Part shown: positions 1 to 64,000 of the stretch, one piece after another
Layout of the letters: each line of letters begins with the position of its first letter
How positions within the stretch are numbered: position 1 is the first letter of the stretch
IMG/VR virus record: IMGVR_UViG_3300036770_008729
Location: 1 to 64,000 of that record
DNA length: 64,000 bases
Direction: 5' to 3' (one strand)
The notes under the pieces: generated by a model
Database searches by the model: none
The model's input: the letters and a program-made list of their open reading frames with translations, nothing else
What the model was told of the DNA's origin: nothing
Made by a program: the position numbers and the translations under genes

Positions 1-354
1 AGAACCAGATGTTCCGCTACCAGATGTTCCAGAAGTGCCATTGGATCCGGATGTTCCAGATGTTCCACTAGAACCAGATGTTCCAGAAGTGCCATTAGAA
101 CCAGAAGTCCCAGAAGTGCCATTAGATCCGGATGTTCCGCTAGAACCAGATGTTCCGCTAGAACCAGATGTTCCACTAGAACCAGAAGTCCCAGAAGTAC
201 CATTAGATCCGGATGTTCCAGATGTTCCACTAGAACCAGAAGTCCCAGAAGTACCATTAGATCCGGATGTTCCAGATGTTCCACTAGAACCAGATGTTCC
301 AGATGTACCATTGGATCCGGATGTTCCAGATGTACCATTGGATCCGGATGTTCC
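1..354 (-). repeat. Coding tandem repeat of 9-nt units encoding G-x-y triplets (GTS/GSS/GSN)
   Basis: Recurring agatgttcc / agaaccaga / ttggatccgg units on the + strand. Confidence 0.9.
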
Positions 355-768
355 TGGTGGTGAGTATGTCCAACTAGCATTACCCTGTGAATCACTTATT
401 AAAAAATAACCTTGACTAGCACCTGTTGGTATTTGTAGTTGTGATAAAGTTGCCCCGCCAGCCCTGATATTAGAATAAGCTAAAGGTATCACACTTCCTA
501 AAGTAGTGTGATCATTGTTTGTAGATATAAACGTCCAAACATCTTCCGTTTCATTCCAAACTATACCTTGTGTTGCTGCGAGTGGTCCTCTGTCTACAAA
601 AATACCAGCATCAAAATAAGGTCCAGATTGACTATGTGCCAAAACTATAATAGGATCTTGTACGGTCAAACTTGTTGAATTTATAATTGAATAAGAACCA
701 ATTATTGAAAAACTACCCGTAATTAGAACATCACCATTTATTTCTGTATTTCCGTATATCTTTGGCAT
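1..768 (-). CDS. Partial (runs off left edge) tail-fibre-like protein with a collagen-like Gly-Thr-Ser/Gly-Ser-Asn repeat tract
   Basis: Not in the ORF track. ATG at 768 reads MPKIYGNTEINGDVLITGSFSIIG...WTYSPP, then GTS GSN GTS GTS GSS repeats to the edge with no stop. Directly downstream of the fibre gene 786-3905 on the same strand. Confidence 0.8.
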   Translation of the reverse strand, partial: MPKIYGNTEINGDVLITGSFSIIGSYSIINSTSLTVQDPIIVLAHSQSGPYFDAGIFVDRGPLAATQGIVWNETEDVWTFISTNNDHTTLGSVIPLAYSNIRAGGATLSQLQIPTGASQGYFLISDSQGNASWTYSPPGTSGSNGTSGTSGSNGTSGTSGSSGTSGTSGSNGTSGTSGSSGTSGTSGSNGTSGTSGSSGTSGSSGTSGSSGTSGSNGTSGTSGSNGTSGTSGSSGTSGTSGSNGTSGTSGSGTSGS

Positions 769-785
769 ATTAGTTTGTATTTTTT

Positions 786-3700
786 TTAACCTATAATAAT
801 TGTTTTTACATTAGTTAATGTCGAACTAAAAATTATATCAACTGAACCAGTTCCTGTTATTTGAATATTTCCTGGTATAATCATTTGTCCTGTGCTATCA
901 AAAGTCTGAACAAAAACATCTTCTGTTCCAAGATTGTGTGTTATACTTTCAGTGACACTTGCTGTAAATGTTCTCAAATCTTTGTGTTTTTTTGTTAGAC
1001 CTAAACTCGTAGAAGATGTCCAACTACTTAATCCACTACCGTCAGTTGTCAGTAAATATCCATTAACACCAGAGTTATTCGGTAGTGTATATGAGTTATT
1101 TATCACTACTGATTGTCCTAAATTAATACTCGATGCACTTAATGTTATCGTAGATGCATTAGTAATAGTAAAATCAAAAGACACCGCATCAATAGAAGTA
1201 TTTTGCAAAAAGGAACCTCCAATTCCATATACATTCGTAGATATTTGTGAAATACCGTTATCAAAAGTTCCTGTGAATCCAGTAGTCGTTTGAAATATAG
1301 ACGAGTTCACTCTCCATCTATTTTCGATAGTTTCATAGACTAGTTCTATACTCTCATCATCGGAAACTACCAAATCTGTTCCTGCATTACCAGTTATGAT
1401 TCTATTAGATGATAAACTCGAACTATTGTTGTGTTGAATTATTATATCATCCGGTCCTGTGTTTGTAATCGTTAATCTTTTCCCGATATAACCATCACTA
1501 AATCCTGTTATATAAACAGGTGATCCAGATGAGTTTTCTACTACTATATAAGATGTATCTGATGTTGAATAGTTATTGTAGGTTCCAGTAAGGTTTTGAA
1601 TAGAACTATGTCTTGTCGCTAAATCTCCTGATACATCAAGTCTAGTATTAGGAACTAAATTATTTATTCCTATCTTTCCACTAGAGTCAGCAACTATTCT
1701 GATATTACCACTTCCATTACTTATAAAAATAGAACCAGTAGTTCCAGCAGAAACTGTTATGTTTGATCCAACAAATGTGTTATTACTTCCTGATGTTAAT
1801 CCTCTTCCTGTATTATAACCTAAGAATGTATTGTTATTACCAATAATACTTTCATATCCAGCATAAGCACCTATAGCAGTGTTATTACTTCCTATCGTAT
1901 TTCCGAAAAGAACCTCGTGACCAATTGTACTGTTATTAGAAGATGTGGCTGATGAATAGAGACCTCTTGTTCCTACTGATACATTATTACCACCTCTCAA
2001 ACTATAAGAGTTTTGTAGACCTACTGATACATTGGATGTTCCCGTTCTATTGTCAAATAATGACTGGTAACCAATAGAAACATTAAATGATCCTGTCGTA
2101 CTGTTGTAGGAAGATTTATATCCTACAGCAACATTACTTAATCCAGTGCTACTAAAATATAAAGACTGATTTCCAATTGCAACTGTATTAGTTCCTGTCG
2201 TATTAGTTCTCAATGAGTCAGATCCAATAGAGACATTTTCAAATCCTGTAGTGTTAGAATATTGAGAGTAATATCCTATGGCTACATTATCATTACCTGT
2301 AGAATTGGTTCTTAATGATAATACACCAATAGCAACATTTTGATATCCTGTATTATTAAGTTGAAGTGAACTAAGTCCAACTGCTGTATTATTACCACCA
2401 GAACCGTTACTTCTCATTGAATTTCTTCCAATAGCCGTGTTATTTATTCCACTAGATGTAGAGGAATTGATAGCTTCGAATCCAAATACCGTATTAGTTG
2501 ATATATTTGAAGATCCCCTACCTGCATAAACTCCGTTTATAGACATATTTGTTGAGGTGCTTGCAGTTCCATCATCAAAGAAGGATGAAGTTGAAGACAG
2601 TGAAGTTGATCCTGTCCATTTCGGTAAAAAATTAACAGTTCCTGTTCCTGTAACATTTGTTGCAAAAACACTATCAACATATCCTTTAGTAGGAATGGAT
2701 AAAGAATCCCATCCAGGTTGAGTAGAAGGTTGAACTGTATATTTACCTAAAACATCTCCTTGTAGTTGAATATTACTTGTGTATAAAGTATTAGATTGAG
2801 TAGCTGAAATATTAGAACCACCAATTATCACTGAATTAGTTATACCTGAATTAAATGATGAATTTCTACTTCCAACAAAAATTGGATTTTTATCAGTATT
2901 GGAAGATGTTGATGATATTAAATTAGTAGATACTAATATATCATCATTATTTATTCCAATTGAAACTGAAGATTGAGTAGTAGAAGAAGGAGTTGCAAAA
3001 ATTTGAACTAATTTTTCTCCCAAAGAAATTGATTCACCTATTCCATTTTCTAAAACTAATTGATTTGCAACTATACCTAAATCTATTTTAGAATTACCTG
3101 ATGTTGATTTTATAAATTGACCAGATTGTATAATAATATCGTTTGCTCCGGTTGTTGCTCCTACCGCTAAAACAGTAGCTAAATTAGGTGATGAATTTTC
3201 ATTTTGCCAAGTTACATTTCCTAATCCATCTGTTTTAAGAATTTGATTTGATGAACCATCTGATGATGGTAATCTATATTGTCCGTTAATATTTACTGTG
3301 TTACCTAAGTAGACTGTATTTGATTGAGTTGCTGTTAGAGTAGTTCCTCCAATTATTACGGAATTTGATACACCAGCATTAAATGACGAATCTTTAGTTC
3401 CTATGAATACCGCGCTTCTATCATTAGAGTTTACACTTCTTGAAAAGAATGCATTTTCTTTTATGGATATTTCTTGATATTTATCTGAATTAAAATTATA
3501 AGAAACACCTATGTTAATTTCTCTATCTAAACCAGTTGATTTTAAGTTTATATTTTTAGAATTCAAATCTATCAATGATTCCTGATTTGTTCCATTATCT
3601 GAACTTAAATAAATATGACTTTCTGTTGCTAAAGAAAAGAATACTTTAGATGTTCCATAATCTGAAACTATTCCTGTTCCTGATGCAACTATCAAATCAT

Positions 3701-3905
3701 TAGTTCCTGTTGTGTTACCAACTGATAAAACTGATGAAAGAGAAGGAGTTGATCCTATTCCTCCTGAACCAGCTATCGGAGTAACAACTCCAAATTGATC
3801 TTTTTGCTTGATTATACCATCTAGATCATATGCCACTGTATACCCATTGGATGGTGTGGCGACCGTTGTCATGTCTACAAGATTATTAAATATAACGTAA
3901 CTCAT
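786..3905 (-). CDS. Tail fibre / adhesin-like structural protein with trimeric-autotransporter-like NTAIG/NVAVG repeats
   Basis: 1039 aa, Ser/Thr/Gly-rich; about 14-aa repeats (NTAIG, NTAVG, NVAIG); LPxxxGxxGxxLxTDGxGxxSW fibre motifs; C-terminal THNLGT..V.VQ domain. Confidence 0.75.
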   Translation of the reverse strand: MSYVIFNNLVDMTTVATPSNGYTVAYDLDGIIKQKDQFGVVTPIAGSGGIGSTPSLSSVLSVGNTTGTNDLIVASGTGIVSDYGTSKVFFSLATESHIYLSSDNGTNQESLIDLNSKNINLKSTGLDREINIGVSYNFNSDKYQEISIKENAFFSRSVNSNDRSAVFIGTKDSSFNAGVSNSVIIGGTTLTATQSNTVYLGNTVNINGQYRLPSSDGSSNQILKTDGLGNVTWQNENSSPNLATVLAVGATTGANDIIIQSGQFIKSTSGNSKIDLGIVANQLVLENGIGESISLGEKLVQIFATPSSTTQSSVSIGINNDDILVSTNLISSTSSNTDKNPIFVGSRNSSFNSGITNSVIIGGSNISATQSNTLYTSNIQLQGDVLGKYTVQPSTQPGWDSLSIPTKGYVDSVFATNVTGTGTVNFLPKWTGSTSLSSTSSFFDDGTASTSTNMSINGVYAGRGSSNISTNTVFGFEAINSSTSSGINNTAIGRNSMRSNGSGGNNTAVGLSSLQLNNTGYQNVAIGVLSLRTNSTGNDNVAIGYYSQYSNTTGFENVSIGSDSLRTNTTGTNTVAIGNQSLYFSSTGLSNVAVGYKSSYNSTTGSFNVSIGYQSLFDNRTGTSNVSVGLQNSYSLRGGNNVSVGTRGLYSSATSSNNSTIGHEVLFGNTIGSNNTAIGAYAGYESIIGNNNTFLGYNTGRGLTSGSNNTFVGSNITVSAGTTGSIFISNGSGNIRIVADSSGKIGINNLVPNTRLDVSGDLATRHSSIQNLTGTYNNYSTSDTSYIVVENSSGSPVYITGFSDGYIGKRLTITNTGPDDIIIQHNNSSSLSSNRIITGNAGTDLVVSDDESIELVYETIENRWRVNSSIFQTTTGFTGTFDNGISQISTNVYGIGGSFLQNTSIDAVSFDFTITNASTITLSASSINLGQSVVINNSYTLPNNSGVNGYLLTTDGSGLSSWTSSTSLGLTKKHKDLRTFTASVTESITHNLGTEDVFVQTFDSTGQMIIPGNIQITGTGSVDIIFSSTLTNVKTIIIG

Positions 3906-3926
3906 TCAAAAAATTATTTGTTAGAG

Positions 3927-3935
3927 TATATATTA
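3927..3935 (-). promoter_or_regulatory. Putative phage late-promoter motif TAATATATA
   Basis: Same 9-mer as before several other structural or tagged genes; 21 nt upstream of ATG 3905. Confidence 0.45.
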
Positions 3936-3971
3936 TTTCTAAAAATCTTATTTTAATTCTAAAGTTAAAAA

Positions 3972-4334
3972 TTAGTATTTAGGAAGGTTCATGTCTGTAT
4001 TGATTTCAATTTTGAAATTGAAACCTGTATCTTCATCAGTGCCATATTTTATATCACTACTATATCCGTTAGACCCATCAAATGTTTTTGGTTTTGAACC
4101 ATGTAATAAAGATTTTTTTCTTTCAATCTCATTTTTTTTCTTTTGTTCTTCTAATTCTATCATTTGCTCAAATGTGAGTGAATTATCTGTTTGTTCAGGA
4201 ACAACTTGATTTGTGTTATATGAAGAAGTTTGATGTCCGTATTTTCTAAGGATCTGTTCGGCTTCCCAACCTGTTATTTCTTTTTCAGATTCAATTTTTT
4301 GTACTTCTATTTGTCTTACTTCTGGTCTGTTCAT
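3972..4334 (-). CDS. Hypothetical protein
   Basis: 120-aa ORF; TAAATATATA lies 4 nt upstream of the ATG. Confidence 0.7.
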   Translation of the reverse strand: MNRPEVRQIEVQKIESEKEITGWEAEQILRKYGHQTSSYNTNQVVPEQTDNSLTFEQMIELEEQKKKNEIERKKSLLHGSKPKTFDGSNGYSSDIKYGTDEDTGFNFKIEINTDMNLPKY

Positions 4335-4400
4335 AAATTATATATTTATTTTAAAAAAATAAAAAACCTTTTATTTTTTTTATATATAGTAATAATATAT

Positions 4401-4472
4401 TGCGGGATAGAGCAGAGGAAGCTCGCAAGGCTCATAACCTTGAGGTCGGAGGTTCGATTCCTTCTCCCGCTA
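4401..4472 (+). tRNA. trnM: tRNA-Met(CAT), initiator-like
   Basis: Acceptor TGCGGGA/TCCCGCT with 1:72 mismatch; D-stem GAGC/GCTC (A11:U24); anticodon arm CAAGG-CTCATAA-CCTTG; T-loop TTCGATT. Confidence 0.92.
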
Positions 4473-4478
4473 CAATTG

Positions 4479-4507
4479 AAAAACCTACTTTAGAGTAGGT
4501 TTTTTTT
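4479..4507 (+). terminator. Intrinsic terminator, probably bidirectional
   Basis: AAAACCTACT-TTAG-AGTAGGTTTT plus T-run, between the tRNA and a convergent ORF. Confidence 0.8.
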
Positions 4508-4513
4508 ATTAAA

Positions 4514-5068
4514 TCAAATAAATTCATATTGTCTAATCCAGATAGTAGCAATATATTTTGTTCCTGATATAACAGGGAGACCAGCATGAATACTATCATA
4601 GTCTAAAGTTCCATCATCATTTAAATTTGACCAAACAACAATTTTAGCTGTCTCTGGTTTGATTTTTTTTCCAATACTTGGAAAGTTAGTTTCACCACCT
4701 GAAAAGTTATCATTTAAATATAAGAGTACAGTATGTGTTCTTTGTCCACCTCTTTTCATTTGTTCTTCATAGTAAGATTCACCAGGGTGAAGAAAATCAT
4801 GATGATCTTTGTATTGACCTCCTACTTCATATTTGACTATATGTATATTTTCCATATTGATAATAGGAATGCCAACAAGTGAGGAAACCATTTTTATATA
4901 TTTTGATACATACTCATCTTCATCACTTTTCAACCAACATCCATCAGCTACTCTATATCCGTCTATATTTTTACCAAGAGTAGCAGCAGGTTTAAATTTA
5001 GAGTTAGCTAAAGAAATAAACTTTTCACACAATTCAACTTCACAAAAATTGGAATATTCTTCTATCAT
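4514..5068 (-). CDS. 2OG-Fe(II) oxygenase, prolyl 4-hydroxylase alpha-like
   Basis: YEVGGQYKDHHD (HxD), RTHTVLLYLND, GGETNFP, HAGLPV..GTKYIATIWIR. Confidence 0.88.
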   Translation of the reverse strand: MIEEYSNFCEVELCEKFISLANSKFKPAATLGKNIDGYRVADGCWLKSDEDEYVSKYIKMVSSLVGIPIINMENIHIVKYEVGGQYKDHHDFLHPGESYYEEQMKRGGQRTHTVLLYLNDNFSGGETNFPSIGKKIKPETAKIVVWSNLNDDGTLDYDSIHAGLPVISGTKYIATIWIRQYEFI

Positions 5069-5069
5069 A

Positions 5070-5453
5070 TTAAAAGCTAATTTTATAATTTACTCCAACT
5101 TCTTTGGTTTCTGGATTAAGATTTAAATTCAAACCCTTAATAAATTCTGGACTAATAACAATTGTTTTATCAGGTAAAAATTTTATGAAATCAGCTACAA
5201 ATTTTTTTGGTTCTAAAATATTATTTCCTAACATATTTACTAAAACTTGCTTGTTCTGAACTCCAGTTTTTTTGATTTGAATATTATATTTGTTACAAGT
5301 GTCTATTATATTCATTGCCGGTTTATTTTTAATTATTTCCTGAGCATCTAATTTAGAAATACCCAATCCTAAAAAAGTCGCTAAAGAAAAAGCAACATTT
5401 CTTAGTTGACTTTCATTCAATTTAAAATCATCAAAACCTAACAAATATTCCAT
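5070..5453 (-). CDS. Hypothetical protein with N-terminal tag-like sequence (MEYLLGFDDFKLNES)
   Basis: 127-aa ORF; TAATATATA at 5461-5469. Confidence 0.7.
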   Translation of the reverse strand: MEYLLGFDDFKLNESQLRNVAFSLATFLGLGISKLDAQEIIKNKPAMNIIDTCNKYNIQIKKTGVQNKQVLVNMLGNNILEPKKFVADFIKFLPDKTIVISPEFIKGLNLNLNPETKEVGVNYKISF

Positions 5454-5559
5454 ATTAGCATATATATTAATAATTTGTTAACAACTTCATCATAAACAAA
5501 AATCTTTTACATGAAACAATTTGTATATTTGTAATTAAAATAAAAAAAACAAAAACAAT

Positions 5560-5937
5560 ATGAAAAAAATATCCATAAAAACTACAATTATAGTAAGTGT
5601 AGTATTAGCAGGTCTAATTGTAAGTTACTTAGTAAGTAATAACAATCATGATGTTACATGTGTAAGTAATAATAACAATCATGATGTTACATGTGTAACT
5701 AAAAATGATAATTTTGACATAACAAAAGACGGTGTATATCTGAAGGAATTCTATAAAGATAGTGATGATCCTTTTACAAAGGTAAATAAGGATACTATCC
5801 GAATACTAGATATTCAAGAATCTAAAAGAAATGGTAAATTTTATGTTAAATGGACATTTACTAAATGGAATGATACTACTAGATATATTTCTTCTGAGCT
5901 ATCATATATTGCAGAAAATACTATAAGAATCAAATAG
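5560..5937 (+). CDS. Hypothetical protein with N-terminal membrane anchor
   Basis: Hydrophobic N-terminal helix; TATATTTG at 5524-5531 upstream. Confidence 0.7.
   Translation: MKKISIKTTIIVSVVLAGLIVSYLVSNNNHDVTCVSNNNNHDVTCVTKNDNFDITKDGVYLKEFYKDSDDPFTKVNKDTIRILDIQESKRNGKFYVKWTFTKWNDTTRYISSELSYIAENTIRIK
5632..5698 (+). repeat. In-frame tandem duplication (30/33 nt)
   Basis: gtaagtaat(aat)aacaatcatgatgttacatgt present twice; encodes VSNNN(N)HDVTC x2. Confidence 0.9.
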
Positions 5938-5972
5938 TAATTTTATATATAATCTAAATACAATTTATTACT

Positions 5973-6344
5973 ATGTTAAAGATAGATTGGTATTTAGAAC
6001 AACCATACGACTTTGAATATAAAAATTATATTCTACTCGATTATGTTCAATCAGTAGATAAAAGTTATCAACTGCATCAACTGAGTCCTTATCTTCTTTG
6101 GACTGAAAAGCTTGTTTTGGAATTAAAAGATTTTCAAAAAAAAAGAATTCAATTTCTAAAAAAACTTGAAAAGGATGTTTTATTATATGAGTATGGTAAA
6201 ATTCAGATAGTTAAATCTAAAATTAAAGAGCCGGATTTTATTAAAACTATAACCGAAATAATAGACTTTTCTCAACCTATATTAGAATCAAAAGTTAAAT
6301 TTGGGTATAAATTGTTAAGTAAATATCCACAATTGCTATATTGA
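5973..6344 (+). CDS. Hypothetical protein
   Basis: 123-aa ORF, N-terminus DWYLEQPYDFEYKNYILLDY. Confidence 0.7.
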   Translation: MLKIDWYLEQPYDFEYKNYILLDYVQSVDKSYQLHQLSPYLLWTEKLVLELKDFQKKRIQFLKKLEKDVLLYEYGKIQIVKSKIKEPDFIKTITEIIDFSQPILESKVKFGYKLLSKYPQLLY

Positions 6345-6386
6345 GAAGATGTAGTACAAATATATACATCAAAAAATAATAATAGT

Positions 6387-6566
6387 ATGCCAACTAAAGA
6401 TAAAATGTTTTCTCTGAGACTTCCAGAGGAATTGTTAGAAAATTATAAAAGATTTTGCGATGAAAATTCTTTTAATATTTCTAAAAGGTTAAGAAAATTT
6501 ATGGAAAGAGATATTGAAATTTGGAAAGAAAAAATGATAAAAAAAGATAACAACTCAAATAAATAG
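6387..6566 (+). CDS. Small ribbon-helix-helix (Arc/CopG-like) DNA-binding protein
   Basis: Not in the track; 59 aa MPTKDKMFSLRLPEELLENYKRFCDENSFNISKRLRKFME..., with the RHH pattern of an alternating beta-strand then two helices. Confidence 0.7.
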   Translation: MPTKDKMFSLRLPEELLENYKRFCDENSFNISKRLRKFMERDIEIWKEKMIKKDNNSNK

Positions 6567-6570
6567 TTTA

Positions 6571-7074
6571 TTAATTCTCTTTCCAATCATCTCTATTATT
6601 TAGAAATCTTAAATCATTGGTTGTTATATTGATATTTTTGAAGTGATTAAAAAAATCAACTAATTTTTCAACTGATTCATCTGTGAAAGAAAATATACAA
6701 TCCTTACAATCCTTACAAAATTTAGTTCCGTATGTCATATTCTGGATCACATGAATTTTATTAGGTGGTTCTAAGCTAAATTCCGATACAACAAAATCAC
6801 CTAAAGTTATATCAACATCAAATCTTATACTTTTAGTTGTTGCATCTTGAACAGTGTATAAATCAATTTCAAGAGTATCAGTATATCCCCACTCATTTTC
6901 AGTATTTACATAAGTGATTTGAAACATATCGCTATTTTTCATAATATTACCTCTTTTGAATTTGTGAATTCCATATTCTTGAATAGTAAACTCTTCTGGT
7001 AATATTCTACTCAAATCTATATCATATATCATATTTGATTGAGAATAAGACTCGAATTTTTTTAAATATTTCAT
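6571..7074 (-). CDS. Hypothetical protein with N-terminal tag (MKYLKKFES); paralog of 18695-19471
   Basis: Start moved from 7134 to ATG 7074, with TAATATATA at 7080-7088; shares DIT..F(S)(L/I)EPPNKI and DESV..LV.FFN.F with 18695-19471. Confidence 0.75.
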   Translation of the reverse strand: MKYLKKFESYSQSNMIYDIDLSRILPEEFTIQEYGIHKFKRGNIMKNSDMFQITYVNTENEWGYTDTLEIDLYTVQDATTKSIRFDVDITLGDFVVSEFSLEPPNKIHVIQNMTYGTKFCKDCKDCIFSFTDESVEKLVDFFNHFKNINITTNDLRFLNNRDDWKEN

Positions 7075-7152
7075 ATCTTTATATATTAATTTTCTCTTTA
7101 TTATATTTTTCGTTATTTCGATTGTGTTAAACAAAATTTGACAATTTTTATA

Positions 7153-7161
7153 TAATATATA
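7153..7161 (+). promoter_or_regulatory. Putative late-promoter motif TAATATATA upstream of the T9SS cargo gene
   Basis: Exact 9-mer 88 nt before ATG 7250, followed by a GC-rich structured segment. Confidence 0.4.
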
Positions 7162-7249
7162 GTTTTATATGCTTTATGCTAATTAACTCGACCGGCCCAT
7201 GGTAGATGGGGGTTCCTGAAAAGGTTCTTCAATAGAGTAAAAAATATAT

Positions 7250-10200
7250 TTGATGATGAAATTTTTCAAGTACATATTTTTATCTCTGATAACCTTGTTA
7301 TCTATAAATTCTTTTTCACAAACCGCAATGCCTGCTTCTGGCACTAATGTTGGTGCATCATCGGGTAGTTGGCTAGTTCCTGCCAATGTTTATTCAATAG
7401 AAATTGATGCTTGGGGTGGTGGTGGAGCTGGTGCTGGTAAATCGACCTCAGGGACTGGTGGTTTAGCTGGTGGTGCAGGTGGATCAAGATCTACAACAAC
7501 AATTTCAGTAACACCTGGTCAAATCATATATTTTAGAGTGGCAGCCTCTAGACCCGGAACTACAGGAAATGCAGCAAACGGAAATGATACCTGGGTCAAT
7601 AAGTCATTAAATTCCGCACCTACATCTTCAACCGATGGTGTTGTCGCTAAAGGTGGGGCTAGTGCAGTTGGAACTGCTGCTGGTGTTGGTTCAACAACAG
7701 GATGTATAGGAACATCTAACCAAGGTGGTAGTGGTAGAGTCGGTGGTGTAACTGCTGGTGGTGGAGGTTCTGGTGCCGGTACGAACTTAGATGGTAATGA
7801 TGCCACAGGAACTGCTGGTGCGACCGCTCCTGCTGGTGGTGGTAATGGTGGTAATGGTCACTCATCTGGTGGTGCGGGTTCTGCTGGTTCAATTCCTGGT
7901 GGAGGAGGTGGTGGTGCCTATAAAAACAATAACACATCAAGAAGTGGAGGAGCTGGGGCAGCTGGTAGGGTTATACTTACTTATTTAGCTATTCCTAATT
8001 GTGCCTCTCTTAATGCACCATCAAACAATTCAACTGGTATTTCAACAAATCAAGTACTTAGTTGGGCTGCTGTTAGTGGTGCTACAAGTTATGATGTTTA
8101 TTTTGGTACAAGCTCTACTCCGCCTTTTGTTATAAATCAAACAGGAACATCTTATACTCCTACATTATCATATTCAACTCAATACTATTGGAAGGTAGTT
8201 GCTAAAAACTCAGCCGGTGATGCCTTAAGTTGTTCTACTTGGAACTTTACAACAAAAGATCCTGGTTGTCTTTCAGCAACCTACGGTCAGTATCCTAGTA
8301 CTACATATACACCATCTTGTATGGGAACCGTTGAGAATATAACTACTACTGGATATGCTAGTGAGTATTCGGTTGTTAGTTTACAAAATGGTGAAACTTA
8401 TACATTTTCTTCATCTAATTCTACTGATTTTATAACTATTTCTAATTCTGCTGGAACGACTGTTTTAGCATATGGCACAACACCTGTTTCGTGGACTTCT
8501 AATTTAACTGGAAATGTTAGATTTTATACACACACAAATGAGGCTTGTGGTTCTTCTACTACTGGTCGAACTAGAAGAGTTCAGTGTTCGATACCACCAC
8601 TTTGTACTTCTCTAATCTCACCTTCTGATGGATCTACTGGTCAGAGTATTGGTACTCAACTTTCTTGGCAATCTGTTTCTAATGCGAATAGTTATGATGT
8701 ATATTTTGGAACATCATCAAATCCACCTTTTATACAGAATCAGACAGGTACAACTTACTCCCCTTCATTGTCATATAATACTACCTACTACTGGAAAATA
8801 GTTCCTAAGAGTTCTGTTGGTAGTGCTACTGGTTGCTCAGTATGGTCTTTCACCACTGGTGGTCCTGGTTGCTTAAATTCTACTTATGGACAATATCCAA
8901 CATCGGTGTATAATCCAGGATGTACTGGAACACCCGAGAATATAACAACTGCTGGCTATGCTGGTGAATATTCTATGGTAACTTTAATTAGTAATGTTAA
9001 TTATACATTCTCGTCTTCTGTTGCTACTGATTTTATAACAATTAGTGATGAGTTAGGAACAACAATACTGGCTTATGGTACAGGTAGTGTTTCTTTTACT
9101 TGTCTTACTGATGGTAATTACAGATTTTATACTCACACTGATAATGCCTGTGGTTCTTCGAGTACTAGTAGAGTTAGAAGAATCCAATGTTCTACTCCAC
9201 CCCCACCGGCTAATGATTTAATTGCAAATGCACAAGATGTTGGTTTATGTGGTGGATCGTTTAATGGCAATACTAAGTTTGCTACAAATTCCGGAGATGG
9301 ACCAAGTTGTTGGACGGCTCCTTCTGAAAATTGGACAGCACCTGGTGTTTGGTACACGGTGGTTGGAAATGGTCAGAACATAACAGCATCTCTTTGTGGT
9401 TCTAATTATGATACCAAGCTATTTATTTATACAGGAACACCTGGTAGTTTGACTTGTCTTACTTACAATGATGATTTTTGCTCAACTCAATCACAAGTTA
9501 CGTTTTCATCGACATTAAATACTACTTATTATATGTTGGTTACTGGATATGGATCTGCAAAAGGTGCTTTCACATTTTCAGTAAGTTTGGATCCATCGGT
9601 TCCTGTTATATCAACAAATCCAACAAACAGCACAATTTGTCCAGGTTCAAGTTGGACATTTTCAGTTATCGCCTCTGGTAATCAAGGCCCTCTTTCTTAT
9701 CAATGGTATTTAGATGGAAATGTAATTAGTGGTGCTACTCAATCTACATATGATGCTTCGACTGCTGGTACCTACTATGTTATTGTTTCTAATAGTTGTG
9801 GTGCTACAACTCAATCAAGTAATGCTACATTAAGTTTATTTACTTTACCTACTATTACTGTTAATTCTCCTGAAATTTGTTTTGGTAATTCTACTACAAT
9901 TATTGCTTCTGGTGGCACTTCTTATAGTTGGTCAACCGGTGCCACTACCAGTTCAATATCTGTTAGTCCTATTTCAACAACTAATTATATTGTAACTGGA
10001 ACTGATGTGAATGGATGTCAGAATACAGCAACTTCAACAGTAACTGTAAATCCTAATCCATTAGTATCTCTAAACACACTATCAAGTACTATTTGTTCTG
10101 GTGGATCCGGTACTAATAACATTACAGCTACTCCGTCATCCGGTAATCCAACATATAATTATCAGTGGCAGTATTTTAATGGTACTTCTTGGGTTAATAC

Positions 10201-13200
10201 CGGTACGAATGTTAATACATTGAATGCTACTCCAAGCGCAACTAGAGAATATAGAGTTGTTATAAATGATAGTAAATCTTGTTTGGTAACTTCATCTTCT
10301 CATACGGTTACTGTGGTTCCTGATCCTATAAATCCTACATTAAATACAAAGAGTCCAAATCAAAATGATATTTGTGTTGGTACTGGAGTATCTGCTACTT
10401 TTAATTCGGGTAGTGATGGTGTTGGTTGTCAAGATATTTTTCAATATTCAATAAATAGTGGAATTAGTTGGTCTAGTTATAATCCAGGAAATACAATTTC
10501 AACATCTGGTCTAACACAAGGAACGACTGTTCAGATTAGAGGTCGTAGAGGTAATTGTAGTACTGGTATAGGGTGTTCTAATAATGCTTATGATGTATTA
10601 GTTCAGTGGACTATAGTGACTCCTCCGATTCTTTCAACAAACGTTTCTGACGTAAGTTGTAATGGTGGAAATAATGGTAACATTAATCTTACCGTATCTG
10701 GATCTGTTGGTCCTTTCTCATTTAATTGGTCAGGTCCAAATGGATTTACTTCAACTCTTGAAGACCTATCAAATGTAGAGGCTGGTAGCTATACAGTTGT
10801 TGTTTCTACACCAAGTGGTTGTCAGTCTACTACTTCAATTACAGTATCTCAGCCAAGTAATATGGTATTAACTATTGTTGGTCAAAATGTTGCTTGTAAT
10901 GGTGGTAGTTCCGGTAATATCGACTTGACTGTTAGTGGTGGTACACCTACATATACTTATTCTTGGTCTAATGGTGAGACAACTGAAGATATATCAAATT
11001 TAAGTCCTGGCTCATATACTGTAAACGTTAGTGATGCGAACGGTTGTATTGCAACATCTACAGTGTCAATATCTGAACCTTCTTTACCAATTAGTTTATC
11101 AAATACAAATCAAAATGTCCTATGTAATGGTGGTAGTGATGGTTCAATTGATCTTAATGTATCTGGTGGTACACCAGGTTATACTTATTCCTGGTCAAAT
11201 GGACAAACATCAGAGGATATTTCTGGATTGATTGCGGGAACATATTCTGTTTTGGTAACAGATTTCAATGGATGTACATCTACACTTACAACTACAATTT
11301 TACAACCATCCGCTTTAAGTAGTTCTGTCGCTGTCTATAATGTAAATTGTTATGGTCAAAATACTGGTTCAATTAACTTGACTGTTTCAGGTGGGACACC
11401 TGGTTATACTTATTTATGGTCAAATGGGCAAACATCAGCTTATGCAACGGCATTGGGAGCTGGTACCTACTCTGTGTTAATAACAGATGTTAATGGTTGT
11501 CAATCAACTAATAATGCTACTATAACTCAACCTACTTTATTGGTTGCATCTCATACTAAGGTCAATCTTACTTGTTATAATTCAAATGATGGCTCTATAA
11601 CAGTTACTGCTTCTGGTGGTACACCTCCATATACTTATGGTTGGACAAATGGTATGACAGGATCTACTATTTCTAATTTACCAGCTGGTAATTACACATC
11701 ATATGTTTCTGATTCAAAAGGTTGTACTAAATTACAAACTATAAATGTCTCACAACCCTCTGTTCTTTCTTCAAGTGTTAATAGTCCTACAATATCAACT
11801 TGTCAGACAACACCAGTTGTTATTACAGCTTCTGTTATAGGTGGAACTGCTCCATATACATATTTATGGTCTACTGGAGCAACTACTAATACAATTTCTG
11901 TTTTACCTACACAAACTACATCTTATACTATTCAAATTACTGATTCTAAAGGATGTGTTAATAATAATATCGCTACGGTAACTGTCAGTCAAACGGTTGG
12001 ACTTCCTATTGTAGGTTCGGTTTCTGGACCAACACAGGCCTATAATTATATGTTAAATGGATCTTCTGCTACTTATTCAGTTAATCCTGTTCCTGGTGCT
12101 ACTAGTTATATTTGGTATATACCAAACAATGGCGTTTGGGTTATCGGTAATAACACATCAAATATATTGACTGTTCAATTTCAATCTTATTTCACTGGTG
12201 GTGATTTTTATGTTGCAGCTCTTGATGGTTGTTCTATTAGTTATTCTGATACATTAAATGTTTCTATTTTAGATAATCCAATTATTGCCGGTTCATCTTG
12301 TGGAATACCTTCGGGTTCAATAAAGACCTACTATGTTTCAAATTCAATTCCTGGTTTAACTTATAATTGGACACCACCTTATGGTTCGGTCATTCTTTCT
12401 GGTCAGGGTAATGATACTGTTCAAATTAAATATAGTTCTTATTTTCAATCACAATCTCAATTATATGTTAATACATCTACGATATATGGTGTATTCACCG
12501 GGGAAAAGGAAATACTAAGAAACGCTTCATCACCAACTGCGATTTTAGGACCTCAATCTATTTGTGCGGATGGAACAACTATTTATGAATATTATGTTGA
12601 TTCTGTGGCTACTGCTACATCCTATATTTGGGGTGTGCCAAATGGAGTTAGTATCGTTAGTGGTCAAAGTAATGATACCATTCAGGTTAGATTTAGTACT
12701 TCATATATTGGTGGTAATTTTAGCGTGATGTCTGTAAATCAATGCGGATCTTCTCCTATGAGATATGGAACAGTTTCTAATAGTAATCAACAATTTTATC
12801 CTGGTACTATTTCTGGGCCAGGTGATCTGTGTCCTTATTTAGGAACTACAGTTACTTATAGTGTTCCTCTATCCGCAGGTTATACATATACTTGGTTAGC
12901 TCCTTCCGGTATGACAATTTTATCAGGTCAGGGAACAAATATAATAACATTACAAGTATCTAACTCTTTTACTTCTGGAACTTTGAGTGTGAAATTAAAT
13001 GAAGGTTGTGGTGATAGTCCATATTCTACTCGTAGTCTTTCAACTCAACAAACAAATATATCAGTTTCTCAAATACAAGGATTAACAAACCCTTGTTCAA
13101 TTGTTGGTACTGGTCAAACAACAACATATAGTATCACACCAATAAGTGGTGTAAACTATAACTGGTCTGTTCCGGTAAATGCTACAATAGTTTCTGGTCA

Positions 13201-14227
13201 AGGTTCAAATGTAATTAGTGTTAGTTTTCAATCCGGTTTTTCTGGAGGTGTGATAAGTGTGTTAGTTTCTGGTGGTTGTGCTAGTCCAATAACTGTGTCT
13301 AAAACTTTATCACTTGGATATCCTTCAATGACAATTCAGGGCACAAGATGTGTTGAAAATGGTTGGTCTTATAACTACTCGGTTTCTTTTCCTAGTATGG
13401 CTTATTATTATAATGTTCAGAGTTATACTTGGGTTCCACCTGCAAATGCAGTTGTTAGTAGTGGTCAGGGAACTCAAAGTGCGACTATAACTTATCCTTC
13501 AAACTTTGAGTCCAATTGTACAAACAATATGTGTGACTCAATTAAAGTATATGTTCAGTTTCCTTGTGGTGTGAAATTGGTAAAAATGAAAATTGGTATG
13601 ACAACTTATGCTGCTAGCTCAATTATTGGTCCACCTTCAACTTGTGGTCCAGATACTGTTATGTTGAATGTTGCGGTTCCTACACCAGTAAGAGCAACTG
13701 GTTATATTTGGGGTTATCCAAATGGTGCTCAATTTTTAAACCTTAATGGTGGTGGGTCTTCAAATGATACTATTTTTGCAAAGATTAATTCTACTTACTT
13801 TGGTGGTAGTTTTAGTGTTATGAGTTTTAATCAATGTGGTTCAACTCCAATGAGATATTTTACCTTACCAAAGGTTTGTCCTACTGCTATTATTATAAAT
13901 AATGATCCTGAGATATCTACTGATATAATAACTACGATGAATGATATTCTTTCGGATCCAGAATATTTGGAAAATCAAAAAAGACCTTTGGATTTTATAA
14001 CTTATCCAAATCCTGGTCAAAACATAATAAATCTTAGAATATTTAAAGGAAATTCACCTTACTATTTGATTCAAATAACTAATTTGATTGGTCAAAATGT
14101 TTATGCCAAATTACATGAGGCTGAAGATGTTATTGATATTTCTAAATTTGAAGAAGGAGTATTCTTTATTTCAATTCAGGATAATGAAGGAAATAAATTA
14201 ACTAAACAATTAGTTATTGAGAGATAA
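7250..14227 (+). CDS. Large T9SS type A sorting-domain surface protein (Gly-rich domain, FN3-like repeats, Ig, SprB repeats, PKD-like domains)
   Basis: Signal peptide ending SFS-Q; two FN3-like units (LSW..VS.A.SYDVYFGT...YYWK.V); SprB repeats (VxCNGGxxGxIxLTVSGGTPxYTYxWSNG); PKD-like units; C-terminal YPNP...N.IGQ....IDIS....G.FFI.I......T..LVIE. Confidence 0.9.
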   Translation: MMMKFFKYIFLSLITLLSINSFSQTAMPASGTNVGASSGSWLVPANVYSIEIDAWGGGGAGAGKSTSGTGGLAGGAGGSRSTTTISVTPGQIIYFRVAASRPGTTGNAANGNDTWVNKSLNSAPTSSTDGVVAKGGASAVGTAAGVGSTTGCIGTSNQGGSGRVGGVTAGGGGSGAGTNLDGNDATGTAGATAPAGGGNGGNGHSSGGAGSAGSIPGGGGGGAYKNNNTSRSGGAGAAGRVILTYLAIPNCASLNAPSNNSTGISTNQVLSWAAVSGATSYDVYFGTSSTPPFVINQTGTSYTPTLSYSTQYYWKVVAKNSAGDALSCSTWNFTTKDPGCLSATYGQYPSTTYTPSCMGTVENITTTGYASEYSVVSLQNGETYTFSSSNSTDFITISNSAGTTVLAYGTTPVSWTSNLTGNVRFYTHTNEACGSSTTGRTRRVQCSIPPLCTSLISPSDGSTGQSIGTQLSWQSVSNANSYDVYFGTSSNPPFIQNQTGTTYSPSLSYNTTYYWKIVPKSSVGSATGCSVWSFTTGGPGCLNSTYGQYPTSVYNPGCTGTPENITTAGYAGEYSMVTLISNVNYTFSSSVATDFITISDELGTTILAYGTGSVSFTCLTDGNYRFYTHTDNACGSSSTSRVRRIQCSTPPPPANDLIANAQDVGLCGGSFNGNTKFATNSGDGPSCWTAPSENWTAPGVWYTVVGNGQNITASLCGSNYDTKLFIYTGTPGSLTCLTYNDDFCSTQSQVTFSSTLNTTYYMLVTGYGSAKGAFTFSVSLDPSVPVISTNPTNSTICPGSSWTFSVIASGNQGPLSYQWYLDGNVISGATQSTYDASTAGTYYVIVSNSCGATTQSSNATLSLFTLPTITVNSPEICFGNSTTIIASGGTSYSWSTGATTSSISVSPISTTNYIVTGTDVNGCQNTATSTVTVNPNPLVSLNTLSSTICSGGSGTNNITATPSSGNPTYNYQWQYFNGTSWVNTGTNVNTLNATPSATREYRVVINDSKSCLVTSSSHTVTVVPDPINPTLNTKSPNQNDICVGTGVSATFNSGSDGVGCQDIFQYSINSGISWSSYNPGNTISTSGLTQGTTVQIRGRRGNCSTGIGCSNNAYDVLVQWTIVTPPILSTNVSDVSCNGGNNGNINLTVSGSVGPFSFNWSGPNGFTSTLEDLSNVEAGSYTVVVSTPSGCQSTTSITVSQPSNMVLTIVGQNVACNGGSSGNIDLTVSGGTPTYTYSWSNGETTEDISNLSPGSYTVNVSDANGCIATSTVSISEPSLPISLSNTNQNVLCNGGSDGSIDLNVSGGTPGYTYSWSNGQTSEDISGLIAGTYSVLVTDFNGCTSTLTTTILQPSALSSSVAVYNVNCYGQNTGSINLTVSGGTPGYTYLWSNGQTSAYATALGAGTYSVLITDVNGCQSTNNATITQPTLLVASHTKVNLTCYNSNDGSITVTASGGTPPYTYGWTNGMTGSTISNLPAGNYTSYVSDSKGCTKLQTINVSQPSVLSSSVNSPTISTCQTTPVVITASVIGGTAPYTYLWSTGATTNTISVLPTQTTSYTIQITDSKGCVNNNIATVTVSQTVGLPIVGSVSGPTQAYNYMLNGSSATYSVNPVPGATSYIWYIPNNGVWVIGNNTSNILTVQFQSYFTGGDFYVAALDGCSISYSDTLNVSILDNPIIAGSSCGIPSGSIKTYYVSNSIPGLTYNWTPPYGSVILSGQGNDTVQIKYSSYFQSQSQLYVNTSTIYGVFTGEKEILRNASSPTAILGPQSICADGTTIYEYYVDSVATATSYIWGVPNGVSIVSGQSNDTIQVRFSTSYIGGNFSVMSVNQCGSSPMRYGTVSNSNQQFYPGTISGPGDLCPYLGTTVTYSVPLSAGYTYTWLAPSGMTILSGQGTNIITLQVSNSFTSGTLSVKLNEGCGDSPYSTRSLSTQQTNISVSQIQGLTNPCSIVGTGQTTTYSITPISGVNYNWSVPVNATIVSGQGSNVISVSFQSGFSGGVISVLVSGGCASPITVSKTLSLGYPSMTIQGTRCVENGWSYNYSVSFPSMAYYYNVQSYTWVPPANAVVSSGQGTQSATITYPSNFESNCTNNMCDSIKVYVQFPCGVKLVKMKIGMTTYAASSIIGPPSTCGPDTVMLNVAVPTPVRATGYIWGYPNGAQFLNLNGGGSSNDTIFAKINSTYFGGSFSVMSFNQCGSTPMRYFTLPKVCPTAIIINNDPEISTDIITTMNDILSDPEYLENQKRPLDFITYPNPGQNIINLRIFKGNSPYYLIQITNLIGQNVYAKLHEAEDVIDISKFEEGVFFISIQDNEGNKLTKQLVIER

Positions 14228-14855
14228 ACTTTTTGTCAATTATAGCAAATGAGAAATGTTGTTTTGGTGGTAAAAAAACTATAGTTTTATCTAAAATACC
14301 TTCAAGTTTTTTTCTAATCTTATCCATGACAGATATGACATTGTCATACAAAGTTACATTCAGGTTTGTTTTTTGAACAAAAACAAAACAAGGAATCCAC
14401 CCTGAATTCAATAATTCTGGAATTTCTCTACTTTCTTCTTTTATTTTATCCTTAAAGTAACTAGAAATTGTAGGATTTTCAAACACACGAACCCAATCCA
14501 ATTTTTGATGTTTCATGCTCAATCCAACAAGAGCAGCATTAATAGATTTGAGGTACTTTAAGTCACCAATATTATTATTATTAAAATAGTCTTCAGTTCT
14601 TAAAAATTTTGTACTTAAAGTCTCACCGTTACATACTAAGTTTTGAAATCCAACTCCTGGTTTTAATAGGTAAGGACTTAAATAACCAATTGAAAATTCA
14701 GGAAATAAATCTTCTAAATCAACCAAACAATCAAAAGTATCTTCTATATTTAAATCATCAAAAGCACTTTCGATTATTTCAATACCGGATTCACAATCTT
14801 GAAGTTCAAGCTGTTCAATAAAATTATATCTTTCAAAAGTTTTGATGTATTTCAT
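14214..14855 (-). CDS. Hypothetical protein with N-terminal tag (MKYIKTFERY)
   Basis: 213-aa ORF starting 3 nt after the neck-like gene. Confidence 0.75.
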   Translation of the reverse strand: MKYIKTFERYNFIEQLELQDCESGIEIIESAFDDLNIEDTFDCLVDLEDLFPEFSIGYLSPYLLKPGVGFQNLVCNGETLSTKFLRTEDYFNNNNIGDLKYLKSINAALVGLSMKHQKLDWVRVFENPTISSYFKDKIKEESREIPELLNSGWIPCFVFVQKTNLNVTLYDNVISVMDKIRKKLEGILDKTIVFLPPKQHFSFAIIDKKFISQ

Positions 14856-14857
14856 AG

Positions 14858-17095
14858 TTATTCATTATATGGGAAATTCGGTAAATAAAGACGAGTAGTT
14901 GCATTGTCTGCAAAAACCAAGTATTTACTATCATCTCTAATAATATATTGATTACAAATCTTAGTGTGTTCAGATTCTGGTATAACATCTAAGAATACTC
15001 TTATGTTAGTTGCTTTCATATCAGAACCAAGTAACTCTGGATTTACTCCTTCCATCTCAAAGGTTATAGGAGTTATATCTTGTTCATTTTTATAAACTTG
15101 TTTCAATATCGTGTTTGTTAGTGTGGCTGCCTCTTCCTCCAGCTCTATATTTCTCTTATAGATGTATTGTTGCATTTTTCTCTGTCTTTGTTCTATATTA
15201 AGCACATAACAATACCATACTTCTTCATTAAGAGCATTTGTTTCATTTACAGGAACACCTGATAAATCAAAGTGGTAAGTTTCTGTGTTAAGAGTTACTA
15301 TAATAGTATCGTTTAGTAATTCAGCACTCCATCCTTTTGAGTTATCTTCATCATAATAATTAAAGAATGAATAGACTTCATCCATCACATAATTGTTAAG
15401 ATTGAACCAAATTTGAAAGCCAATATTATCTGAGACATCCAATTTTGGATCTAAGTTTTTATATCTTACCGCTGTTGTTCCCTGTTCAACGGTTGATAGA
15501 TCATAGTTAGCTTTAGCGATTATTGTAGATGAGTTTTCAATCAATTCCTTATTAATTTCTGCCATTATTTCTTGTCTAATAGGTTCCCTTGTAAGTGGTT
15601 TGAATTGGTCTTTATTAGCTATAGATGCTTTATCTTGAACATTTTCAACACCAAACAATTCATCAATAGTGCTATTCTTAGTGAGTTGGTCAAGTTTTGT
15701 CTGAATTTGTTGATTACCAGCAATAACATTTGCTTTCTGAGTGTATTTTTTCAATACAAGTTTATAATACACTGCTGAGTTATTGAAATTTCTAAATTGT
15801 TGAGCATGGTCAACTTGAAACATTCTATTCAAATTACAGAAATAAAGAAAATCCTCTTTTGATGGTCTTCTTTGTGGTCCAAATATCTCTTTGAATTGTT
15901 TTTTTGTAATGTGAACATTCATATTTTCAAATAAACTCAAATCAAATTGATTCATTACTATCTGACTATCTGGAAAGTTGTTACCATCTACTGATACTTT
16001 CATATCACCTTGACAGACTACATTGTATAATTGATATTCATGTAGAGTGTGGTCTTGGCCTTTTTTATCAGCGTCTGTGCAAAAATAAATTACTTGGTGA
16101 CCAAATACTTGCTCAGCATCAGAACTCATTTTATTTAAAAGATTAAATGCTGTATTTTGTTGATATGGATTGTAAAGTTTAGCCTTTTCATCAGCTGTCA
16201 TTTGAGGCAAACTATTAGGTGTCTCACATTGTCCACCTGAATTAGAAATCCCACCATTGTTAAGTGCTGGTATAAAATTTCCATTTGCATCGTAATATCC
16301 GGTCAAATTAGATTGACAACATTCTCTAATCCCATAAAGATTTGTTTTGAAATAGTCTTTACTAACATTTTGAAAATCACCTATTAGATTAATATCTTGA
16401 ATACTGACATTTGCATCAGAGTTGTTCTCAACTGAATATTCAATTTGAAAAAATCTAACTGGATTAATAGGAGTAGTGCTTATATTTTCTTTTGTAAATG
16501 GTTCCCAACTAGACCAGGTTCTAGAATTATCTTGTGAATATCTATATTTTATAGATACTCCAGCTGGTATTCCAGTTGATGAGATTATCTCTATATCATC
16601 TACCTTGAATACTTTAAATATATATGGAGCTTTGAAAATTTTACTTTGACCAGAAGATAAAACTATTGTACTTTCATCTGTGACAACATCTCTTTCTAGA
16701 TCGCCATTTAATTTATATTCTAACAGTCTTATATTTCCTACAGTTGAGTTTCCTCCTCTTGTCCATCTGATATCTATATTAAGTTTGTCTTTTGGATCTA
16801 CTACAGGAAAATTATCTATATTTCTTTTTAGGTCTAACCATTCTGTCCATTGAATTCCATTTCTTGATATCCTATATTCTTGTGATAGGAATCTATTATC
16901 GGTCATTCCTAATGTATCATATAAAAATAAATTAAATAATTTAACATTTTGTAAATCTGTAATACTTATTGTATATTGGTCTCCTATATTTGAAAATATT
17001 GGAGCAAAGTCGACAGATGATGTCGCCGATGTGATACTAAACTTGTATGATATAGAAATAGTACCATTTAGGTTATCAGTTGCAATATTAGGCAT
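14858..17095 (-). CDS. Virion structural protein containing a T4 gp14-like neck domain
   Basis: Central segment EQVFGHQVIYF...DHTLHEY...FDLSLFENMNVHITKKQF...RPSKEDFLYF..LNRMFQV resembles gp14-type neck proteins by pattern; TAATATATA at 17100-17108. Confidence 0.55.
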   Translation of the reverse strand: MPNIATDNLNGTISISYKFSITSATSSVDFAPIFSNIGDQYTISITDLQNVKLFNLFLYDTLGMTDNRFLSQEYRISRNGIQWTEWLDLKRNIDNFPVVDPKDKLNIDIRWTRGGNSTVGNIRLLEYKLNGDLERDVVTDESTIVLSSGQSKIFKAPYIFKVFKVDDIEIISSTGIPAGVSIKYRYSQDNSRTWSSWEPFTKENISTTPINPVRFFQIEYSVENNSDANVSIQDINLIGDFQNVSKDYFKTNLYGIRECCQSNLTGYYDANGNFIPALNNGGISNSGGQCETPNSLPQMTADEKAKLYNPYQQNTAFNLLNKMSSDAEQVFGHQVIYFCTDADKKGQDHTLHEYQLYNVVCQGDMKVSVDGNNFPDSQIVMNQFDLSLFENMNVHITKKQFKEIFGPQRRPSKEDFLYFCNLNRMFQVDHAQQFRNFNNSAVYYKLVLKKYTQKANVIAGNQQIQTKLDQLTKNSTIDELFGVENVQDKASIANKDQFKPLTREPIRQEIMAEINKELIENSSTIIAKANYDLSTVEQGTTAVRYKNLDPKLDVSDNIGFQIWFNLNNYVMDEVYSFFNYYDEDNSKGWSAELLNDTIIVTLNTETYHFDLSGVPVNETNALNEEVWYCYVLNIEQRQRKMQQYIYKRNIELEEEAATLTNTILKQVYKNEQDITPITFEMEGVNPELLGSDMKATNIRVFLDVIPESEHTKICNQYIIRDDSKYLVFADNATTRLYLPNFPYNE

Positions 17096-17143
17096 GACTT
17101 ATATATTAAATTGATAATTCTATTTAAATTTCTTCTAAATTAT

Positions 17144-17174
17144 TTTGTTAATAAATAAATCCTCCTTATATTTG
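17144..17174 (+). promoter_or_regulatory. Bacteroidota primary-sigma promoter (-33 TTTG, -7 TAnnTTTG)
   Basis: TTTG 17144-17147, 19-nt spacer, TATATTTG 17167-17174, upstream of ATG 17205. Confidence 0.7.
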
Positions 17175-17204
17175 TATGTATAATAAAGTAAATAACAAAA
17201 AGTT

Positions 17205-18479
17205 ATGAACATTAAAGAAAAATTCTTAGAATTAACAAGTAGAACATATCCTCACGGAACTGAGAAGGAAGTTTTTCCTCTACTTAATTCAGAATTAAAA
17301 GAAGATGAATTTGGTAATCTATTCATTAAAATTGGCGAGAGTGATGTTATGTTCACTGCTCACTTAGATACCGCAACTTCAGCTCTTACTAAAGTAGTTC
17401 ATGTTGAAGATGGTAATATAATTAAAACCGATGGTAAATCAATATTAGGAGCAGATGATAAAGCTGGTGTAACAATTATGTTACATATGATTGAAAAAAA
17501 TATACCAGGTCTTTACTACTTTTTCTTAGGTGAAGAAGTTGGTTGTGTTGGTTCAAGAAAAGTTGCAAATCAATATAAAGAACAAAAGATATCTGGAATT
17601 AATAAAGTAATATCTTTTGATAGAAGAGGTTATAATTCAGTAATCACTTTTCAATCTGGTTCAAGATGTTGTTCAGATAAGTTTGGTGAAGAATTAGCAA
17701 AACAATTAAATAATATTGAGTCTACTTTTAGTTACAAAAATGATCCTACTGGGTTACTTACTGACTCAATTCAGTTTGTGAGTTTATATCCAGAGTGTAC
17801 TAATATATCAGTTGGATATCAATATGAGCACACTTATACTGAGCAGCAGAACATTGAACACTTAGAGAAATTAGCTGAGGCTTGTTTGAAAGTTGATTGG
17901 AATAATTTACCAGTTGAGAGAGATCCTTCTAAAACAGAATACTCTTATAGTAGTTATTATGGATATGATTATGACTATGGATATAGCAATTACAAATCAT
18001 ATTCTGACTATGATTCAGTTTATTATAAAAAACAATCACCTAAGGTATTAACTGAAAAAATTTGGTTTATTGATGATAAATATGATTATGTTTCTTATGT
18101 AGAGGTTGATAAATCAAACAAAGTTGTAGCGGTTGATTTGGACTCTAGAAGAATTGAATATGAAAAAACAATTATCAATAATTTATTGAATCAACTTGAA
18201 TTAGAAAGAGAATCTATTACTTGGACAGGTTTCAAATTAGATGTTAAATATTCTGATAATCATTCTTCTCAGTGTGATAGAAATGATTTGATTGAATATC
18301 TACCAGAATTGGATTATAGCAAATTTGCTTCACTTACAGAAGAAGCTGTTAATGAATACTGTGCTAAAAACAATCAAAATTCTATTTCAGCTAATACCAA
18401 CTTTCTAACGGATAGAGATTATCCAGATTGGAATTATAATGAGTGGAATGACTATTTAGATAATGACTTATATGATTAA
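17205..18479 (+). CDS. M28/M20/M42-clan zinc peptidase with Tyr-rich C-terminal extension
   Basis: AHLDT, GADDKAG, GEEVG, FDRRG, NISVGY..EH metal-ligand motifs. Confidence 0.85.
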   Translation: MNIKEKFLELTSRTYPHGTEKEVFPLLNSELKEDEFGNLFIKIGESDVMFTAHLDTATSALTKVVHVEDGNIIKTDGKSILGADDKAGVTIMLHMIEKNIPGLYYFFLGEEVGCVGSRKVANQYKEQKISGINKVISFDRRGYNSVITFQSGSRCCSDKFGEELAKQLNNIESTFSYKNDPTGLLTDSIQFVSLYPECTNISVGYQYEHTYTEQQNIEHLEKLAEACLKVDWNNLPVERDPSKTEYSYSSYYGYDYDYGYSNYKSYSDYDSVYYKKQSPKVLTEKIWFIDDKYDYVSYVEVDKSNKVVAVDLDSRRIEYEKTIINNLLNQLELERESITWTGFKLDVKYSDNHSSQCDRNDLIEYLPELDYSKFASLTEEAVNEYCAKNNQNSISANTNFLTDRDYPDWNYNEWNDYLDNDLYD

Positions 18480-18483
18480 TAAT

Positions 18484-18639
18484 ATGGAAATAGGAAAATT
18501 AAAATTGACAGAAGCTCTTAAATTACTTAAACCTATTGCTCATAGTTATGGGTTGAATTTGAGTAATTCAAAAGATTTCAAAACAGCTAGAATTATTTTA
18601 GCAAATCTTTATTGTCACGATATTCAATATGAACACTAA
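18484..18639 (+). CDS. Small hypothetical protein (51 aa)
   Basis: Not in the track; MEIGKLKLTEALKLLKPIAHSYGLNL..., fills the gap between two + strand genes. Confidence 0.55.
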   Translation: MEIGKLKLTEALKLLKPIAHSYGLNLSNSKDFKTARIILANLYCHDIQYEH

Positions 18640-18694
18640 TATTACAGAATTGGGTATATACAATTTGTAAAATTTACAAATTAATATATACCCT

Positions 18695-19471
18695 ATGAAG
18701 TATTTGAGAACTTTTATAGAAAATGCCGTTCCAGTAATTGGTGGAAACAAAGAATATAGAATGCAAAGTTTACCTCACAAAGGTGATCCAATAGCTTCTG
18801 ATGGTAAGATTTCTATTTTACAACAAGATTGGTTTGAAAAACTATTGCCAGATACATTAAAAGTGTCTTGTGATCCAAGATTATTTAAATTGAATTTTGA
18901 CCAATCATTAACTCCGGTTGAAAAAAAAGACTTTATTTTTGAAAAAAATGATTGTGCAATTAATAAAAGTATAATTCAGTTTAATTATTGGATGGTTCCT
19001 GATCATAATCCTGGTGAGGAATTAGAAGATGGTGAACCTTCTTGTATTGAATTTGATATATGTTCAGTTAAAACCTTAGAAGGTATAAAATTAATAGTGG
19101 ATATCACACATGGTGAAGACATTACTTTTCAGTTCTCAATTGAACCTCCTAATAAAATAAATGTTGGACATTATACCGGTGTTGGTTCTCTTTATGATAA
19201 TAAAACACATTTCGGATTCAAAGATGAATCAGTTAAGGATCTAGTTAATTTTTTTAATGCCTTCGATCATGGAATTAAATTGACCCAGAAAGATTTAGCA
19301 TTTTTAGATGAACATAGAGATAGTTATAAACATGATGTATTTAATAAAAAACATAACTATACTGATGATTCTGACTTGCTTAAATTTGGAAATTCCATGA
19401 AAGACAATGAGCCAAGTTTGAAAAATGTTCAATCATTCAGTAACTTTAATCCATCTACCATCAGTAAGTAA
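18695..19471 (+). CDS. Hypothetical protein with N-terminal tag (MKYLRTFIEN); paralog of 6571-7074
   Basis: 258 aa; TAATATATA at 18682-18690, 4 nt before the ATG. Confidence 0.75.
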   Translation: MKYLRTFIENAVPVIGGNKEYRMQSLPHKGDPIASDGKISILQQDWFEKLLPDTLKVSCDPRLFKLNFDQSLTPVEKKDFIFEKNDCAINKSIIQFNYWMVPDHNPGEELEDGEPSCIEFDICSVKTLEGIKLIVDITHGEDITFQFSIEPPNKINVGHYTGVGSLYDNKTHFGFKDESVKDLVNFFNAFDHGIKLTQKDLAFLDEHRDSYKHDVFNKKHNYTDDSDLLKFGNSMKDNEPSLKNVQSFSNFNPSTISK

Positions 19472-19819
19472 TTGAAATTTACCAATGTATTCAAAATTGT
19501 GAGTCCATTCATCTGGTGATATTATTGAAAGAAAATCTTCACCATTTTGTTTTTTATATAGGTAGTAATCATTGCCTGCCACTGGCTCAAAATTATGTTT
19601 TGAACTATATAACCTTTCATTTATTGAAATTTCAGCTAAAAGATGTTCATATTGTTTAGCAATCTCATCAAATTTAGAAGTGAAGTATTTTTTTACTTTT
19701 TGACTTTTTTCTATTTTGAATAGTTGAATATTATCAGGTGAAAATTTTTGAGAACCAATTTCTGTTGGGTATTCCTTTGTCCTTCTATCAGGTACAAAAC
19801 TATCTGGTAATTTTTTCAT
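19433..19819 (-). CDS. DUF2452-like protein
   Basis: YPTEIGSQKF, LYSSKHNFEPVAGNDYYLY, FLSIISPDEW pattern. Confidence 0.65.
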   Translation of the reverse strand: MKKLPDSFVPDRRTKEYPTEIGSQKFSPDNIQLFKIEKSQKVKKYFTSKFDEIAKQYEHLLAEISINERLYSSKHNFEPVAGNDYYLYKKQNGEDFLSIISPDEWTHNFEYIGKFQLLTDGRWIKVTE

Positions 19820-19903
19820 TACTATTTCATATATAAATTATTCATTTAGTTTAATTTTATAATTCAAAAAAATTTATTATATTTGTCATTAATATATAAT
19901 ATA

Positions 19904-20359
19904 ATGTCAACTCAACTCTATAAAATAGTTTTTAATAAAAGTTCATTTGAATTAAATGATGATTACGAAAGACTTTCTGAATACGAGAAAGAAATAATAT
20001 CATCTATGCCAGTTGATGCTTTTTTTGACTATGATTGTGATGATGATTATACTTGTTTTTTAATAACTAGTATAGAAACAGTAAAATCATATGTATCTAT
20101 TCTAAATAATAATTTAATTAAACATAAAGTCCATAACATTTCAAATAAAGTTATTAACAACGAAATCAATTTAGAAAAAGAGATTAAAGATTCAATTGAG
20201 CCAACTTATAAAATAAAATTCAATATATTTATTGATGGTGTCAATGAATGGATTTTAGAACACTTAGATATAGACACGGTTTTAGATAGAATAAACCAAG
20301 TTGGTGGTATGAATAATTTAAGACAAGTAGAAAAGGAATTTCTTAAAAACTACAAATAA
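19904..20359 (+). CDS. Hypothetical protein
   Basis: Track start 19883; ATG 19904 preferred because TAATATATA lies at 19890-19898. Confidence 0.65.
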   Translation: MSTQLYKIVFNKSSFELNDDYERLSEYEKEIISSMPVDAFFDYDCDDDYTCFLITSIETVKSYVSILNNNLIKHKVHNISNKVINNEINLEKEIKDSIEPTYKIKFNIFIDGVNEWILEHLDIDTVLDRINQVGGMNNLRQVEKEFLKNYK

Positions 20360-20514
20360 TGAAGAGAATATTACAACCTTTATTTCAAAATTATGCAGAT
20401 TTTCTAATCTCAAGATTGGAAAAAACTGACACACAAGCAGAATTTGAAGCACTGTTTTCACAGGCTTTGTATTTAGATTGGATAGCTTATACTTTTGGCG
20501 TCGAACTAAAATGA
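20359..20514 (+). CDS. Small hypothetical protein (51 aa)
   Basis: Not in the track; MKRILQPLFQNYADFLISRLE..., overlapping the stop and start of both neighbours. Confidence 0.6.
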   Translation: MKRILQPLFQNYADFLISRLEKTDTQAEFEALFSQALYLDWIAYTFGVELK

Positions 20515-20822
20515 GGAAAATGAATTTTATAACCAGACATTTAATTGGTAGAATAGGAACTTTGATTGAAGAAAATCAAAAGTCACTTAATCATTCAAGT
20601 TTTCTTTATTTAGATAAACCCACAAAGACAAGAACCAAGTTTATTAATAGAGTTAATAAGTTTAACTATTACTATCAGAATGAAATCTTACCTCAAAGCT
20701 TTTATTTCTTAGAGCCTATACAGCTAATGGAAATATATGATAGTCTTAAAACCAATAACTTTTTTATCTATAAGACCATAAAAGGCAAAGACTATAAAAC
20801 CAGAATCAAAAAACGTGATTAG
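20511..20822 (+). CDS. Hypothetical protein
   Basis: Track start 20478; ATG 20511 gives an ATGA overlap with the upstream small ORF. Confidence 0.65.
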   Translation: MRKMNFITRHLIGRIGTLIEENQKSLNHSSFLYLDKPTKTRTKFINRVNKFNYYYQNEILPQSFYFLEPIQLMEIYDSLKTNNFFIYKTIKGKDYKTRIKKRD

Positions 20823-21537
20823 TTTATTAGGATATGATTTTAAATATCAACTTTATGTTGATTATGCTTCTTCAAATAGTTGTGAGACAAGTGGTTGTAT
20901 TGAAGAAGGCATTTGTCGCTGCACTGAAATTCATGACTGTCAAGTAACTGATGTCAAATTTAAAGATATATCAGATATCGTTTATAATTCATACTTTGAT
21001 AAAAGTAAATCTTCAAAAAGAAATATCAAAATTAACGAACTACTTTATGGTATCAATGAAGAAATAGACCGATATACAGTTGATAGAATTCTTAGAATTA
21101 ATAAAATCTGGCTTGATAAAAATTGGATAGTTCAAATTAATAATGGTTATTATGGTCAGGAAATAGATGTTGTGATATTAACATCTGAAATGGCTGATAA
21201 AATATCAAAAGAATTAGATACTGCTTTTGATATTTTAGATTTAAATAAAAGAGTAGAATTTCTTTTAGAGTTGGAGTATGGAAAACTTTTACCTCAATTA
21301 GAAAACTGTAGTTGGAAATTAATTAAATTAAAAAAAGATGATATTATTTTCCCCTCAAAATCTCATTTAGAGTTAGTTGGAAAAAAAGAATTAATTCACT
21401 ATTCTGCTCCTAAATATAATTCTATAAGAGCTGTTGTTACCAAAGATGGTAATTACTGGAAATTAGTAGATGGTTATCACAGATTATCTGCTATTAGTTT
21501 AGGTGATTTCTGGGTTTTAGCTGGAGAAAAAAGTTAA
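20815..21537 (+). CDS. Hypothetical protein with C-terminal ParB/Srx-like motif
   Basis: YWKLVDGYHRLSA (DGxHR) near the C-terminus; Cys cluster near the N-terminus. Confidence 0.55.
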   Translation: MISLLGYDFKYQLYVDYASSNSCETSGCIEEGICRCTEIHDCQVTDVKFKDISDIVYNSYFDKSKSSKRNIKINELLYGINEEIDRYTVDRILRINKIWLDKNWIVQINNGYYGQEIDVVILTSEMADKISKELDTAFDILDLNKRVEFLLELEYGKLLPQLENCSWKLIKLKKDDIIFPSKSHLELVGKKELIHYSAPKYNSIRAVVTKDGNYWKLVDGYHRLSAISLGDFWVLAGEKS

Positions 21538-23432
21538 TTTGGTAAAAATTCACCACTTTCTACCTGTTCTAATCTTTTAACTAATTTATTCAAAGATTTT
21601 TTAGCAGTTTCTTTCCCTTTTTCAATCATCTTTTTGTCAAATTTCAAAGGTAACTCTCCTGATGTATCATCATTTAATACTCTATTATAATGATTGATTT
21701 TACTACTAAGTCTTTTTTCTAATGTTTCAAGTAAATCCTCTATTTCCTTATGATAGTCAAAAAGATCCGTAACTCTTTTTTCAGATGTATCAACTTCCCA
21801 TCCGAATACAATTGCATCTTCTTCTTTCAGATATTCTACTCCTTCTAAGTTAACAGGGTTAGGATTATTTGATGCATCTAAAACCTTAAATGTTTCAATC
21901 TTAAACTTCTTCAAAATCCATTCTCCTTTATAGTCCTTCTCTAAAAGAGAATCATGGATGTATTGATAATCTGACCAATCTGAAAATCTATTTGATAGAA
22001 TTTCAGCCCAAGGTCTATCAAGAATTTTTGAACCCATATATAAAACTTCATCATCATCTTCGTGATACCAACTTGCTTCATCATGCGGTTCAATACTTCC
22101 ATCAGAATAAATATTATCAATAACTTTTTGAGCATCTTGCTCTAAGATTCTATCACCATAAGCCTCGGAATAAACTGAATCATCTTCATGTAAATAATCA
22201 TCATACCATTCACTATGAACTATAACATCACAATCCTCTGGGTAGTATCCTCTGTTTCTTCTTGAACCTCTGGTAACTTCAACACATCTATTATCCCATA
22301 GATAAGTATTTTCATAGTCAGACCAAACTGCTCTATCTTCTGGAATGTTTTCTCCGTGATAGTCAGACCAAACTCCACTACTAGTTTGACTATAACCACC
22401 ATCAGTATCGTCTAATAGATAGTGACCGTCATTATCTTCTTCATCATCGTTGTGTAATGTTCCATTATCAATGTCAAATCTTCTGAATGTGTCCATATAT
22501 GGATATCTTTTATATCCGTAAGTGGTTCCATTTTTAGGAAGTTGTATTTTCATATACACACCAATAGATTCTCCTTTATATGTCATAGATTGAAAAGAGT
22601 GGTGATTGTTATTGGTTTTATATCCCCAACCTTTATCATCTGCAAATTTTCTAAATTTAGCCACGTCGGATTCTTTGATGGTGTATTGTCTATCCATAAA
22701 CCATTCAGGTCCTTCGTATACTCTACCATTCTTTTTATATGAGGTGATTTTCCAGATTAGTGCTCTCCCGATTAGTTTACCATCTTCTAACAGAACAACC
22801 ATTTTACATAAATCAGGATTCTTAGAATACATTTCAAATACCGAAGCTGGTTTTTCTCTCATACAAGAATTTCCTAAATTACCACTAACTTCTTTGTAGT
22901 TATTGTAATCATACCAGAATGGAATTTGATCACCTTCAACTATTTCAAACTTTTCACCTGTTTGTTCAATAGAGGATTTGAACAAGTTAACAAAATCTTC
23001 TCTTTCTTTATCTGAATATTTACCTGGAAATAGTTTATTTACAAATCTTCCTATTGCTAATGGATTCCTAGATTTTAGGAAAAGGCCGGTTCCTCTATCA
23101 GATCCCTTTTTGTCGAGTGACCATAGCTCATCAGCTAAATCTACATCTGGATTTGTATCTACATAATCCATAGTTGGATATTTATCCATAATGATTTTTT
23201 TAGCATTTCTCATTGTTGAAAAACTAATATATCCTTCTTTATCTAAGTCAATAAATGTAATATCTGGTTTGATATCTTCCGCTTCAATTGAAATGATGTC
23301 TTTTGCAATAGCATTTTCTTTTGACAATTTAACTAGAATTCTTCTAACATCAGGAGAATAATAAAAGATAGACTCATTAATTAATCTTTCCAAAATTAGA
23401 TTTTCATTAAAATCATGATATTTATATAACAT
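21534..23432 (-). CDS. Large hypothetical phage protein with tag-like N-terminus, NSCMR / IGRALIW / FMDRQY motifs and an acidic Trp/Tyr repeat region
   Basis: 632-aa ORF; TAATATATA at 23438-23446. Confidence 0.7.
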   Translation of the reverse strand: MLYKYHDFNENLILERLINESIFYYSPDVRRILVKLSKENAIAKDIISIEAEDIKPDITFIDLDKEGYISFSTMRNAKKIIMDKYPTMDYVDTNPDVDLADELWSLDKKGSDRGTGLFLKSRNPLAIGRFVNKLFPGKYSDKEREDFVNLFKSSIEQTGEKFEIVEGDQIPFWYDYNNYKEVSGNLGNSCMREKPASVFEMYSKNPDLCKMVVLLEDGKLIGRALIWKITSYKKNGRVYEGPEWFMDRQYTIKESDVAKFRKFADDKGWGYKTNNNHHSFQSMTYKGESIGVYMKIQLPKNGTTYGYKRYPYMDTFRRFDIDNGTLHNDDEEDNDGHYLLDDTDGGYSQTSSGVWSDYHGENIPEDRAVWSDYENTYLWDNRCVEVTRGSRRNRGYYPEDCDVIVHSEWYDDYLHEDDSVYSEAYGDRILEQDAQKVIDNIYSDGSIEPHDEASWYHEDDDEVLYMGSKILDRPWAEILSNRFSDWSDYQYIHDSLLEKDYKGEWILKKFKIETFKVLDASNNPNPVNLEGVEYLKEEDAIVFGWEVDTSEKRVTDLFDYHKEIEDLLETLEKRLSSKINHYNRVLNDDTSGELPLKFDKKMIEKGKETAKKSLNKLVKRLEQVESGEFLPN

Positions 23433-23448
23433 AAATGTATATATTAAT

Positions 23449-23479
23449 TTTGCACGTTAGAAAATTATTCTTATATTTA
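23449..23479 (+). promoter_or_regulatory. Near-consensus Bacteroidota promoter
   Basis: TTTG 23449-23452, 19-nt spacer, TATATTTA 23472-23479. Confidence 0.45.
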
Positions 23480-23483
23480 CTTA

Positions 23484-23954
23484 ATGAAAAAACCTAATGT
23501 CATATTACTTATTGGTCATCCTTTAGTTGGTAAATCAACTTGGGTTAGAAACAATTACCCTAACGCTAAAGTTATCAGTAGAGATGATATTGTTTTAGAA
23601 ATATACGGATCAGATGATTATAATATGGCATTTGACTATGTAGATCAAAAAAAAGTTGATAAAATTTTAACTCAAAGACTTATTCAGGCTGGTCTTCAAT
23701 CTGATGATGTTATTATTGATATGACTCACATGGCTTCTAAAAGAAGAATGAAGAACCTAATAAAGTTCCCTAATCACAATAAAATTGGAGTAGTTTTTTC
23801 ACACTTAGATGATGATGAAATAATAAGAAGAAATCAGTATAGATTAATCACTGAAAAGAAGTCTATACCACTTTCGGTTGTAAAAAATATGATACAATCT
23901 TTTGAAGAACCTAATAAATCAGAGGGGTTTGACGAAATTATTTTCGTAAAATAA
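23484..23954 (+). CDS. AAA_33 / polynucleotide-kinase-like P-loop kinase
   Basis: LLIGHPLVGKSTW Walker A variant, ISRDDI, VIIDMT. Confidence 0.8.
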   Translation: MKKPNVILLIGHPLVGKSTWVRNNYPNAKVISRDDIVLEIYGSDDYNMAFDYVDQKKVDKILTQRLIQAGLQSDDVIIDMTHMASKRRMKNLIKFPNHNKIGVVFSHLDDDEIIRRNQYRLITEKKSIPLSVVKNMIQSFEEPNKSEGFDEIIFVK

Positions 23955-23965
23955 AATATTGATTT

Positions 23966-23997
23966 TTTGGTAAATTAAATACTTTTGATTATATTTG
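23966..23997 (+). promoter_or_regulatory. Bacteroidota primary-sigma promoter
   Basis: TTTG 23966-23969, 20-nt spacer, TATATTTG 23990-23997. Confidence 0.7.
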
Positions 23998-24016
23998 TAT
24001 TACAAATAAGATATAT

Positions 24017-24373
24017 ATGAACAACTCAACTAAAACATACTCATTAAACTTTAATAACCTAAAACTTGTAGATGGTGATTACACTAAAACTGATGATTGG
24101 TATGAAATGATTTGTGAGAATGGTTGTTTTTCTACTGACTCTCAATATATGAGATTCAGTAGTGATGGAATAGATGTTGTTGTTGACTTTGACTTATCTG
24201 TTATCGGAACTGTGTCACATGATCCTGGTGATTATTGGACTCCTCCCTACACTGATATAGATGTTGAAGAAGTTGAAATCAATGTCATATCTTTACATAT
24301 AGACGATTGGGAAGTAGAATTGACAAAGGAGTTGAAAAACTTTCTTGAAGTTGAGATAAAAAAACACCTATAA
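24017..24373 (+). CDS. Hypothetical protein
   Basis: 118-aa acidic ORF; first of a run of small genes. Confidence 0.7.
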   Translation: MNNSTKTYSLNFNNLKLVDGDYTKTDDWYEMICENGCFSTDSQYMRFSSDGIDVVVDFDLSVIGTVSHDPGDYWTPPYTDIDVEEVEINVISLHIDDWEVELTKELKNFLEVEIKKHL

Positions 24374-24374
24374 A

Positions 24375-24683
24375 ATGGAAAAAATCTACAAAGAAGATGA
24401 GTGTTGGTGGGTTGATGAACTTGCTGACATTTATTATTTTAAAACCATTAACCAAGAAACAAATGAAGAATCTTCAGAGATTTTGTCCTGGACAAGAATG
24501 GTTGACTTATCAATCTATTCTAAAAATCCGTTAAGAATGTATGATATAGAATCAAATGAGAAAAAATATTACTTTCTACTGTATCAAGTAGGTGATAGAT
24601 ATAAATTAGAAATAGAAAATACTTATGAGTTAGAAGAACTTTTAAGACAGAAAAATATAATACTAACAGCAGAAACAAAATAA
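24375..24683 (+). CDS. Hypothetical protein
   Basis: 102-aa ORF tightly packed in the operon. Confidence 0.65.
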   Translation: MEKIYKEDECWWVDELADIYYFKTINQETNEESSEILSWTRMVDLSIYSKNPLRMYDIESNEKKYYFLLYQVGDRYKLEIENTYELEELLRQKNIILTAETK

Positions 24684-24689
24684 TTAATT

Positions 24690-24977
24690 ATGACAGAAAT
24701 TGGAATACATTTAGAATCAGTTAGAAAAAAAATGAGAGATATTTCTATATTTAGAAATATGACAGAATTCTCAAATGAAAATGGAACAAAAGTTATGATC
24801 CATCAAGACGACATGACTATGTATAATAGTTGGCACCTAACATCTTATCATTATGTTGATAAGGTTTTATATAGAGGAAGTAGCTCAGAATTGCCACACC
24901 AATACCAAGCATTTTTGGATAAAATAGGAAATCCAAAAAATGTTATTGTTACACAATCATCACAAGATACATATTGA
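24690..24977 (+). CDS. Hypothetical protein
   Basis: 95-aa ORF in the operon. Confidence 0.6.
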   Translation: MTEIGIHLESVRKKMRDISIFRNMTEFSNENGTKVMIHQDDMTMYNSWHLTSYHYVDKVLYRGSSSELPHQYQAFLDKIGNPKNVIVTQSSQDTY

Positions 24978-25237
24978 TGATATCTGATTTTAATTCAGAT
25001 ACAATATACAAATATCTTGATAATTATATCAGGACTATTAATAATTATGGTCACTACAAGATTAAAGAAGTTGTTATACTGAAAATCGATAGAGTTATTG
25101 GTTTTCAAATTATTGTTGTTGATTACAAAGTCTCTATTTACAAATCCGGATTTGGATTTGTTGAAGGTTCAATAACTTTAGATTTAGCTGATCCACAAAC
25201 TAAGAGAGACCTTATCCTAAACGAAATTATAGATTAA
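24974..25237 (+). CDS. Hypothetical protein
   Basis: 87-aa ORF, ATGA overlap; ends RDLILNEII. Confidence 0.6.
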   Translation: MMISDFNSDTIYKYLDNYIRTINNYGHYKIKEVVILKIDRVIGFQIIVVDYKVSIYKSGFGFVEGSITLDLADPQTKRDLILNEIID

Positions 25238-25271
25238 TCAATTATAGTTGTTTTTTTTAATATATACAACT

Positions 25272-26123
25272 ATGAAAGTAAGAAAGTTAGGTGATAAGAA
25301 GCCAAAAGTTTTAGTATTTCAAGGTTCTCCAAGAGATAAAGAATCCTGTTCAAATATGGATTCTAAATCACATTCTGTGGTTGATTATATGGTTAATAAA
25401 TGGTCACCATTTGTAAACTTCAAGGTGATTGACTTAGCGGTTAATCAATCAAAAAGACCTACAATTCAGCCTTGTAAGGGTTGTGTTTCTACTGCTGGTG
25501 GTTTTCATTGCCATTTTAGTTGCAGTTGCTATTTCAAAGGAGATAAGTCTAAACCAGATTTACTAAAAGAAATGGACGTCTATGAGTTATTAAAAGAGTG
25601 TGATGCTTTTATTATAGTATCTCCTATTCATTGGTATTCACTTTCATCCCAGGTAAAATTACTTTTTGATAGGTTAGTTTGTGTTAATCAAACATTAACT
25701 GTTGATGACGCAAAAAAATTGATGGGTGCTGATAATATAAAAAACTCAGAAGTTACTGGTAAATTTTCAAAGTCTGGAAAATATGATAATATGTTAAGAA
25801 ATCATCTAGAAGGTAAAGTTGCTGGGTTTTATGTTCATGGTGATGATGGTGCAAATGATTATAGTAAAAATGAAAAACCAGATTCTTATTCTGATGTTTT
25901 ATATGATGGATTTGCTCAAAATCCTAAAAGTGTAGTAATGCCTTTTATTACACAATTAAAGTATTCTGGTATATATGTTCCGGATGAATTAGTAGAATCT
26001 TTTTATGTGAATAAAGGAGTTGACTACTATACTGCCAACATTACAATGAATAGAGAAATGGAATTCTTTGACAGAGCGGATAATTTATTAGAAAATTTAC
26101 TTACCTTTTTAGATAAAAAATAG
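25272..26123 (+). CDS. Flavodoxin-fold NAD(P)H-dependent FMN reductase / iron-sulfur flavoprotein
   Basis: VLVFQGSPR, PCKGC...CHFSCSCY, DAFIIVSPIHWYSLSSQVKLLFDRL; start moved to 25272 (TAATATATA at 25258-25266). Confidence 0.85.
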   Translation: MKVRKLGDKKPKVLVFQGSPRDKESCSNMDSKSHSVVDYMVNKWSPFVNFKVIDLAVNQSKRPTIQPCKGCVSTAGGFHCHFSCSCYFKGDKSKPDLLKEMDVYELLKECDAFIIVSPIHWYSLSSQVKLLFDRLVCVNQTLTVDDAKKLMGADNIKNSEVTGKFSKSGKYDNMLRNHLEGKVAGFYVHGDDGANDYSKNEKPDSYSDVLYDGFAQNPKSVVMPFITQLKYSGIYVPDELVESFYVNKGVDYYTANITMNREMEFFDRADNLLENLLTFLDKK

Positions 26124-26172
26124 TTTATCTAACTTTTCAACTTTTTATTTCATAAAAATATAAAATCTATAT

Positions 26173-26246
26173 CGCGGGTTAGAGAAGAGGCCTATCTCAT
26201 TTGGCTCATAATCAAAAGATCGGAGGTTCGAATCCTCCACCCGCTA
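26173..26246 (+). tRNA. trnM: tRNA-Met(CAT), initiator-like with atypical anticodon stem
   Basis: Acceptor CGCGGGT/ACCCGCT (C1:U72 mismatch); D-stem GAGA/TCTC; anticodon arm TTTGG-CTCATAA-TCAAA; T-arm GGAGG-TTCGAAT-CCTCC. Confidence 0.88.
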
Positions 26247-26249
26247 CTG

Positions 26250-26332
26250 AGTTTTCGTAGTGGTTAACTTATCCTCTAAATAGAGGGGTCTGATTTAATC
26301 AGAGTGGATACCTAACTCCACACAAACGCGAC
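26250..26332 (+). ncRNA. Possible structured RNA between the tRNA and its terminator
   Basis: Three consecutive hairpins: CCTCT/AGAGG, TCTGAT/ATCAGA, GTGGA/TCCAC. Confidence 0.3.
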
Positions 26333-26347
26333 CCAAAAATCCCAACT

Positions 26348-26378
26348 AAACTCACTGAATTATTTAGTGAGTTTTTTT
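26348..26378 (+). terminator. Intrinsic terminator
   Basis: AAACTCACT...AGTGAGTTT plus T-run. Confidence 0.75.
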
Positions 26379-26430
26379 ATTGATAATAATTTTTTAATAT
26401 GTATATTTGTATATTAAATAAATAAAAATT

Positions 26431-26895
26431 ATGACAGATATTTTTAATATACAATCAGAACTAAACATCTTACTTTTTGCATTGCCTAAATTAGTTGTTG
26501 CTACAATTTGTGGTGCAATTGTTGGTTGGGAAAGAGAAAAGAAAAACAAAGTAGCAGGTCTAAGAACCATTATATTAATCTGTGCTGGTTCTGCAATTTT
26601 TACTATTGCTTCTTTTTTAGCAAGAGACATTTATAATTTAGGTGATCCAACTCGTATACTTTCTACAATTGTTACTGGTATTGGATTCTTAGGTGGTGGT
26701 GTTATATTAAGAAATGATGATAAAGTAATTGGATTAACAACAGCGGCTTTTATTTGGACTATCTCTGCAATTGGTATACTTTGTGGTATGGGGTTCATGT
26801 TGACTCCTATTGTAATGACAATTGGTCTTGTAGTTGTATCAACTTATTTTGAAAGAGTTGAAAAATATATCAAACAAAATAACGACAAAAAATAA
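26431..26895 (+). CDS. mgtC: MgtC/SapB family membrane protein (N-terminal domain only)
   Basis: GAIVGWERE, AGLRT..L, DPTRI...IVTGIGFLGGG.I, GLTTAA.IW. Confidence 0.92.
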   Translation: MTDIFNIQSELNILLFALPKLVVATICGAIVGWEREKKNKVAGLRTIILICAGSAIFTIASFLARDIYNLGDPTRILSTIVTGIGFLGGGVILRNDDKVIGLTTAAFIWTISAIGILCGMGFMLTPIVMTIGLVVVSTYFERVEKYIKQNNDKK

Positions 26896-27395
26896 TGAAA
26901 TTAGAAATTGAAAGAAAGTTTCTGTTAAAGTCAATACCTGAAAAGCAGCCCGATGAGATCATAAAAATCGAACAATGGTATCTTAGAAACTCACATGGAA
27001 CTTGGGAAAGAGTTAGAAAATGTGAATCTAATATCAATGGTGTTTATTATGTTCATACCATAAAAAAGTCAATTTCCAAAGGTGTGAACATGGAAGATGA
27101 AAATACTATTTCAAAAAATGAGTATGATGATTTTATAAAAGATTGTAACCTGACTAATAGTCAATCAAGATATATCACAAAGGAAAGATGGTGCTATAAA
27201 CAAAATGAACTTAAATGGGAAGTTGATATTTTTCATAGTGGACATCATTTAGTTGTTGCAGAAATTGAAATACCAAAAAGAACTTTCAAAATAAAAATTC
27301 CAGATTACATAAAAGAAAAGTTACTACTTGAGGTTACGGGTATGAAACAATTTAGTAATAAAAACTTATCTAATCCAGTAAATAAAACTTCATAA
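26895..27395 (+). CDS. CYTH / triphosphate tunnel metalloenzyme domain protein
   Basis: LEIERKFL, I.Q.Y, I.K.R, WEVD.F, LVVAEIE, EVTG...SN. Confidence 0.88.
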   Translation: MKLEIERKFLLKSIPEKQPDEIIKIEQWYLRNSHGTWERVRKCESNINGVYYVHTIKKSISKGVNMEDENTISKNEYDDFIKDCNLTNSQSRYITKERWCYKQNELKWEVDIFHSGHHLVVAEIEIPKRTFKIKIPDYIKEKLLLEVTGMKQFSNKNLSNPVNKTS

Positions 27396-27416
27396 ATCTG
27401 TTTCATATAACACTTA

Positions 27417-27818
27417 ATGTATACTGTCAAAATTAAAGATAAATATTTTATTGTTGAGGACATATCAACTCAATTTTCTATTGGGTCTCACGCTACAATA
27501 AATTTAACTATTAATACTTTAAAATATCCGGATTATTATCATTTTTTTACTGATATATTTGATAGCTATTCTGATGAAATCTTTAATCAAAGACCTAGAA
27601 CCGATATAGTTTTTGACCTTCAATGGAAAAATCTCAGAGGTTATGGTTGTTCATTGAAGTCATTAGATATTGACAGTATGAATTATCTTATGTATGTTTC
27701 TATTATGTGTGACTATTTAGAACAGGTTACTGTTCAAGAAAAAAGAGATGAATTGATAGATGATGTTTTAAATGAAACTTCGGAAAATAAAAATAATATA
27801 ACTAAAAATCTAAATTAA
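27417..27818 (+). CDS. Hypothetical protein
   Basis: 133-aa ORF in the operon. Confidence 0.65.
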   Translation: MYTVKIKDKYFIVEDISTQFSIGSHATINLTINTLKYPDYYHFFTDIFDSYSDEIFNQRPRTDIVFDLQWKNLRGYGCSLKSLDIDSMNYLMYVSIMCDYLEQVTVQEKRDELIDDVLNETSENKNNITKNLN

Positions 27819-27825
27819 TAAACTT

Positions 27826-29994
27826 ATGAATAAACTAGATTCACAAGAAAACTATCTTAAAAATGTTCCTAATATCAAGGCCGCATTAGAGGATGATGAT
27901 GAAGATGATGGGAAATCATTTTCAGGTAAGAAACCTGACAGTAAATCTAAAACACCTGTGTTAGATACATTCAGTCGCGATTTAACAAAAATGGCTGAAG
28001 AAGGTAAATTAGATCCTATTGTTGGACGTGAAAAAGAAATCGAGCGTGTTTCTCAAATTCTTTCTCGTAGAAAAAAGAATAATCCAATTTTAATTGGTGA
28101 GCCTGGTGTTGGTAAGTCTTCTATTGCTGAAGGATTAGCACTTAGAATTGTCCAGCGTAAAGTTAGTAGAATTCTTTATAACAAAAGAGTAGTTATGCTT
28201 GACTTAGCTTCAATGGTTGCTGGTACTAAATACCGTGGTCAATTTGAGGAAAGAGTTAAAGCTCTTATGGCTGAACTTGAAAAAGAGCCTAATATTATTC
28301 TTTTCATAGATGAAATTCATACTATGATTGGTGCAGGTGGAGCTTCTGGTTCATTAGATGCCTCAAATATGTTCAAACCAGCATTAGCTCGTGGTGAAAT
28401 TCAAATCATTGGTGCTACTACTTTAGATGAATATCGTAAACATATTGAAAAAGATGGTGCTTTAGAAAGAAGATTTCAAAAAGTTATGGTTGAACCAGCT
28501 TCTCCAGAAGAAACTTTACAAATCATTTCTAACATTAAAGATAAGTATGAGTTACATCACAATGTTACTTATACTGAAGATGCGATTAAAGCTTGTGTTG
28601 ATTTAACAAGTCGATATATGTCTGATCGTTTCTTACCAGATAAGGCTATTGATGCTTTAGATGAGGCTGGTTCTAGAGTTCATATTTCAAATATTGTAGT
28701 TCCTAAAGAAATCACAGATATTGAAAATAAAATTGTAGATATCAAAGATAAAAAGAATGAAGTAATTCGTTCTCAAAAGTATGAAGAAGCTGCTAAATTA
28801 AGAGATGTTGAAAGACAATTAAATGAATCTTTAGAAACTGCTAGAAAAGCTTGGGAAGAAGACTCTTCTAAAAACAGACAAACTGTTACAGAAGATAATG
28901 TTGCTGAAGTTGTTTCTATGATGACTGGTATTCCTTTACAAAAAGTAACTCTTAATGAAACTAACAAGTTAGGTAAAATGCAGGAGTCTATTATTGGTAA
29001 AGTAATTGGTCAAGATGAGGCTGTTAAAAAGATTGTTAAAGCTATCCAAAGAGGTCGTGTTGGTCTTAAAGATCCAAACAAACCAATTGGTTCATTTATG
29101 TTCTTAGGACCCACAGGTGTAGGTAAAACACAATTGGCTAAGGTATTGGCTAAGTATCTATTTGATTCAGAAGATTCTTTAATTAGAATTGATATGTCTG
29201 AGTATATGGAAAAATTCGCAGTGTCTCGATTAATTGGAGCTCCTCCAGGATATGTTGGACATGATGAAGGTGGTCAATTAACTGAAAAAGTTAGACGTAA
29301 ACCTTATTCAGTTATTCTACTTGATGAAATTGAGAAAGCTCATCCAGAGGTGTTTAACTTATTACTTCAAGTTTTAGATGATGGTCAATTAACTGATTCA
29401 TTGGGTAGAAAGGTTAATTTCAAAAACTCAATTATTATTATGACTTCTAATACAGGTTCACGTCAATTAAAAGATTTTGGAACTGGTGTTGGTTTCTCTA
29501 CTAAGAACAGAGTAGCGAAAGGACAAGAAGAGTCAAATGCTGTTATTGATAAGGAATTAAAAAAGAAGTTTTCGCCAGAATTCTTAAACCGTATTGATGA
29601 TGTTGTAATGTTTAACTCTCTTGTAAAAGAAGACATTAATAAAATTATTGAAATTGAGTTAAGAAAGTTAGTAAATCGTGTTGAAGAAATGGAATACACT
29701 TTAGATATCTCAACAGAAGCTGTTGATTATATCGCATCTGAAGGATTTGATCCAGAATATGGAGCAAGACCTTTGAAAAGAGCTATTCAACGATTGGTTG
29801 AAGATGTTTTAACTGAAGAGATTATACAATCTAATCCTTCAAAAGGATCTAAACTTTCTTTAACTTATAATAAGGAAGAAGATAAGATGATTGTGGAAAT
29901 CACATCAGATGAGCCTAAAAAAGAAATTGTAGAAGAAGCTAAGATTGTTAAGAAAAAAGCACCTAAAAAGAAAGATGATAAAGACGATAAGTAA
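27826..29994 (+). CDS. clpC: ClpC-type Hsp100 AAA+ ATPase lacking the N-terminal Clp-repeat domain
   Basis: GEPGVGKS / LFIDEIH (NBD1); UVR-type middle domain [12 protein letters not shown]; GPTGVGKT / [10 protein letters not shown] (NBD2); [11 protein letters not shown]. Confidence 0.93.
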
Positions 29995-30009
29995 AAATCA
30001 TTAGTCTAA

Positions 30010-30046
30010 AAAAAAGAGAGAGAGTATAAACTTTCTCTCTTTTTTA
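30010..30046 (+). terminator. Intrinsic terminator
   Basis: AAAAGAGAGAGAG-TATAAA-CTTTCTCTCTTTT plus T-run. Confidence 0.75.
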
Positions 30047-30097
30047 TTTTAAACTATTGGTGGTATATAGACTATAAGATAAAAAGTATTTTATTAT

Positions 30098-30799
30098 ATG
30101 ATACATATACTATGGTGCACTTTAAGACCTGCACAATTCAAATCATCACATACGGAATGGTTGAAAAGAGCTGATAATCCTGAAAATATACAAACTTATG
30201 TTGCTGTAAACTGGCATCAACATGCAAATGAACTCAGAGATTATTTGAAAAATAATTTTATGATAACTTTAGATACTAATAAAATTGGTGTTTGTTATCC
30301 ATCATATCAGTTATCTTCAAATCTTGGTGTAAAAATGGGTAAATGTGAAGATTCTGATATTGTAGTTTTTGCGTCTGATGATTTTATGGCTCCTCAAAGT
30401 TGGGACACATACCTCATAAACAAATTCAATGGTAAAGAAGATTGTGGACTTATGGTTAGAGATGGTTATCAAAAACCAGACTCTTCTAATATGTTACATC
30501 CGGCTATCACAATTCCAATTATGACTTATGGTTGTTTGAAAAAGTTAAACATGACAATTTATCATCCAGCTTATAATCATATGTTTTCAGATTGTGAATT
30601 GTATAATAATCTAAAAGATTTGAATTTACTATATGATGATAGGCTCAACGATGAGACTACATTTGAACATCTTCATTATGCTGCTGGTAAAAGAAAGGCT
30701 GACCAGGCAGACCAAGCTTATAATGCTAAATGGAAAGATGATGAAGCAACTTGGAATAAAAGAAAGATTCTCACTGTTGAGGAAAGAATAAAAATCTAA
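30098..30799 (+). CDS. GT-A fold (GT2-like) glycosyltransferase
   Basis: IVVFASDDF (DxD-like), HPAYNHMFSDCEL, FEHLHY. Confidence 0.7.
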   Translation: MIHILWCTLRPAQFKSSHTEWLKRADNPENIQTYVAVNWHQHANELRDYLKNNFMITLDTNKIGVCYPSYQLSSNLGVKMGKCEDSDIVVFASDDFMAPQSWDTYLINKFNGKEDCGLMVRDGYQKPDSSNMLHPAITIPIMTYGCLKKLNMTIYHPAYNHMFSDCELYNNLKDLNLLYDDRLNDETTFEHLHYAAGKRKADQADQAYNAKWKDDEATWNKRKILTVEERIKI

Positions 30800-30804
30800 A
30801 ATAA

Positions 30805-31518
30805 ATGTGTATTATAACAACTATAAATCCTTATGGTAATTTTGATGCTCAAAAGGAAGCAATTTCATCTTGGACTTCTAAGTTCCCTGTTTATTCTGTG
30901 AATACTAAGTTAGAAATTGAGATTGCTAAGCCTCTTTATCCAGATGTAAAATTTATAGAAACTGATAATACTTTTCAGTATAATAAAAAGACACTTATAA
31001 AGCTTTCCGCAATTTTGCAATCTGCAAAACAAATAGATTCTAATTTTATTGCTATTATAAATTCCGATATAATATTAAGTGATAAAATCAAAGATATTTT
31101 TATCAATAAATATTTAAATGATGGTATTATAATTGGTACTAGATGGGAGTTAGATGAAAGTAAATCAGAAATATATCCATTCAAATCAGGATATGATATA
31201 TTTATTTTTTCAAAGAAGTATATAGATCTTTTTAATAATATAAAGTATGTTATAGGCTTACCTTGGTGGGACTTTTATATTCCACTTATTGCGATAAAAT
31301 CTGGACTGAATGTTTATCATATTAAAAATAAAGTAATTTTTCACAGAACTCACACTACCAATTATGATGATGAAGTTTGGATTAAGTTTGGTGAATTTCT
31401 ATATCAAGATATTATGGTATCTCTTATGAAAAATAATATGAATATAGGATTGTTAGATTTTTGTAGAGGTACTAAGTCATTTATTGAAAAAAAACAAATT
31501 GATATTAAATTAAAATGA
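30805..31518 (+). CDS. Putative GT-A glycosyltransferase
   Basis: IAIINSDII, GYDIFIF, IGLPWWD; cluster context. Confidence 0.55.
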   Translation: MCIITTINPYGNFDAQKEAISSWTSKFPVYSVNTKLEIEIAKPLYPDVKFIETDNTFQYNKKTLIKLSAILQSAKQIDSNFIAIINSDIILSDKIKDIFINKYLNDGIIIGTRWELDESKSEIYPFKSGYDIFIFSKKYIDLFNNIKYVIGLPWWDFYIPLIAIKSGLNVYHIKNKVIFHRTHTTNYDDEVWIKFGEFLYQDIMVSLMKNNMNIGLLDFCRGTKSFIEKKQIDIKLK

Positions 31519-32342
31519 AAAATAAAATTAAAATAGATTTCTCAGATTTTTGGGGTGGATTTGATAAGACAAATAACTATTTTTATAATTTATTAAAAGA
31601 CGAATTTGATGTGGAGATTTCTAATAACCCTGATTATCTTATCTTTTCGGTTTTTGGCAATAATCATCAAAGATATAGTTGTAAAAAGATTTTTTATACA
31701 GGTGAAAATGTTGCACCACCACTTGGATATTGCCAATGGTCTTTTTCTTTTGACTGCTTAGATGATTCAAGAAATTATAGATTACCTCACTATTTATTAT
31801 ATGATGGTTACTATGAATTAGCTAGACCTAAAATTATTGATGAAAGTATGGCTATTAGAAAGTTTTGTAATTTTGTAGCATCAAATGGTAATTGTAAAGA
31901 AAGAAATGATTTTGTTACTAAATTATCTAAATATAAAAAGGTAGATTCTGGTGGTAGATGGATGAATAATATTGGATATGTTGTTTCTGATAAAAGAAAG
32001 TTTCAATCAGAATATAAATTCTCAATTGCTTTTGAGAATGATGCTTATAGACCTGGATATGAATGGTATATAACTGAAAAGATAATGGATCCAATGACGG
32101 TAAATTCTATACCTATCTATAAAGGTGGTAGTAAAATTGACAAAGATTTTAATACTAATTCATTTATAAATTGTCATAATTTTTCAAGTGCTGAGGAAGT
32201 TATTGACCGTATTATTGAGTTAGATAAAGATGATAATAAATATTTATCTATGTTAAACCAACATTGGTTTAATGACTATAATATTCCTGATAATAACAAA
32301 TTAGAAAATATAAAATCTTTTTTGTATAAAATTTTTAATTAA
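31515..32342 (+). CDS. GT10 (alpha-1,3-fucosyltransferase-like) glycosyltransferase
   Basis: KIFYTGEN, FCNFVASN, VDSGG, YKFSIAFEN....YITEKI.D......IPIY.G. Confidence 0.88.
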   Translation: MKNKIKIDFSDFWGGFDKTNNYFYNLLKDEFDVEISNNPDYLIFSVFGNNHQRYSCKKIFYTGENVAPPLGYCQWSFSFDCLDDSRNYRLPHYLLYDGYYELARPKIIDESMAIRKFCNFVASNGNCKERNDFVTKLSKYKKVDSGGRWMNNIGYVVSDKRKFQSEYKFSIAFENDAYRPGYEWYITEKIMDPMTVNSIPIYKGGSKIDKDFNTNSFINCHNFSSAEEVIDRIIELDKDDNKYLSMLNQHWFNDYNIPDNNKLENIKSFLYKIFN

Positions 32343-32347
32343 AACTA

Positions 32348-33007
32348 ATGGAAATCTTTCACCGATTTATACAAATTATCGAGTCAGTCGATAAACCTGT
32401 TATATTTGAATTTGGTACTTGTGATGGTCAACATACTAATGTAATGTGTAGTATTCTTAAACAATTAAGAAAAAACTTCACTTATCATGCCTTTGAAGCT
32501 GATTATAGAATTATACCGTCATTTAATCGAGTCAATAATAATCATCTCAATGAGATTAAACTTGTTCATGGTGCAATAGGTAATAATGACGGAACTGTTA
32601 AAATTCATTTATCTGGAGGTGAAGAAAAAAGAGAAGGCCACTTCAAACAATCTTTTTACGGTTCATCTTCTATAAGAAAGCCTAAGAAGACATTAGAGTA
32701 TTGGCCAGACATGACTTTTGAAGAGTCTGAGGTAACTTGTTATAAATTTGATACTTACTTCAATGATAACAAAATTAAGACTATAGATTTTATATGGGCT
32801 GATATTCAGGGTGCCGAAGGAGACTTAATTGATGGTGGTCAATTAGCATTGGCTAACACAAGATATCTTTATACTGAGTACTCTAATGATGAGTTATATG
32901 AGGGAGAAATTGGATTGAAAGAAATACTTGACAGACTTCCTGGTCAATGGTCGGTTGTAGAAGATTATGGTTCTGATGTTCTATTAAAAAATGAATCTTT
33001 TAAATAA
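32348..33007 (+). CDS. FkbM family methyltransferase
   Basis: IFEFGTCDG, AFEAD, GSSSI, IDFIWADIQGAE, YLYTEY. Confidence 0.85.
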   Translation: MEIFHRFIQIIESVDKPVIFEFGTCDGQHTNVMCSILKQLRKNFTYHAFEADYRIIPSFNRVNNNHLNEIKLVHGAIGNNDGTVKIHLSGGEEKREGHFKQSFYGSSSIRKPKKTLEYWPDMTFEESEVTCYKFDTYFNDNKIKTIDFIWADIQGAEGDLIDGGQLALANTRYLYTEYSNDELYEGEIGLKEILDRLPGQWSVVEDYGSDVLLKNESFK

Positions 33008-33648
33008 TGAAACTTTATACAATTTATTCGCCTTCTCATAAAACTTTATATGAGAATCATTTTCTAAAGAGTTTACCAAATGAATTTGAATTAAAGTCAC
33101 TTGAAATAGAACAGGAATGTCCTACTGGTGAATTCTATAAAGAGGGTTGGTCTAAAACTTGTTATAGAAAAGTAGAATACTTTGAACAAGCTTGTATAGA
33201 ATCTCAAGGTGAAATCTTTGTTTTTTCTGATGTTGATATACAATTCTTCGATAACATAAAGGATGTATTAATTGAAGAACTTGGAGATGCAGATATTGCT
33301 TGTCAGAATGATACGGGTCATTACTATTGTTCTGGTTTTTTTATTTGTCGAGCAAATGAAAGAACTTTGAATATGTTTAGACAGATGAAAATTAATTATC
33401 ATCTTGAAGACCAGACAACGTTAAATAAACATATTCATATGGTTAATTCAAAGTTTTTATCAAATAAATTTTTTACTATTGGTCATTTATTGCATAGAGC
33501 TTGGAAAGGAGAATATTTTCAAATTAATTATCCGATTTTAGTTCATCATGCTAATTGGGTAGAGGGAATTGATAATAAAATAAAATTATTAGAAATAGTT
33601 AGAAAAAAAATAGAAATTAATGAATACCTATCAAATCTACCTAAATGA
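33007..33648 (+). CDS. Nucleotide-diphospho-sugar transferase (GT77-like)
   Basis: FVFSDVDIQFF, CSGFF, DQTTLN, HHANW..G...KI. Confidence 0.75.
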   Translation: MKLYTIYSPSHKTLYENHFLKSLPNEFELKSLEIEQECPTGEFYKEGWSKTCYRKVEYFEQACIESQGEIFVFSDVDIQFFDNIKDVLIEELGDADIACQNDTGHYYCSGFFICRANERTLNMFRQMKINYHLEDQTTLNKHIHMVNSKFLSNKFFTIGHLLHRAWKGEYFQINYPILVHHANWVEGIDNKIKLLEIVRKKIEINEYLSNLPK

Positions 33649-34483
33649 AAAATTTTCACAGTTTAGACCAAGTCCTAAATATCCTACTTATCCTCCATAT
33701 CACGAAGGTTTTTATTTAGAAGATTATTTCTTTGATTGGTTTACAAAAAATAATATTGAAACAGAAAGATATTTGATTCCTGTTTTTTGGACAACTTGTT
33801 ATGTTGATAATTGTTTTAGTGGATTACAAGAAGTGATTAATACATTGGATCCTAATCTTAAATACTTTACCGTAGCTCAGCATGATGATGCTATCAGAGA
33901 AAAATTACCACCAGATACAATTTGTTTTAATGCGGGTGGAAATGGTGGTGGTATTCCTATACCACTTGTTTGTTCTCCTATAAAAGATGAAGTAAAACCT
34001 AAATTGAATAAAGATATATTTTGCTCTTTTGTTGGATCAGTAACTCATCCTATAAGAAACCTAATGTATAGTAGCTTACATAAAAATTCAAAGTATATAA
34101 TATATGGTAAGCAATGGACATCATCTGTTTCTGATAGTGACTTTAATAACTTTATTACATTAACATCTAGAAGTGTATTTTCTCTTTGTCCAAGAGGATA
34201 TGGTAGAAGTTCATTTAGGCTTTATGAAGTTATGCAATTAGGATCAATACCAGTTTTCATTTATGATTATAAATGGTGTCCATTTGAAGATGAAATAGAC
34301 TGGAATGAGTTTTGTGTTTTGATTGATTCAAATAACATTCAAAATATTGATAATATTCTATCTAGTTATAGTGCTGATAAAATAAAACAAATGCAAGATA
34401 ATTTGTATAATTATTGGAGTCAGAACTTCACTATGCGGTCAATATGTGAAAAAATAATTAAAAAAATATTAAAAATATATTAA
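33620..34483 (+). CDS. Exostosin-like (GT47) glycosyltransferase
   Basis: CSFVGS, SVFSLCPRGYGRSSFRLYEVMQLGSIPVFI. Confidence 0.85.
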   Translation: MNTYQIYLNEKFSQFRPSPKYPTYPPYHEGFYLEDYFFDWFTKNNIETERYLIPVFWTTCYVDNCFSGLQEVINTLDPNLKYFTVAQHDDAIREKLPPDTICFNAGGNGGGIPIPLVCSPIKDEVKPKLNKDIFCSFVGSVTHPIRNLMYSSLHKNSKYIIYGKQWTSSVSDSDFNNFITLTSRSVFSLCPRGYGRSSFRLYEVMQLGSIPVFIYDYKWCPFEDEIDWNEFCVLIDSNNIQNIDNILSSYSADKIKQMQDNLYNYWSQNFTMRSICEKIIKKILKIY

Positions 34484-34489
34484 AAATTA

Positions 34490-35200
34490 ATGAACAAATT
34501 ATTCAGTGAAATAGAAATAACAGAGATTTATAAAAATTATGTTTATAAAGATGATAGTTATTATAAAAAATTTGAAAGTTTACCATTTGAACTTAATAAT
34601 AAAAATTGGAAATGGGAAGGTAAAGACTTTCCCAGAATATGGTGTGTATTAGATTTTCAAGAATGGATGCATAAGCATAATTTAAAACATTTTAATAAAG
34701 TTTTATCAAATCAACCAGCATCATATCTATCAACTAATTTATCTGATCCTGAACTCGAGTATATAACGTGGAATACAATAGATTTTATTCCATATAGTAA
34801 TGGAAATAATGATTTTCATACACTTGACTTAGTTGAAAAAAATTATGATTTTATAATTTTTAATCAAACACTTGAGCATCTTTATAATCCTTTTCTTTCC
34901 GTTGAAAGAATATATAATCATCTTAAACCTGGTGGATTTTTATTTACTAGCGTTCCAACTATTAATATACCACATATGACACCATTTCATTTCAATGGAT
35001 TGACTCCTATGGGTTTATGTATGCTAATGAAGTCGGTGGGTTTTGAAATTGTTGAGTTGGGATTTTGGGGAAATGTTGATTATATTAAATATATTTTTGA
35101 AACTGGAAATTGGCCAGATTATAGAGATTTAATGAGAGATAATATTATAACAAATGAAAGAGATAAAAATGCTCAGTGTTGGATATTAGTAAAAAAATAA
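34490..35200 (+). CDS. Class I SAM-dependent methyltransferase-like protein
   Basis: YDFIIFNQTLEHLYNP....ERIYNHLKPGGFLF..VP. Confidence 0.75.
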   Translation: MNKLFSEIEITEIYKNYVYKDDSYYKKFESLPFELNNKNWKWEGKDFPRIWCVLDFQEWMHKHNLKHFNKVLSNQPASYLSTNLSDPELEYITWNTIDFIPYSNGNNDFHTLDLVEKNYDFIIFNQTLEHLYNPFLSVERIYNHLKPGGFLFTSVPTINIPHMTPFHFNGLTPMGLCMLMKSVGFEIVELGFWGNVDYIKYIFETGNWPDYRDLMRDNIITNERDKNAQCWILVKK

Positions 35201-35206
35201 CAGATT

Positions 35207-35962
35207 ATGAAAAAGTATTTAATGGTTATTGCTAAATATAAAGATTGGAGGCAAGATTTTTTTGAAACTCACATGTCACCTAGAAATAAAGAATATTGTG
35301 AATTGCATAATTTTGAATATATTGAAATTACAGGTGATTTAGAATTATTTAGAGGAAATCCAACTTGGTGGAAATTCACAATTGTTAGAGATATGATAAA
35401 CTCTGGTAAATTAAAAGATGGTGATATTATAACACATTTAGATGCTGATATGGCTATCTATGATTTGTCAATAGATTACTCAACTAAAAAGTCATTTTCA
35501 TACTCTATAGATTCGGGTAATACTCATTGTATGGGAAGCTATAGTATTAAAATCAATGATTGGTCAAAAAAAATGATAGATTTAATTTTGGATGAAGAAA
35601 GATTTCAAATTTTCAAAAATAAAAGATCTATACATCCTGTTGTTGGTAATTGGTGTTTTTGGGATTGGTTTAGAGAACAAGCTTCTTGGTATTCTTTAGC
35701 TGGAATTAAAAATCATTCTTGGGAACCATTTTTTAATTTACCAAATTTTGGATGGAATTCTGATGTAGATGAATATACAGTCTATAGTATTGAAGAGTTG
35801 AATGAACATGTTGAGGTATTACCAACTAGTTGGAATGTAACTGAAATGGAAGGAGAATCCTCTTGTCAATATCTAATTAATAAAGTTGATAAACAAGATG
35901 TTTTTATTAGGCACTTTGCTGGTGGACAACCTTGGAGAAAAGAATGGTTTGAAAAAAAATAA
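35207..35962 (+). CDS. GT34 (GMA12/MNN10-like) glycosyltransferase
   Basis: YC..H.FEY, WWKF, HLDADM, REQAS, HFAG. Confidence 0.7.
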   Translation: MKKYLMVIAKYKDWRQDFFETHMSPRNKEYCELHNFEYIEITGDLELFRGNPTWWKFTIVRDMINSGKLKDGDIITHLDADMAIYDLSIDYSTKKSFSYSIDSGNTHCMGSYSIKINDWSKKMIDLILDEERFQIFKNKRSIHPVVGNWCFWDWFREQASWYSLAGIKNHSWEPFFNLPNFGWNSDVDEYTVYSIEELNEHVEVLPTSWNVTEMEGESSCQYLINKVDKQDVFIRHFAGGQPWRKEWFEKK

Positions 35963-35972
35963 TTTAGAAAAA

Positions 35973-36590
35973 ATGAAAAAAGTATTTATAGATGGAGGTA
36001 CAAATCTTTGTCAAGGTTTAAGTCAAATAATGAAAATTCACAATATGGATGAAAGTTGGATAATATATTCATTTGAAGTTAATCCGAATACATTTAATTC
36101 TATAGATAAATCAAAATTTTCCAATGTCACTTTCATAAACAAAGGATTGTGGTCAGAAAATTGTATTAAGTTATTAACAACTGAAATTGTTCCTGGTAGA
36201 CTTGATGGTATACATAGTGAATTTTTGATTGATAAAGATATGAGTGATAAGCCTGTTGGTGGAGCTTCCAATGTAATTGGTGATGAATGGATAAAACCTA
36301 TGTTTGTTCCTGATGAATATATTAATACCTCATCCAATGAGGTTGAGTGTATTGATTTTTCAGAATTCATAAAAAATAATTTTGACAAATCTGACCATAT
36401 AGTTCTCAAATTGGATGTTGAGGGTGCGGAATATCCTATCTTAAAAAAAATGATTCAGGATGGAACTATTGATTACATAAATGAGATGTATGTAGAATGG
36501 CATCAACGATTACTTAAAGTAGATCACAATGAATCAGAACTTAGAAAAAATATTGAGAGTAGAAATATAAAAATTAATGATTGGAATTAA
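35973..36590 (+). CDS. FkbM family methyltransferase
   Basis: MKKVFIDGGTNLCQG, SFEVNP, IVLKLDVEGAEY, MYVEWH; track start 35886 overlaps the upstream gene. Confidence 0.82.
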   Translation: MKKVFIDGGTNLCQGLSQIMKIHNMDESWIIYSFEVNPNTFNSIDKSKFSNVTFINKGLWSENCIKLLTTEIVPGRLDGIHSEFLIDKDMSDKPVGGASNVIGDEWIKPMFVPDEYINTSSNEVECIDFSEFIKNNFDKSDHIVLKLDVEGAEYPILKKMIQDGTIDYINEMYVEWHQRLLKVDHNESELRKNIESRNIKINDWN

Positions 36591-36605
36591 AAATAATAAA
36601 TAAGT

Positions 36606-37295
36606 ATGTTAAATATTAAAGATGTTTATATAATACACTATACAAAATTAGAAAATAGAAGAAATAAAATTTTTGAACAGTTTGATAATATAACTCAAAA
36701 TTTAAATTTTATAAATGATTTTGACCAAGAAGAACTAAGTCAGGATATTATAAATGACTTTTATTACCCTTCAGATGAAGAGTGGGATAAAAAAGTAACC
36801 CCATTGTGGAATCGTAATTTACACAGACCAAGAATTTTAAATATAGCAGAAATTTCTTGTACTATAAAGCATATAATTGCTATTGAAGAAGTTGCAAAAA
36901 AAGGAGATGCCTTAATAATCGAAGATGATTTAATCATAAAAGATAATTTTGTTCATGAATTTAATAATGTAATTGAAAACCTACCAAATGATTGGGATGT
37001 CATAATGATTGGTAAGGGATGTAATATGACTGCCAAAAATATAATACCCGGAAAGACACTTTATAAACAGAGTCATCCAGCAACAAGATGTTTGGATTCT
37101 TATTTATTAAGTCAAAATGCAGCAATTAAAATTTCAAAAACAATAAAGCCTTTCCAATTAGTTTCTGATTGGGAATTGGCCTATCATCTTTATTTACATG
37201 ATTTAAATGTATATTGGCTCGAACCATCTCCTTGTTTCCAAGGTTCTGAAAAGGGAATTTATAAATCCACTTTAGATTTTGGAAATAATAGATAA
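36606..37295 (+). CDS. GT25 family glycosyltransferase
   Basis: YIIHY..L..RR, EISC..KH, LIIEDD, LP.DWD. Confidence 0.8.
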   Translation: MLNIKDVYIIHYTKLENRRNKIFEQFDNITQNLNFINDFDQEELSQDIINDFYYPSDEEWDKKVTPLWNRNLHRPRILNIAEISCTIKHIIAIEEVAKKGDALIIEDDLIIKDNFVHEFNNVIENLPNDWDVIMIGKGCNMTAKNIIPGKTLYKQSHPATRCLDSYLLSQNAAIKISKTIKPFQLVSDWELAYHLYLHDLNVYWLEPSPCFQGSEKGIYKSTLDFGNNR

Positions 37296-37309
37296 AAAAA
37301 ATAATACTT

Positions 37310-38209
37310 ATGAAAATTGGATTTTTAGATTTTTGGCATGATTTTGATGTGAATAATAATTTCTTTTATCACATGATGAAAACATTAAAAGAAAATGTCA
37401 CAGTTTCTTCTCCAGAAGATTGTGATATTTTATTTTTTTCTTGTTATGGTAGTAATAATAATTTGCCACAATTTCAAAATAAAAAAAGGATCTTTTATAC
37501 TGGTGAAAATTTAAGACCGGTTTATGATAATAATGTAATTAGAAATCCACATAATTTTACTGGTAGATGTGACATTTCATTATCTTTTGATTTTGAAGAA
37601 TACGATGGTAGAAATATTAGATTACCACTTTGGTTATTGCAAATTGATTGGTATAATAAAGTTACTTTTAGAAATCCCAAATTTATGATTCCTTATGAAC
37701 AGATTTATAAAAATAAATTTTATGATAAATCAAAAGATAAATTCTGTTGTATGGTATTTAATTCAACATCACCACATAGATATGAGATATTAGAAAAGTT
37801 ATCAAAATATAAAAGTGTTGACTGTTTTGGAAAACCTTTTGGTAATTGGTTTGATGGTGAAGATACTAAATTAGATATAATATCAAATTATAAATTTAAT
37901 ATTTGTTTTGAGAATTCAATACATCCTGGTTATTACACTGAGAAGCCAATTCATGCTAAAGTGGCTGGTTGTGTGCCGATATATTGGTCTGATAATCATA
38001 TGTCAAAAGACTTTAACGAAAAGGCATTTATAAATTTATCAAACTATAATAGTTTAGATGATTTAGTGGAATATATTATAGAAGTAGATAAGAATGAAGA
38101 TAAATACAATCAGATAAGAAATGAAAAGTTATTCAATGAATATCAAGACCCACAAATTGTATTTGAACAAATAATTAATAAAATAAAAGAAAAGATAAAT
38201 GAATTATAA
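37310..38209 (+). CDS. Second GT10 glycosyltransferase
   Basis: RIFYTGEN, FCCMVFN, YKFNICFENS..PGYYTEK. Confidence 0.88.
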   Translation: MKIGFLDFWHDFDVNNNFFYHMMKTLKENVTVSSPEDCDILFFSCYGSNNNLPQFQNKKRIFYTGENLRPVYDNNVIRNPHNFTGRCDISLSFDFEEYDGRNIRLPLWLLQIDWYNKVTFRNPKFMIPYEQIYKNKFYDKSKDKFCCMVFNSTSPHRYEILEKLSKYKSVDCFGKPFGNWFDGEDTKLDIISNYKFNICFENSIHPGYYTEKPIHAKVAGCVPIYWSDNHMSKDFNEKAFINLSNYNSLDDLVEYIIEVDKNEDKYNQIRNEKLFNEYQDPQIVFEQIINKIKEKINEL

Positions 38210-38819
38210 AATTTTATTTACCGGAGATAGCCATGCTGTTCACTGTTTTTCAAATGGTATATCTGATGTATTATATTTAAGAGATATTACTTTTAACAAG
38301 ATTAGAAAATTGAATTCATCATTGACTTTAAAAGATATGGGCTTTGATGATAAAGATAAATGTCATGTCTATGACATTTCAGAAAATGGTGAAGACTTTA
38401 TAGATATGGTAAATAATATTGATTATGATTATATTTTGTTATCAATTGGTGAAATAGATATTAGATTTCATAATTCAAAATTGATAGACCAAAATATATT
38501 TATTAACACTTTAGATCATTATAAGAAGTTTCTTCTAAAGATTAATAAGAAATTAATCATAATGTCAATACTTCCACCTTCAGATAGACACAACTCAGCA
38601 ATTCCTGATAGAATTAAATTGACTAAGGCAATAAACTATGAGCTTAATAAATTTTGTCAAGATAACAATTTTATTTTTTTTGATATAAACTCAGATTTTA
38701 ATTTAAATGATAAGTTGAATATCAGTATGTCTGATGGTGGTGTTCATGTTAATAAAATATATCAAACAAACATAATAGAAAAGTTAAATAAAGTATTATA
38801 TGAGAATAGCCTTTTGTAA
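38199..38819 (+). CDS. SGNH/GDSL hydrolase-like protein
   Basis: FTGDSH (block I), GEID, DGGVH (DxxH-like). Confidence 0.7.
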   Translation: MNYKILFTGDSHAVHCFSNGISDVLYLRDITFNKIRKLNSSLTLKDMGFDDKDKCHVYDISENGEDFIDMVNNIDYDYILLSIGEIDIRFHNSKLIDQNIFINTLDHYKKFLLKINKKLIIMSILPPSDRHNSAIPDRIKLTKAINYELNKFCQDNNFIFFDINSDFNLNDKLNISMSDGGVHVNKIYQTNIIEKLNKVLYENSLL

Positions 38820-39858
38820 ATTTGCCGGTCTTGCTAATGGTGGTGTTGAGAAATATCTACAAACCATTGCTATTATATTAAAAAAACAAGGACATGAAAT
38901 AGATTACTATTACACTAATGCTGCGCCTATAACCAGTTCATCTTGGATACATCCAGATAATGATTCAAATAGAGCTAAGTTAATGGAAGATAATGGTATA
39001 AATTTAATTCCACTACATGTAGAATCTAGATATCATAATGATTGGATTAATGATAATTTTTTTGAGAATTTTAACGAAGATGATTATGATTATTTAATAA
39101 TTGGTGGTAATGGTGAATCCGAATATCCTTATAATAAACTTAAAAAAGTAAAAATTATACACACGGTACACGGCGACCACGCATTTAGTCAGGATAATAT
39201 AATAAAATGTGTTTTACTTTGTAACTGGCAGGCAGATAGATGGGTAAATAATGGTGGAGATAGATCTAAATTAGAAATAATACCAACAGTTGTTTATGTT
39301 CCTGATAATCATACAAAAACATTTAGAGAAAAATACAACATACCAAATGATGCTTTTGTTTATGGATTTCATCAAAGAAATGATATAACTATATCTTCAA
39401 CAATATCATTAGAGTCATATTCTAAAGTTCAAGAAGAAAATGTTTATTTTGCTTTATTAGGTGGTACTGAATTACATCAAAAATTTGTTAAAGACAATAA
39501 TATTAAAAATGTAGTATTTGTTGATTATACATCAAGTGTAAATGATATACATGATTTTTTAAGTGGTATTGATGTCTACACACATTGTAGATTAGATGGA
39601 GAGGTTTGCTCCGCTTCTATTATAGAAGCTATGTATCATAGTAAACCAATAATATCATACCCTGGTGTTAATATGGGACATGCTGAACAGTTAGAAGGTT
39701 GTGGTGTTGTAGCTTATTCAATTCCAGAATACATAACTGAGATGAACAATCTTAAAAATAAAGAATATTATACTGAAATGTCTAACAAGATTAAAGTTAA
39801 ATATTCAAGTAAGTATAATTACAATATAATAGAAGAAAAAATAATTAATTTAATATGA
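38800..39858 (+). CDS. GT-B (GT4-like) glycosyltransferase
   Basis: GGVEKY, HTVHG, DVYTH.R.DGEVCS..IIEAM...KPII. Confidence 0.8.
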   Translation: MRIAFCKFAGLANGGVEKYLQTIAIILKKQGHEIDYYYTNAAPITSSSWIHPDNDSNRAKLMEDNGINLIPLHVESRYHNDWINDNFFENFNEDDYDYLIIGGNGESEYPYNKLKKVKIIHTVHGDHAFSQDNIIKCVLLCNWQADRWVNNGGDRSKLEIIPTVVYVPDNHTKTFREKYNIPNDAFVYGFHQRNDITISSTISLESYSKVQEENVYFALLGGTELHQKFVKDNNIKNVVFVDYTSSVNDIHDFLSGIDVYTHCRLDGEVCSASIIEAMYHSKPIISYPGVNMGHAEQLEGCGVVAYSIPEYITEMNNLKNKEYYTEMSNKIKVKYSSKYNYNIIEEKIINLI

Positions 39859-40307
39859 GAAAAGTATTTTTAGATATGGGTGGTAATATGGGCCAAGGTT
39901 TAAGAATGTTTATCGAAAAGTACTCAATTGATGAAAGTTGGATTGTGGAAACTTTTGAGCCAGAACTATCTTGTGAATTAGAAAGTCGTATAAGTGACCT
40001 TCCATATGTTAAAATAAATAATCAGGCTATTTGGACACATACTGGTAAAGTAACTTTTTCTAGATATGAGCCAAATCTAGAAGGCTCTTCAGTTGAATGT
40101 TTAATGTCCGAAGGTTATTGTGGTGATCCAACATCTGAGGGTTATAGAAAACATGATAATTTAGTACAAGTAGACTGTATTGATATATCTGAATTGATAA
40201 ACAAATATAACGATGATGATTTTATAGGAAAAGATTGGGATGTTTATAAAGATAAGTATTCCGCAGAAAATGTAATGAAAGATTTTGATAGAATCTTTTT
40301 ATCATAA
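39855..40307 (+). pseudogene. Truncated FkbM methyltransferase fused to an unrelated glycosyltransferase-like tail
   Basis: VFLDMGGNMGQG...TFEP...CIDISELI then WDVYKDKYSAENVMKDFDRIFL; lacks the KLDxEGAEY motif present in the paralog at 35973. Confidence 0.55.
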
Positions 40308-40327
40308 AAAAAAATAAAAATAAAAAT

Positions 40328-40966
40328 ATGGAAATAATTGAACAAAAACACGGAAAATCAATGGATGAAGGTCATCTAGGTGGATGGGCATTAGATGGTG
40401 ATGGTGGTACTTACTATCCGATTATGTGGAAATATATCGTAGACACATACAATATAAAATCTGTTTTAGATATTGGATGTGGTAGAGGATATTCAACAAG
40501 ATTTTTTAGAAGCTTAGGTTGTAGTGTTAAAGGTATTGATGGTAGTATTGCGGCTAAAGAGCTAACACTTTTAAATGAGAATGAATTTGTATCACATGAT
40601 TACACAAAAGGATTTAGTAATATTCAAGAAAATTTTGATTTTGGTTGGTCTTGTGAATTTGTTGAACACGTTGAAGAAAAATATGTCAGTAATTTTTTAA
40701 ATGATTTTTCAAAATGTAAATATTTAGCTATCACTTTTGCTGAAATAGGTCAAACAGGACATCATCATGTTAATGAAAATACTATGGAGTATTGGATTGA
40801 AAAAATAGAAAGTTCAGGATTCAAATTCTTAAATGAAGAAACTCAAATTCTAAGAAATCAAGCCAATATAGATAAAGAAGAAAGAAATAAAATTCCAAAC
40901 GTTCCCCATTTTTTTTCGCATTTTACTGTAAGAGGCTTATTTTTCATAAATAAAAATATCCAATGA
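40328..40966 (+). CDS. Class I SAM-dependent methyltransferase
   Basis: VLDIGCGRG, GIDGS, FDFGWSCEFVEHV. Confidence 0.85.
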   Translation: MEIIEQKHGKSMDEGHLGGWALDGDGGTYYPIMWKYIVDTYNIKSVLDIGCGRGYSTRFFRSLGCSVKGIDGSIAAKELTLLNENEFVSHDYTKGFSNIQENFDFGWSCEFVEHVEEKYVSNFLNDFSKCKYLAITFAEIGQTGHHHVNENTMEYWIEKIESSGFKFLNEETQILRNQANIDKEERNKIPNVPHFFSHFTVRGLFFINKNIQ

Positions 40967-41916
40967 TAATAACAGCAACCTGTCCTTTAAGAATATCTTT
41001 AGTTGGAGGATCCACTGACCATCCAGACTTTTTGAAAAAGTATGGAAGCGGTATGGTTATTAGTTTTCCCTGTGATCTAAAAACATATATCACAATACAT
41101 AAAGATGTTTTTGGAATTAATTCAATTGGAAAAAGATACATATTAAACTACTCTAAAAGAGAAGAAGTAGATTCTATTGGTGATATTAAAAATGAACTAA
41201 TTAAAAATTGCTTTCAAAAATTAGATGTTTCTCAGATAAATTTATTTTTAACATCTGATGTTTATTCTAATGGGTCAGGTCTTGCGTCTTCCTCAGCTTA
41301 CCTAATGTCTTTAATTAAAGCAATATACACTTTAAGAGATGAAAAGATAACAGAAAGTGAAATATGCAAGTTAGCTATGGAAATAGAAAAAACATTTAAT
41401 CCACTTGTTGGTCAACAGGATTTTTATGGTAGCTTAGGTGGTTTAAAAAAGATAAAATTTTATGATAACGATAATCCAGAAATTAAATATTTAGATACTA
41501 AAATATTTAATCAAATGGATATGTATTTAATCTATACAGGTATAACAAGAAGTTCTACTAATATATTACAAACAATAAACATTGATAATAGCGTTCCTTT
41601 ATTAGAAGATGTTGTCAATTTAGAAAAAGCGATAAATGAATTAGACATTGATTTATTTAATAAAACTATAAGAAATACTTGGATTAATAAAAAGAACACA
41701 TCACCTTTGATATGTTCAAATGAGGATTTGATGAAACTAGATAATAATATTATGAATGATGAAAATATATTATCTCATAAATTATTAGGGGCAGGTAATG
41801 GTGGTTATTTTTTAATATTTACAGATAAGAATAAAGAATCTGAAATTTATAAAAACTATCAAAATGTTAAGAAAATAAAAATATCAGAAATTGGTATCCA
41901 ATCAAATAAAATTTAA
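40963..41916 (+). CDS. hddA: GHMP sugar kinase, HddA-like (heptose-7-phosphate kinase)
   Basis: PLRISLVGGSTD, GSGLASSS, GQQD, KLLGAGNGGY. Confidence 0.75.
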   Translation: MIITATCPLRISLVGGSTDHPDFLKKYGSGMVISFPCDLKTYITIHKDVFGINSIGKRYILNYSKREEVDSIGDIKNELIKNCFQKLDVSQINLFLTSDVYSNGSGLASSSAYLMSLIKAIYTLRDEKITESEICKLAMEIEKTFNPLVGQQDFYGSLGGLKKIKFYDNDNPEIKYLDTKIFNQMDMYLIYTGITRSSTNILQTINIDNSVPLLEDVVNLEKAINELDIDLFNKTIRNTWINKKNTSPLICSNEDLMKLDNNIMNDENILSHKLLGAGNGGYFLIFTDKNKESEIYKNYQNVKKIKISEIGIQSNKI

Positions 41917-41926
41917 TATAATTAAA

Positions 41927-42421
41927 ATGAATATAGATGATTTAAAAAGATGTCTTAATGATATTAAATATGAAGATTTAGAAAATTTAAAAGATATTAT
42001 CTTATCAAAGGATAAAATAATAATTTTAGGTAATGGTGGTAGTAACGCAATATCATCTCATATCGCTCAAGACTATACAAAGGCGCTTGGTAAAAAAGCT
42101 TTATCATTCTCAGATGCGGCTAGACTAACATGTTATATAAATGATTATGGAATTGAAAAAGCTTATTGTAAATTTATAGAGCATTTTGCTGAACCTGAGA
42201 CCTTAGTTATATTAATATCATCATCTGGTAATTCCGATAACATTGTAAATTCTGCTGAGTATTGTTTAGATAAACATGACATGGTTATACTTTCTGGATT
42301 TGATAGAAATAATAAGTTAAACTCATATTCAGATAAATCTTTACTAAGCTTTTGGGTTGATAGTAAAGAATATGGAGTTGTAGAATCTATACATGAAATA
42401 ATATTACACTCATTAATGTAA
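41927..42421 (+). CDS. gmhA: SIS-domain phosphoheptose isomerase-like protein
   Basis: GNGGSNAISSH...D, ISSSGNS.NI, YGVVE..H; track start 41891. Confidence 0.75.
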   Translation: MNIDDLKRCLNDIKYEDLENLKDIILSKDKIIILGNGGSNAISSHIAQDYTKALGKKALSFSDAARLTCYINDYGIEKAYCKFIEHFAEPETLVILISSSGNSDNIVNSAEYCLDKHDMVILSGFDRNNKLNSYSDKSLLSFWVDSKEYGVVESIHEIILHSLM

Positions 42422-42427
42422 TTAAAT

Positions 42428-43162
42428 ATGAAAATATACTGTTTTGATTTAGATGAAACACTTTGTCGTAATTCTGAAAAAGATTACGCAAAATCAACTC
42501 CTATAACCGAGATGATTGAGAAGGTTAATTACTTATATGACCAAGGTAATACAATAAAGATATTTACAGCTAGAGGAATGGGTAAATTCTCAGGTGATGT
42601 TGGTAAAGTTAATGATGCTTATTATGAACTAACTAAAAGTCAGTTAGAAAATTGGGGTGTTAAATATCACGAACTACATTTAGGAAAACAATCATTTGAT
42701 TATTTCATTGATGATAAAAATCTAACAATTGAACAATTCAAATCATTAGTTAAACCTAAAGTTGGATTTATTGCTGGTGCTTTTGATGTAATACACCCAG
42801 GCTATATTGAAATGTTTCAGTTTATGAGAAAAAAATGTGACTATCTTATTGTTGGTTTACATAAAGATCCATCATTAGAAAGAGATACTAAATTAAAACC
42901 TGTTTTAACTACAGATGAGAGAAAAGAAATACTTTTATCTTTAAAATATATTGATGAGGTTATAGAGTATCAAACAGAATTAGAACTATTAGAAATATTA
43001 AAAAATGATAGAATTGATATTAGATTTTTAGGAGATGACTATATAGATAAACACTATACAGGTAAAGGTCTTCCAATTGAAATTAAGTTTATAGATAGAA
43101 GTCATGGTTGGTCAACTACTAAATATAAAATGGTTATAAGAGATAGTTTATTTAAAAAATAA
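42428..43162 (+). CDS. Fusion of HAD phosphatase and cytidylyltransferase-superfamily nucleotidyltransferase
   Basis: N-half FDLDETL...FTARG...DYFIDDK; C-half GAFDVIHPGY (HxGH variant), LIVGL, ERKEIL, GDDY, RSHGWSTT. Confidence 0.82.
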   Translation: MKIYCFDLDETLCRNSEKDYAKSTPITEMIEKVNYLYDQGNTIKIFTARGMGKFSGDVGKVNDAYYELTKSQLENWGVKYHELHLGKQSFDYFIDDKNLTIEQFKSLVKPKVGFIAGAFDVIHPGYIEMFQFMRKKCDYLIVGLHKDPSLERDTKLKPVLTTDERKEILLSLKYIDEVIEYQTELELLEILKNDRIDIRFLGDDYIDKHYTGKGLPIEIKFIDRSHGWSTTKYKMVIRDSLFKK

Positions 43163-43173
43163 ATTAATAATAA

Positions 43174-44076
43174 ATGATTAGAGCAATAGTAACCGGTGGT
43201 TGTGGATTTATAGGGAGTCATATAGTTGATAGATTAATAGAATTGAATTGTCAAGTTTTAGTAATAGATGATTTATCTGCTTCAGAAAATGAAAAGTTTT
43301 ATTTTAATGAAAAGGCTTTTTATCATAAGTTAGATATTTCTAATAAGAGTGACATAGAGCCAATTTTTAATAACGCTGATTATGTATTTCATTTAGCGGC
43401 TGAATCGAGAATTCAACCAGCTATTCAAAATCCAAATAGGGCATATAATGTAAATGTACTTGGAACTCTCAATATTTTAGAACTATCTAAAAAATATAAA
43501 ATAAAAAGAGTGATGTATTCATCTACATCGTCTGTCTATGGATTAACTAAAAATTTACCAACAAACGAACTTGAAACAATAGATTGCTTGAATCCTTATG
43601 CACATTCTAAGTTTTTAGGTGAAGAACTATTTAGACAGTACTATAAAATTTATAGATTGGATAGTGTAATCTTTAGATATTTCAATGTTTTCGGTGAAAG
43701 GTCACCTGTGAAAGGTCAGTATGCTCCTGTTGTTGGTATATTTCTTAATCAACATTTTCAGAATAAACAACTCACAATAATAAGCACTGGTCAAAGAAAA
43801 AGAGATTTTATACATGTTAGTGATATAGTTGATGCTAATATTAATGCCATGTTAATTACAGATAATTTAAAATCAACAACAATAAATATAGGTAGTGGTC
43901 AGAACATAAGTATAAAAGAAATTGCTGATATAATTTCTGAAAATCAAATTCATTTAGAAGATAGACCCGGTGAGGCGGACAATACACTCGCGGATATATC
44001 CGAAGCCGAAGGTATTCTTAATTTTAAACCTAAAACCAATGTTAGAGATTGGATAAAAAAACAAATTAGTCAATGA
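43174..44076 (+). CDS. NAD-dependent epimerase/dehydratase (extended SDR)
   Basis: VTGGCGFIGSH, FHLAA, YAHSK (YxxxK), RYFNVFG, RDFIHV.D. Confidence 0.92.
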   Translation: MIRAIVTGGCGFIGSHIVDRLIELNCQVLVIDDLSASENEKFYFNEKAFYHKLDISNKSDIEPIFNNADYVFHLAAESRIQPAIQNPNRAYNVNVLGTLNILELSKKYKIKRVMYSSTSSVYGLTKNLPTNELETIDCLNPYAHSKFLGEELFRQYYKIYRLDSVIFRYFNVFGERSPVKGQYAPVVGIFLNQHFQNKQLTIISTGQRKRDFIHVSDIVDANINAMLITDNLKSTTINIGSGQNISIKEIADIISENQIHLEDRPGEADNTLADISEAEGILNFKPKTNVRDWIKKQISQ

Positions 44077-45203
44077 AAATTGCTTTAGTAACTGGTTCTG
44101 CTGGTCTGATAGGATCTCAGGCTTGTGATTTTTTTCATAAAAAAGGATACAAAGTCATAGGAATTGATAATGATATGAGAGCTTATTTCTTTGGAAAGTC
44201 ATCATCTACAATTCATTCGTCAGAATCTTTGAAATCAAAATTGAACAATTATAAACACTATAATTTAGACATCAGGAACTTTACAGATTTAGAAAAATTA
44301 TTTTCCGATTATTCTTCGGATATAGATATAGTGATACATACTGCTGCTCAACCCTCTCATGATTGGGCTGCTAAAGAACCATTAACCGACTTTAGCATTA
44401 ATGCCGTAGGTACTATGAATTTACTTGAATTGACAAGATTATATTGTCCAAAAGCTACTTTTATTTTTACTTCAACCAATAAGGTATATGGTGATAGACC
44501 TAATTTTGATTACTATTTTAAAAATGGTTTTGATGTTCCAGAAAATAGAAAAGACACTCCAATTATAATAGAATACGAAAATAGATTTGAAGGATTACAT
44601 AGAGAAACTGGTGAATTAACTTCGATATCTGAGAATATGTCTATTGATAATACCAAACATTCGGTTTTTGGAGCCTCTAAAGTCGCTGCTGATATTATGT
44701 GTCAAGAATATGGTAAGTATTTTGGCATAAATGTTGGTATTTTTAGAGGTGGTTGCCTAACCGGACCAAATCATGCTGGTGCTGAGTTACATGGATTTCT
44801 TTCTTATTTAGTCAAGTGTGTTGTTAATGATAAACCTTATAAAATCTTTGGTTACAAAGGAAAACAAGTTAGAGATAATATTCACTCTTGTGACTTAGTT
44901 AATATGTTTTGGCATTTTCATAAAAATCCAAAACCTGGTGAAGTTTACAATGCTGGTGGTGGAAGAGAAAATTCAATTTCAATTTTAGAGGCAATCAACA
45001 CTATAAATAGAATATCTGGAACAGATTGGAAAAATTACACATTATGTGATGAAAACAGAATTGGTGACCACATTTGGTATATTTCAGATTTAACAAAATT
45101 TAAATCTCACTATCCAAATTGGAAAATAGAAATTAGTCTTGAAGACACTATAAAACAAATTATAGATTTTGAATTATGTTTGAAACAAAAAAAGGTTATT
45201 TAG
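44073..45203 (+). CDS. NAD-dependent epimerase, CDP-paratose 2-epimerase-like
   Basis: TGSAGLIG, HTAAQPSHD, STNKVYGD, FGASK, RGGCLTGP, GKQVRDNIH, R.GDHIWYISD. Confidence 0.85.
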   Translation: MKIALVTGSAGLIGSQACDFFHKKGYKVIGIDNDMRAYFFGKSSSTIHSSESLKSKLNNYKHYNLDIRNFTDLEKLFSDYSSDIDIVIHTAAQPSHDWAAKEPLTDFSINAVGTMNLLELTRLYCPKATFIFTSTNKVYGDRPNFDYYFKNGFDVPENRKDTPIIIEYENRFEGLHRETGELTSISENMSIDNTKHSVFGASKVAADIMCQEYGKYFGINVGIFRGGCLTGPNHAGAELHGFLSYLVKCVVNDKPYKIFGYKGKQVRDNIHSCDLVNMFWHFHKNPKPGEVYNAGGGRENSISILEAINTINRISGTDWKNYTLCDENRIGDHIWYISDLTKFKSHYPNWKIEISLEDTIKQIIDFELCLKQKKVI

Positions 45204-45213
45204 TATAAGAAAT

Positions 45214-45978
45214 ATGAACTTTGCACTTTGTTACCGGGGAATCTCTTTCAGAGATAATTATAGAAATGAATCACACTTGAGTCCTTATAAAATAGATTTT
45301 GATTCAGTTAGTCATTTTCATTATGAAAATGTTATCAAACCTCTGAGAGAAAGAGGAGATGTGGTGGATATATTTTTCAATACTTATGACTCGATTAAAT
45401 TACAAGATTACAAAAATCAATTTCAACCTGTAGATGTTTTAGTGAAGGATTTCAACGCAGGTATTGTAAAGTATAACTTTAACCATGTTTGTGAGTTGAT
45501 AATTTCAACTCTTCAACAAGTTAAGGATTATGAGAATAGAACAGGAAAAGTTTATGATTATATTATATTGAATCGATTTGATATAGTAATCTTTTCGGAT
45601 TTTACAAAATGTTTTATTATTGAAGACGGAGTTTCAGTTCCGACAATCAATGATGATTGTTTTATTGTCTATCATAAGAGTATTTTAGAAAAAGCGATCT
45701 GGATTTATAAAACTTATCAAAATCAGTTGATAACTCATCACATGGTTTTCAAATTTATTGAACACGGTATAAAATATCATTCTATGTTTCCAAACAAACC
45801 AGGAGATGAAGTTGGATTTAATGGCCCGTTCTGGAGATTAGAAAGAGTTATGTTTAACCCAGATGGTCATAATGTTAAAGAATATAACTTTTACGATGTC
45901 TTTAATAAAAATTCGAAGTGGTTCGGTTTCAAATATGAACCAAATAAAGAATTTTTTGATTGTAAAAAATTAATTTAA
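45214..45978 (+). CDS. Hypothetical glycan-cluster protein (possible glycosyltransferase)
   Basis: ALCYRG, YDYIILNRFDI; cluster context. Confidence 0.55.
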   Translation: MNFALCYRGISFRDNYRNESHLSPYKIDFDSVSHFHYENVIKPLRERGDVVDIFFNTYDSIKLQDYKNQFQPVDVLVKDFNAGIVKYNFNHVCELIISTLQQVKDYENRTGKVYDYIILNRFDIVIFSDFTKCFIIEDGVSVPTINDDCFIVYHKSILEKAIWIYKTYQNQLITHHMVFKFIEHGIKYHSMFPNKPGDEVGFNGPFWRLERVMFNPDGHNVKEYNFYDVFNKNSKWFGFKYEPNKEFFDCKKLI

Positions 45979-45982
45979 TTAT

Positions 45983-46339
45983 ATGAATATCAGACCTAAA
46001 ACAATATTTATTGACATAGATGGTACATTAATTTCACATTCTGGTTCATTAATTGGTCAAATGAAAAAACCTGAGCTTTTACCCGGTACTTTAGAAAAAT
46101 TATTGGAATGGGATAGAAATGGATACAATATAATTTTGACAACCGGTAGAAGAGAAAGTATGAGAAAAAAAACAAAAAAACAGTTAAGTAAATTGGGTAT
46201 TTTCTATGATAAATTAATAATGGGTATTGGTGGTGGAACTCGAATAATAATTAATGATAGAAAGCCAAACAGTACGGATGATACCTGTTTTGCTATAAAT
46301 ATTGATAGAAATCAAGGCATAGAAAATATAGAAATTTAA
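45983..46339 (+). CDS. Small HAD-superfamily hydrolase
   Basis: IFIDIDGTL, LTTGR, IIINDRKP. Confidence 0.8.
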   Translation: MNIRPKTIFIDIDGTLISHSGSLIGQMKKPELLPGTLEKLLEWDRNGYNIILTTGRRESMRKKTKKQLSKLGIFYDKLIMGIGGGTRIIINDRKPNSTDDTCFAINIDRNQGIENIEI

Positions 46340-46340
46340 T

Positions 46341-46694
46341 ATGGAAAATAAAATCACAAAAATAGAAAAACCTTGGGGTTGGGAAAAATGGATAGAAGTG
46401 AATGAACACTATGTAGTGAAGGAACTTTTTATGAAAAGTGGCAATTGTTGTAGTCTTCAGTATCATGAAAAAAAACACGAAACATTTTATGTTGTAAGTG
46501 GAAGAATGAAGTTTTATGTTGGGGAAAAAATAGAAAATTTAAATGAGTTCATTTTAGAACCTGGTCAAAATTATGTCATTAAACCATTTATAATCCATAG
46601 AATGGAGGCGGTAGATGATTGTATTTATATTGAATGTTCAACAAATTTTCTTGATGATGTTATAAGATTAGAAGATAAATATGGTAGAAAATAA
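46341..46694 (+). CDS. Cupin-domain protein (type II mannose-6-phosphate isomerase-like)
   Basis: KPWGWE, SLQYHEKKHET, HRMEA, EC(S)T..LDDVIRLEDKYGR. Confidence 0.82.
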   Translation: MENKITKIEKPWGWEKWIEVNEHYVVKELFMKSGNCCSLQYHEKKHETFYVVSGRMKFYVGEKIENLNEFILEPGQNYVIKPFIIHRMEAVDDCIYIECSTNFLDDVIRLEDKYGRK

Positions 46695-48240
46695 CTATAA
46701 AGTAATAATTACAACTAGTGGTATAGGTAGTCGATTAGGAGAACTTACAAATTATACTAATAAAAGTCTAATTAGAATAGGTAAAAAACCTGCTATTTCT
46801 TATATAGTTGAAAATTATTCAAATGAAATTGAAATTGTAGTTACACTTGGATATTTTGGAAGTCATGTGAAGCAGTTTCTAACTATGACTTATCCTGAAA
46901 AAAAATTCACTTTCGTTGAAATAGATAAATATTCTGGTGAGGGTTCTAGTCTTGCTTACTCTTTGTTACAAACAAAAGAAATTGTTCAATGTCCTTTTAT
47001 ATTTCACGCTTCCGATACTTTAGTATTTGAAAAAATAAACAAACCAAATATGAATTGGTTGGGTTTTACTTATAAAGAGGATTCATCTCAATATAGAACT
47101 TTAGAGTTAAATAGCAATTTGAAAATTTATGATAAGGGAGATTTAAACTCTAATGCAATTTATATAGGTCTTGCTGGTATAAATGATTATGAATTATTCT
47201 GGTCTTATTTAGAAGAAGAATATAATAAAAATCCATCAGATGCCAGTTTAAGTGACTGTCATTCTATTTCAAAAATGATTGATAATAGTTGGAAAACATT
47301 TGAATTTAAAACTTGGCAAGATATTGGTAATGTTACTTCCTTAAAAAATGCTAGAAAACATATACAGGATAAATTTGAGATTTTAGATAAAAACGATGAA
47401 TCAATATTTTTATTTGATGATTTTGTAATAAAATTCTTTCACGATAATAATACTTGTATCAATAGAGCTAAAAGAGGATATAAATTATCTGGACTTGTTC
47501 CTAAAATTTTAGACAGTAGTGATAATTTTTACAAGTATGAATACTGCAAAGGAGACTTATTTTCCTCAGTAGTAAATGAGAGTAACTTTGAAGAATTCTT
47601 AGATTGGTCTATTACTAATCTTTGGAAAGAAAAAAATTATTCGGAAAAATTCAAAGATAGTTGTTATGAATTTTATTTTGATAAAACTGTAAAAAGAATA
47701 AGTAAATTTCTTAAAGATAATAATCTCAAAGATGAAGAAACTATGATAAATGGTATCTTGATTCCTCCGGTTTTTGAAATGATTGAAAAAATAAATAAGT
47801 CAGATATCTGCAATTCTATACCTTATCAATTTCATGGCGATTATATACTTGATAATATCATTAAAACTACAAATGGATTCAAACTGATTGACTGGAGACA
47901 AGATTTTGGAGGGGATTTAGATAACGGAGACATCTATTATGATTTAGCAAAATTAAATCATAATTTATTGTTCAATCATGAAATAGTTAACAATGGTCAT
48001 TTCTATGTAAAAAAAAATGAAAAAGAAGTTATTTGTGATATTTTAAGAAGTGACAATTTAACAAATTGTCGAGAAATACTACATAATTTTATAAATAAAA
48101 ATAATTTTGACTTAACAAAAGTTAAAATACTAACTTCGTTGATTTGGCTCAATATGTCACCTTTACATGATACAAAAATTGGAAACTTTTTATTTTATTT
48201 TGGTAAATTAAATTTATATAAAATTATTCATAAAATATGA
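46681..48240 (+). CDS. Fusion of sugar-phosphate nucleotidyltransferase and APH/choline-kinase-like domain
   Basis: ITTSGIGSRLG..T...NKSL, WQDIG; C-terminal FHGDYILDNI...IDWRQDF...GDIYYDLAKL. Confidence 0.78.
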   Translation: MVENNYKVIITTSGIGSRLGELTNYTNKSLIRIGKKPAISYIVENYSNEIEIVVTLGYFGSHVKQFLTMTYPEKKFTFVEIDKYSGEGSSLAYSLLQTKEIVQCPFIFHASDTLVFEKINKPNMNWLGFTYKEDSSQYRTLELNSNLKIYDKGDLNSNAIYIGLAGINDYELFWSYLEEEYNKNPSDASLSDCHSISKMIDNSWKTFEFKTWQDIGNVTSLKNARKHIQDKFEILDKNDESIFLFDDFVIKFFHDNNTCINRAKRGYKLSGLVPKILDSSDNFYKYEYCKGDLFSSVVNESNFEEFLDWSITNLWKEKNYSEKFKDSCYEFYFDKTVKRISKFLKDNNLKDEETMINGILIPPVFEMIEKINKSDICNSIPYQFHGDYILDNIIKTTNGFKLIDWRQDFGGDLDNGDIYYDLAKLNHNLLFNHEIVNNGHFYVKKNEKEVICDILRSDNLTNCREILHNFINKNNFDLTKVKILTSLIWLNMSPLHDTKIGNFLFYFGKLNLYKIIHKI

Positions 48241-49238
48241 AAGATATAAAATTTTATATAGGTCCAATGAGTAAAAACATTGTTGATTCGGTTATTGAAT
48301 ATTCAATAAACAATAATATCAATATTGGACTTATACCGTCTAGAAGACAGATTGATAAAAATGGTGGATATGTAAATAATTGGACGACTAAAGAATTCTC
48401 CTTTTATGTCAAAAATAAATCAAAAAATATTCTACTGGTAAGAGACCATTGTGGACCAAATCAAGGACAAATTGAAGATGATGGAGTTGATTCATTTATC
48501 GAAGATTGTTCATACTTTGATGTTATACATATTGATGTTTGGAAAAAATATCCAACCTATGAAGAAGGTTTATCGAAAACAATAGATTTTATAAATCTTG
48601 GTTATAAATTAAATTCAAATTTATACTATGAAATTGGAACAGAAGAGGCTATACGAAAGTTTGAGTCTTTTGAACTTGATAACCTTGTAAGTGATCTTAA
48701 TAAAAATCTATCAAATGAGTTATTTTCTCGAATAAAATTTTTAGTTATTCAATCAGGAACAGCTCTTAAAGAAAATACCAACATCGGTATATATGACAAA
48801 GAAAGACTAACCAAAATGCTAAAAATTTGCAAAAAGTATAATCTTATTTCAAAAGAGCATAACGGTGACTATATATCTAATGATATATTAAAAGAGAAAT
48901 TCATTTTAGGTTTAAATTCAATAAACATAGCACCTGAGTTTGGTCAAATTGAAACCAATGTTTTACTCGAGGAAATCAATTCACTTAATAGAAACGATTT
49001 ATTAGATGATTTTTTTCAAATATGTCTTAAATCTAATAAATGGAAAAAATGGGTATCAAATGATTTCGATCCTTTAAACAATAAATTGGAACTTATAAAT
49101 ATTTGTGGACATTATGTTTTTTCATCTGAGGAGTTTTTGATTATCAAACATCAACTTTCAAAAGACATTGATGATAAAATAAAAATTTCTATAAAACGAA
49201 GAATTGAAGAATTACAATTTTATACGTCAAAAAAATAA
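48237..49238 (+). CDS. GatZ/KbaZ-like (tagatose-phosphate aldolase/epimerase family) TIM-barrel protein
   Basis: GPMSKN, RDHCGP, IHID, YEIGTEE, KEHNGDY, NIAPEFG. Confidence 0.65.
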   Translation: MKDIKFYIGPMSKNIVDSVIEYSINNNINIGLIPSRRQIDKNGGYVNNWTTKEFSFYVKNKSKNILLVRDHCGPNQGQIEDDGVDSFIEDCSYFDVIHIDVWKKYPTYEEGLSKTIDFINLGYKLNSNLYYEIGTEEAIRKFESFELDNLVSDLNKNLSNELFSRIKFLVIQSGTALKENTNIGIYDKERLTKMLKICKKYNLISKEHNGDYISNDILKEKFILGLNSINIAPEFGQIETNVLLEEINSLNRNDLLDDFFQICLKSNKWKKWVSNDFDPLNNKLELINICGHYVFSSEEFLIIKHQLSKDIDDKIKISIKRRIEELQFYTSKK

Positions 49239-49246
49239 ATTTAATA

Positions 49247-50146
49247 ATGAAAAATAATATAACTTTTTTCGGAGCAAGTATAACTCAACAAGGTGGTGGA
49301 TATGTCCATCATTTTTCAAATTTAAATCCACAATTCAAAATTAGTGTTTTTGGTTATGGATCAATGCATCTAAAAGATGCTGGTGTTTGTCATATTGACA
49401 CTGTTTTGACATCTGATCCAGAATGGTGTTTTATAGATTGGTTCAGTACTGCTTATGTTGATGAGGCCAAAGATGATTTTGATGGAATTACACTTTATAT
49501 AGATACCATACTTCATAAATTCTATTCACGTGGTATCAAACTTGTTTTTCTTACACTACCAGAAACAGTAAGAGATAAAACATTAATACATCAACGGTTA
49601 AATTATTATCTAGAATCAAAGGGGGTTCCAACAATTGATATATCTAAATCTTTTGAGTCAAACATAAATCAGATATTAAGAGATGGAATACACTCAACTC
49701 CTTATGGTTCTGAGCAATATGCTAAATTAATTTCTGATAAATTCTTTAACGAAATATACAACAAGCATGAGATTCCATCTGAATTTCCGAGTGTTACAAA
49801 ATATTGTGATATTAAGAGTACTCAATTAAATGTAATTGTAAATAAAAACATTACGTTTACTGGTAAGGGAGAAGTGATAGGAATTTCACAAATGTTAGGG
49901 CCATACACTGGACTTTTAAAGATTAATAATCAATTAGTTAATAATTGGGACAGATGGTGTTATTTCGAAAGAGAAATGGTAAATCTTAAATTTGAAATAG
50001 ATGGTGTAACAACCATAGAGATTTTACAAGATCCGGTAGATACTTCAAGTTGTGAATATAGTTGTAATTGGAATGTTCCAAAATTGTTAAAACTTAAGAC
50101 TTTATACTATACTGGTAATATTGAAAATATCAATTTTGATAGGTAA
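49247..50146 (+). CDS. SGNH hydrolase-like protein
   Basis: FFGASIT, DGIHST..G. Confidence 0.65.
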   Translation: MKNNITFFGASITQQGGGYVHHFSNLNPQFKISVFGYGSMHLKDAGVCHIDTVLTSDPEWCFIDWFSTAYVDEAKDDFDGITLYIDTILHKFYSRGIKLVFLTLPETVRDKTLIHQRLNYYLESKGVPTIDISKSFESNINQILRDGIHSTPYGSEQYAKLISDKFFNEIYNKHEIPSEFPSVTKYCDIKSTQLNVIVNKNITFTGKGEVIGISQMLGPYTGLLKINNQLVNNWDRWCYFEREMVNLKFEIDGVTTIEILQDPVDTSSCEYSCNWNVPKLLKLKTLYYTGNIENINFDR

Positions 50147-50147
50147 T

Positions 50148-50747
50148 CTATATTCTCTGAATAATAGTAGGTAAAGCCCCAAGCTCCAATACTTTACTTT
50201 TATTAAGTAAAAATTCAATATCATAAAAATTGAAATGAAATGTCATTGTGAAATCTTTACTTTGAATCTTTTGTTGAGAATAGTTAAAAGTATTATCTGA
50301 TAAAGACTTCAAAATTATTTCATAGAATCTGATAACATATATAGCATCTCTATGAATATCCACACAAGTTATTGTAAATGGATTCAACCATTGATTCTCA
50401 ACATCTAAATAATGTTTAGTGATTATATCAAACATCAACCAATAATTTAAATCCGAGTCAACTGACCTGAATGTAATAGTCAAATCTCTTGTTGTTGTAA
50501 TATCCTGAACATTCTTTGCTGGTTTGAAGTTTCTTTCCTTACCTCTCATTGTTATCTGTCTTGGTAGATCAAAACTAATACCAGTAAAATTTACAGATTT
50601 TATAGTTGAATTTAGATAATCAATAATATTCTCATATTGAATCCAGTTCTTTTCTAAGATTGGTGTATATGTATTTATGATTTCTGTTGGAGCAAAATCT
50701 GATGGTAAGTTAAAAACAAATTGACTGCCTTGACTGGATAATCTCAT
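50148..50747 (-). CDS. T4-like tail tube / baseplate tube-initiator fold protein
   Basis: About 200 aa; IKSVNFTGISF...DLTITF...D....Y; FYEIILKSLSD..F.Y; F..TF.F..Y pattern of gp19/gp54-like proteins. Confidence 0.55.
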   Translation of the reverse strand: MRLSSQGSQFVFNLPSDFAPTEIINTYTPILEKNWIQYENIIDYLNSTIKSVNFTGISFDLPRQITMRGKERNFKPAKNVQDITTTRDLTITFRSVDSDLNYWLMFDIITKHYLDVENQWLNPFTITCVDIHRDAIYVIRFYEIILKSLSDNTFNYSQQKIQSKDFTMTFHFNFYDIEFLLNKSKVLELGALPTIIQRI

Positions 50748-50765
50748 TTCATATTGAATTTATTT

Positions 50766-52775
50766 TTAACCATTTCCTTGTGGTCCTGGTTTATTAACAA
50801 GTTGTCTAGTAATGACCGCTGTTTCTCTTGGTAACTGTGGATCTTTTATAATTCTTGGTACACTTCCAGCTGCTTGATTATTAAGTTCAGTAACATTTTG
50901 TCTATTATCAAATATTTTGAAAAGACCTGTATAAACCATTGTTGTTACGTTTTGACTGTAACTTGTTATATAAAATAAGTTTATTCCTGAATCGTATATT
51001 TTCTTAACTAAGTTAAATTTATTTTGAGGTATTTTAAATACTACTTGACCAACTTGTAGATTTATCTCATTTGTTTCTGTATAAAGTGGAAATTCTACAT
51101 TGTCTACAGAGTTTTTTATGACTAATTTTATTTCTCCCAAATTTGACATATCTAAATAGTTAGGAGCTTCCAATTCTCCTGTTGCAATAATAAATTTAAC
51201 TATATTATCAAATGGATATAGTATAATTTGCATTTTTGAAATACCGTAGAATATTTGTGCATTAAATACTGCATTATCAGATTTTCCTATTATATTATAC
51301 CTGTCTATAAGAACAGGAAATGGAACTTTAATAGACTGCACTAATCCATTACTTCCTGCTGAACCAACACCAGTGCCAATTCCTCCTAATGTTCCTCCAC
51401 CCAATGCTCCTCCACCGAATGTTCCATCCAATGTTCCACCTGTTATACCTCCACCTGAACCAGATGCTAAAACATCATTATTTGAAGCACCGTTTCCTGC
51501 TAATCCACCACCAACTAAGCCATTCATAAGACCTGGTGGTTGAGCCACAGATCCTAATCCTAATCTATTTAGTAGACCTTGTCCTTTGGTGGCTTGACCT
51601 TGTGCATTAGACATACCAAGCATCTTTGGATCTATAGCATTTTTTATAGCATAAATTTTTGGTTTAGATGCATTTTTTAAGTTAATCTTCATTAACTTCA
51701 AACTATATTTCGCAACTTCATCTTGTAACATACCATATGATGCTCTTCTTATTATATAAGATTCATCGGTTGCGTCTATTAATCTCAACTCAACATCAAT
51801 TATTGCAGTGGTTGTTGATGTCTTAATAATCGGTCTATATTCTATTGTCTCATTAAAGTTATCAGTAACCGTAATGGTTAGTGTTTTCCCTCTTATATTT
51901 TGCTCATAAAGTGTTATTGAGTATTGTGCATAGTATCTACTACCTTGATTAAAAGAATCTTCTATAAATTGATTAAATCCAGCTAATGTTTCATTATAGG
52001 TTCCATATATTTCAAAAAAGTCACCATTACTTGAGTTTTCTATTACTATACCTAATCTTTGGAATTCTGGAGTTTGTGAGAAACTTGTTGTTACTTTAGC
52101 CGCTAGTCTATAAGTTGTTATAGCGTTTATTGTTTGTATATTATCAATAAAATGAAAATCAAGAAATATTGGAGCGGTCATACTCAGACCAGTTCCATCT
52201 GTAAGATTTGCATTGATGCTATTTTCTTTTGGTAGTCTACCTGTTATTTGTGCAGATATTTCACTAACTGCCGGTATTTGAATCTCTATATTTTTCCCCC
52301 ATAATTTTTCTTGAAATAGAAGTGGTGGTGTACTAAAGTTCATCATATACTGCTGACTCAAGTCAGTCATATCAAAATAAAAATTTGAAATCTCGTATGT
52401 TTTAAAATTTAGAGTGTCGTAAGTATATAGTCTTACATAAAGACCTAAATACTCTCCAAAAGTCCAATTAATTGGAAAATGCATTCTTAGAGTATCATGT
52501 CTTATTGGTGTTCCTGATGAGAAATTTTTTATCTGAAGAAAACTGTAATTTGAAGTATCTATTTTTCCATATTTAGATGTAGCACTGTCGATTCTAAACA
52601 ATTGATTTCCGATATCATTATTGGTTATACTTGAGTCAGATGCAATGTAAGAAGACTTTTTATCCTTTGTATTTACAAGTATATTATACCCTTCACTTAT
52701 AAGATTATTATCATTATAGATATATTCGATAAGAACATTTTTATCTACCTTAACAAATTTAGAAATTTTAGACAT
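50766..52775 (-). CDS. Probable structural protein with internal Gly-rich low-complexity segment
   Basis: 669 aa; co-oriented with the tube-like gene; preceded by TTTATATATA. Confidence 0.55.
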   Translation of the reverse strand: MSKISKFVKVDKNVLIEYIYNDNNLISEGYNILVNTKDKKSSYIASDSSITNNDIGNQLFRIDSATSKYGKIDTSNYSFLQIKNFSSGTPIRHDTLRMHFPINWTFGEYLGLYVRLYTYDTLNFKTYEISNFYFDMTDLSQQYMMNFSTPPLLFQEKLWGKNIEIQIPAVSEISAQITGRLPKENSINANLTDGTGLSMTAPIFLDFHFIDNIQTINAITTYRLAAKVTTSFSQTPEFQRLGIVIENSSNGDFFEIYGTYNETLAGFNQFIEDSFNQGSRYYAQYSITLYEQNIRGKTLTITVTDNFNETIEYRPIIKTSTTTAIIDVELRLIDATDESYIIRRASYGMLQDEVAKYSLKLMKINLKNASKPKIYAIKNAIDPKMLGMSNAQGQATKGQGLLNRLGLGSVAQPPGLMNGLVGGGLAGNGASNNDVLASGSGGGITGGTLDGTFGGGALGGGTLGGIGTGVGSAGSNGLVQSIKVPFPVLIDRYNIIGKSDNAVFNAQIFYGISKMQIILYPFDNIVKFIIATGELEAPNYLDMSNLGEIKLVIKNSVDNVEFPLYTETNEINLQVGQVVFKIPQNKFNLVKKIYDSGINLFYITSYSQNVTTMVYTGLFKIFDNRQNVTELNNQAAGSVPRIIKDPQLPRETAVITRQLVNKPGPQGNG

Positions 52776-52811
52776 CTAATATTGATTTTGTTTTGATTAT
52801 ATATAAAAAAA

Positions 52812-52838
52812 AGAACCTTTCTTATTAGGAAAGGTTCT
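52812..52838 (-). terminator. Intrinsic terminator
   Basis: AGAACCTTTC...GAAAGGTTCT hairpin followed by a T-run on the minus strand. Confidence 0.7.
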
Positions 52839-53235
52839 CTTCTTGAAGACGATTTTTGACAGATTCCACTATCTGATCATCTGTCAAATGTGAATTTTTT
52901 TCTTTTATTTGTCGGTAAAGTTCTTGTTCTTCTAAGGCTAGTTTTTCTACCTCATCATTTAATGGTGATATATAACCTTCTAGTTTTTTTCCTTCTTGCT
53001 CAAGGTCCTCAATTATTTTCTTTAAATCTAAGGCAGCTCTTTCGGCTACCGATTTGTCATGTTTATTTTTATCTTGACTAGTTTCTTCTTTTAAATTATC
53101 TAATTTTTTAAGAATTTCATCAAGACTTTCTACTATTGTGTTAACTCTTTTTGCATAGAAATCCATGCTATTATTTACTTTAAGAAATTGTCTTCTAATC
53201 TTTACAGCTCTTTGTAAAAAAACTTCATCCACCAT
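52825..53235 (-). CDS. Coiled-coil hypothetical protein
   Basis: Track start 53286; ATG 53235 abuts the upstream stop; heptad-rich. Confidence 0.65.
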   Translation of the reverse strand: MVDEVFLQRAVKIRRQFLKVNNSMDFYAKRVNTIVESLDEILKKLDNLKEETSQDKNKHDKSVAERAALDLKKIIEDLEQEGKKLEGYISPLNDEVEKLALEEQELYRQIKEKNSHLTDDQIVESVKNRLQEENLS

Positions 53236-53236
53236 A

Positions 53237-54148
53237 TTAATTTTCTTTTTTTGTTCTAGGTTTTCTTGTTGTTTTTGTTTTCTCAACTTTTACTTCACCT
53301 TTTTGATCATTGAAAGATACATCTTCTTTGTTTGAATTGATTTGAGTAACTGAATCAGTTATTTGATCACTAACAGATTTAGAATCTAACATAGATTTAA
53401 TTTTATCTGAAATAATAGATTTAATTTTTCCAGGATTATTTACTATTTCTTTAGTAAATTCATCAGATAAAAATTCTATTATAGAAGTTTCATAAGAATC
53501 TTCCATCATTTCAATAAAATCTAATCTTGGAATCTTATTATTAATGTCTATTGATATATTAAAGTCAACATTTCTTTTTACACCTTTGAACATTTTGATA
53601 ATAGGATCCTCAACTTCTACTCTTTGAACAACTGGTTCGCTATAGACTTTATTTTGAGATTTAACTACTTGTGGTTCTGGATTATCTCTTTGAACTTCAA
53701 TTTTTTGAACATCAGAATCTTCTTCACCTAAGAGTTTAGCAAAAGCCTGATTTTGTCTCTCTAAATCATTTTTATTGCTTGATACTCCATACTTTCTAGC
53801 TAACTCAGCTCTCTCATCATCTTCTGATGACATTACTATAGCACTTTCATTAGTTGCTGGTCCAAAATTTGAATTAGATGAATTAACTACTACTGGAGTA
53901 GCTCCATCTTCATCTCTGATATTTTGTGTAGGTATATTTTTTATTTTCTCAGCAAGTATGTTATAAGCACCTTGATTGTTAAAGAAACTACCAGGATCTA
54001 TTTGTTCTGTGTATTGATTTGAGTCCATAAGAGTTCTTGCATCTATTTTTTGTTTATTCTCTAAGATAGCAATATTCTCAAATGAATCAATTACTCTGAC
54101 TATATCACCAGTTCTATTATTTCTAAAAGATTTGTTCGCTAAACTCAT
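53237..54148 (-). CDS. Hypothetical protein
   Basis: 303-aa ORF downstream of the SSB gene. Confidence 0.7.
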   Translation of the reverse strand: MSLANKSFRNNRTGDIVRVIDSFENIAILENKQKIDARTLMDSNQYTEQIDPGSFFNNQGAYNILAEKIKNIPTQNIRDEDGATPVVVNSSNSNFGPATNESAIVMSSEDDERAELARKYGVSSNKNDLERQNQAFAKLLGEEDSDVQKIEVQRDNPEPQVVKSQNKVYSEPVVQRVEVEDPIIKMFKGVKRNVDFNISIDINNKIPRLDFIEMMEDSYETSIIEFLSDEFTKEIVNNPGKIKSIISDKIKSMLDSKSVSDQITDSVTQINSNKEDVSFNDQKGEVKVEKTKTTRKPRTKKEN

Positions 54149-54168
54149 TTTTATAAATTGTTTTTATT

Positions 54169-54199
54169 AAAAAGAGTAGAGATTTCTCTCTACTCTTTT
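54169..54199 (-). terminator. Intrinsic terminator after the SSB gene
   Basis: AAAAGAGTAGAGA-TTTC-TCTCTACTCTTTT hairpin. Confidence 0.8.
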
Positions 54200-54203
54200 A
54201 TTA

Positions 54204-55178
54204 TTAAAGGTCATTGAAGAAGTCATCTTCTTCAGCTGTTGCTGGTGTTGCTGAACCCTTTTTAGCTGAGAAGTTATCATCAAAATCAAAGTCATCTGAC
54301 TGTGGTTTTGCTTCTGCCTTAGGTGCATTTGTATAAGAAGATGAAGCTTTACCTGTTAAGAAGTTAACAATCTCATTTATTTTAGCTTGTTGTTCTTCAG
54401 AAAGTTTTTTAGCTGCAAATTCTTCTAAATCGTGGTCTCTTTCTAATAAGAAATCTTTGATTTTAGCCTGAACACCTGAATCAATCTGACCATCTGAGTT
54501 AAGAGGAGCATTTTTGAATGCATTCTTATCTTTGAAGTAGATTGGAAGAGAAGATGTCTCTGGTTTGAACATACTCATTTTATAATCAGGATAAGTTTCA
54601 TCACCAGTTTGAATTTCTTTCACAACTAATACGAAGTCTTTTCCAGATTTAAGGTCAAATACATTACAAGGAACTCCAGAGATTTCTCCGTTTCTTTCTG
54701 CTTGAATTTTATCCTTAATAGTTTTACCATATTGGAAAATCATAATTTTACCAACTAATTCTGGTTGTTGTTCGTCTTCAATAACTAAAACATAAGAATA
54801 GTATTTTTTAGAATACTTTAATTGTTTTGATTTTTCAATCAAAATCGCGTTCTTTGAGTTTTGCATTGTGTAATACAAATCAGTCAAAGGACATTTTTCG
54901 TTGAAATTCTTTGGTGAATCGAACCACCCTGAAAGTTCTTTTGGTTGTTTGATATCAACATAGTGAGTAATCTTCTCAATTGCTGACTGGCCAACTTTGC
55001 CATCTTTTGTTAAGTTAGGTAAAAATCTTACTACAGATCTCCAACCTTTCTTTTTGTCTTTACATTTAGCCAAGTCTACACGGTAAATACCATCATTGCT
55101 TGTGCTTGTTTTTTGCTCGTTAAGAAAGTCCATTTTGCTGTCTAAACTGCCATTGAATAATTCATCTAATTCTGCCAT
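54204..55178 (-). CDS. T4 gp32-like single-stranded DNA-binding protein
   Basis: VVRFLP, CPL, KYYSYVLVIED..PELVGKIMIFQYGKTI..KI, FDLKSGKDF.L, acidic tail EEDDFFNDL; track start 55211. Confidence 0.85.
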   Translation of the reverse strand: MAELDELFNGSLDSKMDFLNEQKTSTSNDGIYRVDLAKCKDKKKGWRSVVRFLPNLTKDGKVGQSAIEKITHYVDIKQPKELSGWFDSPKNFNEKCPLTDLYYTMQNSKNAILIEKSKQLKYSKKYYSYVLVIEDEQQPELVGKIMIFQYGKTIKDKIQAERNGEISGVPCNVFDLKSGKDFVLVVKEIQTGDETYPDYKMSMFKPETSSLPIYFKDKNAFKNAPLNSDGQIDSGVQAKIKDFLLERDHDLEEFAAKKLSEEQQAKINEIVNFLTGKASSSYTNAPKAEAKPQSDDFDFDDNFSAKKGSATPATAEEDDFFNDL

Positions 55179-55319
55179 TTTGCTTTTTATTTTTTTAATT
55201 TTCAAATCCATAAGATTTGATATTTGTTATATAGTTACTAATCAATAAAGTTTAATAAAATGTTAATTGTTTTTACTGAAAAAGTTACTAATAAATATAT
55301 ATCAAAAATTAAATTTGTT

Positions 55320-56282
55320 ATGGCTAAAAAATTTAAAATATTATCAATCGATGGTGGTGGTCTTAGAGGTATTGTTCCACTTCTTATTCTTAGAGAAATC
55401 GAAAATAAAACAGGTAAAAGAATTCACGAATTGTTTGACCTTATTACAGGAACATCTACTGGTGGCATTATTGCATGTGGTTTATCTTGCACAAAAGATG
55501 GCAAATCACCAGCAATTACTGTAGAAAAATTAATTGAACTCTACACTGCTGAAAGAGAAACAATTTTTCCATATAAAAGAAACTTCTTTCAAAAAATAGG
55601 CAGCGGTATTAATTCTTTATTTAATCCTAAGTTTTCACCAGATGGACTTGATCGTTTATTAACTGAATATTTTGATGATATGAGATTAAGTAATACATTA
55701 GTTCCAATTATTGTTACTTCTTATGATATCAAAAATAATGAAGTTGTAATGTTTAAAAGTAGAAGAAGTGGTGAGATTGGATATAACGCACTACTTAAAG
55801 ATGCTTGTAGATCAACATCTGCTGCTCCTACATACTTACCTTCCTATAAATTGGCTTTTGGTGGAAAACAAAGAGTTCTTATTGATGGTGGTGTTTATAT
55901 TAATAACCCTGCTCTTGGATCGGTATCTGATGCTTTAAGAAGCACTAAAGGATTAAAGATTTCCGATATAGAAGTTCTTTCACTTGGAACTGGAACTTAT
56001 CCAGCTGAGTTAGGGAAAAAAGATACTCCATCTTGGGGTTTAGTAAATTGGGCACAACCGATAACAAATATAATGATGCAAGCCACTTCTAATGCGACTG
56101 AGTATGAATGTAATGAGTTACTGAAAAAACATTTAAGAATACAATTAAAAATAGATGATCCTAAAATGACCGATATGTCAGATTCAAGACCTGGAACAGC
56201 TCAGTATATCATTGATAAAGTGGGTTCAGATATAATAAATAATAGTGAGATAATGAAAAAATTAGATGACTTTCTTAAATAA
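55320..56282 (+). CDS. Patatin-like phospholipase
   Basis: ILSIDGGGLRG, GTSTG nucleophile, STSAAPTYLP, IDGG; track start 55260; TAAATATATA at 55292-55301. Confidence 0.9.
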   Translation: MAKKFKILSIDGGGLRGIVPLLILREIENKTGKRIHELFDLITGTSTGGIIACGLSCTKDGKSPAITVEKLIELYTAERETIFPYKRNFFQKIGSGINSLFNPKFSPDGLDRLLTEYFDDMRLSNTLVPIIVTSYDIKNNEVVMFKSRRSGEIGYNALLKDACRSTSAAPTYLPSYKLAFGGKQRVLIDGGVYINNPALGSVSDALRSTKGLKISDIEVLSLGTGTYPAELGKKDTPSWGLVNWAQPITNIMMQATSNATEYECNELLKKHLRIQLKIDDPKMTDMSDSRPGTAQYIIDKVGSDIINNSEIMKKLDDFLK

Positions 56283-57033
56283 GATAGCTTGTAATTTCTT
56301 TAGTTATATCATTATTAGAATTGATTAAGTTTTTGTAAGTTTTATCATCTACCTTTACAAAGATTGGATTAAATCCAATATAAGTAATCACTTCATTGCC
56401 AAATGGCAGTTCTCCTTCAATGTAATCTTCTAACCAAAATTCTTTATATGGTCTCCAACCAGTAGCTTTATAGATTCTTATTAAAGAATCTATAACTATT
56501 TGTTTATTTTCTATAGAGAAGTTTCCACAATTAATGTTGATATAAGGAACCGCTGGTATTTTCCCATTTTCTATATTATCGACAAAAAGTTGCAATGTTG
56601 GTTTATGTGGCAATTTATTTAATTTACTTAAGTAAATAGCTTCCTCAACCTCGTTAAAATCAACTTCTTCTTCTATAATTTTTTTTGAATTTAATTCGTC
56701 GGGTCTTAGAAATATACTACCATATGTTTCATCATATATCAATTCACATTTTTTATTTTGCCAATCATCTGGATTAACTGACATTTCGTATGATATAGCA
56801 CTTCTAATCTCTCTTTTATATGTGTGTAGAATTTCATATTTTGGATATATAAAGTATCCTGAAGAAATAAAATTTGCCTTACTTATTATATTATCATCTG
56901 ATAAATCAAAAAGTAACTCTTGAAAATCTCTAAAATCAGGAAACTGACTTTTAGTTATGGCAAAATCGGCTAAATGTCTAGTATCAGAATTATTAATTTG
57001 TTCAAATAGTTTATATGGCCTAATATGCTTCAT
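56275..57033 (-). CDS. Hypothetical protein with N-terminal tag (MKHIRPYKLFE)
   Basis: 252 aa; last gene of the tagged array. Confidence 0.75.
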   Translation of the reverse strand: MKHIRPYKLFEQINNSDTRHLADFAITKSQFPDFRDFQELLFDLSDDNIISKANFISSGYFIYPKYEILHTYKREIRSAISYEMSVNPDDWQNKKCELIYDETYGSIFLRPDELNSKKIIEEEVDFNEVEEAIYLSKLNKLPHKPTLQLFVDNIENGKIPAVPYININCGNFSIENKQIVIDSLIRIYKATGWRPYKEFWLEDYIEGELPFGNEVITYIGFNPIFVKVDDKTYKNLINSNNDITKEITSYLI

Positions 57034-57914
57034 TAATAGTTGAGTAATATTTTTATTGTATAATCATAAATATCTGTATTTGTGAATTGTCTAGTTCCCC
57101 TAGCGTGGTCAAAAATAACATCACTATAATCTAAAGTAGTGAGTATAGATGGTAAAACTTTATCAAATTGACTTTCTAATTCTATTAAGTTCATCTTTCC
57201 TTTCATATAATTATCACCTTGACCAATTTCTATTACTATACAAGGTACATTCATTTCAATAATCTTATCTATTGAGTAACTTCTCTTCTTATCAATATCT
57301 GAATTATGAATAACTGAATATTTACCATTTGATGTTTCAAAAGAATCACCTGATTTAAATCCATAGTTATCAATATTAAAGTTAGCACATTGCCATTTTG
57401 GTTCTGTGACATAATAACTTTCATCACTTTGCCTCATTAAAACTGAAGGATATGAACCAATGTAAAATGTTGGAAAAGCAATATCTTTTATAATATGAAT
57501 CATAGCTCTGAAATAATCTTTCTCATCTCTATTTCTAACTGTTAGAATTCCATTATATTTATATTGAATTTCTTTGTTATAATTATCTGAATCTCCATAA
57601 GCGATACAAGTTGATACCCATTTAGATTTTTCATGTGGTAAATTATCAAATACATCCATAAGTAATCTATCTTCTACATAATAAACATCTACTTTATTTA
57701 GAGCCGTGAATATTCTATCTACATGATTTTTTATCTTATTATAGTAACCATCCCCAATAAAATGATTTGTCCATTTTTCTAAATCTTTAATTGGTTTTCT
57801 ACCCCACTCAAAATCTTTAAGATCTTCAATCCAATCATGAATTCCGTATTTAGAATCTAATCCAATATTCATATTTTCATTTATAAAGTGATTATATTTC
57901 TTAATTATTTTCAT
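57033..57914 (-). CDS. Hypothetical protein with N-terminal tag (MKIIKKYNHFINE)
   Basis: 293 aa, overlaps its neighbours. Confidence 0.75.
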   Translation of the reverse strand: MKIIKKYNHFINENMNIGLDSKYGIHDWIEDLKDFEWGRKPIKDLEKWTNHFIGDGYYNKIKNHVDRIFTALNKVDVYYVEDRLLMDVFDNLPHEKSKWVSTCIAYGDSDNYNKEIQYKYNGILTVRNRDEKDYFRAMIHIIKDIAFPTFYIGSYPSVLMRQSDESYYVTEPKWQCANFNIDNYGFKSGDSFETSNGKYSVIHNSDIDKKRSYSIDKIIEMNVPCIVIEIGQGDNYMKGKMNLIELESQFDKVLPSILTTLDYSDVIFDHARGTRQFTNTDIYDYTIKILLNY

Positions 57915-58191
57915 AGATTTTATTTATTAAAATTGCTAAATTAATATCTTTTTCTGTAACAATATCACCAGAATCATGCGTTGAAAGAGTTACAATAACT
58001 TTGTCAAACATCCATTCAATTTTTGGATGATGATTTTGTGATTCTGATTCTGTTGCCACTTGATTAATAAATTGTCTCGCTGATTCAAATGAATCAAAAG
58101 TAAACTCACTGGTTAATTTTTTACCATCATTTTTCCAACTTTTTAAATCTTCAGTTGATTCATATATTCTATAAGATTTTAGGTGCTTCAC
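57901..58191 (-). CDS. Pterin-4-alpha-carbinolamine dehydratase-like protein with N-terminal tag (MKHLKSYRIYE)
   Basis: W......L...F.F.SF..A..F...V....E..NHHP.I......V...LSTHD.G..VT.KD..LA. Confidence 0.85.
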   Translation of the reverse strand: MKHLKSYRIYESTEDLKSWKNDGKKLTSEFTFDSFESARQFINQVATESESQNHHPKIEWMFDKVIVTLSTHDSGDIVTEKDINLAILINKIYENN

Positions 58192-58631
58192 TTTCTAAAA
58201 ATTATTTTAATGGATTGGTTTTCTGCCATCCATTGACCAACTTCTAAATCTTCAAGTTCTATTTTCTCTACATTATCTTCTGATGGATCTGAACTGTATT
58301 CATCTTGTAAAAGTATTGTATATTTCCAATCTTTCATAAACTCAATAGACCTTCTAATACAATCCATTAATTCTGTAGATATTTGAACTTCTCTATAATC
58401 TGATACGTATTCTTCATCATCATCAAATCCAGGATCGAAATCTCTATGATATGGTTCTTCATCTCCAAATGAAATATAAACTGTGTAGTAATTAGATATA
58501 TCATCACCATCTGCCCAAGCAATCCACTCTTCATCAGGATGACTATGTTTAACATCTAAAAAGATGTCTTCTAAATCAGCTTTGATTCTATCAAAGTTCT
58601 CGAATAACTTATATGTTTTTAAATGTTTCAT
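58188..58631 (-). CDS. Acidic hypothetical protein with N-terminal tag (MKHLKTYKLFE)
   Basis: 147 aa, 4-nt overlaps with neighbours. Confidence 0.75.
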   Translation of the reverse strand: MKHLKTYKLFENFDRIKADLEDIFLDVKHSHPDEEWIAWADGDDISNYYTVYISFGDEEPYHRDFDPGFDDDEEYVSDYREVQISTELMDCIRRSIEFMKDWKYTILLQDEYSSDPSEDNVEKIELEDLEVGQWMAENQSIKIIFRK

Positions 58632-58879
58632 TTCTCTTCTCTTCTCTTCTTCATTAAATCTTTAATAAATTCTTTTATCTCATCATTGCAATCTGGAGTA
58701 GGTAAGAAGCCATATCCTCTCATTCTTGATGACCATTTGATCTGACCAATAACCTGACCATCTTTACTAACATTATAAGTATCGGTTTTAGCACCTTTCT
58801 TTTTAGTTTGTAAAGTGAACTTTAATTTAGAAACTTCTTTTTTAGTTTCAAATAATTTATATGTCTTTAAATGTATCAT
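58628..58879 (-). CDS. Basic hypothetical protein with N-terminal tag (MIHLKTYKLFE)
   Basis: 83 aa. Confidence 0.72.
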   Translation of the reverse strand: MIHLKTYKLFETKKEVSKLKFTLQTKKKGAKTDTYNVSKDGQVIGQIKWSSRMRGYGFLPTPDCNDEIKEFIKDLMKKRREEK

Positions 58880-58902
58880 TTGAAAAGTTTTAGATGTTTC
58901 AT
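58876..58902 (-). other. 8-codon minigene consisting only of the tag (MKHLKLFK*)
   Basis: ATG AAA CAT CTA AAA CTT TTC AAA TGA; 4 nt downstream of TAATATATA (58907-58915); its TGA overlaps the next ATG. Confidence 0.55.
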
Positions 58903-58926
58903 AAAGTATATATTAAATACACAAAA

Positions 58927-59460
58927 TTAAATACTTAATTCAACCTTTTCTCCAGATGGGGGTGAGAAAGAAACACTTTTCAAGTTATTAAACTTATATT
59001 TATCGTCTAAATTTATATAATTTTTACCAGTACCTTTATTTACATAGCAAATTGTTATGTGTGGTTTGTAATCGGGATAAGATTCTTCATTCGGTAGTGT
59101 TTTTAACATATCATGTAGCTTCTGTAAATCAGGAGTTTTCTTAACATTAAACTTAACTACATCATAATCTTTATTCTCGAATAAATCTATACCTTCAATT
59201 TCTATGTTTAGTGGTTTTGCAAATGAGGTCAAAATCTCTTGAACTTGTTCTGATGTTACTTCTGGTTTTAATCCATATAATAAAGTCAAATGTGGAAAAT
59301 CTTCTATACCCTGATTTTCCTCTGGATTATAAATATCTTCTTTTTTTATTTTAGAAGTTATTTCATCCCAATTTGTGAAAGGAATCTTTAACATCGCACA
59401 ACCAAATTCGTGCTGACCTGATGATTCTTTAATAAACTGTATATAACTTTTTATCCTCAT
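58927..59460 (-). CDS. 2H phosphoesterase (Acb1/gp57B or LigT-like) with N-terminal tag (MRIKSYIQFIKES)
   Basis: Two HxT motifs, PHLTLLYG and YKPHITICY; ATG 59460 gives an ATGA overlap (track start 59487). Confidence 0.8.
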   Translation of the reverse strand: MRIKSYIQFIKESSGQHEFGCAMLKIPFTNWDEITSKIKKEDIYNPEENQGIEDFPHLTLLYGLKPEVTSEQVQEILTSFAKPLNIEIEGIDLFENKDYDVVKFNVKKTPDLQKLHDMLKTLPNEESYPDYKPHITICYVNKGTGKNYINLDDKYKFNNLKSVSFSPPSGEKVELSI

Positions 59461-59996
59461 ACTGCTCCTTGTATTATTATTCTCCACTCACCACCTTTAT
59501 TATTATAAGAAAATTTAAAATAAACTCCTATTTCAGATTGTATTCTTTTTACTGCTACTAAAAAGTCATCAAATTCCTGTGTAATCTTTTTTCTTCTTTT
59601 ATCTTGTTCGGCCATTTCTAACTCAGCCTCTTTTTTAGTCATTACATCTATCGATGGATTATCTTCAAATTCCATTTCTTGAGAGTCCCAAGTTATTTCA
59701 CCATCTGATGATATTCTACCAGTCATATCTACAAATTCTGTTCTTGCTCCTGATGTGATATAAACATCTTCCTTTGGCATCATTCTACAATTAAAATTAG
59801 GAAATCCCCAAATAGAAATTGACATATCATCACCAGACCAATCGGTTCTATTTTCAATCCAACTCCATCCATTATCTTCAAATTCTATGAAACATTCTTT
59901 AATTGTATCCAATACCTGCTGATACACTTTACGCATGTGAATTGCATATGGATGAGTTTCTTCAGTATTTTCATTAAATCTTTTTAAATGTTTCAT
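59457..59996 (-). CDS. Hypothetical protein with N-terminal tag (MKHLKRFNEN)
   Basis: 179 aa. Confidence 0.75.
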   Translation of the reverse strand: MKHLKRFNENTEETHPYAIHMRKVYQQVLDTIKECFIEFEDNGWSWIENRTDWSGDDMSISIWGFPNFNCRMMPKEDVYITSGARTEFVDMTGRISSDGEITWDSQEMEFEDNPSIDVMTKKEAELEMAEQDKRRKKITQEFDDFLVAVKRIQSEIGVYFKFSYNNKGGEWRIIIQGAV

Positions 59997-60012
59997 TTCA
60001 TATATTTATTAA

Positions 60013-60933
60013 TTATTCTAATCCTAATTCTTGGAGTATTTCATGCAATTTATCTATTTTTATCATTATTGCTTCATCCTCAAACCATGATTCTAAACCT
60101 TCACCTTCATATTCAAAATCATCATCTAAATCAGCATATAATTTCATTGTTGAGATTACATCACCTAATTTAAATTTATTGAATACAGGGTCTAGTATCT
60201 TATTAAGATTTCCTAAAAGTGAAAGACTATTATCCCACAATCTTCCAAAGTATTTTGTTTTGATAGCATCACTAACTTTACAGGTATCTAGATAAGTTTT
60301 TAATTTATTCCAATCAGGATTTACATAAGTTTTAGTCCAGTTTGGAGTTAGCTGGTTTCCAAGTTTATCAAATCTATCTATACGAGTTTCTATATGAGCG
60401 TAATCTCTTAAAACTCCTAAGTCACTTAATAAAGAAGATGTATATCGAAAGAGAGAAGGTCTTCTCATATCTTCTTCTCTAAATGCGGCTTTATTTGGTA
60501 TTTTACCAAAACAATTCCAGAAATCACCTCTATCACCAGTGGCGACTTTTGTTGTATCAAAAGGAATGACTACATAATCGACAGATTTACCTTTTACAAA
60601 TCCTGCACCATGTGTGAAAGCTCTTCTTGAAGAAGCGCAACATAAACCTTTATTTCTTCTCGGCCAACCTTTCCACGAGTCTAAGTTGGAAGTAAGTGTA
60701 TTATGAACATCGTTTGATGAGTATGGGTCTATTCTAAGAGATGTTGATGACTTTGGATCTACTAAAACAAAATCACCTCTATTTTCATCTTTTCTTAAAA
60801 TAAGAACATCATCAGTATAATCATCACCCCAAGATAAAAACTTTTTGCAATTTTGTTGCAATATTTTTACTACTTCTTCTTTAGTGAGAATAGTTGATTT
60901 TAAAGTTTCATTAAATCTTCTTAAATGTTTCAT
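60013..60933 (-). CDS. Hypothetical protein with N-terminal tag (MKHLRRFNET)
   Basis: 306 aa. Confidence 0.75.
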   Translation of the reverse strand: MKHLRRFNETLKSTILTKEEVVKILQQNCKKFLSWGDDYTDDVLILRKDENRGDFVLVDPKSSTSLRIDPYSSNDVHNTLTSNLDSWKGWPRRNKGLCCASSRRAFTHGAGFVKGKSVDYVVIPFDTTKVATGDRGDFWNCFGKIPNKAAFREEDMRRPSLFRYTSSLLSDLGVLRDYAHIETRIDRFDKLGNQLTPNWTKTYVNPDWNKLKTYLDTCKVSDAIKTKYFGRLWDNSLSLLGNLNKILDPVFNKFKLGDVISTMKLYADLDDDFEYEGEGLESWFEDEAIMIKIDKLHEILQELGLE

Positions 60934-61631
60934 TTTAGGTATTTATCAAAAACTTCTTCAATTTTTGGTTCTAATTTTGTATAATCTATATCAAATGTTT
61001 TGGGCATAATAGATACTATCTCATCTATGTTATATGGCTCTTTTCCAATAGTATACCAACTTCTATTCTTTTTCATCCATAGATAAAAAAGAATATAAGC
61101 ATTTGATTTTTGAATATATTCTTCAGTGTCAATTATTTTATCTAATGACCATTTCTTAATTTTTTCAACAGTTCTTTTTTCACAATCAACTTCTATATCA
61201 ATAGATGTTCTTATTTCCTCGGCAATTACATTTAGATCAACATCCTCTTTTCCAGCCAACCATTCATCAGTTTGAACTAATCCTATATTATTAGTCCAAG
61301 TAGGATCGTTTTCTAAAAACTGATCCATGTGAGATGATTCGTGTAATAATATAAGAAGCCAATAAGATATATCTTTTCCCATAGCACAAGCTAGAAGTCT
61401 ATTATCTCCATCAAAATAACCATTACAAAATATATTTGGTCCTCCTAAAGAAACACCTTTTTCAGGTGATAGAAAAAGCTTAATGTTATTTTCTTTGGCA
61501 AAGTTTTTTAAGTGGTCAATAAATAATTTAACTTTTTCAATCTCTTCTTTTGTTAATTTACCAAAGTTAAACTCACCACCGTGTGGATTATCTATTTCCT
61601 GAAAGTCTTCAAATAATTTTAAGTATCTCAT
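60930..61631 (-). CDS. Putative HExxH metallopeptidase-like protein with N-terminal tag (MRYLKLFEDF)
   Basis: LLILLHESSHMDQ, downstream EVDCE; TAATATATA at 61638-61646. Confidence 0.65.
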   Translation of the reverse strand: MRYLKLFEDFQEIDNPHGGEFNFGKLTKEEIEKVKLFIDHLKNFAKENNIKLFLSPEKGVSLGGPNIFCNGYFDGDNRLLACAMGKDISYWLLILLHESSHMDQFLENDPTWTNNIGLVQTDEWLAGKEDVDLNVIAEEIRTSIDIEVDCEKRTVEKIKKWSLDKIIDTEEYIQKSNAYILFYLWMKKNRSWYTIGKEPYNIDEIVSIMPKTFDIDYTKLEPKIEEVFDKYLK

Positions 61632-61655
61632 AAAAGCTATATATTAAAATAAAAA

Positions 61656-61675
61656 AACCATCTATAAAGATGGTT
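61656..61675 (-). terminator. Intrinsic terminator separating the methyltransferase from the tagged-gene array
   Basis: AACCATCT-ATAA-AGATGGTT hairpin with a T-run on the minus strand. Confidence 0.7.
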
Positions 61676-62399
61676 CTTCTAGTCTAAGATTAGCTAACTC
61701 ACAATACTCTTTAGTAATGTCAAATCCGACATACCTTCTGCCTAACTTATTGGCGACTGATGTAGTTGTTCCACTGCCATTAAATGGATCAACCACAACT
61801 CCGCCAATGTAAGAGTGCATCTTAATACATCTTTTAGCCAACTCTTCCGGAAAGGGAGCTGGGTGTTTTCTTTTCTTAGCACTTTCTGGTGCGATTACCC
61901 AAAGACCATTTGTCCAGTTAATGAACTCTTCTTTAGTTAAGTCGGTTTGACCTTTCTCAACTATCTTTGGAGAACCTTTATGAAAATTAATAATCATCTC
62001 AAAGGGTGGAAGAATTCTTGGATTGCTTGGACTCATCCAACTACCCCAGGCAGTTCTTTTAGGAATCTGATTTTTATTCCAAATAATAAACTCTCTAAAA
62101 GTAAATCCAGCTTCTTGAAATAACCTTGTGAATGTTGAGTAACTTGGTTCATTCAATTGAGATTGAAAGCAACCAATTTGTAGGCAAAATCTACCACCAT
62201 CTTTTAATACACGGAAGCTTTCGGAAATCCAAACTTTACACCATTCATAATAAGCCTCTAACTTCATAGAGTCATCATGGTCTTGATAACTGATATTAAG
62301 ATTGTATGGTGGTGAAGTAAAGATTAAATCAACAGAATTATTTTCCATTGATTTGAAACCTGAGATGCAATCCTGATTGTATATTTTATTAAATTCCAT
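61662..62399 (-). CDS. Orphan amino (N4-C/N6-A, beta-class) DNA methyltransferase
   Basis: DLIFTSPPYN (motif IV) precedes HPAPFP...VVDPFNGSGTT (motif I). Confidence 0.9.
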   Translation of the reverse strand: MEFNKIYNQDCISGFKSMENNSVDLIFTSPPYNLNISYQDHDDSMKLEAYYEWCKVWISESFRVLKDGGRFCLQIGCFQSQLNEPSYSTFTRLFQEAGFTFREFIIWNKNQIPKRTAWGSWMSPSNPRILPPFEMIINFHKGSPKIVEKGQTDLTKEEFINWTNGLWVIAPESAKKRKHPAPFPEELAKRCIKMHSYIGGVVVDPFNGSGTTTSVANKLGRRYVGFDITKEYCELANLRLEEPSL

Positions 62400-62461
62400 A
62401 CTTATTTAAAAGTATATTTTTATTTTGAGAATAAGTTTTTATCTTTGTGTAAAATTAAAAT

Positions 62462-62650
62462 ATGGCAACAGAAAAAAACATAGTAAAGTTAGAAAAAGAA
62501 ATCCGAGCTAAAATGATGCAAATTCGCTCCGGTAAAACAACACCCAAAGATTCTGGTATTGGTAAGTTAATCAACTTGATGAAAAGTTTTGATGAGCCGT
62601 TACACGGACAAATTATGAATGAGTATAAACAATTAATAACTAAACAATGA
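62462..62650 (+). CDS. Small hypothetical protein
   Basis: 62 aa; TATCTTTG (-7-like) at 62440-62447. Confidence 0.65.
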   Translation: MATEKNIVKLEKEIRAKMMQIRSGKTTPKDSGIGKLINLMKSFDEPLHGQIMNEYKQLITKQ

Positions 62651-62656
62651 GTACAA

Positions 62657-62866
62657 ATGACAAAAACAATTAAATTTATCTTGATTACTTTCGCAGTAAT
62701 CTTACTCGAAACTCTCTACTTCGAGTTCGCGGTCAGTAGAGAAATTAACCTATGGATAGGTAGTATCCTTTCCATTTTAGCGGTGTTCCTTCTATTAGGA
62801 TACGGACACTATATTTACAAACTCCTAATTGATGTATTAAAAATTAAAAACAACGAAAACCAATAA
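62657..62866 (+). CDS. Small two-TM membrane protein
   Basis: Two hydrophobic segments; directly upstream of the SPFH gene. Confidence 0.65.
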   Translation: MTKTIKFILITFAVILLETLYFEFAVSREINLWIGSILSILAVFLLLGYGHYIYKLLIDVLKIKNNENQ

Positions 62867-62869
62867 ACT

Positions 62870-63853
62870 ATGATTTCACTTATTATTCTTTCAGTTTCAA
62901 TCCTAATCTCTTTAGGATTTCTCTATTCAACTAGAGATAATGCCTTTACTATCACACAAGATAAGTATGGCTCAACAAATAAACAATTTAAAATTACATG
63001 GTTAACAAAACCAGTTCTTATTTTAATAATTGGTATATTGACCTCTATCATTCAACCATTCGCTTTAGAGCGAGTTGATGCTGGTCATGTTGGATTAAAA
63101 GTTCAATTATCCGGAGACAATCGAGGTATATCTGATTATCAATATAAAACAGGTTGGGTAGTTCAGAATACTTGGATTGAAAAATTATATGAGTTTCCTA
63201 CATTCCAACAACATATTGAATATGGTGACCAAACTGTAATCACAAAAGGTGGTTTCTCTGCTATCATTAAACCTACATTCAACTACTCACTTAAATCAGA
63301 TGCTGTTGGTGATATGTTTGAACAATTACGATTAGGAGTTAAAGAAATTGAGCAGGGTTGGCTTATGACTGCTATTGTTGGTTCAGTAAATGATGTTGCT
63401 AATAGATGGGTAGTTGATGATATCTTTAATAAAAGAGAAGAGTTTGAATCAGCCATTATCACAGAGTGTAATAAAAGAACTTCTAAATGGTTTATTATCT
63501 CTCAATTAAGAACTAACATTGTTCCACCTGACGCACTTAAATCAGCCATCGAAGCAAAAACAAAAGCTGTTCAAGATGCTCAAGCCGCTATTCAACAAGC
63601 ACTTGTTGCAGAAGCTCAGGCTAAAAAGAAAATTGCAATTGCTAGAGGTGACTCGGCTTCTGTTGTTATTAATGCTTCGGGTCAGGCGGCAGCTACTATT
63701 ATCACAGCTGATGGTGAAGCTAAGGCGATGAAATTAAAACAAGCACAATTATCTCAGTTGTATATAGATTATATCAGAGCAACCAATTGGGATGGTAAGT
63801 ATCCTCAAACGATGTTAGGTGGTAATACATCCACTTTGTTGAATATAAAATAA
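62870..63853 (+). CDS. SPFH (band 7/prohibitin) domain membrane protein
   Basis: VDAGHVGLKV, coiled-coil AQAA..Q...AEAQA....A.A.G, WDGKYP C-terminal motif. Confidence 0.88.
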   Translation: MISLIILSVSILISLGFLYSTRDNAFTITQDKYGSTNKQFKITWLTKPVLILIIGILTSIIQPFALERVDAGHVGLKVQLSGDNRGISDYQYKTGWVVQNTWIEKLYEFPTFQQHIEYGDQTVITKGGFSAIIKPTFNYSLKSDAVGDMFEQLRLGVKEIEQGWLMTAIVGSVNDVANRWVVDDIFNKREEFESAIITECNKRTSKWFIISQLRTNIVPPDALKSAIEAKTKAVQDAQAAIQQALVAEAQAKKKIAIARGDSASVVINASGQAAATIITADGEAKAMKLKQAQLSQLYIDYIRATNWDGKYPQTMLGGNTSTLLNIK

Positions 63854-63870
63854 TCTAAATTGTTAGAAAC

Positions 63871-63897
63871 AAAAAACCCACCATTGGTGGGTTTTTT
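63871..63897 (+). terminator. Bidirectional intrinsic terminator
   Basis: AAAAAACCCACC-ATT-GGTGGGTTTTTT. Confidence 0.85.
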
Positions 63898-64000
63898 ATT
63901 GTAGGTTATAGGAAAACATTGTATCTGAACCTTCTTCTTTATCATCATTTTCTGAATAGAAGTTAATTCCCTGATAAACTAATTCTGACATGACTTTCTC
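63896..64000 (-). CDS. 3' end of a hypothetical protein entering from the right edge
   Basis: Open frame ...EKVMSELVYQGINFYSENDDKEEGSDTMFSYNLQ* ending at the terminator. Confidence 0.5.
   Translation of the reverse strand, partial: EKVMSELVYQGINFYSENDDKEEGSDTMFSYNLQ

Follow-up and report, generated by a model that had tools for sequence, protein, structure and literature searches.

A hypervariable glycan-gene cassette at a fixed genomic slot in huge Bacteroidota phages

Virion O-glycosylation has been described for mycobacteriophages (Freeman et al., 2023, Cell Host Microbe; cited in PMC12619734), in which phage-encoded soluble glycosyltransferases act in the cytoplasm, with no export machinery, to glycosylate virion proteins. 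These phages reportedly carry only a few glycosyltransferase genes, located beside structural genes, and no sugar-nucleotide pathway. Larger autonomous clusters occur in giant viruses, including the clade-specific clusters of Megavirinae (PMC10117803) and the chlorovirus enzymes (PMC9614988), where the virus encodes sugar-nucleotide pathways, soluble glycosyltransferases and methyltransferases, the gene content differs between clades, and the glycans coat fibrils or capsids. GT47-like, GT77-like and FkbM-type enzymes, as well as multidomain glycosyltransferases, also occur in these eukaryotic viruses of another realm. In Bacteroidota, loci for general protein O-glycosylation are chromosomal; the 27-kb cluster of Tannerella forsythia comprises sugar pathway genes, five glycosyltransferases and three methyltransferases and varies between conserved ends. 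Each of the described loci includes a wzx flippase, and they work through a lipid carrier and the periplasm (PMC6120980). Bacterial O-antigen and capsule serotype loci likewise hold hypervariable cassettes between conserved flanking genes, with gene-by-gene turnover and their own sugar-nucleotide genes. The seroconverting phage modules (gtrABC, oac) also alter glycans but consist of one to three genes that include membrane proteins (the GtrA flippase and GtrC).

Here, we examined a 64,000-nucleotide window, the first 64 kb of the 281,114-bp IMG/VR virus record IMGVR_UViG_3300036770_008729, in which a 20-kb island of 26 genes encodes soluble proteins for the synthesis and decoration of a complex glycan. 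In contrast to the mycobacteriophage genes, the island includes donor synthesis, is far from the structural genes and is hypervariable between relatives, although virion glycosylation is in this case only inferred. Unlike the giant virus clusters, it sits at one conserved slot, varies even between near-identical strains and belongs to a virus with a bacterial host. It is similar in size and composition to the chromosomal O-glycosylation loci and shares conserved ends and the host phylum with them, but no flippase was found in the phage islands, and hydrophobic segments are nearly absent from their products (see below). In comparison with serotype loci, the islands lack a recognizable initiating transferase, flippase, polymerase or chain-length regulator, and no membrane-spanning protein was found that could serve as a transporter.

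Gene content of the island

An earlier note, made from the sequence alone, had described about 24 co-directional genes at positions 30098–50146, including about nine glycosyltransferases, five methyltransferases (three FkbM-type, one broken), two SGNH proteins and nucleotide-sugar enzymes, without recognizable export genes. This observation is confirmed. The interval is filled by 26 ORFs on the plus strand, which encode 9–10 glycosyltransferases, five methyltransferases, two SGNH-like proteins and, at 40963–48240, about ten nucleotide-sugar enzymes. Assignments were made by Pfam and NCBIfam profile searches, PDB sequence matches, AF2 models searched with Foldseek, and language-model neighbors, and the GT10, Nucleotid_trans, GT47, GT25 and GT1-group/GT4 matches are above Pfam's cut-offs. 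Labels such as L015, L018, L030, L101 and P0287 denote sequences used in our comparisons, and X4–X6 are runs from other studies. The features are as follows.

27826–29994 (+): ClpB/ClpA-like AAA+ ATPase (Pfam AAA_2, AAA_lid_9 and ClpB_D2-small), 64–95% identical in relatives; conserved left anchor of the slot, not part of the glycan pathway.
30015–30048 (+): terminator-like hairpin with a T-run between the ClpB-like gene and the island, followed by a GTATATA element 34 nt before the ATG at 30098.
30098–30799 (+): conserved GT-A glycosyltransferase without a Pfam match, the most widely shared island gene; predicted fold (pLDDT 88) matching TarS, TarP and SpsA at probability 1.0; 581 homologues, the best 120 at 79–86% identity; invariant S93-D94-D95-F96; present at 50% identity or more in 10 of 25 relatives.
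30805–31518 (+): protein of predicted GT-A/nucleotidyltransferase fold, family unknown; no Pfam, NCBIfam or PDB sequence match; a weaker model (pLDDT 74) that matches WrtF, SpsA, TarS and KdsB; exactly absent in a strain in run X6.
31515–32342 (+): GT10 fucosyltransferase-like protein (FucT_N + GT10), the second recurrent core gene, 73–79% identical in 9 relatives.
32348–33007 (+): FkbM-type methyltransferase (Methyltransf_21, 59 bits).
33007–33648 (+): Nucleotid_trans (GT77-like) glycosyltransferase, N-terminal half of a protein that is fused in relatives; aligns to residues 1–209 of the 489-aa fused protein of L030; a 498-aa fusion stands in the P0287 contig.
33620–34483 (+): GT47 exostosin-like glycosyltransferase, C-terminal half of the same fusion, in another frame with its own ATG; the junction lies at an A8 run.
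34490–35200 (+): class I SAM methyltransferase, a single-gene indel in natural populations; contigs of runs X4 and X5 skip 34469–35205 with 1 nt between the two sides.
35207–35962 (+): tentative GT34-like glycosyltransferase; no Pfam match, with the assignment resting only on language-model neighbors that carry PF05637.
35886–36590 (+): FkbM-type methyltransferase; the likely true start is the internal ATG (MKKVFIDGG).
36606–37295 (+): GT25 glycosyltransferase.
37310–38209 (+): second GT10 fucosyltransferase-like protein, also with FucT_N.
38199–38819 (+): SGNH/GDSL-like hydrolase or acyl-handling enzyme (weak; match below Pfam's cut-off), with an N-terminal GDS block and no signal peptide.
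38800–39858 (+): GT-B glycosyltransferase (GT1 group, GT4-type).
39855–40307 (+): truncated (broken) FkbM paralogue of 35886; below the cut-off of NCBIfam fkbM_fam; alignment shows loss of the D-V-E-G-A-E block and the C-terminus; a 40-nt repeat links the two genes.
40328–40966 (+): class I SAM methyltransferase.
40963–41916 (+): GHMP kinase of the heptose-7-phosphate kinase (HddA/WcbL) type; best PDB matches 4n3o (4e-20), 4usm and 3k85; NCBIfam HddA below its cut-off; more than 1300 homologues, named hddA by JGI.
41891–42421 (+): SIS-domain isomerase, GmhA-like (below the equivalog cut-off).
42428–43162 (+): HAD phosphatase fused to a cytidylyltransferase-like nucleotidyltransferase (RfaE domain II/TagD-like); the kinase-SIS-CTP_transf trio recurs in the same order in two other phage contigs.
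43174–44076 (+): GalE/WbgU-like nucleotide-sugar 4-epimerase (SDR).
44073–45203 (+): CDP-tyvelose 2-epimerase-like SDR (PDB 1orr, 2e-33), the only island gene shared with LR745206.1; 72% identical to L015 and 75% to L018.
45214–45978 (+): unknown, DUF7796/WavE-like by features, possibly a glycosyltransferase.
45983–46339 (+): small HAD phosphatase.
46341–46694 (+): cupin (mannose-6-phosphate isomerase C-terminal type), a candidate sugar epimerase or isomerase.
46681–48240 (+): 519-aa protein with an N-terminal sugar-phosphate nucleotidyltransferase domain; a 593-aa counterpart lies beside the heptose trio in L101.
48237–49238 (+): unknown, with a faint GatZ/KbaZ-like match.
49247–50146 (+): tentative SGNH/GDSL-like protein, by language-model neighbors only; no signal peptide.
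50148–50747 (−): conserved 199-aa gene, 69–83% identical in relatives; right anchor of the slot.

The kinase/isomerase/nucleotidyltransferase trio is reminiscent of the GDP-D-glycero-alpha-D-manno-heptose pathway and its derivatives in capsules (Campylobacter, Burkholderia WcbL), which likewise involves a GmhA-like isomerase, an HddA/WcbL-like GHMP kinase, HAD phosphatases and a nucleotidyltransferase, and the SDR and cupin enzymes could modify the heptose. However, all matches are distant and fall below NCBIfam's equivalog cut-offs, and the nucleotidyltransferase next to the kinase is of the cytidylyl/adenylyltransferase type, fused to a HAD domain, rather than HddC-type. The trio recurs in another phage lineage, about 10 kb from a prohead protease gene.

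A conserved slot with variable content

Both flanks of the island are syntenic with LR745206.1 and LR756502.1, Mahaphage-clade genomes of 634 and 642 kb, sizes that Al-Shayeb et al. describe as complete and circular (PMC7162821). The earlier note had named host-derived contamination as a possible flaw, and the IMG/VR label "provirus" for this record, together with an island G+C content (26–29%) slightly below the 30% of the record, could be taken to favor bacterial DNA joined to a phage contig. This reading is refuted by the synteny; in addition, the same slot holds glycan genes in more than 20 independent contigs, and the island is recovered in several independent samples.

Comparison with relatives shows what could not be seen from the single sequence, namely that the island is one allele of a hypervariable cassette in a fixed slot between the ClpB-like gene and the 199-aa gene, in a clade of huge Bacteroidota phages related to these Mahaphage genomes. 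The slot is empty (333 bp) in some relatives and spans 5.6–23.8 kb in others; many relatives were sampled only over its first 10 kb. Other alleles are also glycan clusters but carry different genes, including GT31, GT6, GT2, GT11, PseB-like, deacetylase, formyltransferase and C-methyltransferase genes. The 253 ORFs from 24 islands fall into 164 clusters at 45% identity, and the most common Pfam families among 150 representatives are sugar SDRs, GT2, FkbM, GT47, DegT and GT11. Of the 26 genes in the window, 18 have no homologue at 50% identity or more in the sampled islands. Near-identical strains from other studies differ by single-gene indels, lacking exactly one gene.

Soluble proteins and the possible acceptors

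No protein of this island contains a hydrophobic 19-residue segment or a signal peptide, and only 4 of 253 island ORFs elsewhere have even one hydrophobic segment. Neither a Wzx nor a phosphoglycosyltransferase of either class was detected in the 281-kb record, and no flippase or initiating transferase was found in 25 related islands or in five related genomes of 385–642 kb; a search for Wzy_C, restricted to the 281-kb record, gave no credible match. For ABC transporters, the evidence is limited to the absence of membrane segments, which argues against an ABC permease in the island. The lack of recognized export genes in the earlier note holds and extends to these islands and genomes.

Three phage proteins have signal peptides, SprB/PKD repeats and type IX secretion C-terminal domains, and the host is therefore Bacteroidota. 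The emphasis of the earlier note on eukaryotes and giant viruses, as the best-known sources of GT47, GT34 and GT77, is only partly apt: several of the enzymes sit in virus-dominated protein clusters (the nearest clusters of 35207, 45214 and 49247 are 81–100% viral), but glycan loci with a similar composition of glycosyltransferases, methyltransferases and sugar pathways are described in the host phylum (PMC6120980, PMC8698959). The 30098 family comprises 587 clusters at 50% identity, including multidomain proteins, one of which is fused to GT8 and sits in a phage-like contig. A scan of 185,579 species genomes, albeit with only two peptide patterns, found no relative of 30098.

These data suggest a model in which the cassette is a self-contained, entirely soluble pathway. 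The kinase/isomerase/phosphatase-nucleotidyltransferase module would make an activated heptose-type sugar, epimerases and further nucleotidyltransferases would supply other donors, and the nine or ten glycosyltransferases would assemble a hetero-oligosaccharide, which probably contains fucose or a similar 6-deoxy sugar and would be decorated by the methyltransferases and SGNH enzymes. In this view, the conserved GT-A protein at 30098 and the GT10 enzyme at 31515 form the recurrent base of the pathway, and the rest is swapped gene by gene. Because no membrane step was found to be encoded, we infer that the chain is built directly on soluble phage proteins in the cytoplasm, candidates being virion fibers or decoration proteins rich in Ser/Thr, which would result in strain-specific sugar coats on particles, as in mycobacteriophages and giant viruses. 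The gene content, the slot, its variability and the absence of export genes are established by the analysis, and we are highly confident of them, whereas the sugar identities, the role of 30098 and the acceptor are inferences, such that our confidence in the model as a whole is only moderate.

The interpretation offered in the earlier note, either cytoplasmic glycosylation of virion proteins or remodeling of host surface glycans, is partly supported, as both remain the leading explanations and the sequence does not discriminate between them. The acceptors it proposed, at 1–3905, are plausible candidates and comprise a collagen-like (GTS/GSN/GSS)n fiber and a tail-spike-like protein with 28% Ser/Thr. 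However, no acceptor was identified, collagen-like repeats are missing from LR745206.1, which still has an island, and the island is not next to structural genes, its neighbors being ClpB-like, MgtC, CYTH, FMN-reductase and SSB genes.

Alternatively, the soluble enzymes could work at the inner face of the membrane on undecaprenyl-linked intermediates of the host, such as the Bacteroidota general O-glycan core, LPS or capsule, with the host's own initiating transferase, flippase and transferase or ligase exporting the altered glycan. This would change the surface of the infected cell and the glycans on secreted proteins, including the type IX secretion cargo of the phage, possibly for superinfection exclusion or altered adhesion. 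We consider this main rival possible but less likely. In bacteria, GT10, GT11, GT6 and GT25 enzymes normally act on lipid-linked glycans, and these and the heptose families act in LPS, capsule and O-glycan synthesis. The variable O-glycosylation loci of the host phylum look much like this island and include, at one end, a conserved GT2-type fucosyltransferase of about 30 kDa with a DXD motif (PMC8698959), which resembles the conserved 27-kDa GT-A protein at 30098. Type IX secretion cargo is itself reported to be glycosylated (PMC11969387, PMC11611037), and the three secreted surface proteins show that the phage does act on the cell surface. Arguing against this alternative are the absence of flippase and initiating transferase genes noted above, the lack of a signal peptide in the SGNH proteins, the virus-dominated clusters and the failure to find 30098 relatives in the species genomes scanned with two peptide patterns only; moreover, highly diverse glycans would all have to pass one host flippase and transferase.

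Two further possibilities are less probable. DNA hypermodification, in which sugars on modified bases would block restriction, has a precedent in phage glycosyltransferases that build glycans on DNA (Pyle, 2024, cited in PMC12619734), but is very unlikely here, as the 281-kb record has no thymidylate-synthase-like hydroxymethylase, the slot can be empty in relatives, and ten glycosyltransferases, five methyltransferases and a heptose pathway far exceed any known DNA glycan. Another soluble product, such as a free oligosaccharide, a glycolipid or a glycosylated small molecule, or a sink that diverts host sugar precursors, would be compatible with the solubility of the enzymes and the lack of an identified acceptor but is also unlikely, given that no polyketide, lipid or aglycone synthesis genes are present in the island and that strong gene-by-gene diversification is typical of exposed surface glycans.

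Gene content of the island and the predicted sugar module

The region 30098-50146 is filled by 26 ORFs, all on the + strand and separated by gaps of at most about 20 nt. Assignments rest on Pfam matches above the family cut-offs unless another line of evidence is named:

30098 (+): first gene of the island, without a Pfam family; predicted GT-A glycosyltransferase fold
30805 (+): weaker structural model of the same general fold
31515 and 37310 (+): two GT10 enzymes with the FucT_N domain
32348 and 35886 (+): FkbM-type methyltransferases
33007 (+): Nucleotid_trans (GT77-like) enzyme
33620 (+): GT47 exostosin-like enzyme
34490 and 40328 (+): class I methyltransferases
35207 (+): GT34-like by language-model neighbors only
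36606 (+): GT25 enzyme
38800 (+): GT-B enzyme of the GT4 type
39855 (+): truncated FkbM paralogue of 35886, by alignment
40963 to 48240 (+): block of sugar-nucleotide enzymes
45214 (+): DUF7796/WavE-like by language-model neighbors only
49247 (+): SGNH-like by language-model neighbors only

The inventory of glycosyltransferases, methyltransferases and nucleotide-sugar enzymes drawn up in an earlier note from the sequence alone is therefore right in all essentials. The GT10, GT25 and GT47 domains all score above the Pfam gathering thresholds. The GT34 assignment proposed in that note did not receive such support, as 35207 has no Pfam hit at E 0.01 or better and only its language-model neighbors carry PF05637. 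The 39855 ORF has lost the D-V-E-G-A-E block and everything after it. In relatives, the GT77-like and GT47 domains (33007-34483) form one 489-498-aa protein, but here they are encoded by two overlapping ORFs in different frames; the junction lies at an A8 run and the second ORF has its own ATG, which could reflect gene fission or a slippage-prone site. Two further GT2-domain genes lie outside the island, at positions 177359-177643 and 234754-235032 of the full virus record (G000).

The protein encoded by 30098 has a mass of 27 kDa and contains an invariant S-D-D-F block. Its predicted structure (pLDDT 88) matches the GT-A enzymes TarS, TarP and SpsA, and that of 30805 (pLDDT 74) shows the same general fold. 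Searches of the unknown ORFs 30805, 35207, 45214 and 49247 against the sequences of PDB chains gave nothing usable, and neither did a profile of the 30098 family. A scan of 185,579 species genomes, which used only two peptide patterns, found no relative of the 30098 family.

The kinase at 40963 matches heptose-7-phosphate kinases best among solved structures (4n3o at 4e-20; WcbL). It is followed by a GmhA-like SIS isomerase (41891) and by a HAD phosphatase fused to a cytidylyl/adenylyltransferase-like domain (42428), and the same three genes stand in the same order in two other phage contigs. The kinase family has more than 1300 members at 58-94% identity, which JGI names hddA. Downstream lie a GalE/WbgU-like 4-epimerase, a CDP-tyvelose-2-epimerase-like enzyme, a second HAD protein (45983), a cupin, and a 519-aa nucleotidyltransferase (46681). 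Candidates are present for all four activities of a nucleotide-activated heptose pathway (isomerase, heptose-7-phosphate kinase, phosphatase and nucleotidyltransferase), although all NCBIfam scores are far below the equivalog cut-offs. An activated heptose is our best reading of the module and is not a demonstrated product. A smaller heptose-type glycan module is found in a different huge-phage lineage, in a 308-kb ENA contig (L101), where it comprises an epimerase, a C-methyltransferase, the kinase trio, a GT2_5-like gene and a 593-aa nucleotidyltransferase. Its neighbors include a sigma-70-like gene, DHFR and an S77 prohead protease, the last about 10 kb away.

Phage origin, host and flanking genes

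The island lies in the first 64 kb of a 281,114-bp IMG/VR virus record with 30% G+C. An alternative genetic code is not needed, as translation table 11 gives 94% coding. Genes on both sides of the cluster are syntenic with LR745206.1 (634,780 bp) and LR756502.1 (642,428 bp): on the left, 21534-29994, including a ClpB-like ATPase at 84% identity, and on the right, 50148-59487, including a gp32-type SSB. Complete, circular Mahaphage-clade genomes of 634, 636 and 642 kb with predicted Bacteroidetes hosts have been reported (Al-Shayeb et al., PMC7162821), and the two syntenic records agree in size with two of these. Searches of the record for the Pfam hallmarks Terminase_6N and Gp23 found nothing; the Gp23 control gave no signal anywhere, rendering that result uninformative, and phage identity rests instead on PHROG hits and synteny. 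The record is rated 94% complete and labeled 'provirus', yet syntenic relatives are 385-642 kb and a 141-kb relative is rated 20% complete. As the record starts inside a gene, it is probably a fragment.

Three large Ser/Thr-rich proteins (28% Ser/Thr) independently point to the same host phylum:

7250-14227 (+): phage-encoded protein with signal peptide, SprB/PKD repeats and type IX secretion C-terminal domain
66270-70769 of the record (-): a second such protein
117360-120977 of the record (+): a third such protein

Two of the secretion domains are Por_Secre_tail and one is CHU_C. The type IX secretion system is limited to Bacteroidota (PMC11611037), and the phage appears to send adhesin-like proteins to the host surface. 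Host contamination, which would have refuted the earlier note, is excluded by the synteny on both sides. The O-glycosylation sequon D-(S/T)-(A/I/L/V/M/T) is not enriched in the 2325-aa secreted protein, in which about 7 occurrences were counted by eye against about 8 expected from composition.

The left flank, 23484-29994, is a run of host-like auxiliary genes that is conserved in relatives:

23484: P-loop kinase
25248: FMN reductase-like gene
26431: MgtC, encoding a 5-helix protein
26895: CYTH domain gene
27826: ClpB-like ATPase

The 26431 protein was considered as a GtrA-type flippase, but it is MgtC. Two tRNA-Met (CAT) genes lie at 4401-4473 and 26173-26247. Elsewhere in the record, a PrkA/YeaG-type serine kinase (88500-90422, corresponding to 6500-8422 of the locus L004) is 86% identical to those of the 634- and 642-kb phages and is also found in Ralstonia phage RsoM2USA and in Thermus phages.

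Sigma-70-type promoter matches are not enriched (145 found against 154 expected). An ATATATA motif, however, lies 20-40 nt upstream of many start codons throughout the record (for example, in 3906-3971, 7135-7249 and 29995-30097). AATATATA occurs in 60 of 179 upstream regions against 3.4 expected, and it is probably a phage promoter element. The island has GTATATA 34 nt before its first ATG, although the motif does not date the expression of the island.

A variable cassette in a fixed slot

The main new finding is that the island is a swappable cassette in a fixed slot. Between the ClpB-like gene and a conserved 199-aa gene (50148-50747), relatives hold very different amounts of DNA.

Length of the slot between the ClpB-like gene and the conserved 199-aa gene
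333 bp (empty): three contigs (L036-L038)
5.6, 6.6, 7.9, 8.4 and 8.9 kb: five IMG/VR contigs
about 12.4 kb: the P0287 contig
15.6 kb: LR745206.1
20.1 kb: the island studied here
23.8 kb: LR756502.1

The records of relatives with an empty slot are only 8-20% complete, and their emptiness therefore refers to the slot alone. The LR745206.1 allele is again a glycan cluster, but one with GT31, GT6, GT2, GT11, a PseB-like dehydratase, a deacetylase, a formyltransferase and a sugar C-methyltransferase; it shares only the 2-epimerase-like gene with the island studied here. Across 24 relatives, 253 island ORFs fall into 164 clusters at 45% identity. The commonest Pfam families among 150 representatives are sugar SDRs, GT2, FkbM, class I methyltransferases, GT47, DegT aminotransferases, C-methyltransferases, GT11 and GT31. 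Only 30098 (10 of 25 relatives, about 80-85% identity) and the GT10 gene 31515 (9 of 25) recur often, and 18 of the 26 genes have no homologue at 50% identity or more in the sampled islands, a count limited by the fact that many loci cover only the first 10 kb of the slot.

Turnover is also visible within populations, as exact single-gene presence/absence variants occur in near-identical strains from other studies. Contigs from two unrelated freshwater studies (runs X4 and X5) match the island at about 98-99% but lack exactly the methyltransferase gene 34469-35205, and another run (X6) lacks 30766-31514.

The island thus has one feature of Wzx/Wzy- or ABC-dependent O-antigen and capsule loci, namely glycosyltransferases with dedicated sugar-nucleotide genes in a variable cassette between conserved flanks. 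A 0-24-kb cassette at a fixed slot, diversifying gene by gene across freshwater and groundwater samples, would show that huge phages undergo serotype-like diversification of a glycan. This points to strong selection on a surface that is recognized by something, be it hosts, competing phages, grazers or particles. The system also offers a defined comparative setting, with the same flanks and different cassettes, for linking glycan genes to structures, a large pool of soluble glycosyltransferases, methyltransferases and rare-sugar pathways, many without a Pfam family, and a direct test of whether phages of Bacteroidota hijack the general O-glycosylation route of the phylum.

Absence of membrane steps and the inferred acceptor

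None of the 26 proteins has a hydrophobic 19-residue segment or a signal peptide, and only 4 of 253 ORFs in the islands of relatives have even one such segment, with none being polytopic. Wzx (PF01943) and both classes of initiating phosphoglycosyltransferase (PF02397, WbaP/Bac_transf type, and PF00953, WecA/MraY type) are absent from the 281-kb record and from five related genomes of 385-642 kb. Wzy_C, searched in the 281-kb record only, gives a single 16-bit sub-threshold hit at its far end. With respect to transporters, the conclusion rests on the lack of membrane segments rather than on searches for ABC families. The cassette works like a serotype locus but fails the defining tests for O-antigen, capsule and O-glycosylation loci, because it has no initiating, flipping or polymerizing genes. 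It likewise lacks the small GtrA-type flippase and membrane-bound GtrC of gtrABC seroconversion modules.

The enzymes are enough to make donors and to assemble and decorate an oligosaccharide of roughly ten residues in the cytoplasm. We favor, with moderate confidence, soluble phage proteins as the acceptors, for several reasons. The system is self-contained in every allele. Several of its enzymes belong to virus-dominated families: the 30098 family includes multidomain proteins in phage-like contigs, and the nearest protein clusters of 35207, 45214 and 49247 are mostly viral. A related heptose module lies near the prohead protease gene in L101, and precedents exist in mycobacteriophages and giant viruses. 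Candidate acceptors are the following:

1-768 (-): collagen-like (GTS/GSN/GSS)n fiber gene, cut by the start of the record
786-3905: 1039-aa tail-spike-like protein, 28% Ser/Thr

The related contigs G005 and G006 also begin inside collagen-repeat genes, so these repeats probably break assemblies; relatives have collagen-repeat ORFs of up to 3057 aa. Neither collagen repeats (4 of 5 relatives) nor type IX secretion domains (4 of 5) track the island. In contrast to glycosylation systems of the mycobacteriophage type, the island is not next to structural genes. Its neighbors are ClpB-like, MgtC, CYTH, SSB and similar genes, and the nearest fiber-like genes lie 26 kb upstream.

Alternatively, the enzymes could extend host lipid-linked glycans that the host then exports, which we regard as the main rival, though a more tentative one. 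The variable O-glycosylation loci of Bacteroidota have the same make-up and a conserved small GT2-type fucosyltransferase (GtfE/BF4306 family) at one end (PMC6120980, PMC8698959). The 30098 protein is a GT-A enzyme standing first in the island, but this observation involves no direct alignment with BF4306, Tanf_01305 or Phep_4048, and the PDB profile search found nothing. The phage also plainly invests in the cell surface through its secreted adhesin-like proteins. Against this reading, the loci described in PMC6120980 each carry a wzx at one end, whereas the phage islands never do. The interpretation in the earlier note, which proposed either cytoplasmic glycosylation of virion proteins or remodeling of host surface glycans, is partly supported. 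Glycosylation of phage DNA is unlikely, given that the enzyme set is far too elaborate and that the record has no thymidylate-synthase-like hydroxymethylase (PF00303), the only base-modifying route searched. The gene content, the slot, its variability and the absence of the export genes searched for follow directly from the sequences, whereas the sugar identities, the role of 30098, the acceptor and the glycosylation of virions are inferred.

A bolder reading, which is possible but which we hold only tentatively, is that huge phages of Bacteroidota wear self-made, strain-specific sugar coats. In this view, a single genomic slot would work like a bacterial serotype locus and exchange glycan genes between phages, from no genes at all to 24 kb, such that particles of otherwise similar phages would differ in surface glycans. 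The coat would be built entirely in the cytoplasm on phage proteins, starting from the 30098 family as a virus-specific GT-A enzyme family.

Glycosylation encoded by a phage itself is established only for small gene sets in mycobacteriophages, and the huge-phage papers that we searched mention glycosyltransferases only generically and in passing. Large autonomous glycan machineries are otherwise known from giant viruses of eukaryotes. The cassette described here resembles the giant-virus glycosylation clusters in logic, but it is in a phage, and it is much larger and more variable than the mycobacteriophage system.

Follow-up and report, generated by a model that had tools for sequence, protein, structure and literature searches.

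The internal proteins of T4 and the other T-even phages carry an N-terminal leader of 10-20 residues, whose hydrophobic-x-Glu end is the cleavage site of the gp21 protease (PMC3012670, PMC12373910, PMC5694885). The content of T-even ip loci turns over rapidly (PMC3012670, PMC12373910). In phiKZ, 201phi2-1 and SPN3US, about 50 proteins are held in a giant capsid and many of them are ejected into the host, and the phiKZ-like phages possess a gp21-related protease that cuts after Glu (PMC5694885, PMC10052503). Here, a stretch of 64,000 nucleotides (IMGVR_UViG_3300036770_008729:1-64000, hereafter the window) was analysed. It comes from a phage related to the 'huge phages' LR756502 and LR745206, which measure 635-642 kb. 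A preliminary description had proposed that the window holds a cassette of packaged and injected effectors, which share an N-terminal tag resembling the T4 leader. The leader quoted there for IPII and IPIII was read from the T4 record AF158101, where both proteins indeed start with MKTYQEFIAE|A.

The ORF read-out of the minus strand gave nine consecutive tagged ORFs with different bodies and a common N-terminus (Table 1), at the coordinates given in the preliminary description. The tag has the form M-[KR]-x-[LI]-[KR]-x-[YF]...hydrophobic-x-Glu in all nine, and nine of nine end in [LFIY]-x-E; the hydrophobic-x-Glu ending noted earlier thus holds throughout the array as a sequence pattern. Most gene junctions are ATGA or GTGA overlaps. 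A terminator between the methyltransferase gene and the array, and upstream motifs of the array's own, had also been described; the hairpin with its T-run and two copies of TAATATATA confirm them. The gene content of the array varies among close relatives, and gene 8 has syntenic orthologs in both LR756502 and LR745206.

Table 1. Coordinates of the tagged genes and neighbouring features in the window (a vertical stroke marks the position after the tag Glu)
Feature	Position	Strand	Details
Tagged gene outside the array	6571-7074	-	MKYLKKFESY; TAATATATA 5 nt upstream
Tagged gene outside the array	14214-14855	-	MKYIKTFERY; second in a motif-headed operon
Tagged gene outside the array	18695-19471	+	MKYLRTFIEN; TAATATATA 4 nt upstream
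Two-ring Clp-type (ClpA/ClpB-type) AAA+ gene	27826-29994		
Nine-gene array	56275-61631	-	nine consecutive tagged ORFs
Array gene 9	56275-57033	-	252 aa; tag MKHIRPYKLFE|Q; 3' end overlapped by a convergent patatin gene
Array gene 8	57033-57914	-	293 aa; tag MKIIKKYNHFINE|N
Array gene 7	57901-58191	-	96 aa; GTG start; tag (M)KHLKSYRIYE|S
Array gene 6	58188-58631	-	147 aa; very acidic; tag MKHLKTYKLFE|N
Array gene 5	58628-58879	-	83 aa; tag MIHLKTYKLFE|T
Tag-only mini-ORF MKHLKLFK*	58876-58902	-	4 nt past TAATATATA; overlaps gene 5 ATG (AAATGA)
Second TAATATATA motif, within the array	58907-58915	-	just upstream of a tagged start
Array gene 4	58927-59460	-	177 aa; ATG start; tag MRIKSYIQFIKE|S; a longer GTG-started frame is also open
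Array gene 3	59457-59996	-	179 aa; acidic; tag MKHLKRFNE|N
Array gene 2	60013-60933	-	306 aa; tag MKHLRRFNE|T
Array gene 1	60930-61631	-	233 aa; tag MRYLKLFE|D
TAATATATA promoter-like motif ('P2')	61638-61646	-	6 nt before array gene 1 ATG
Terminator-like hairpin and T-run	61650-61681	-	ends the upstream DNA methyltransferase gene (hairpin scan)
DNA methyltransferase gene	61662-62399		Pfam N6_N4_Mtase 1.3e-49

The tag was not confined to the array. A regular expression for it matched 11 of the 74 ATG-started genes of the window (12 with the GTG-started gene) and none of 293 internal Met sites, a count with a binomial probability of about 1e-18. In LR756502, the same expression matched 108/963 genes and 9/3656 internal Met sites, and a tag profile matched 157/963 genes and 5/3319 internal Met sites, the control rate within the same proteins being 0.15-0.25%. 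Genome-wide, the N-terminal motif was far commoner at gene starts than at internal Met by both methods. The array is one among many in a genome-wide tag system: a single local 'effector cassette' is too small a picture, tagged genes making up 11-16% of the gene set. The preliminary description had set an equal frequency in non-virion metabolic genes against its own reading; no tag was found on eight replication/recombination homologs, on structural genes or on genes of the sugar cluster. The tag pattern matched 74 viral-contig stretches. In 185,579 cellular genomes (596 Gb), only two matches were obtained, both internal chance hits, and the tag is virus-specific and essentially absent from these cellular genomes. 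Samples of T4, Lak-A1 and LR756501 had none or one tag each.

Synonymous codon use in the tag was the same as in the gene bodies. Because synonymous codons vary freely, the tag is conserved as a peptide and not as DNA. Column conservation was higher in the tag than in the body in two families (0.85 vs 0.73 and 0.83 vs 0.67), and Y6, F9 and E12 were invariant among 34 homologs of gene 4, like the catalytic HxT motifs. Gene 7 and one homolog have a GTG start in the tag context. In the AlphaFold2 model of gene 4, the body exceeded a pLDDT of 90, with residues 1-15 staying under 50; for gene 2, the overall pLDDT was 86.6, with residues 1-7 below 50. These models predict the tag to be a free linear motif on an unpacked tail. 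The tag is portable: it always lies at the extreme N-terminus regardless of the domain behind it, and its variants swap inside a single protein family. Its presence on a wide range of folds and fusions is an indirect hint that the leader may suffice to bring a foreign protein into the head. Among the LR756502 tags, P3 was F/I/Y/L in 86/108 and P1' was mostly S/E/N/D/A/G.

The Y-x-x-F-I-x-E variant, carried by genes 4 and 8, aligns with T4 MKTYQEFIAE over ten residues, too short for homology statistics, and the commoner MKHLKxFNES variant is just loosely like the T4 leader. Head genes were identified in LR756502, the closest complete relative. Its portal matched Portal_T4 (1e-57), its capsid protein Gp23 (4e-28) and its head maturation protease, a 699-aa fusion protein, phrog_207 (6e-28). 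The protease also matched T4 gp21 by blastp (2e-4), with the His and Ser motifs GEFDHP and VSSRAAG aligned, and scored below the cut-off for Pfam Peptidase_S77 (20.2 vs 27 bits). Judged by these similarities, a head of the gp20 portal/gp23/gp21-family (S77) protease type is present in LR756502.

The window has 11 copies of the TAATATATA motif where 5 would be expected, each just upstream of a gene and in the orientation of that gene, and in LR756502 this 'P2' motif showed a 23x enrichment in front of genes. In the latter genome, TTAATATATA-headed operons contained 96/108 tagged genes (89%) vs 304/855 untagged ones, and operons with the host-type TAnnTTTG promoter contained only 4 tagged vs 216 untagged genes. 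The host is probably a member of Bacteroidota because promoters are of the TAnnTTTG type. Moreover, TTAATATATA directly precedes the portal, gp21-type protease, gp23 capsid and terminase genes of LR756502; from this use by head genes only, the class would be a 'late' one.

The 108 tagged bodies of LR756502 fell into 96 unrelated clusters, the largest with 8 members. TM-like segments were present in 3.7% of tagged vs 13% of untagged proteins. The median pI of the tagged bodies was 5.0 genome-wide. In the array, cargo pI was 4.1-5.9 except for gene 5 (9.9), a small basic protein and the member closest to the T4 internal protein type; mature T4 IPI-III had values of 9.0-9.7. The array cargo is mostly acidic and so departs from the small, basic, DNA-associated type of T4 IPI-III, a type that characterises the T4 examples and not the targeting mechanism.

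Several array products could be related to known folds. Gene 1 has an HExxH motif (LLHESSHMDQ), a weak Pfam DUF6782 match and Peptidase_M78/MPTase-PolyVal neighbours in the Atlas, and is a lead for an M78/ImmA-like metallopeptidase; the alignment with its viral clusters (~200 aa) begins no earlier than residue 24 and leaves out the tag. Gene 2 has 135 homologs with MKHLKSINES or MKYLKxYKLFE tags. An ART/RES-type fold, suggested for it by Atlas neighbours (TM 0.35-0.38), was set aside, the AlphaFold2 model giving no PDB match at E <1. Gene 4 matched Pfam 2_5_RNA_ligase2 (9e-13) and Acb1 (1.2e-6, 28.7 bits with a cut-off of 27), its H57/T59 and H134/T136 are invariant in homologs, and Foldseek returned LigT, cGAMP PDE and Acb1. 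It is a 2H phosphoesterase (LigT/cyclic-nucleotide PDE/Acb1-like fold) with two HxT/S motifs; its fold neighbours mix RNA-repair, 2-5A and cGAMP enzymes, and the PDB sequence match to Acb1 reached only E=0.011. Gene 7 has the pterin-4a-carbinolamine dehydratase (PCD) fold (Pfam Pterin_4a, 2e-22). About 8 among the best 150 representatives of its 3072 homologs carry the tag, which is N-terminal even where the PCD domain is C-terminal, and tagless homologs exist at 50% identity. An anti-defence role may be suggested solely by the 2H phosphodiesterase and the M78-like metallopeptidase.

We favour, with moderate confidence, a reading in which these proteins start with a capsid-targeting propeptide of the T4 'CTS' type that is both portable and cleavable. 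The phage-specific TTAATATATA motif would drive transcription of the nine genes alongside the virion genes, and the first 8-13 residues, running from basic through aromatic to hydrophobic-x-Glu, would dock each protein onto the scaffold or core of a T4-type prohead. The gp21-family head protease would then cut after Glu. The mature, mostly small soluble cargo would stay in the head, enter the next host with the DNA and serve to take over the host or to counter its defences ahead of all phage gene expression. The capsid-targeting idea of the preliminary description is partly supported. Its tested predictions at the sequence level were borne out: the portability, the peptide constraint, the hydrophobic-x-Glu end, the resemblance of part of the tags to the T4 leader, the T4-type head genes of the closest complete relative, the upstream motif in common with those genes, and the lack of tags on replication, sugar-pathway and structural genes. 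Its single local cassette is too small. Several observations count against head targeting: the head genes and protease come from the relative (81% gp32 identity) and not from the window; the cargo bodies are acidic; the motif lies mostly 4-8 nt from the ATG in tagged genes vs 18-28 nt in head genes; an ordinary-looking pterin dehydratase is among the cargo; and the common MKHLK...NES variant is less T4-like than Y-x-x-F-I-x-E. A further point against it is that 100-150 different packaged proteins would, to our knowledge, be more than in any known phage.

A conserved unpacked motif on many unrelated soluble proteins would suit any recognition system, and the tag might be a real address label for another partner or destination, such as a phage-encoded chaperone, unfoldase or protease or a phage-made compartment, or might set a timed lifetime as an N-terminal degron. 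The AAA+ gene in the window, a cargo that is acidic where T4 internal proteins are basic, and a number of tagged proteins that is large for capsid cargo are in line with such a label. However, no link connects the tag with the AAA+ protein or a compartment. The hydrophobic-x-Glu end, T4 likeness, gp21-type protease and head-gene promoter class are all accounted for by head targeting and would become coincidences under a different destination, which we regard as unlikely.

It is more doubtful still that the common N-terminus arose as a side effect of gene expression or acquisition. In that case, a mobile cassette joining a promoter, a near-leaderless start and the first codons would have spread by recombination, or been selected for its effect on translation initiation, and the peptide would have no function. 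The motif does lie 4-8 nt from the ATG in 46/54 promoter-proximal tagged genes, one motif is followed by a tag-only mini-ORF, one homolog has two tandem tags, codon 2 shows a mild excess of AAA, and contigs of other samples diverge exactly at the array gene 1 ATG, with joints at tags. On the other hand, synonymous sites of the tag vary like those of the bodies while Y, F and E are invariant across ~50%-identity homologs. Full tags are also present where a gene lacks its own promoter and starts by ATGA overlap, as do 7/9 genes of the array and half of the tagged genes overall, and initiation efficiency does not explain an aromatic residue and Glu at fixed spacing. The tag could finally be no more than the conserved first helix of one expanded family of paralogs, or an ORF-calling or compositional artefact, the genome being AT-rich (27-31% G+C) and its proteins often starting with MK; some of the tagged proteins are in fact paralogous, though few. 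This is highly improbable, being contradicted by the low internal-Met match rate and by the unrelated body clusters, which include PCD, 2H and HExxH folds; the near-tagless T4, Lak-A1 and LR756501 samples also stand against it.

If head targeting is accepted, we tentatively suggest that the huge phages of this clade might use one short cleavable N-terminal tag to load 100-150 different, mostly unrelated proteins (11-16% of genes) into the capsid, for injection together with the DNA. The host would then receive a prefabricated 'first-minute proteome', exceeding in diversity that of any studied phage by an order of magnitude. With a T4-like head-loading peptide on unrelated proteins, much of what this phage injects might be recognised from the sequence by itself, and the injected cargo of uncultivated phages could be listed from metagenomes by the tag.

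The T4 internal proteins with their CTS are like the present system in having a short N-terminal leader on unrelated proteins and genes in hypervariable accessory loci. The gp20/gp21/gp23-type head machinery is also common to both, here seen in the relative, where the protease is a fusion unlike that of T4. The present tags differ from the T4 CTS by an MK[HY][LI]K insert and by short ...[FYI]NES and long ...YK[LI]FES variants, and are carried by 100-150 genes per genome vs 3 in T4 and ~10 known across T-evens. The T4 proteins are basic head proteins, whereas those described here are mostly acidic, are known from their genes and belong to a phage whose host, unlike that of T4, is probably a member of Bacteroidota. 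In phiKZ-like phages, the propeptides are long (often >100 residues) and family-specific, in contrast to one short common tag, and the cleavage motif is A/S/G-x-E where P3 is F/I/Y/L here. The notion of counter-defence enzymes that arrive ready-made with the DNA is shared with the polyvalent proteins found in phages and conjugative elements, whose MPTase, ART and other effector domains are delivered with the DNA, and array gene 1 has M78/MPTase-PolyVal-like neighbours; the polyvalent effectors are domains of one giant polypeptide, whereas the candidates here are separate small proteins, each with its own tag. The encapsulin cargo-loading peptide is, like the present tag, short, disordered and terminal; it suffices to load unrelated cargo into an HK97-fold shell. 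However, encapsulin peptides are mostly C-terminal, uncleaved and cellular and bind the shell protein, whereas the tag described here is N-terminal and viral.

The minus-strand array reported in the preliminary description was recovered in full. Its nine consecutive ORFs, numbered here as genes 1–9 from 61631 down to 56275, start with MRYLKLFE, MKHLRRFNE, MKHLKRFNE, MRIKSYIQFIKE, MIHLKTYKLFE, MKHLKTYKLFE, (GTG)KHLKSYRIYE, MKIIKKYNHFINE and MKHIRPYKLFE, respectively. This shared N-terminal peptide (M-[KR]-x-[LI]-[KR]-x-[YF], then hydrophobic-x-Glu) is called the tag below. Most of the nine ORFs are joined by ATGA/GTGA overlaps and therefore appear to form one or two operons. The bodies behind the tags are indeed unrelated, including a 2H phosphoesterase, a pterin-4a-carbinolamine dehydratase (PCD) and an HExxH protein, with no match for the others. 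The terminator said to separate the array from the upstream methyltransferase is present as a hairpin plus T-run that ends the methyltransferase gene, and the array has its own promoter-like motifs, with TAATATATA lying 6 nt 5′ of the first ATG and a second copy further on. An eight-codon ORF, MKHLKLFK-stop, consists of the tag alone. It lies 4 nt past TAATATATA, and its end runs into the ATG of the tagged gene that follows (AAATGA). Tag–tag recombination could have left it behind; alternatively, it could serve as an upstream ORF for coupling if the transcript is nearly leaderless. Degenerate tag-like starts, MEYLLGFDDFKLNE and MLYKYHDFNENLILE, were seen in two genes behind TAATATATA, one of which encodes a 632-aa protein. 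Both fall short of the tag threshold in score; they may have decayed or diverged from a tag.

Coordinates of the features discussed (window unless another sequence is named)
Feature	Location	Strand	Remark
Nine-gene tagged array	56275-61631	-	genes 1–9
Methyltransferase gene			upstream of array; Pfam N6_N4_Mtase
Terminator-like element	61650-61681		hairpin plus T-run
Divergence point of other contigs	61633		gene 1 start
Second copy of TAATATATA	58907-58915		
Tag-only mini-ORF	58876-58902	-	eight codons
Tagged genes outside array	6571-7074, 14214-14855, 18695-19471		
Genes with degenerate tag-like starts	5070-5453, 21534-23432	-	behind TAATATATA
TTAATATATA 4–8 nt before ATG	3927-3935, 7080-7088, 17100-17108, 18682-18690, 23438-23446, 25258-25266		also genome-wide in LR756502
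TAnnTTTG, often TATATTTG	5532-5539, 7245-7252, 17167-17174, 26402-26409 and others		separate gene class
2324-aa ORF	7253-14227	+	signal-peptide-like N-terminus MMKFFKYIFLSLITLLSINSFS; behind TATATTTG motif
Two-ring ClpA/ClpB-type AAA+ ATPase	27826-29994	+	host-like accessory gene
Sugar-nucleotide/glycosyltransferase-type cluster	30098-50146	+	~25 genes
Patatin-like phospholipase	55260-56282	+	host-like accessory gene; convergent with array
SPFH/band-7 membrane protein	62870-63853	+	host-like accessory gene
gp21-type protease gene	LR756502 225272-227371 (L007, a stretch of it: 25272-27371)		699 aa
Maribacter phage Molly_1 (L098) small proteins	622-993, 1027-1311, 11286-11570, 11572-12000		

The functions of the array products were then considered. 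The gene 4 product is a 2H phosphoesterase whose fold neighbors include LigT, viral 2-5A and cGAMP phosphodiesterases, and Acb1; a role as a pre-loaded degrader of immune nucleotides is attractive but unproven. Gene 7 encodes the PCD, and the gene 1 product, with its HExxH motif, resembles M78/ImmA-type and 'MPTase-PolyVal' metallopeptidases. For gene 2, AlphaFold2 gave a confident model with no PDB neighbor, and a lead to an ART fold was not confirmed. No family or fold match was found for genes 3, 5, 6, 8, and 9. The array cargo has pI values of 4.1–5.9, except for the 83-aa gene 5 product (9.9). Elsewhere in the window, the ~25 co-oriented sugar-nucleotide/glycosyltransferase-type genes, a cluster of unusual size for a phage, contain neither the tag nor TTAATATATA.

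A T4-type gp32 (Pfam gp32) is encoded in the window. This protein is most similar to its counterparts in two metagenomic huge phages, with 81% identity in LR756502.1 (642 kb) and 77% in LR745206.1 (635 kb). At the DNA level, only short stretches of the window match these relatives, and near-identical DNA was found in subsurface, freshwater, and lake metagenomes of several studies. Arrays of tagged ORFs also lie upstream of gp32 in both relatives with different gene content, indicating fast turnover of content with retention of the tag; orthologs in syntenic positions exist only for genes 4 and 8, the others being scattered or absent. Comparison with four DNA metagenomes revealed variation among strains, with breaks at the gene 1 ATG and joints located at tags; as each side of a joint spans just 21–34 nt, joints may be tag–tag cross-matches and were not counted as evidence. 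In contigs of three metagenomes from other samples, the match to the array ends at the gene 1 start codon and unrelated sequence follows, so the upstream neighborhood of the array differs between populations.

In the window, the tag regex matched 11 of 74 ATG-started genes, or 12 if the GTG-started gene is counted, and 0 of 293 internal Met sites; a chance origin of the tag in these genes is excluded at ~1e-18. In the complete sequence of LR756502.1 (963 ORFs from a simple greedy caller), 108 N-termini matched versus 9 of 3656 internal Met sites. A profile derived from these 108 recovered 157 N-termini, and the same score was reached by 5 of 3319 internal controls. The single local cassette of the preliminary description thus stands as an array, but it is only one array of a genome-wide system (108–157 of 963 ORFs), the tagged genes of LR756502 being spread over many arrays around the genome. 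After tag removal, 96 blastp clusters were found among the LR756502 tagged proteins. Membrane-like segments are rarer in them (3.7% vs. 13%, p = 0.003), and their median pI of 5.0 is more acidic than the 5.9 of the remaining proteins. A degenerate 27-nt pattern for MKHLKK[FY]NE matched 74 stretches of AT-rich viral contigs of 4–508 kb, around which 199 of 967 ORFs were tagged. When 596 Gb of genomes from 185,579 species were scanned with the same pattern, it matched only twice, each time by chance inside a protein; the translations, read by eye, looked NrdR-like in one case and glycogen-phosphorylase-like in the other. The 40-kb samples of LR756501 and Lak-A1 contained no tags and that of LR756504 two, the counts for LR756504 and Lak-A1 being unreliable because ORF coverage under the standard bacterial code (66–70%, vs. 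90–96% in other phages) suggests stop-codon reassignment; both seem to use a recoded stop codon.

Conservation was compared between the peptide and the underlying DNA. For K, L, I, F, Y, H, and R, the choice among synonymous codons is nearly the same in tags as in gene bodies, and gene 7 and one of its homologs start with GTG. The variation of synonymous codons and the full tags of operon-internal genes led us to reject conservation at the DNA or RNA level (recombination site, regulator binding site, or leaderless start signal) as the main cause. In 34 gene 4 homologs of ~50% identity, Y6, F9, and E12 are as invariant as the catalytic HxT motifs. In the families of gene 4 (0.85 vs. 0.73) and gene 2 (0.83 vs. 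0.67), conservation is higher in tag columns than in the body. With these alignments, AlphaFold2 predicted the bodies confidently (mean pLDDT 86), with pLDDT below 50 for residues 1–15 of gene 4 and 1–7 of gene 2. Such strong conservation, in a tag that is predicted not to pack against the rest of its protein, is what characterizes a linear recognition motif. The short (...[FYI]NES) and long (...YK[LI]FES) variants interchange within single families, and one PCD homolog carries two tandem tags. An exhaustive search gave 3072 PCD homologs; of the 150 best representatives, only ~8 have the tag. These few are the closest relatives, with the tag at the extreme N-terminus in every one, even where the PCD domain is C-terminal in a 210–235-aa protein. 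In the comparison of phage with bacterial homologs named in the preliminary description, cellular-type PCDs at 50% identity carried no tag. Cultured-phage homologs of gene 4 came only from Maribacter phages Molly/Colly and from Microbacterium and Rhodococcus phages; no tag was found in the 2H homolog of Molly or in the others where checked. Four small Molly_1 proteins have a different common N-terminus, M[DK]T..IKS[ML][IV]ES..., and look like a small paralog family, not a portable tag.

The motif AATATATA was the most enriched 8-mer upstream of LR756502 genes (23-fold, before 195 genes). A second motif, TAnnTTTG, marks another gene set; its likeness to the Bacteroidota -7 element is a hint at the phylum of the host and at (early) genes read by the host polymerase. 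Operons under TTAATATATA contain 96 of 108 tagged versus 304 of 855 untagged genes of LR756502, and those under TAnnTTTG only 4 tagged versus 216 untagged genes. In the same genome, TTAATATATA lies directly 5′ of the terminase, portal, protease, capsid protein, and neighboring virion-module genes; homologs of gp39, gp61, gp43, gp44, gp46, gp47, and UvsX are mostly without it. This fits co-expression of the tagged genes with the head genes, a timing that we infer. TTAATATATA is one motif with two leader classes, 4–8 nt from the ATG for most tagged genes and 18–28 nt for the portal, capsid, terminase, and protease genes. At 4–8 nt, a spacing seen at many genes, transcripts may be leaderless. A sigma-70 promoter scan gave fewer matches than in shuffles and was hence uninformative, and public RNA runs searched for the phage contained none with it.

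The head genes were read in LR756502. T4 proteins used as local queries matched its large terminase, sheath, and portal, with a weak gp21 match, and Pfam identified Portal_T4 (1e-57) and Gp23 (4e-28). Between the portal and capsid genes lies a 699-aa protein that matches phrog_207 'head maturation protease' (6e-28) and aligns with T4 gp21 over GE(L/F)(N/D)HP and VSSR(G/A), motifs in which the catalytic His and Ser lie. For this protein, the match to Pfam S77 alone was under the cut-off, and a PDB sequence search with its N-domain gave no match, while PHROGs and blastp against T4 gp21 did match. The gp21-type domain covers only approximately the first 140–400 residues; the long C-terminal remainder is possibly a scaffold fused to it, in which case it would be the natural docking partner for the tag. 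The capsid protein contains ...EFHQINE/N in its N-terminal region (a slash marks a predicted cleavage point), close to the tag ending of the MRIKSYIQFIKE and MKIIKKYNHFINE type, a likeness that is only suggestive.

Taken together, we consider it somewhat more probable than an even chance that the tag is a T4-type capsid-targeting propeptide. It would dock proteins to the prohead core and be removed after Glu by a gp21-type protease, and the cargo would be delivered together with the DNA. Against this, it was in a relative rather than in the window that the head genes were seen, so large a set of cargo species would lack precedent, and the cargo is acidic, whereas T4 internal proteins are basic. 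The linear-motif data also agree with a tag that directs its carriers to some other partner, for example the Clp-type AAA+ protein, or to an unknown compartment. However, the ending in Glu, the resemblance to T4, and the promoter class would then be coincidental, and we regard this as unlikely.

Less likely still is a tag that arises as a by-product of a mobile promoter–start cassette or of initiation efficiency. The short TTAATATATA–ATG spacing, the tag-only mini-ORF, and the breaks at gene starts in other samples would suit such an origin, but synonymous sites are free, Y/F/E are invariant, and promoter-less internal genes have full tags. Paralogy or an artifact is so improbable that we treat it as excluded.

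If the tag is a head-loading signal, hundreds of orphan families across many AT-rich viral contigs would get an address, namely the virion interior with delivery at injection; most huge-phage genes are without a known role. The tagged families would be candidates for immediate host takeover or counter-defence, for example a pre-loaded 2H phosphodiesterase, and very large capsids and genomes might partly serve to carry a large protein payload. The tag would also be a natural compact peptide for loading foreign proteins into large capsids. Should the destination be other than the capsid, one conserved linear motif on about one-seventh of the genes would still be a recognition system worth identifying.

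In the literature on the motif string and on huge-phage internal proteins, no description of the tag or its scale was found; the match was to the capsid targeting sequence (CTS) of T-even phages and to giant-phage propeptides. T4 CTS leaders have 10–20 residues, and the gp21-type protease family cleaves after Glu (PMC5694885). The leader is the sole common part of T-even internal proteins (PMC3012670; PMC12373910). Mature T4 internal proteins have pI values of 9.0–9.7, in contrast to the acidic array cargo other than gene 5. In the T4 record, IPI starts with MKTFKEF..., and IPII and IPIII start with MKTYQEFIAE/A, a leader strikingly similar to the Y-x-x-F-I-x-E variant described here (MRIKSYIQFIKE/S and MKIIKKYNHFINE/N).

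What the first reader, a model, noticed from the sequence alone, without database searches (positions are those of the whole stretch)
58927..59460. Acb1-like 2H phosphoesterase carrying the tag: possible pre-loaded cyclic-nucleotide eraser
Seen: two HxT motifs (PHLTLLY, KPHITICY) and a tag N-terminus. Known: Acb1 (T4 gp57B) is a 2H phosphoesterase that cleaves CBASS cyclic nucleotides, but other 2H members are RNA ligases or cyclic phosphodiesterases. Inference: if packaged, it would act from the moment of injection, before phage gene expression.
Basis: partly seen in the sequence, partly recalled or inferred. Interest (0 to 1): 0.7.

Follow-up and report, generated by a model that had tools for sequence, protein, structure and literature searches.

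The report
Phage 2H phosphodiesterase with CTS-like N-terminus
A 281-kb uncultivated phage encodes an intact two-histidine (2H) phosphodiesterase, related to the anti-CBASS enzyme Acb1 and to 2H modules of injected 'polyvalent' phage proteins, inside an array of genes whose products start with a peptide resembling the phage T4 capsid-targeting sequence; delivery with the virion is plausible but unproven and its substrate is undecided.

Summary
The ORF is real: window 58927-59460, minus strand, 177 aa, with HLT (57-59) and HIT (134-136). It folds as a 2H phosphoesterase (AF2 pLDDT 91). It is not a clear Acb1 member. Pfam's catch-all PF13563 scores 48.9 bits and Acb1 28.7 bits over half the model. 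It lacks the Acb1 C-terminal lid. Predicted viral structures place it with Colly_1-type and polyvalent-protein 2H domains, ahead of Acb1. Profile comparison still puts it nearer Acb1 than E. coli ThpR, and the YPDYxPHITxxY block is shared.

The tag is real genome-wide: 63 of 408 N-termini against 3 of 794 controls. An HMM built from it ranks T4's three CTS-bearing internal proteins first among 90 T4 ORFs. The target's own N-terminus is only a weak match (4.5 bits). It may equally be an intrinsic helix or a lid, as in PDE-9.

Close relatives are fused to ADP-ribosyltransferases, CCA-type nucleotidyltransferases and RNase T. This supports virion delivery but also an RNA 3'-end-healing role. Substrate and packaging need experiments.

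The parts
58927..59460 (-). 2H phosphoesterase ORF of 177 aa, the only 2H gene in the 281-kb genome
   Evidence: ORF list and sequence. Pfam PF13563 48.9 bits and PF23474 28.7 bits. AF2 pLDDT 91 with a 2H fold. Single PF13563 hit in the genome.
59422..59460 (-). Codons 1-13, MRIKSYIQFIKES: the N-terminal amphipathic helix, read as a weak tag variant with a putative I-K-E|S cleavage site
   Evidence: Conserved in all close orthologues. Tag-HMM score 4.5 bits. Helix 6-14 has low pLDDT and precedes strand 1. Absent from the Colly_1 orthologue and from polyvalent forms.
59284..59292 (-). First catalytic HxT motif (H57-L-T59)
   Evidence: Read from the sequence. H57 is invariant and T59 nearly invariant in 85 sequences. 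Aligns to Acb1 H44/T46.
59053..59061 (-). Second catalytic HxT motif (H134-I-T136) within the YPDYKPHITICY block
   Evidence: Read from the sequence. H134 is invariant. Aligns to Acb1 H113/T115, with Y128 on F107 and Y131 on Y110.
56275..61631 (-). Array of nine contiguous, mostly overlapping genes whose products all start with the tag or a variant; the target is the fourth
   Evidence: ORFs and N-termini. Tag-HMM scores of 12-23 bits for eight of them. Only the Pterin_4a-like gene at 57901-58191 has a Pfam family.
61638..61647 (-). TTAATATATA promoter-like motif upstream of the first gene of the array
   Evidence: 9 matches in the window against 2.0 expected, and 0 of 100 shuffles reach 9; every match lies just upstream of a gene start. 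Genome-wide positional bias.
58907..58916 (-). Second TTAATATATA motif, in the 47-nt gap just downstream of the target's stop codon, ahead of the next tagged gene
   Evidence: ORF coordinates.

Best explanation
The gene encodes a catalytically competent, metal-independent 2H (HxT/HxT) phosphodiesterase. It belongs to the phage clade whose other members are solo proteins or modules of large 'polyvalent' proteins predicted to be injected with phage DNA. Here it is a stand-alone protein. It is the last gene of a four-gene unit inside a nine-gene array of proteins that begin with a T4-CTS-like peptide. The most likely mechanism is as follows, and each step is inferred rather than shown. The N-terminal helix (residues 1-12) targets the protein to the assembling prohead. 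It is probably removed after Glu12 at an I-K-E|S site. The mature enzyme enters the host with the DNA. There it cleaves a ribose-linked phosphodiester through a 2',3'-cyclic phosphate intermediate. The substrate I favour slightly is a host cyclic-oligonucleotide immune signal, degraded with Acb1-type chemistry. What is shown: the ORF, the catalytic tetrad, the fold, the family relationships, the existence and T4-CTS likeness of the genome-wide tag, and the fusion partners of relatives.
For: The catalytic tetrad is intact and conserved, and the 2H fold is predicted confidently. Profile comparison places the family nearer Acb1 than E. coli ThpR. The Acb1 base-stacking positions W74 and F107 stay aromatic as F94 and Y128, and the YPDYxPHITxxY block is shared (with residue roles from PMC9117128). 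The closest multi-domain relatives, at E 1e-26 to 1e-33, carry ART-PolyVal or ADPrib_exo_Tox, NUDIX and GNAT domains. One of them sits 4.5 kb upstream of a gp25-type baseplate gene. BFVD structural neighbours include proteins named 'putative structural protein' and 'capsid morphogenesis protein'. Iyer et al. 2017 (PMC5512222, section 20) predicted that such 2H domains and their solo counterparts are injected and degrade nucleotide signals or act as RNases. The tag marks 63 of 408 N-termini against 3 of 794 controls. Its codons vary synonymously, so the peptide rather than the DNA is conserved. Its HMM ranks T4 IPI, IPIII and IPII as the top 3 of 90 T4 ORFs (T4 sequences). In 52 of 60 tags the first Glu lies at position 8, 9, 11 or 12, and P3 is hydrophobic in 46 of 59. 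Phages that carry the 2H inside a polyvalent protein have no tagged neighbours, while solo 2H genes in tag-rich phages almost all have the Y..F[IL].E N-terminus.
Against: No packaging data exist, and no capsid protease, scaffold, major capsid protein or portal of any known family was detected in the genome. The target's own tag score is weak at 4.5 bits. Solo homologues in tag-poor loci also carry an N-terminal helix, of other sequence, so the helix may be intrinsic to the solo enzyme or a lid, as in 2H PDE-9 (bioRxiv 10.1101/2025.08.21.671373). The Acb1 C-terminal lid with W147 and E141 is absent. Structure searches do not favour Acb1: VIA Z is 11.4 against 12.5-13.7 for Usb1, YjcG, LigT and AKAP18, and Acb1 entries rank 31st or lower in BFVD. 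Recurrent fusion to CCA-type nucleotidyltransferase and RNase T points to RNA ends as the substrate. About 60 packaged species would far exceed any described CTS system.
Confidence: 0.35

Rival explanations
1. RNA 3'-end healing. The enzyme hydrolyses 2',3'-cyclic phosphate ends left on tRNA or other RNA by host metal-independent defence RNases. It would work with the phage's own tagged CCA-type nucleotidyltransferase, its tagged P-loop kinase and its Rnl1 ligase. This would be a tRNA repair kit, whether packaged or not.
For: 6 of 20 multi-domain relatives join this 2H clade to PolyA_pol/PolyA_pol_RNAbd (CCA-adding type), in both domain orders. The LR745206 orthologue (50% identity, syntenic) and P0122 are 2H plus RNase_T fusions. 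HAD_SAK 'RNA repair' phosphatase genes lie next to or near relatives. The genome encodes a tagged PolyA_pol-head protein (95934-97094), a tagged AAA_33 kinase (242296-243606) and a T4-type RNA ligase 1 (80772-82040). The best Pfam and PHROG matches are the '2'-5' RNA ligase' type. Iyer et al. 2021 (PMC7824862) assign jumbo-phage 2H enzymes to the clearing of cyclic 2'-3' ends.
Against: hhalign probability against E. coli ThpR is only 4.9%, and PF02834 falls just under its cut-off. Domains in polyvalent proteins are often functionally unrelated, and Iyer et al. 2017 never saw this 2H type next to RNA ligases (PMC5512222, section 20). The gene is not adjacent to the ligase, kinase or nucleotidyltransferase in this genome. 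No RNase_T or HAD_SAK gene was found here.
Confidence: 0.3
2. Same enzyme, but the N-terminus is not a delivery tag. Residues 1-18 would be an intrinsic amphipathic helix or substrate lid of solo members of this clade, like the N-terminal lids of 2H PDE-9 and the penguinpox cGAMP PDE. The protein would be made after infection and act in the cytoplasm. Its resemblance to the genome-wide tag would be coincidental or secondary.
For: Solo homologues in 15 tag-poor loci also have a 13-25-aa N-terminal helix ahead of strand 1. The target scores only 4.5 bits with the tag HMM. The correlation between the 2H tag score and neighbour tag density is weak (Spearman 0.35, p 0.04). VIA alignments to 9q2g and 9bkq extend to model residues 5 and 1. 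PDE-9 uses residues 1-15 as a lid (bioRxiv 10.1101/2025.08.21.671373).
Against: The helix is absent from Colly_1, from many representatives and from all polyvalent forms, so it is not needed for the fold. Orthologues carry fully canonical tags in the same place. In tag-rich loci 16 of 18 have the tag-like motif, against 4 of 15 in tag-poor loci. The gene sits inside a nine-gene run of tagged genes.
Confidence: 0.3
3. The enzyme acts on another substrate class known for 2H proteins: 2'-5' oligoadenylate-like signals, ADP-ribose 1''-2'' cyclic phosphate, or 3'-end trimming of a host RNA in the manner of Usb1.
For: The highest VIA Z-scores are to Usb1, at 13.3-13.7. Iyer et al. 2017 raised Usb1-like RNase and 2'-5' oligoadenylate cleavage as options for this clade. 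Two of seven structural groups tested by Doherty et al. cleaved none of 18 messengers.
Against: Sequence identity to Usb1 is 9% and the Z-scores are nearly flat across all 2H families. No contextual evidence is specific to these substrates.
Confidence: 0.1

Closest known systems
Acb1 (T4 gp57B, Erwinia phage FBB1; PF23474; PDB 7T26/7T27)
   Same: 2H fold and HxT/HxT tetrad. The [FY]xDYxPHITxxY block around the second His is shared. Aromatic residues sit at the W74 and F107 positions. Both are phage-encoded small solo proteins. hhalign probability is 96%, and the Pfam Acb1 model just passes its cut-off.
   Different: No C-terminal lid, W147 or E141. An N-terminal extension takes its place. The core is larger by about 20 residues. 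Cys21 is nearly invariant where Y12 would lie, which is my reading and not an alignment result. True Acb1 proteins hit only PF23474, whereas this family hits PF13563 better. Acb1 entries rank 31st or lower among viral structure matches. Acb1 is not known to be packaged, although T4 57B lies next to ipI.
2H PDE-9 of Burkholderia phage BCSR5 (PDB 9Q2G/9Q2Y; Doherty et al. 2025 preprint)
   Same: A phage 2H PDE with a roughly 15-residue N-terminal segment ahead of the core. The profile hit has E 5.6e-4 and VIA Z is 11.4, with the alignment reaching model residue 5.
   Different: Identity is only about 14%. The PDE-9 N-terminus is a demonstrated lid, not a motif shared with dozens of other proteins of its phage.
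2H modules of polyvalent proteins (Iyer et al. 2017, PMC5512222)
   Same: These are the nearest sequence relatives outside the orthologues, at 40-50% identity. They combine with ART-PolyVal, NUDIX, GNAT and nucleotidyltransferase domains and lie in a structural-gene context. They are predicted to be injected and to degrade nucleotide signals or act as RNases.
   Different: Here the domain is a separate 177-aa protein with its own N-terminal peptide. The genome has no ART-PolyVal or NUDIX gene.
LigT/ThpR and YjcG RNA 2',3'-cyclic phosphodiesterases
   Same: Fold and size. VIA Z is 12.4-13.3. PF13563 is the best Pfam match, and the Pyrococcus PH0099 profile hit equals the Acb1 hit at 26 bits.
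   Different: hhalign probability against E. coli ThpR is 4.9%. The motifs read HxTLLYG and HITICY rather than the HxTLxF.G and HxTLxR I recall for LigT (own knowledge). These are cellular, untagged proteins.
T4 internal proteins IPI, IPII and IPIII with the capsid targeting sequence
   Same: A short conserved N-terminal peptide (M-K-x-hydrophobic-K/Q-x-F...E) sits on otherwise unrelated small proteins. A hydrophobic-x-Glu site follows it. This phage's tag HMM ranks the three IPs first of 90 T4 ORFs. According to PMC3012670 the IPs are counter-defence proteins.
   Different: About 60 bearers (15% of genes) against 3-4 in T4. Most are acidic. No T4-type protease, scaffold or capsid genes are detectable. 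Packaging and cleavage are untested.

Membership tests
2H phosphoesterase superfamily | Two HxT/S motifs | tested here: met
   H57-L-T59 and H134-I-T136. The His residues are invariant and the Thr residues at least 90% conserved in 85 sequences.
2H phosphoesterase superfamily | Bilobed 2H fold | tested here: met
   AF2 pLDDT 91.3 and pTM 0.85. VIA Z is 10-13.7 to Usb1, LigT, CPDase, AKAP18, Acb1, viral PDEs and VP3.
Acb1 (PF23474) | Family HMM above the curated cut-off and the best family for the protein | tested here: inconclusive
   28.7 bits against a cut-off of 27, covering only model positions 60-113 of 144. PF13563 scores 48.9 bits. 76 of 85 family members hit Acb1 at E<1e-3, and 84 of 85 hit PF13563.
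Acb1 (PF23474) | C-terminal lid (residues 145-152) with W147, plus the adenine-reading E141 | tested here: not met
   The protein ends in a confident beta-strand at 173-176 with no aromatic residue. The hhalign alignment stops at Acb1 residue 121. Feature definition from PMC9117128.
Acb1 (PF23474) | Base-stacking aromatic residues Y12, W74 and F107 | tested here: inconclusive
   W74 aligns to F94 (invariant) and F107 to Y128. The F94 position is also aromatic in LigT. The Y12 region was not aligned.
Acb1 (PF23474) | Nearest structural and sequence neighbour is Acb1; reciprocal retrieval | tested here: not met
   A T4 Acb1 search returns only PF23474-only proteins and none of this family. Acb1 entries rank 31, 33 and 46 in BFVD at TM 0.45-0.59, against 0.72-0.80 for Colly_1-type proteins.
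Acb1 (PF23474) | Cleavage of 3'3'-cGAMP or cA3 3' of adenosine to a 3'-phosphate product | not testable with these tools
   This needs a biochemical assay. The one complex-prediction job with 3'3'-cGAMP was not folded.
LigT/ThpR RNA 2',3'-cyclic phosphodiesterase | LigT_PEase (PF02834) repeats above the cut-off; profile similarity to ThpR | tested here: not met
   PF02834 scores 23.0 bits against a cut-off of 23.3. hhalign against E. coli ThpR gives probability 4.9%. The archaeal LigT PH0099 does tie with Acb1 at 26 bits.
Polyvalent-protein 2H clade (Iyer et al. 2017) | Close homology to 2H modules embedded with ART, MuF, NTase and similar domains | tested here: met
   40-50% identity and E 1e-26 to 1e-33 to domains inside proteins of 583-2332 aa. 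Partner domains come, and the baseplate-gene context.
Polyvalent-protein 2H clade (Iyer et al. 2017) | Being part of a multi-domain polypeptide | tested here: not met
   It is a 177-aa single-domain protein, a 'solo counterpart' in the wording of that paper.
T4-type CTS-bearing internal (packaged) proteins | Short conserved N-terminal peptide shared by unrelated proteins and resembling the T4 CTS | tested here: met
   This holds for the genome: 63 of 408 N-termini against 3 of 794 controls, and the T4 IPs are the top 3 of 90. The target itself is weak at 4.5 bits.
T4-type CTS-bearing internal (packaged) proteins | Hydrophobic-x-Glu protease site after the peptide | tested here: met
   The target reads I10-K11-E12|S13. 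Among 60 tags the first Glu lies at position 8, 9, 11 or 12 in 52, and P3 is hydrophobic in 46 of 59. That the T4 protease motif is L/I-x-E is my own knowledge.
T4-type CTS-bearing internal (packaged) proteins | Prohead protease and scaffold of the T4 type in the genome | tested here: inconclusive
   PF03420, PF07068, PF07230, PF04586 and PF05065 gave no hit, and for two of them the controls rang nowhere. tblastn with T4 head proteins found nothing.
T4-type CTS-bearing internal (packaged) proteins | Presence in virions with a processed N-terminus | not testable with these tools
   No cultured relative with the tag was found; PTm1 has none. No RNA or proteome data exist, and all sequencing runs that hold the region are DNA.

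The most novel reading that the evidence does not exclude
The N-terminal peptide (M-K-[YH]-[LI]-K-x-[FY]..E and variants, including the one on this 2H enzyme) is a capsid-targeting and ejection address used on about 60 proteins, roughly 15% of the genes, in this phage. It is also used widely in uncultivated AT-rich phages. If so, the injected effector repertoire can be read straight from sequence. That repertoire would be an 'unbundled polyvalent protein': 2H phosphodiesterase, CCA-type nucleotidyltransferase, kinase, HExxH peptidase, pterin dehydratase-like protein and dozens of unknowns, all acting before any phage gene is expressed.
Probability: 0.3. Interest if true: 0.85.

Novelty: new variant of a known kind. 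Interest (0 to 1): 0.55.

Why it matters
Phage 2H phosphodiesterases are established counter-defence enzymes, and injected 2H domains were predicted in 2017, so the enzyme alone is a modest addition. The context is what could matter. A short, T4-CTS-like N-terminal peptide marks about 60 otherwise unrelated proteins in this phage, and it recurs at ORF starts in at least 117 IMG/VR stretches. If it is a packaging signal, it would give a sequence-only way to list pre-loaded effectors in huge uncultivated phages. It would also show that enzymes such as this 2H, which other phages carry inside giant polyvalent proteins, can be delivered as separate tagged cargo. That idea is directly testable by virion or metaproteomic mass spectrometry and by reporter fusions.

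Tried and rejected
1. Foldseek on PDB and on Swiss-Prot AFDB gave flat scores across all 2H families and did not discriminate.
2. I looked for the head-assembly machinery, to test a tag-protease or tag-scaffold link. tblastn with 27 T4 proteins found nothing below E 0.02. Pfam S77, Gp23, Portal_T4, S78 and HK97 capsid gave no hit. A PHROG scan of 20 large ORFs found only a baseplate wedge, a tail-spike-like protein and a 'virion structural protein' shared with cyanomyophages. The protease remains unidentified.
3. Complex prediction with 3'3'-cGAMP was not folded and gave no verdict; it is not evidence either way.
4. A literature search for the tag peptides found no papers.
5. The cultured Flavobacteriia jumbo phage PTm1 was tried as a proxy with possible proteomics. 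None of 57 ORFs in its first 50 kb carries the tag.
6. No RNA run holds the region, so no transcript ends could be read.
7. The atlas search of three tagged neighbours returned only viral hypothetical clusters, plus a weak Peptidase_M78 lead.
8. No RNase_T, NUDIX, ART-PolyVal or HAD_SAK_1 gene was detected in this genome.
9. I considered that the tag is a nucleotide-level element such as a translation enhancer or recombination site. I rejected this as the main explanation because the codons vary synonymously.
10. I could not establish that the TTAATATATA motif is a late promoter. It precedes one verified structural gene and several unknowns, but also some enzyme genes.
11. The search for related loci with the 85-sequence alignment failed for lack of a conserved stretch. 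It worked with the 27-sequence alignment.
Full report
**What is there.** The window is the first 64 kb of a single 281,114-bp virus record with 30% G+C and an estimated completeness of 94%. Near-identical sequence occurs in subsurface, freshwater and lake metagenomes from several studies. The finding's coordinates hold a minus-strand ORF. Orthologues all begin at the Met encoded at 59460, which gives 177 aa starting MRIKSYIQFIKES. This ATG overlaps the stop of the upstream gene as ATGA. The upstream GTG at 59487 is not supported.

**It is a 2H phosphoesterase.** Pfam gives PF13563 (2_5_RNA_ligase2) at 48.9 bits and PF23474 (Acb1) at 28.7 bits against a cut-off of 27, with the Acb1 hit covering only model positions 60-113. 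AKAP7 and LigT_PEase fall just under their cut-offs. PHROG 755, 'RNA ligase', matches at 4e-11. The family is large. More than 160 near-full-length homologues share 45-97% identity, and 4523 cluster representatives score E<1e-3 in the exhaustive library. In an 85-sequence alignment H57, F94 and H134 are invariant. C21, D42, P56, T59, G63, D100, K103, Y131, P133, T136, G143 and Y148 are at least 90% conserved. The AF2 model is confident (pLDDT 91.3, pTM 0.85) except for residues 1-20. Those residues form a helix at 6-14 ahead of strand 1. It is the only 2H gene in the genome.

**Is it Acb1-like?**
- Structure does not decide. VIA Z-scores are nearly flat: Usb1 13.7, YjcG 13.3, PH0099 LigT 13.2, plant CPDase 12.8, E. 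coli LigT 12.6, AKAP18 12.5, penguinpox cGAMP PDE 11.8, Acb1 11.4 (131 of 137 residues aligned) and PDE-9 11.4. Foldseek E-values are flat too.
- Among predicted viral structures the best matches are a protein of more than 1000 aa from an uncultured phage, Maribacter phage Colly_1 (TM 0.74/0.80) and Myoviridae 'cyclic phosphodiesterase' proteins. Large actinophage proteins named 'putative structural protein' and 'capsid morphogenesis protein' also appear. Acb1 entries come at ranks 31, 33 and 46.
- Sequence profiles do lean toward Acb1. The family profile hits Acb1 7T26 and Pyrococcus LigT equally, at 26 bits each. hhalign against a 17-sequence Acb1 alignment gives probability 96% and E 4e-9 over 81 columns. 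Against single sequences it gives 86.7% for T4 Acb1 and 4.9% for E. coli ThpR.
- The alignment puts F94 on Acb1 W74, Y128 on F107 and Y131 on Y110. The block YPDYKPHITICY nearly repeats FBB1's YPDYRPHITLSY. W74 and F107 stack on the nucleobases in the Acb1-cGAMP complex (PMC9117128).
- Against membership: the Acb1 C-terminal lid (145-152, W147) and E141 have no counterpart, and the protein ends in a confident strand. True Acb1 proteins hit only PF23474, and a T4 Acb1 search does not retrieve this family.
- I therefore file it as an Acb1-related but distinct clade, not as an Acb1 member.

**The tag is a real, genome-wide feature.**
- An HMM built from 53 seed N-termini scores >=8 bits on 63 of 408 predicted N-termini, against 3 of 794 internal-Met controls.
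- It scores >=8 bits on 0 of 57 ORFs in 50 kb of the AT-rich phage PTm1, and on none of the ORFs in the Colly_1 fragment or the polyvalent-protein contigs.
- Lys, Tyr, Leu, Ile, Phe, Glu and His codons inside the tag vary synonymously, so the peptide is what is conserved.
- In 52 of 60 clean tags the first Glu lies at position 8, 9, 11 or 12. The residue two before it is hydrophobic in 46 of 59. The next residue is mostly S, N, E or D.
- Bearers have a median length of 182 aa and tend to be acidic: 70% have pI below 6, against 43% of other proteins. They lie in tandem runs of up to seven genes by the strict criterion.
- The target sits in a run of nine such genes, 56275-61631.
- The few bearers with a recognisable domain are this 2H, a Pterin_4a-like protein, a PolyA_pol-head (CCA-type) nucleotidyltransferase and an AAA_33 kinase.
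- The syntenic locus of the 634-kb uncultured phage LR745206 has 10-11 tags in 16.5 kb.
- The exact MKYLKLFE coding pattern occurs in at least 117 IMG/VR stretches. In the 80 stretches read, 75 of 79 matches lie at ORF starts.

**The tag resembles the T4 capsid targeting sequence.** I took T4 IPI, IPII, IPIII and gp57B from the T4 record. IPII and IPIII start MKTYQEFIAE and IPI starts MKTFKEF. This phage's tag HMM, run on all 90 ORF N-termini in 65 kb of T4, ranks IPI (9.2 bits), IPIII (5.3) and IPII (5.2) first, second and third. In T4 this peptide is the only conserved part of a diverse set of counter-defence proteins, and it loads them into the scaffolding core (PMC3012670). That the T4 protease cuts after L/I-x-E is my own knowledge. 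The likeness is a shown fact. Shared function is an inference.

**Does the target carry the tag?** Only partly.
- MRIKSYIQFIKES scores 4.5 bits, close to T4 IPII and IPIII but below the 8-bit line. Orthologues bridge it to canonical forms at 11.0 to 18.8 bits.
- The extension is dispensable for the fold. Colly_1's protein begins eight residues before strand 1. Many representatives start at the core. In polyvalent proteins the domain is internal.
- Among 35 distinct solo homologues from IMG/VR, 18 lie in tag-rich flanks (3-10 tagged neighbours within 10 kb on either side), and 16 of those 18 have the Y..F[IL].E N-terminus.
- Fifteen lie in tag-poor flanks. They still have an N-terminal helix, usually of another sequence, and only 4 of 15 match the motif. 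The rank correlation is 0.35 (p 0.04).
- So a helix ahead of strand 1 is general for solo members. It could be a lid, as shown for residues 1-15 of 2H PDE-9 (bioRxiv 10.1101/2025.08.21.671373). It could be a tag, or both.

**What relatives say about function and delivery.** Of 20 multi-domain relatives scanned, six combine this 2H with PolyA_pol/PolyA_pol_RNAbd. Four combine it with ADP-ribosyltransferase domains: ART-PolyVal three times, and ADPrib_exo_Tox plus NUDIX once. Others carry GNAT or ABC1 domains. One ART-PolyVal + 2H + PolyA_pol protein lies 4.5 kb upstream of a gp25-type baseplate gene, and another lies next to a HAD_SAK_1 gene. The LR745206 orthologue and P0122 are 2H + RNase_T fusions. 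Iyer et al. 2017 proposed that polyvalent proteins are injected with the DNA. They also proposed that their 2H domains and solo counterparts act as RNases or degrade nucleotide signals (PMC5512222). Iyer et al. 2021 assign jumbo-phage 2H enzymes to cyclic-phosphate clearing in RNA repair (PMC7824862).
- These data raise the odds of virion delivery for this clade.
- They split the odds on substrate. ART partners and Acb1-like motifs favour immune-signal erasure. CCA-type nucleotidyltransferase, RNase T and HAD partners favour RNA 3'-end healing, as does this phage's own tagged nucleotidyltransferase and kinase plus its Rnl1.

**Verdict.**
- I put about 0.35 on a packaged signal-erasing phosphodiesterase and about 0.3 on RNA-end healing.
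- I put about 0.3 on the N-terminus being an intrinsic helix or lid with no packaging. That last question cuts across the substrate question.
- The enzyme is a new variant of a known kind. The tag system around it is the more unusual feature and deserves its own follow-up.

Noticed in passing
whole genome G000; in the window at 6571-7074, 14214-14855, 18695-19471 and 56275-61631: About 60-70 of roughly 408 predicted genes start with M-K-[YH]-[LI]-K-x-[FY]..E or a variant. Most have no Pfam or PHROG family, tend to be acidic and lie in tandem arrays. The same peptide starts ORFs in at least 117 IMG/VR stretches and in the 634-kb phage LR745206. I found no paper that mentions it.
   Followed up: partly
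window 5461-5470, 7080-7089, 17100-17109, 18681-18690, 19889-19898, 23438-23447, 25257-25266, 58907-58916, 61638-61647: TTAATATATA occurs 9 times against 2 expected, always just upstream of a gene start. Genome-wide, AATATATA ends 4-6 nt before the ATG of many genes and is found within 60 nt of 26 of 53 tagged and 61 of 355 untagged genes. The spacing suggests a promoter for very short-leader or leaderless mRNAs, reminiscent of the T4 late promoter TATAAATA. Its temporal class is unknown.
   Followed up: partly
window 60930-61631 (-): The first gene of the tagged array encodes a 233-aa protein with an HExxH motif (LLHESSH) and a weak language-model lead to Peptidase_M78. It may be a tagged metallopeptidase; peptidases are common modules of polyvalent proteins.
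   Followed up: partly
window 57901-58191 (-): A 96-aa pterin-4a-carbinolamine dehydratase-like protein (PF01329, 2e-22) carries a canonical tag, MKHLKSYRIYES, in place of the usual N-terminus. Its role in a phage is unclear.
   Followed up: no
L001 8001-9317 (LR745206.1): The syntenic orthologue in a 634-kb uncultured phage is a 438-aa fusion of the tagged 2H domain with an RNase_T-type DEDD exonuclease. Other orthologues of about 300 aa carry an unrecognised C-terminal domain.
   Followed up: partly
L003 13592-14411 (T4 NC_000866): In T4 the acb1 gene (57B, still annotated 'RNA ligase') lies directly next to ipI, the gene for the packaged anti-restriction internal protein.
   Followed up: no
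window 55260-56282 (+) and 61662-62399 (-): A patatin-like phospholipase (PF01734) and an N6/N4 DNA methylase (PF01555) flank the tagged array.
   Followed up: no
window 7250-14227 (+); also genome 66270-70763 and 117360-120977: These very large proteins (2325, 1497 and 1205 aa) have N-terminal signal peptides of the kind common in Bacteroidota secreted proteins, which hints at the host phylum. I did not check them for T9SS sorting domains.
   Followed up: no
window 4401-4473 and 26173-26247: Two tRNA-Met (CAT) genes.
   Followed up: no
genome 267953-269173 (L026): A 406-aa 'virion structural protein' (phrog_1645, 9e-125) shares 52-56% identity with proteins of marine T4-like cyanophages and of podovirus HMO-2011. 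It appears to be a widely exchanged structural module.
   Followed up: partly
genome 80772-82040, 95934-97094, 242296-243606: A T4-type RNA ligase 1, a tagged PolyA_pol-head (CCA-type) nucleotidyltransferase and a tagged AAA_33 kinase are scattered in the genome. Together they could form an RNA-repair set.
   Followed up: partly
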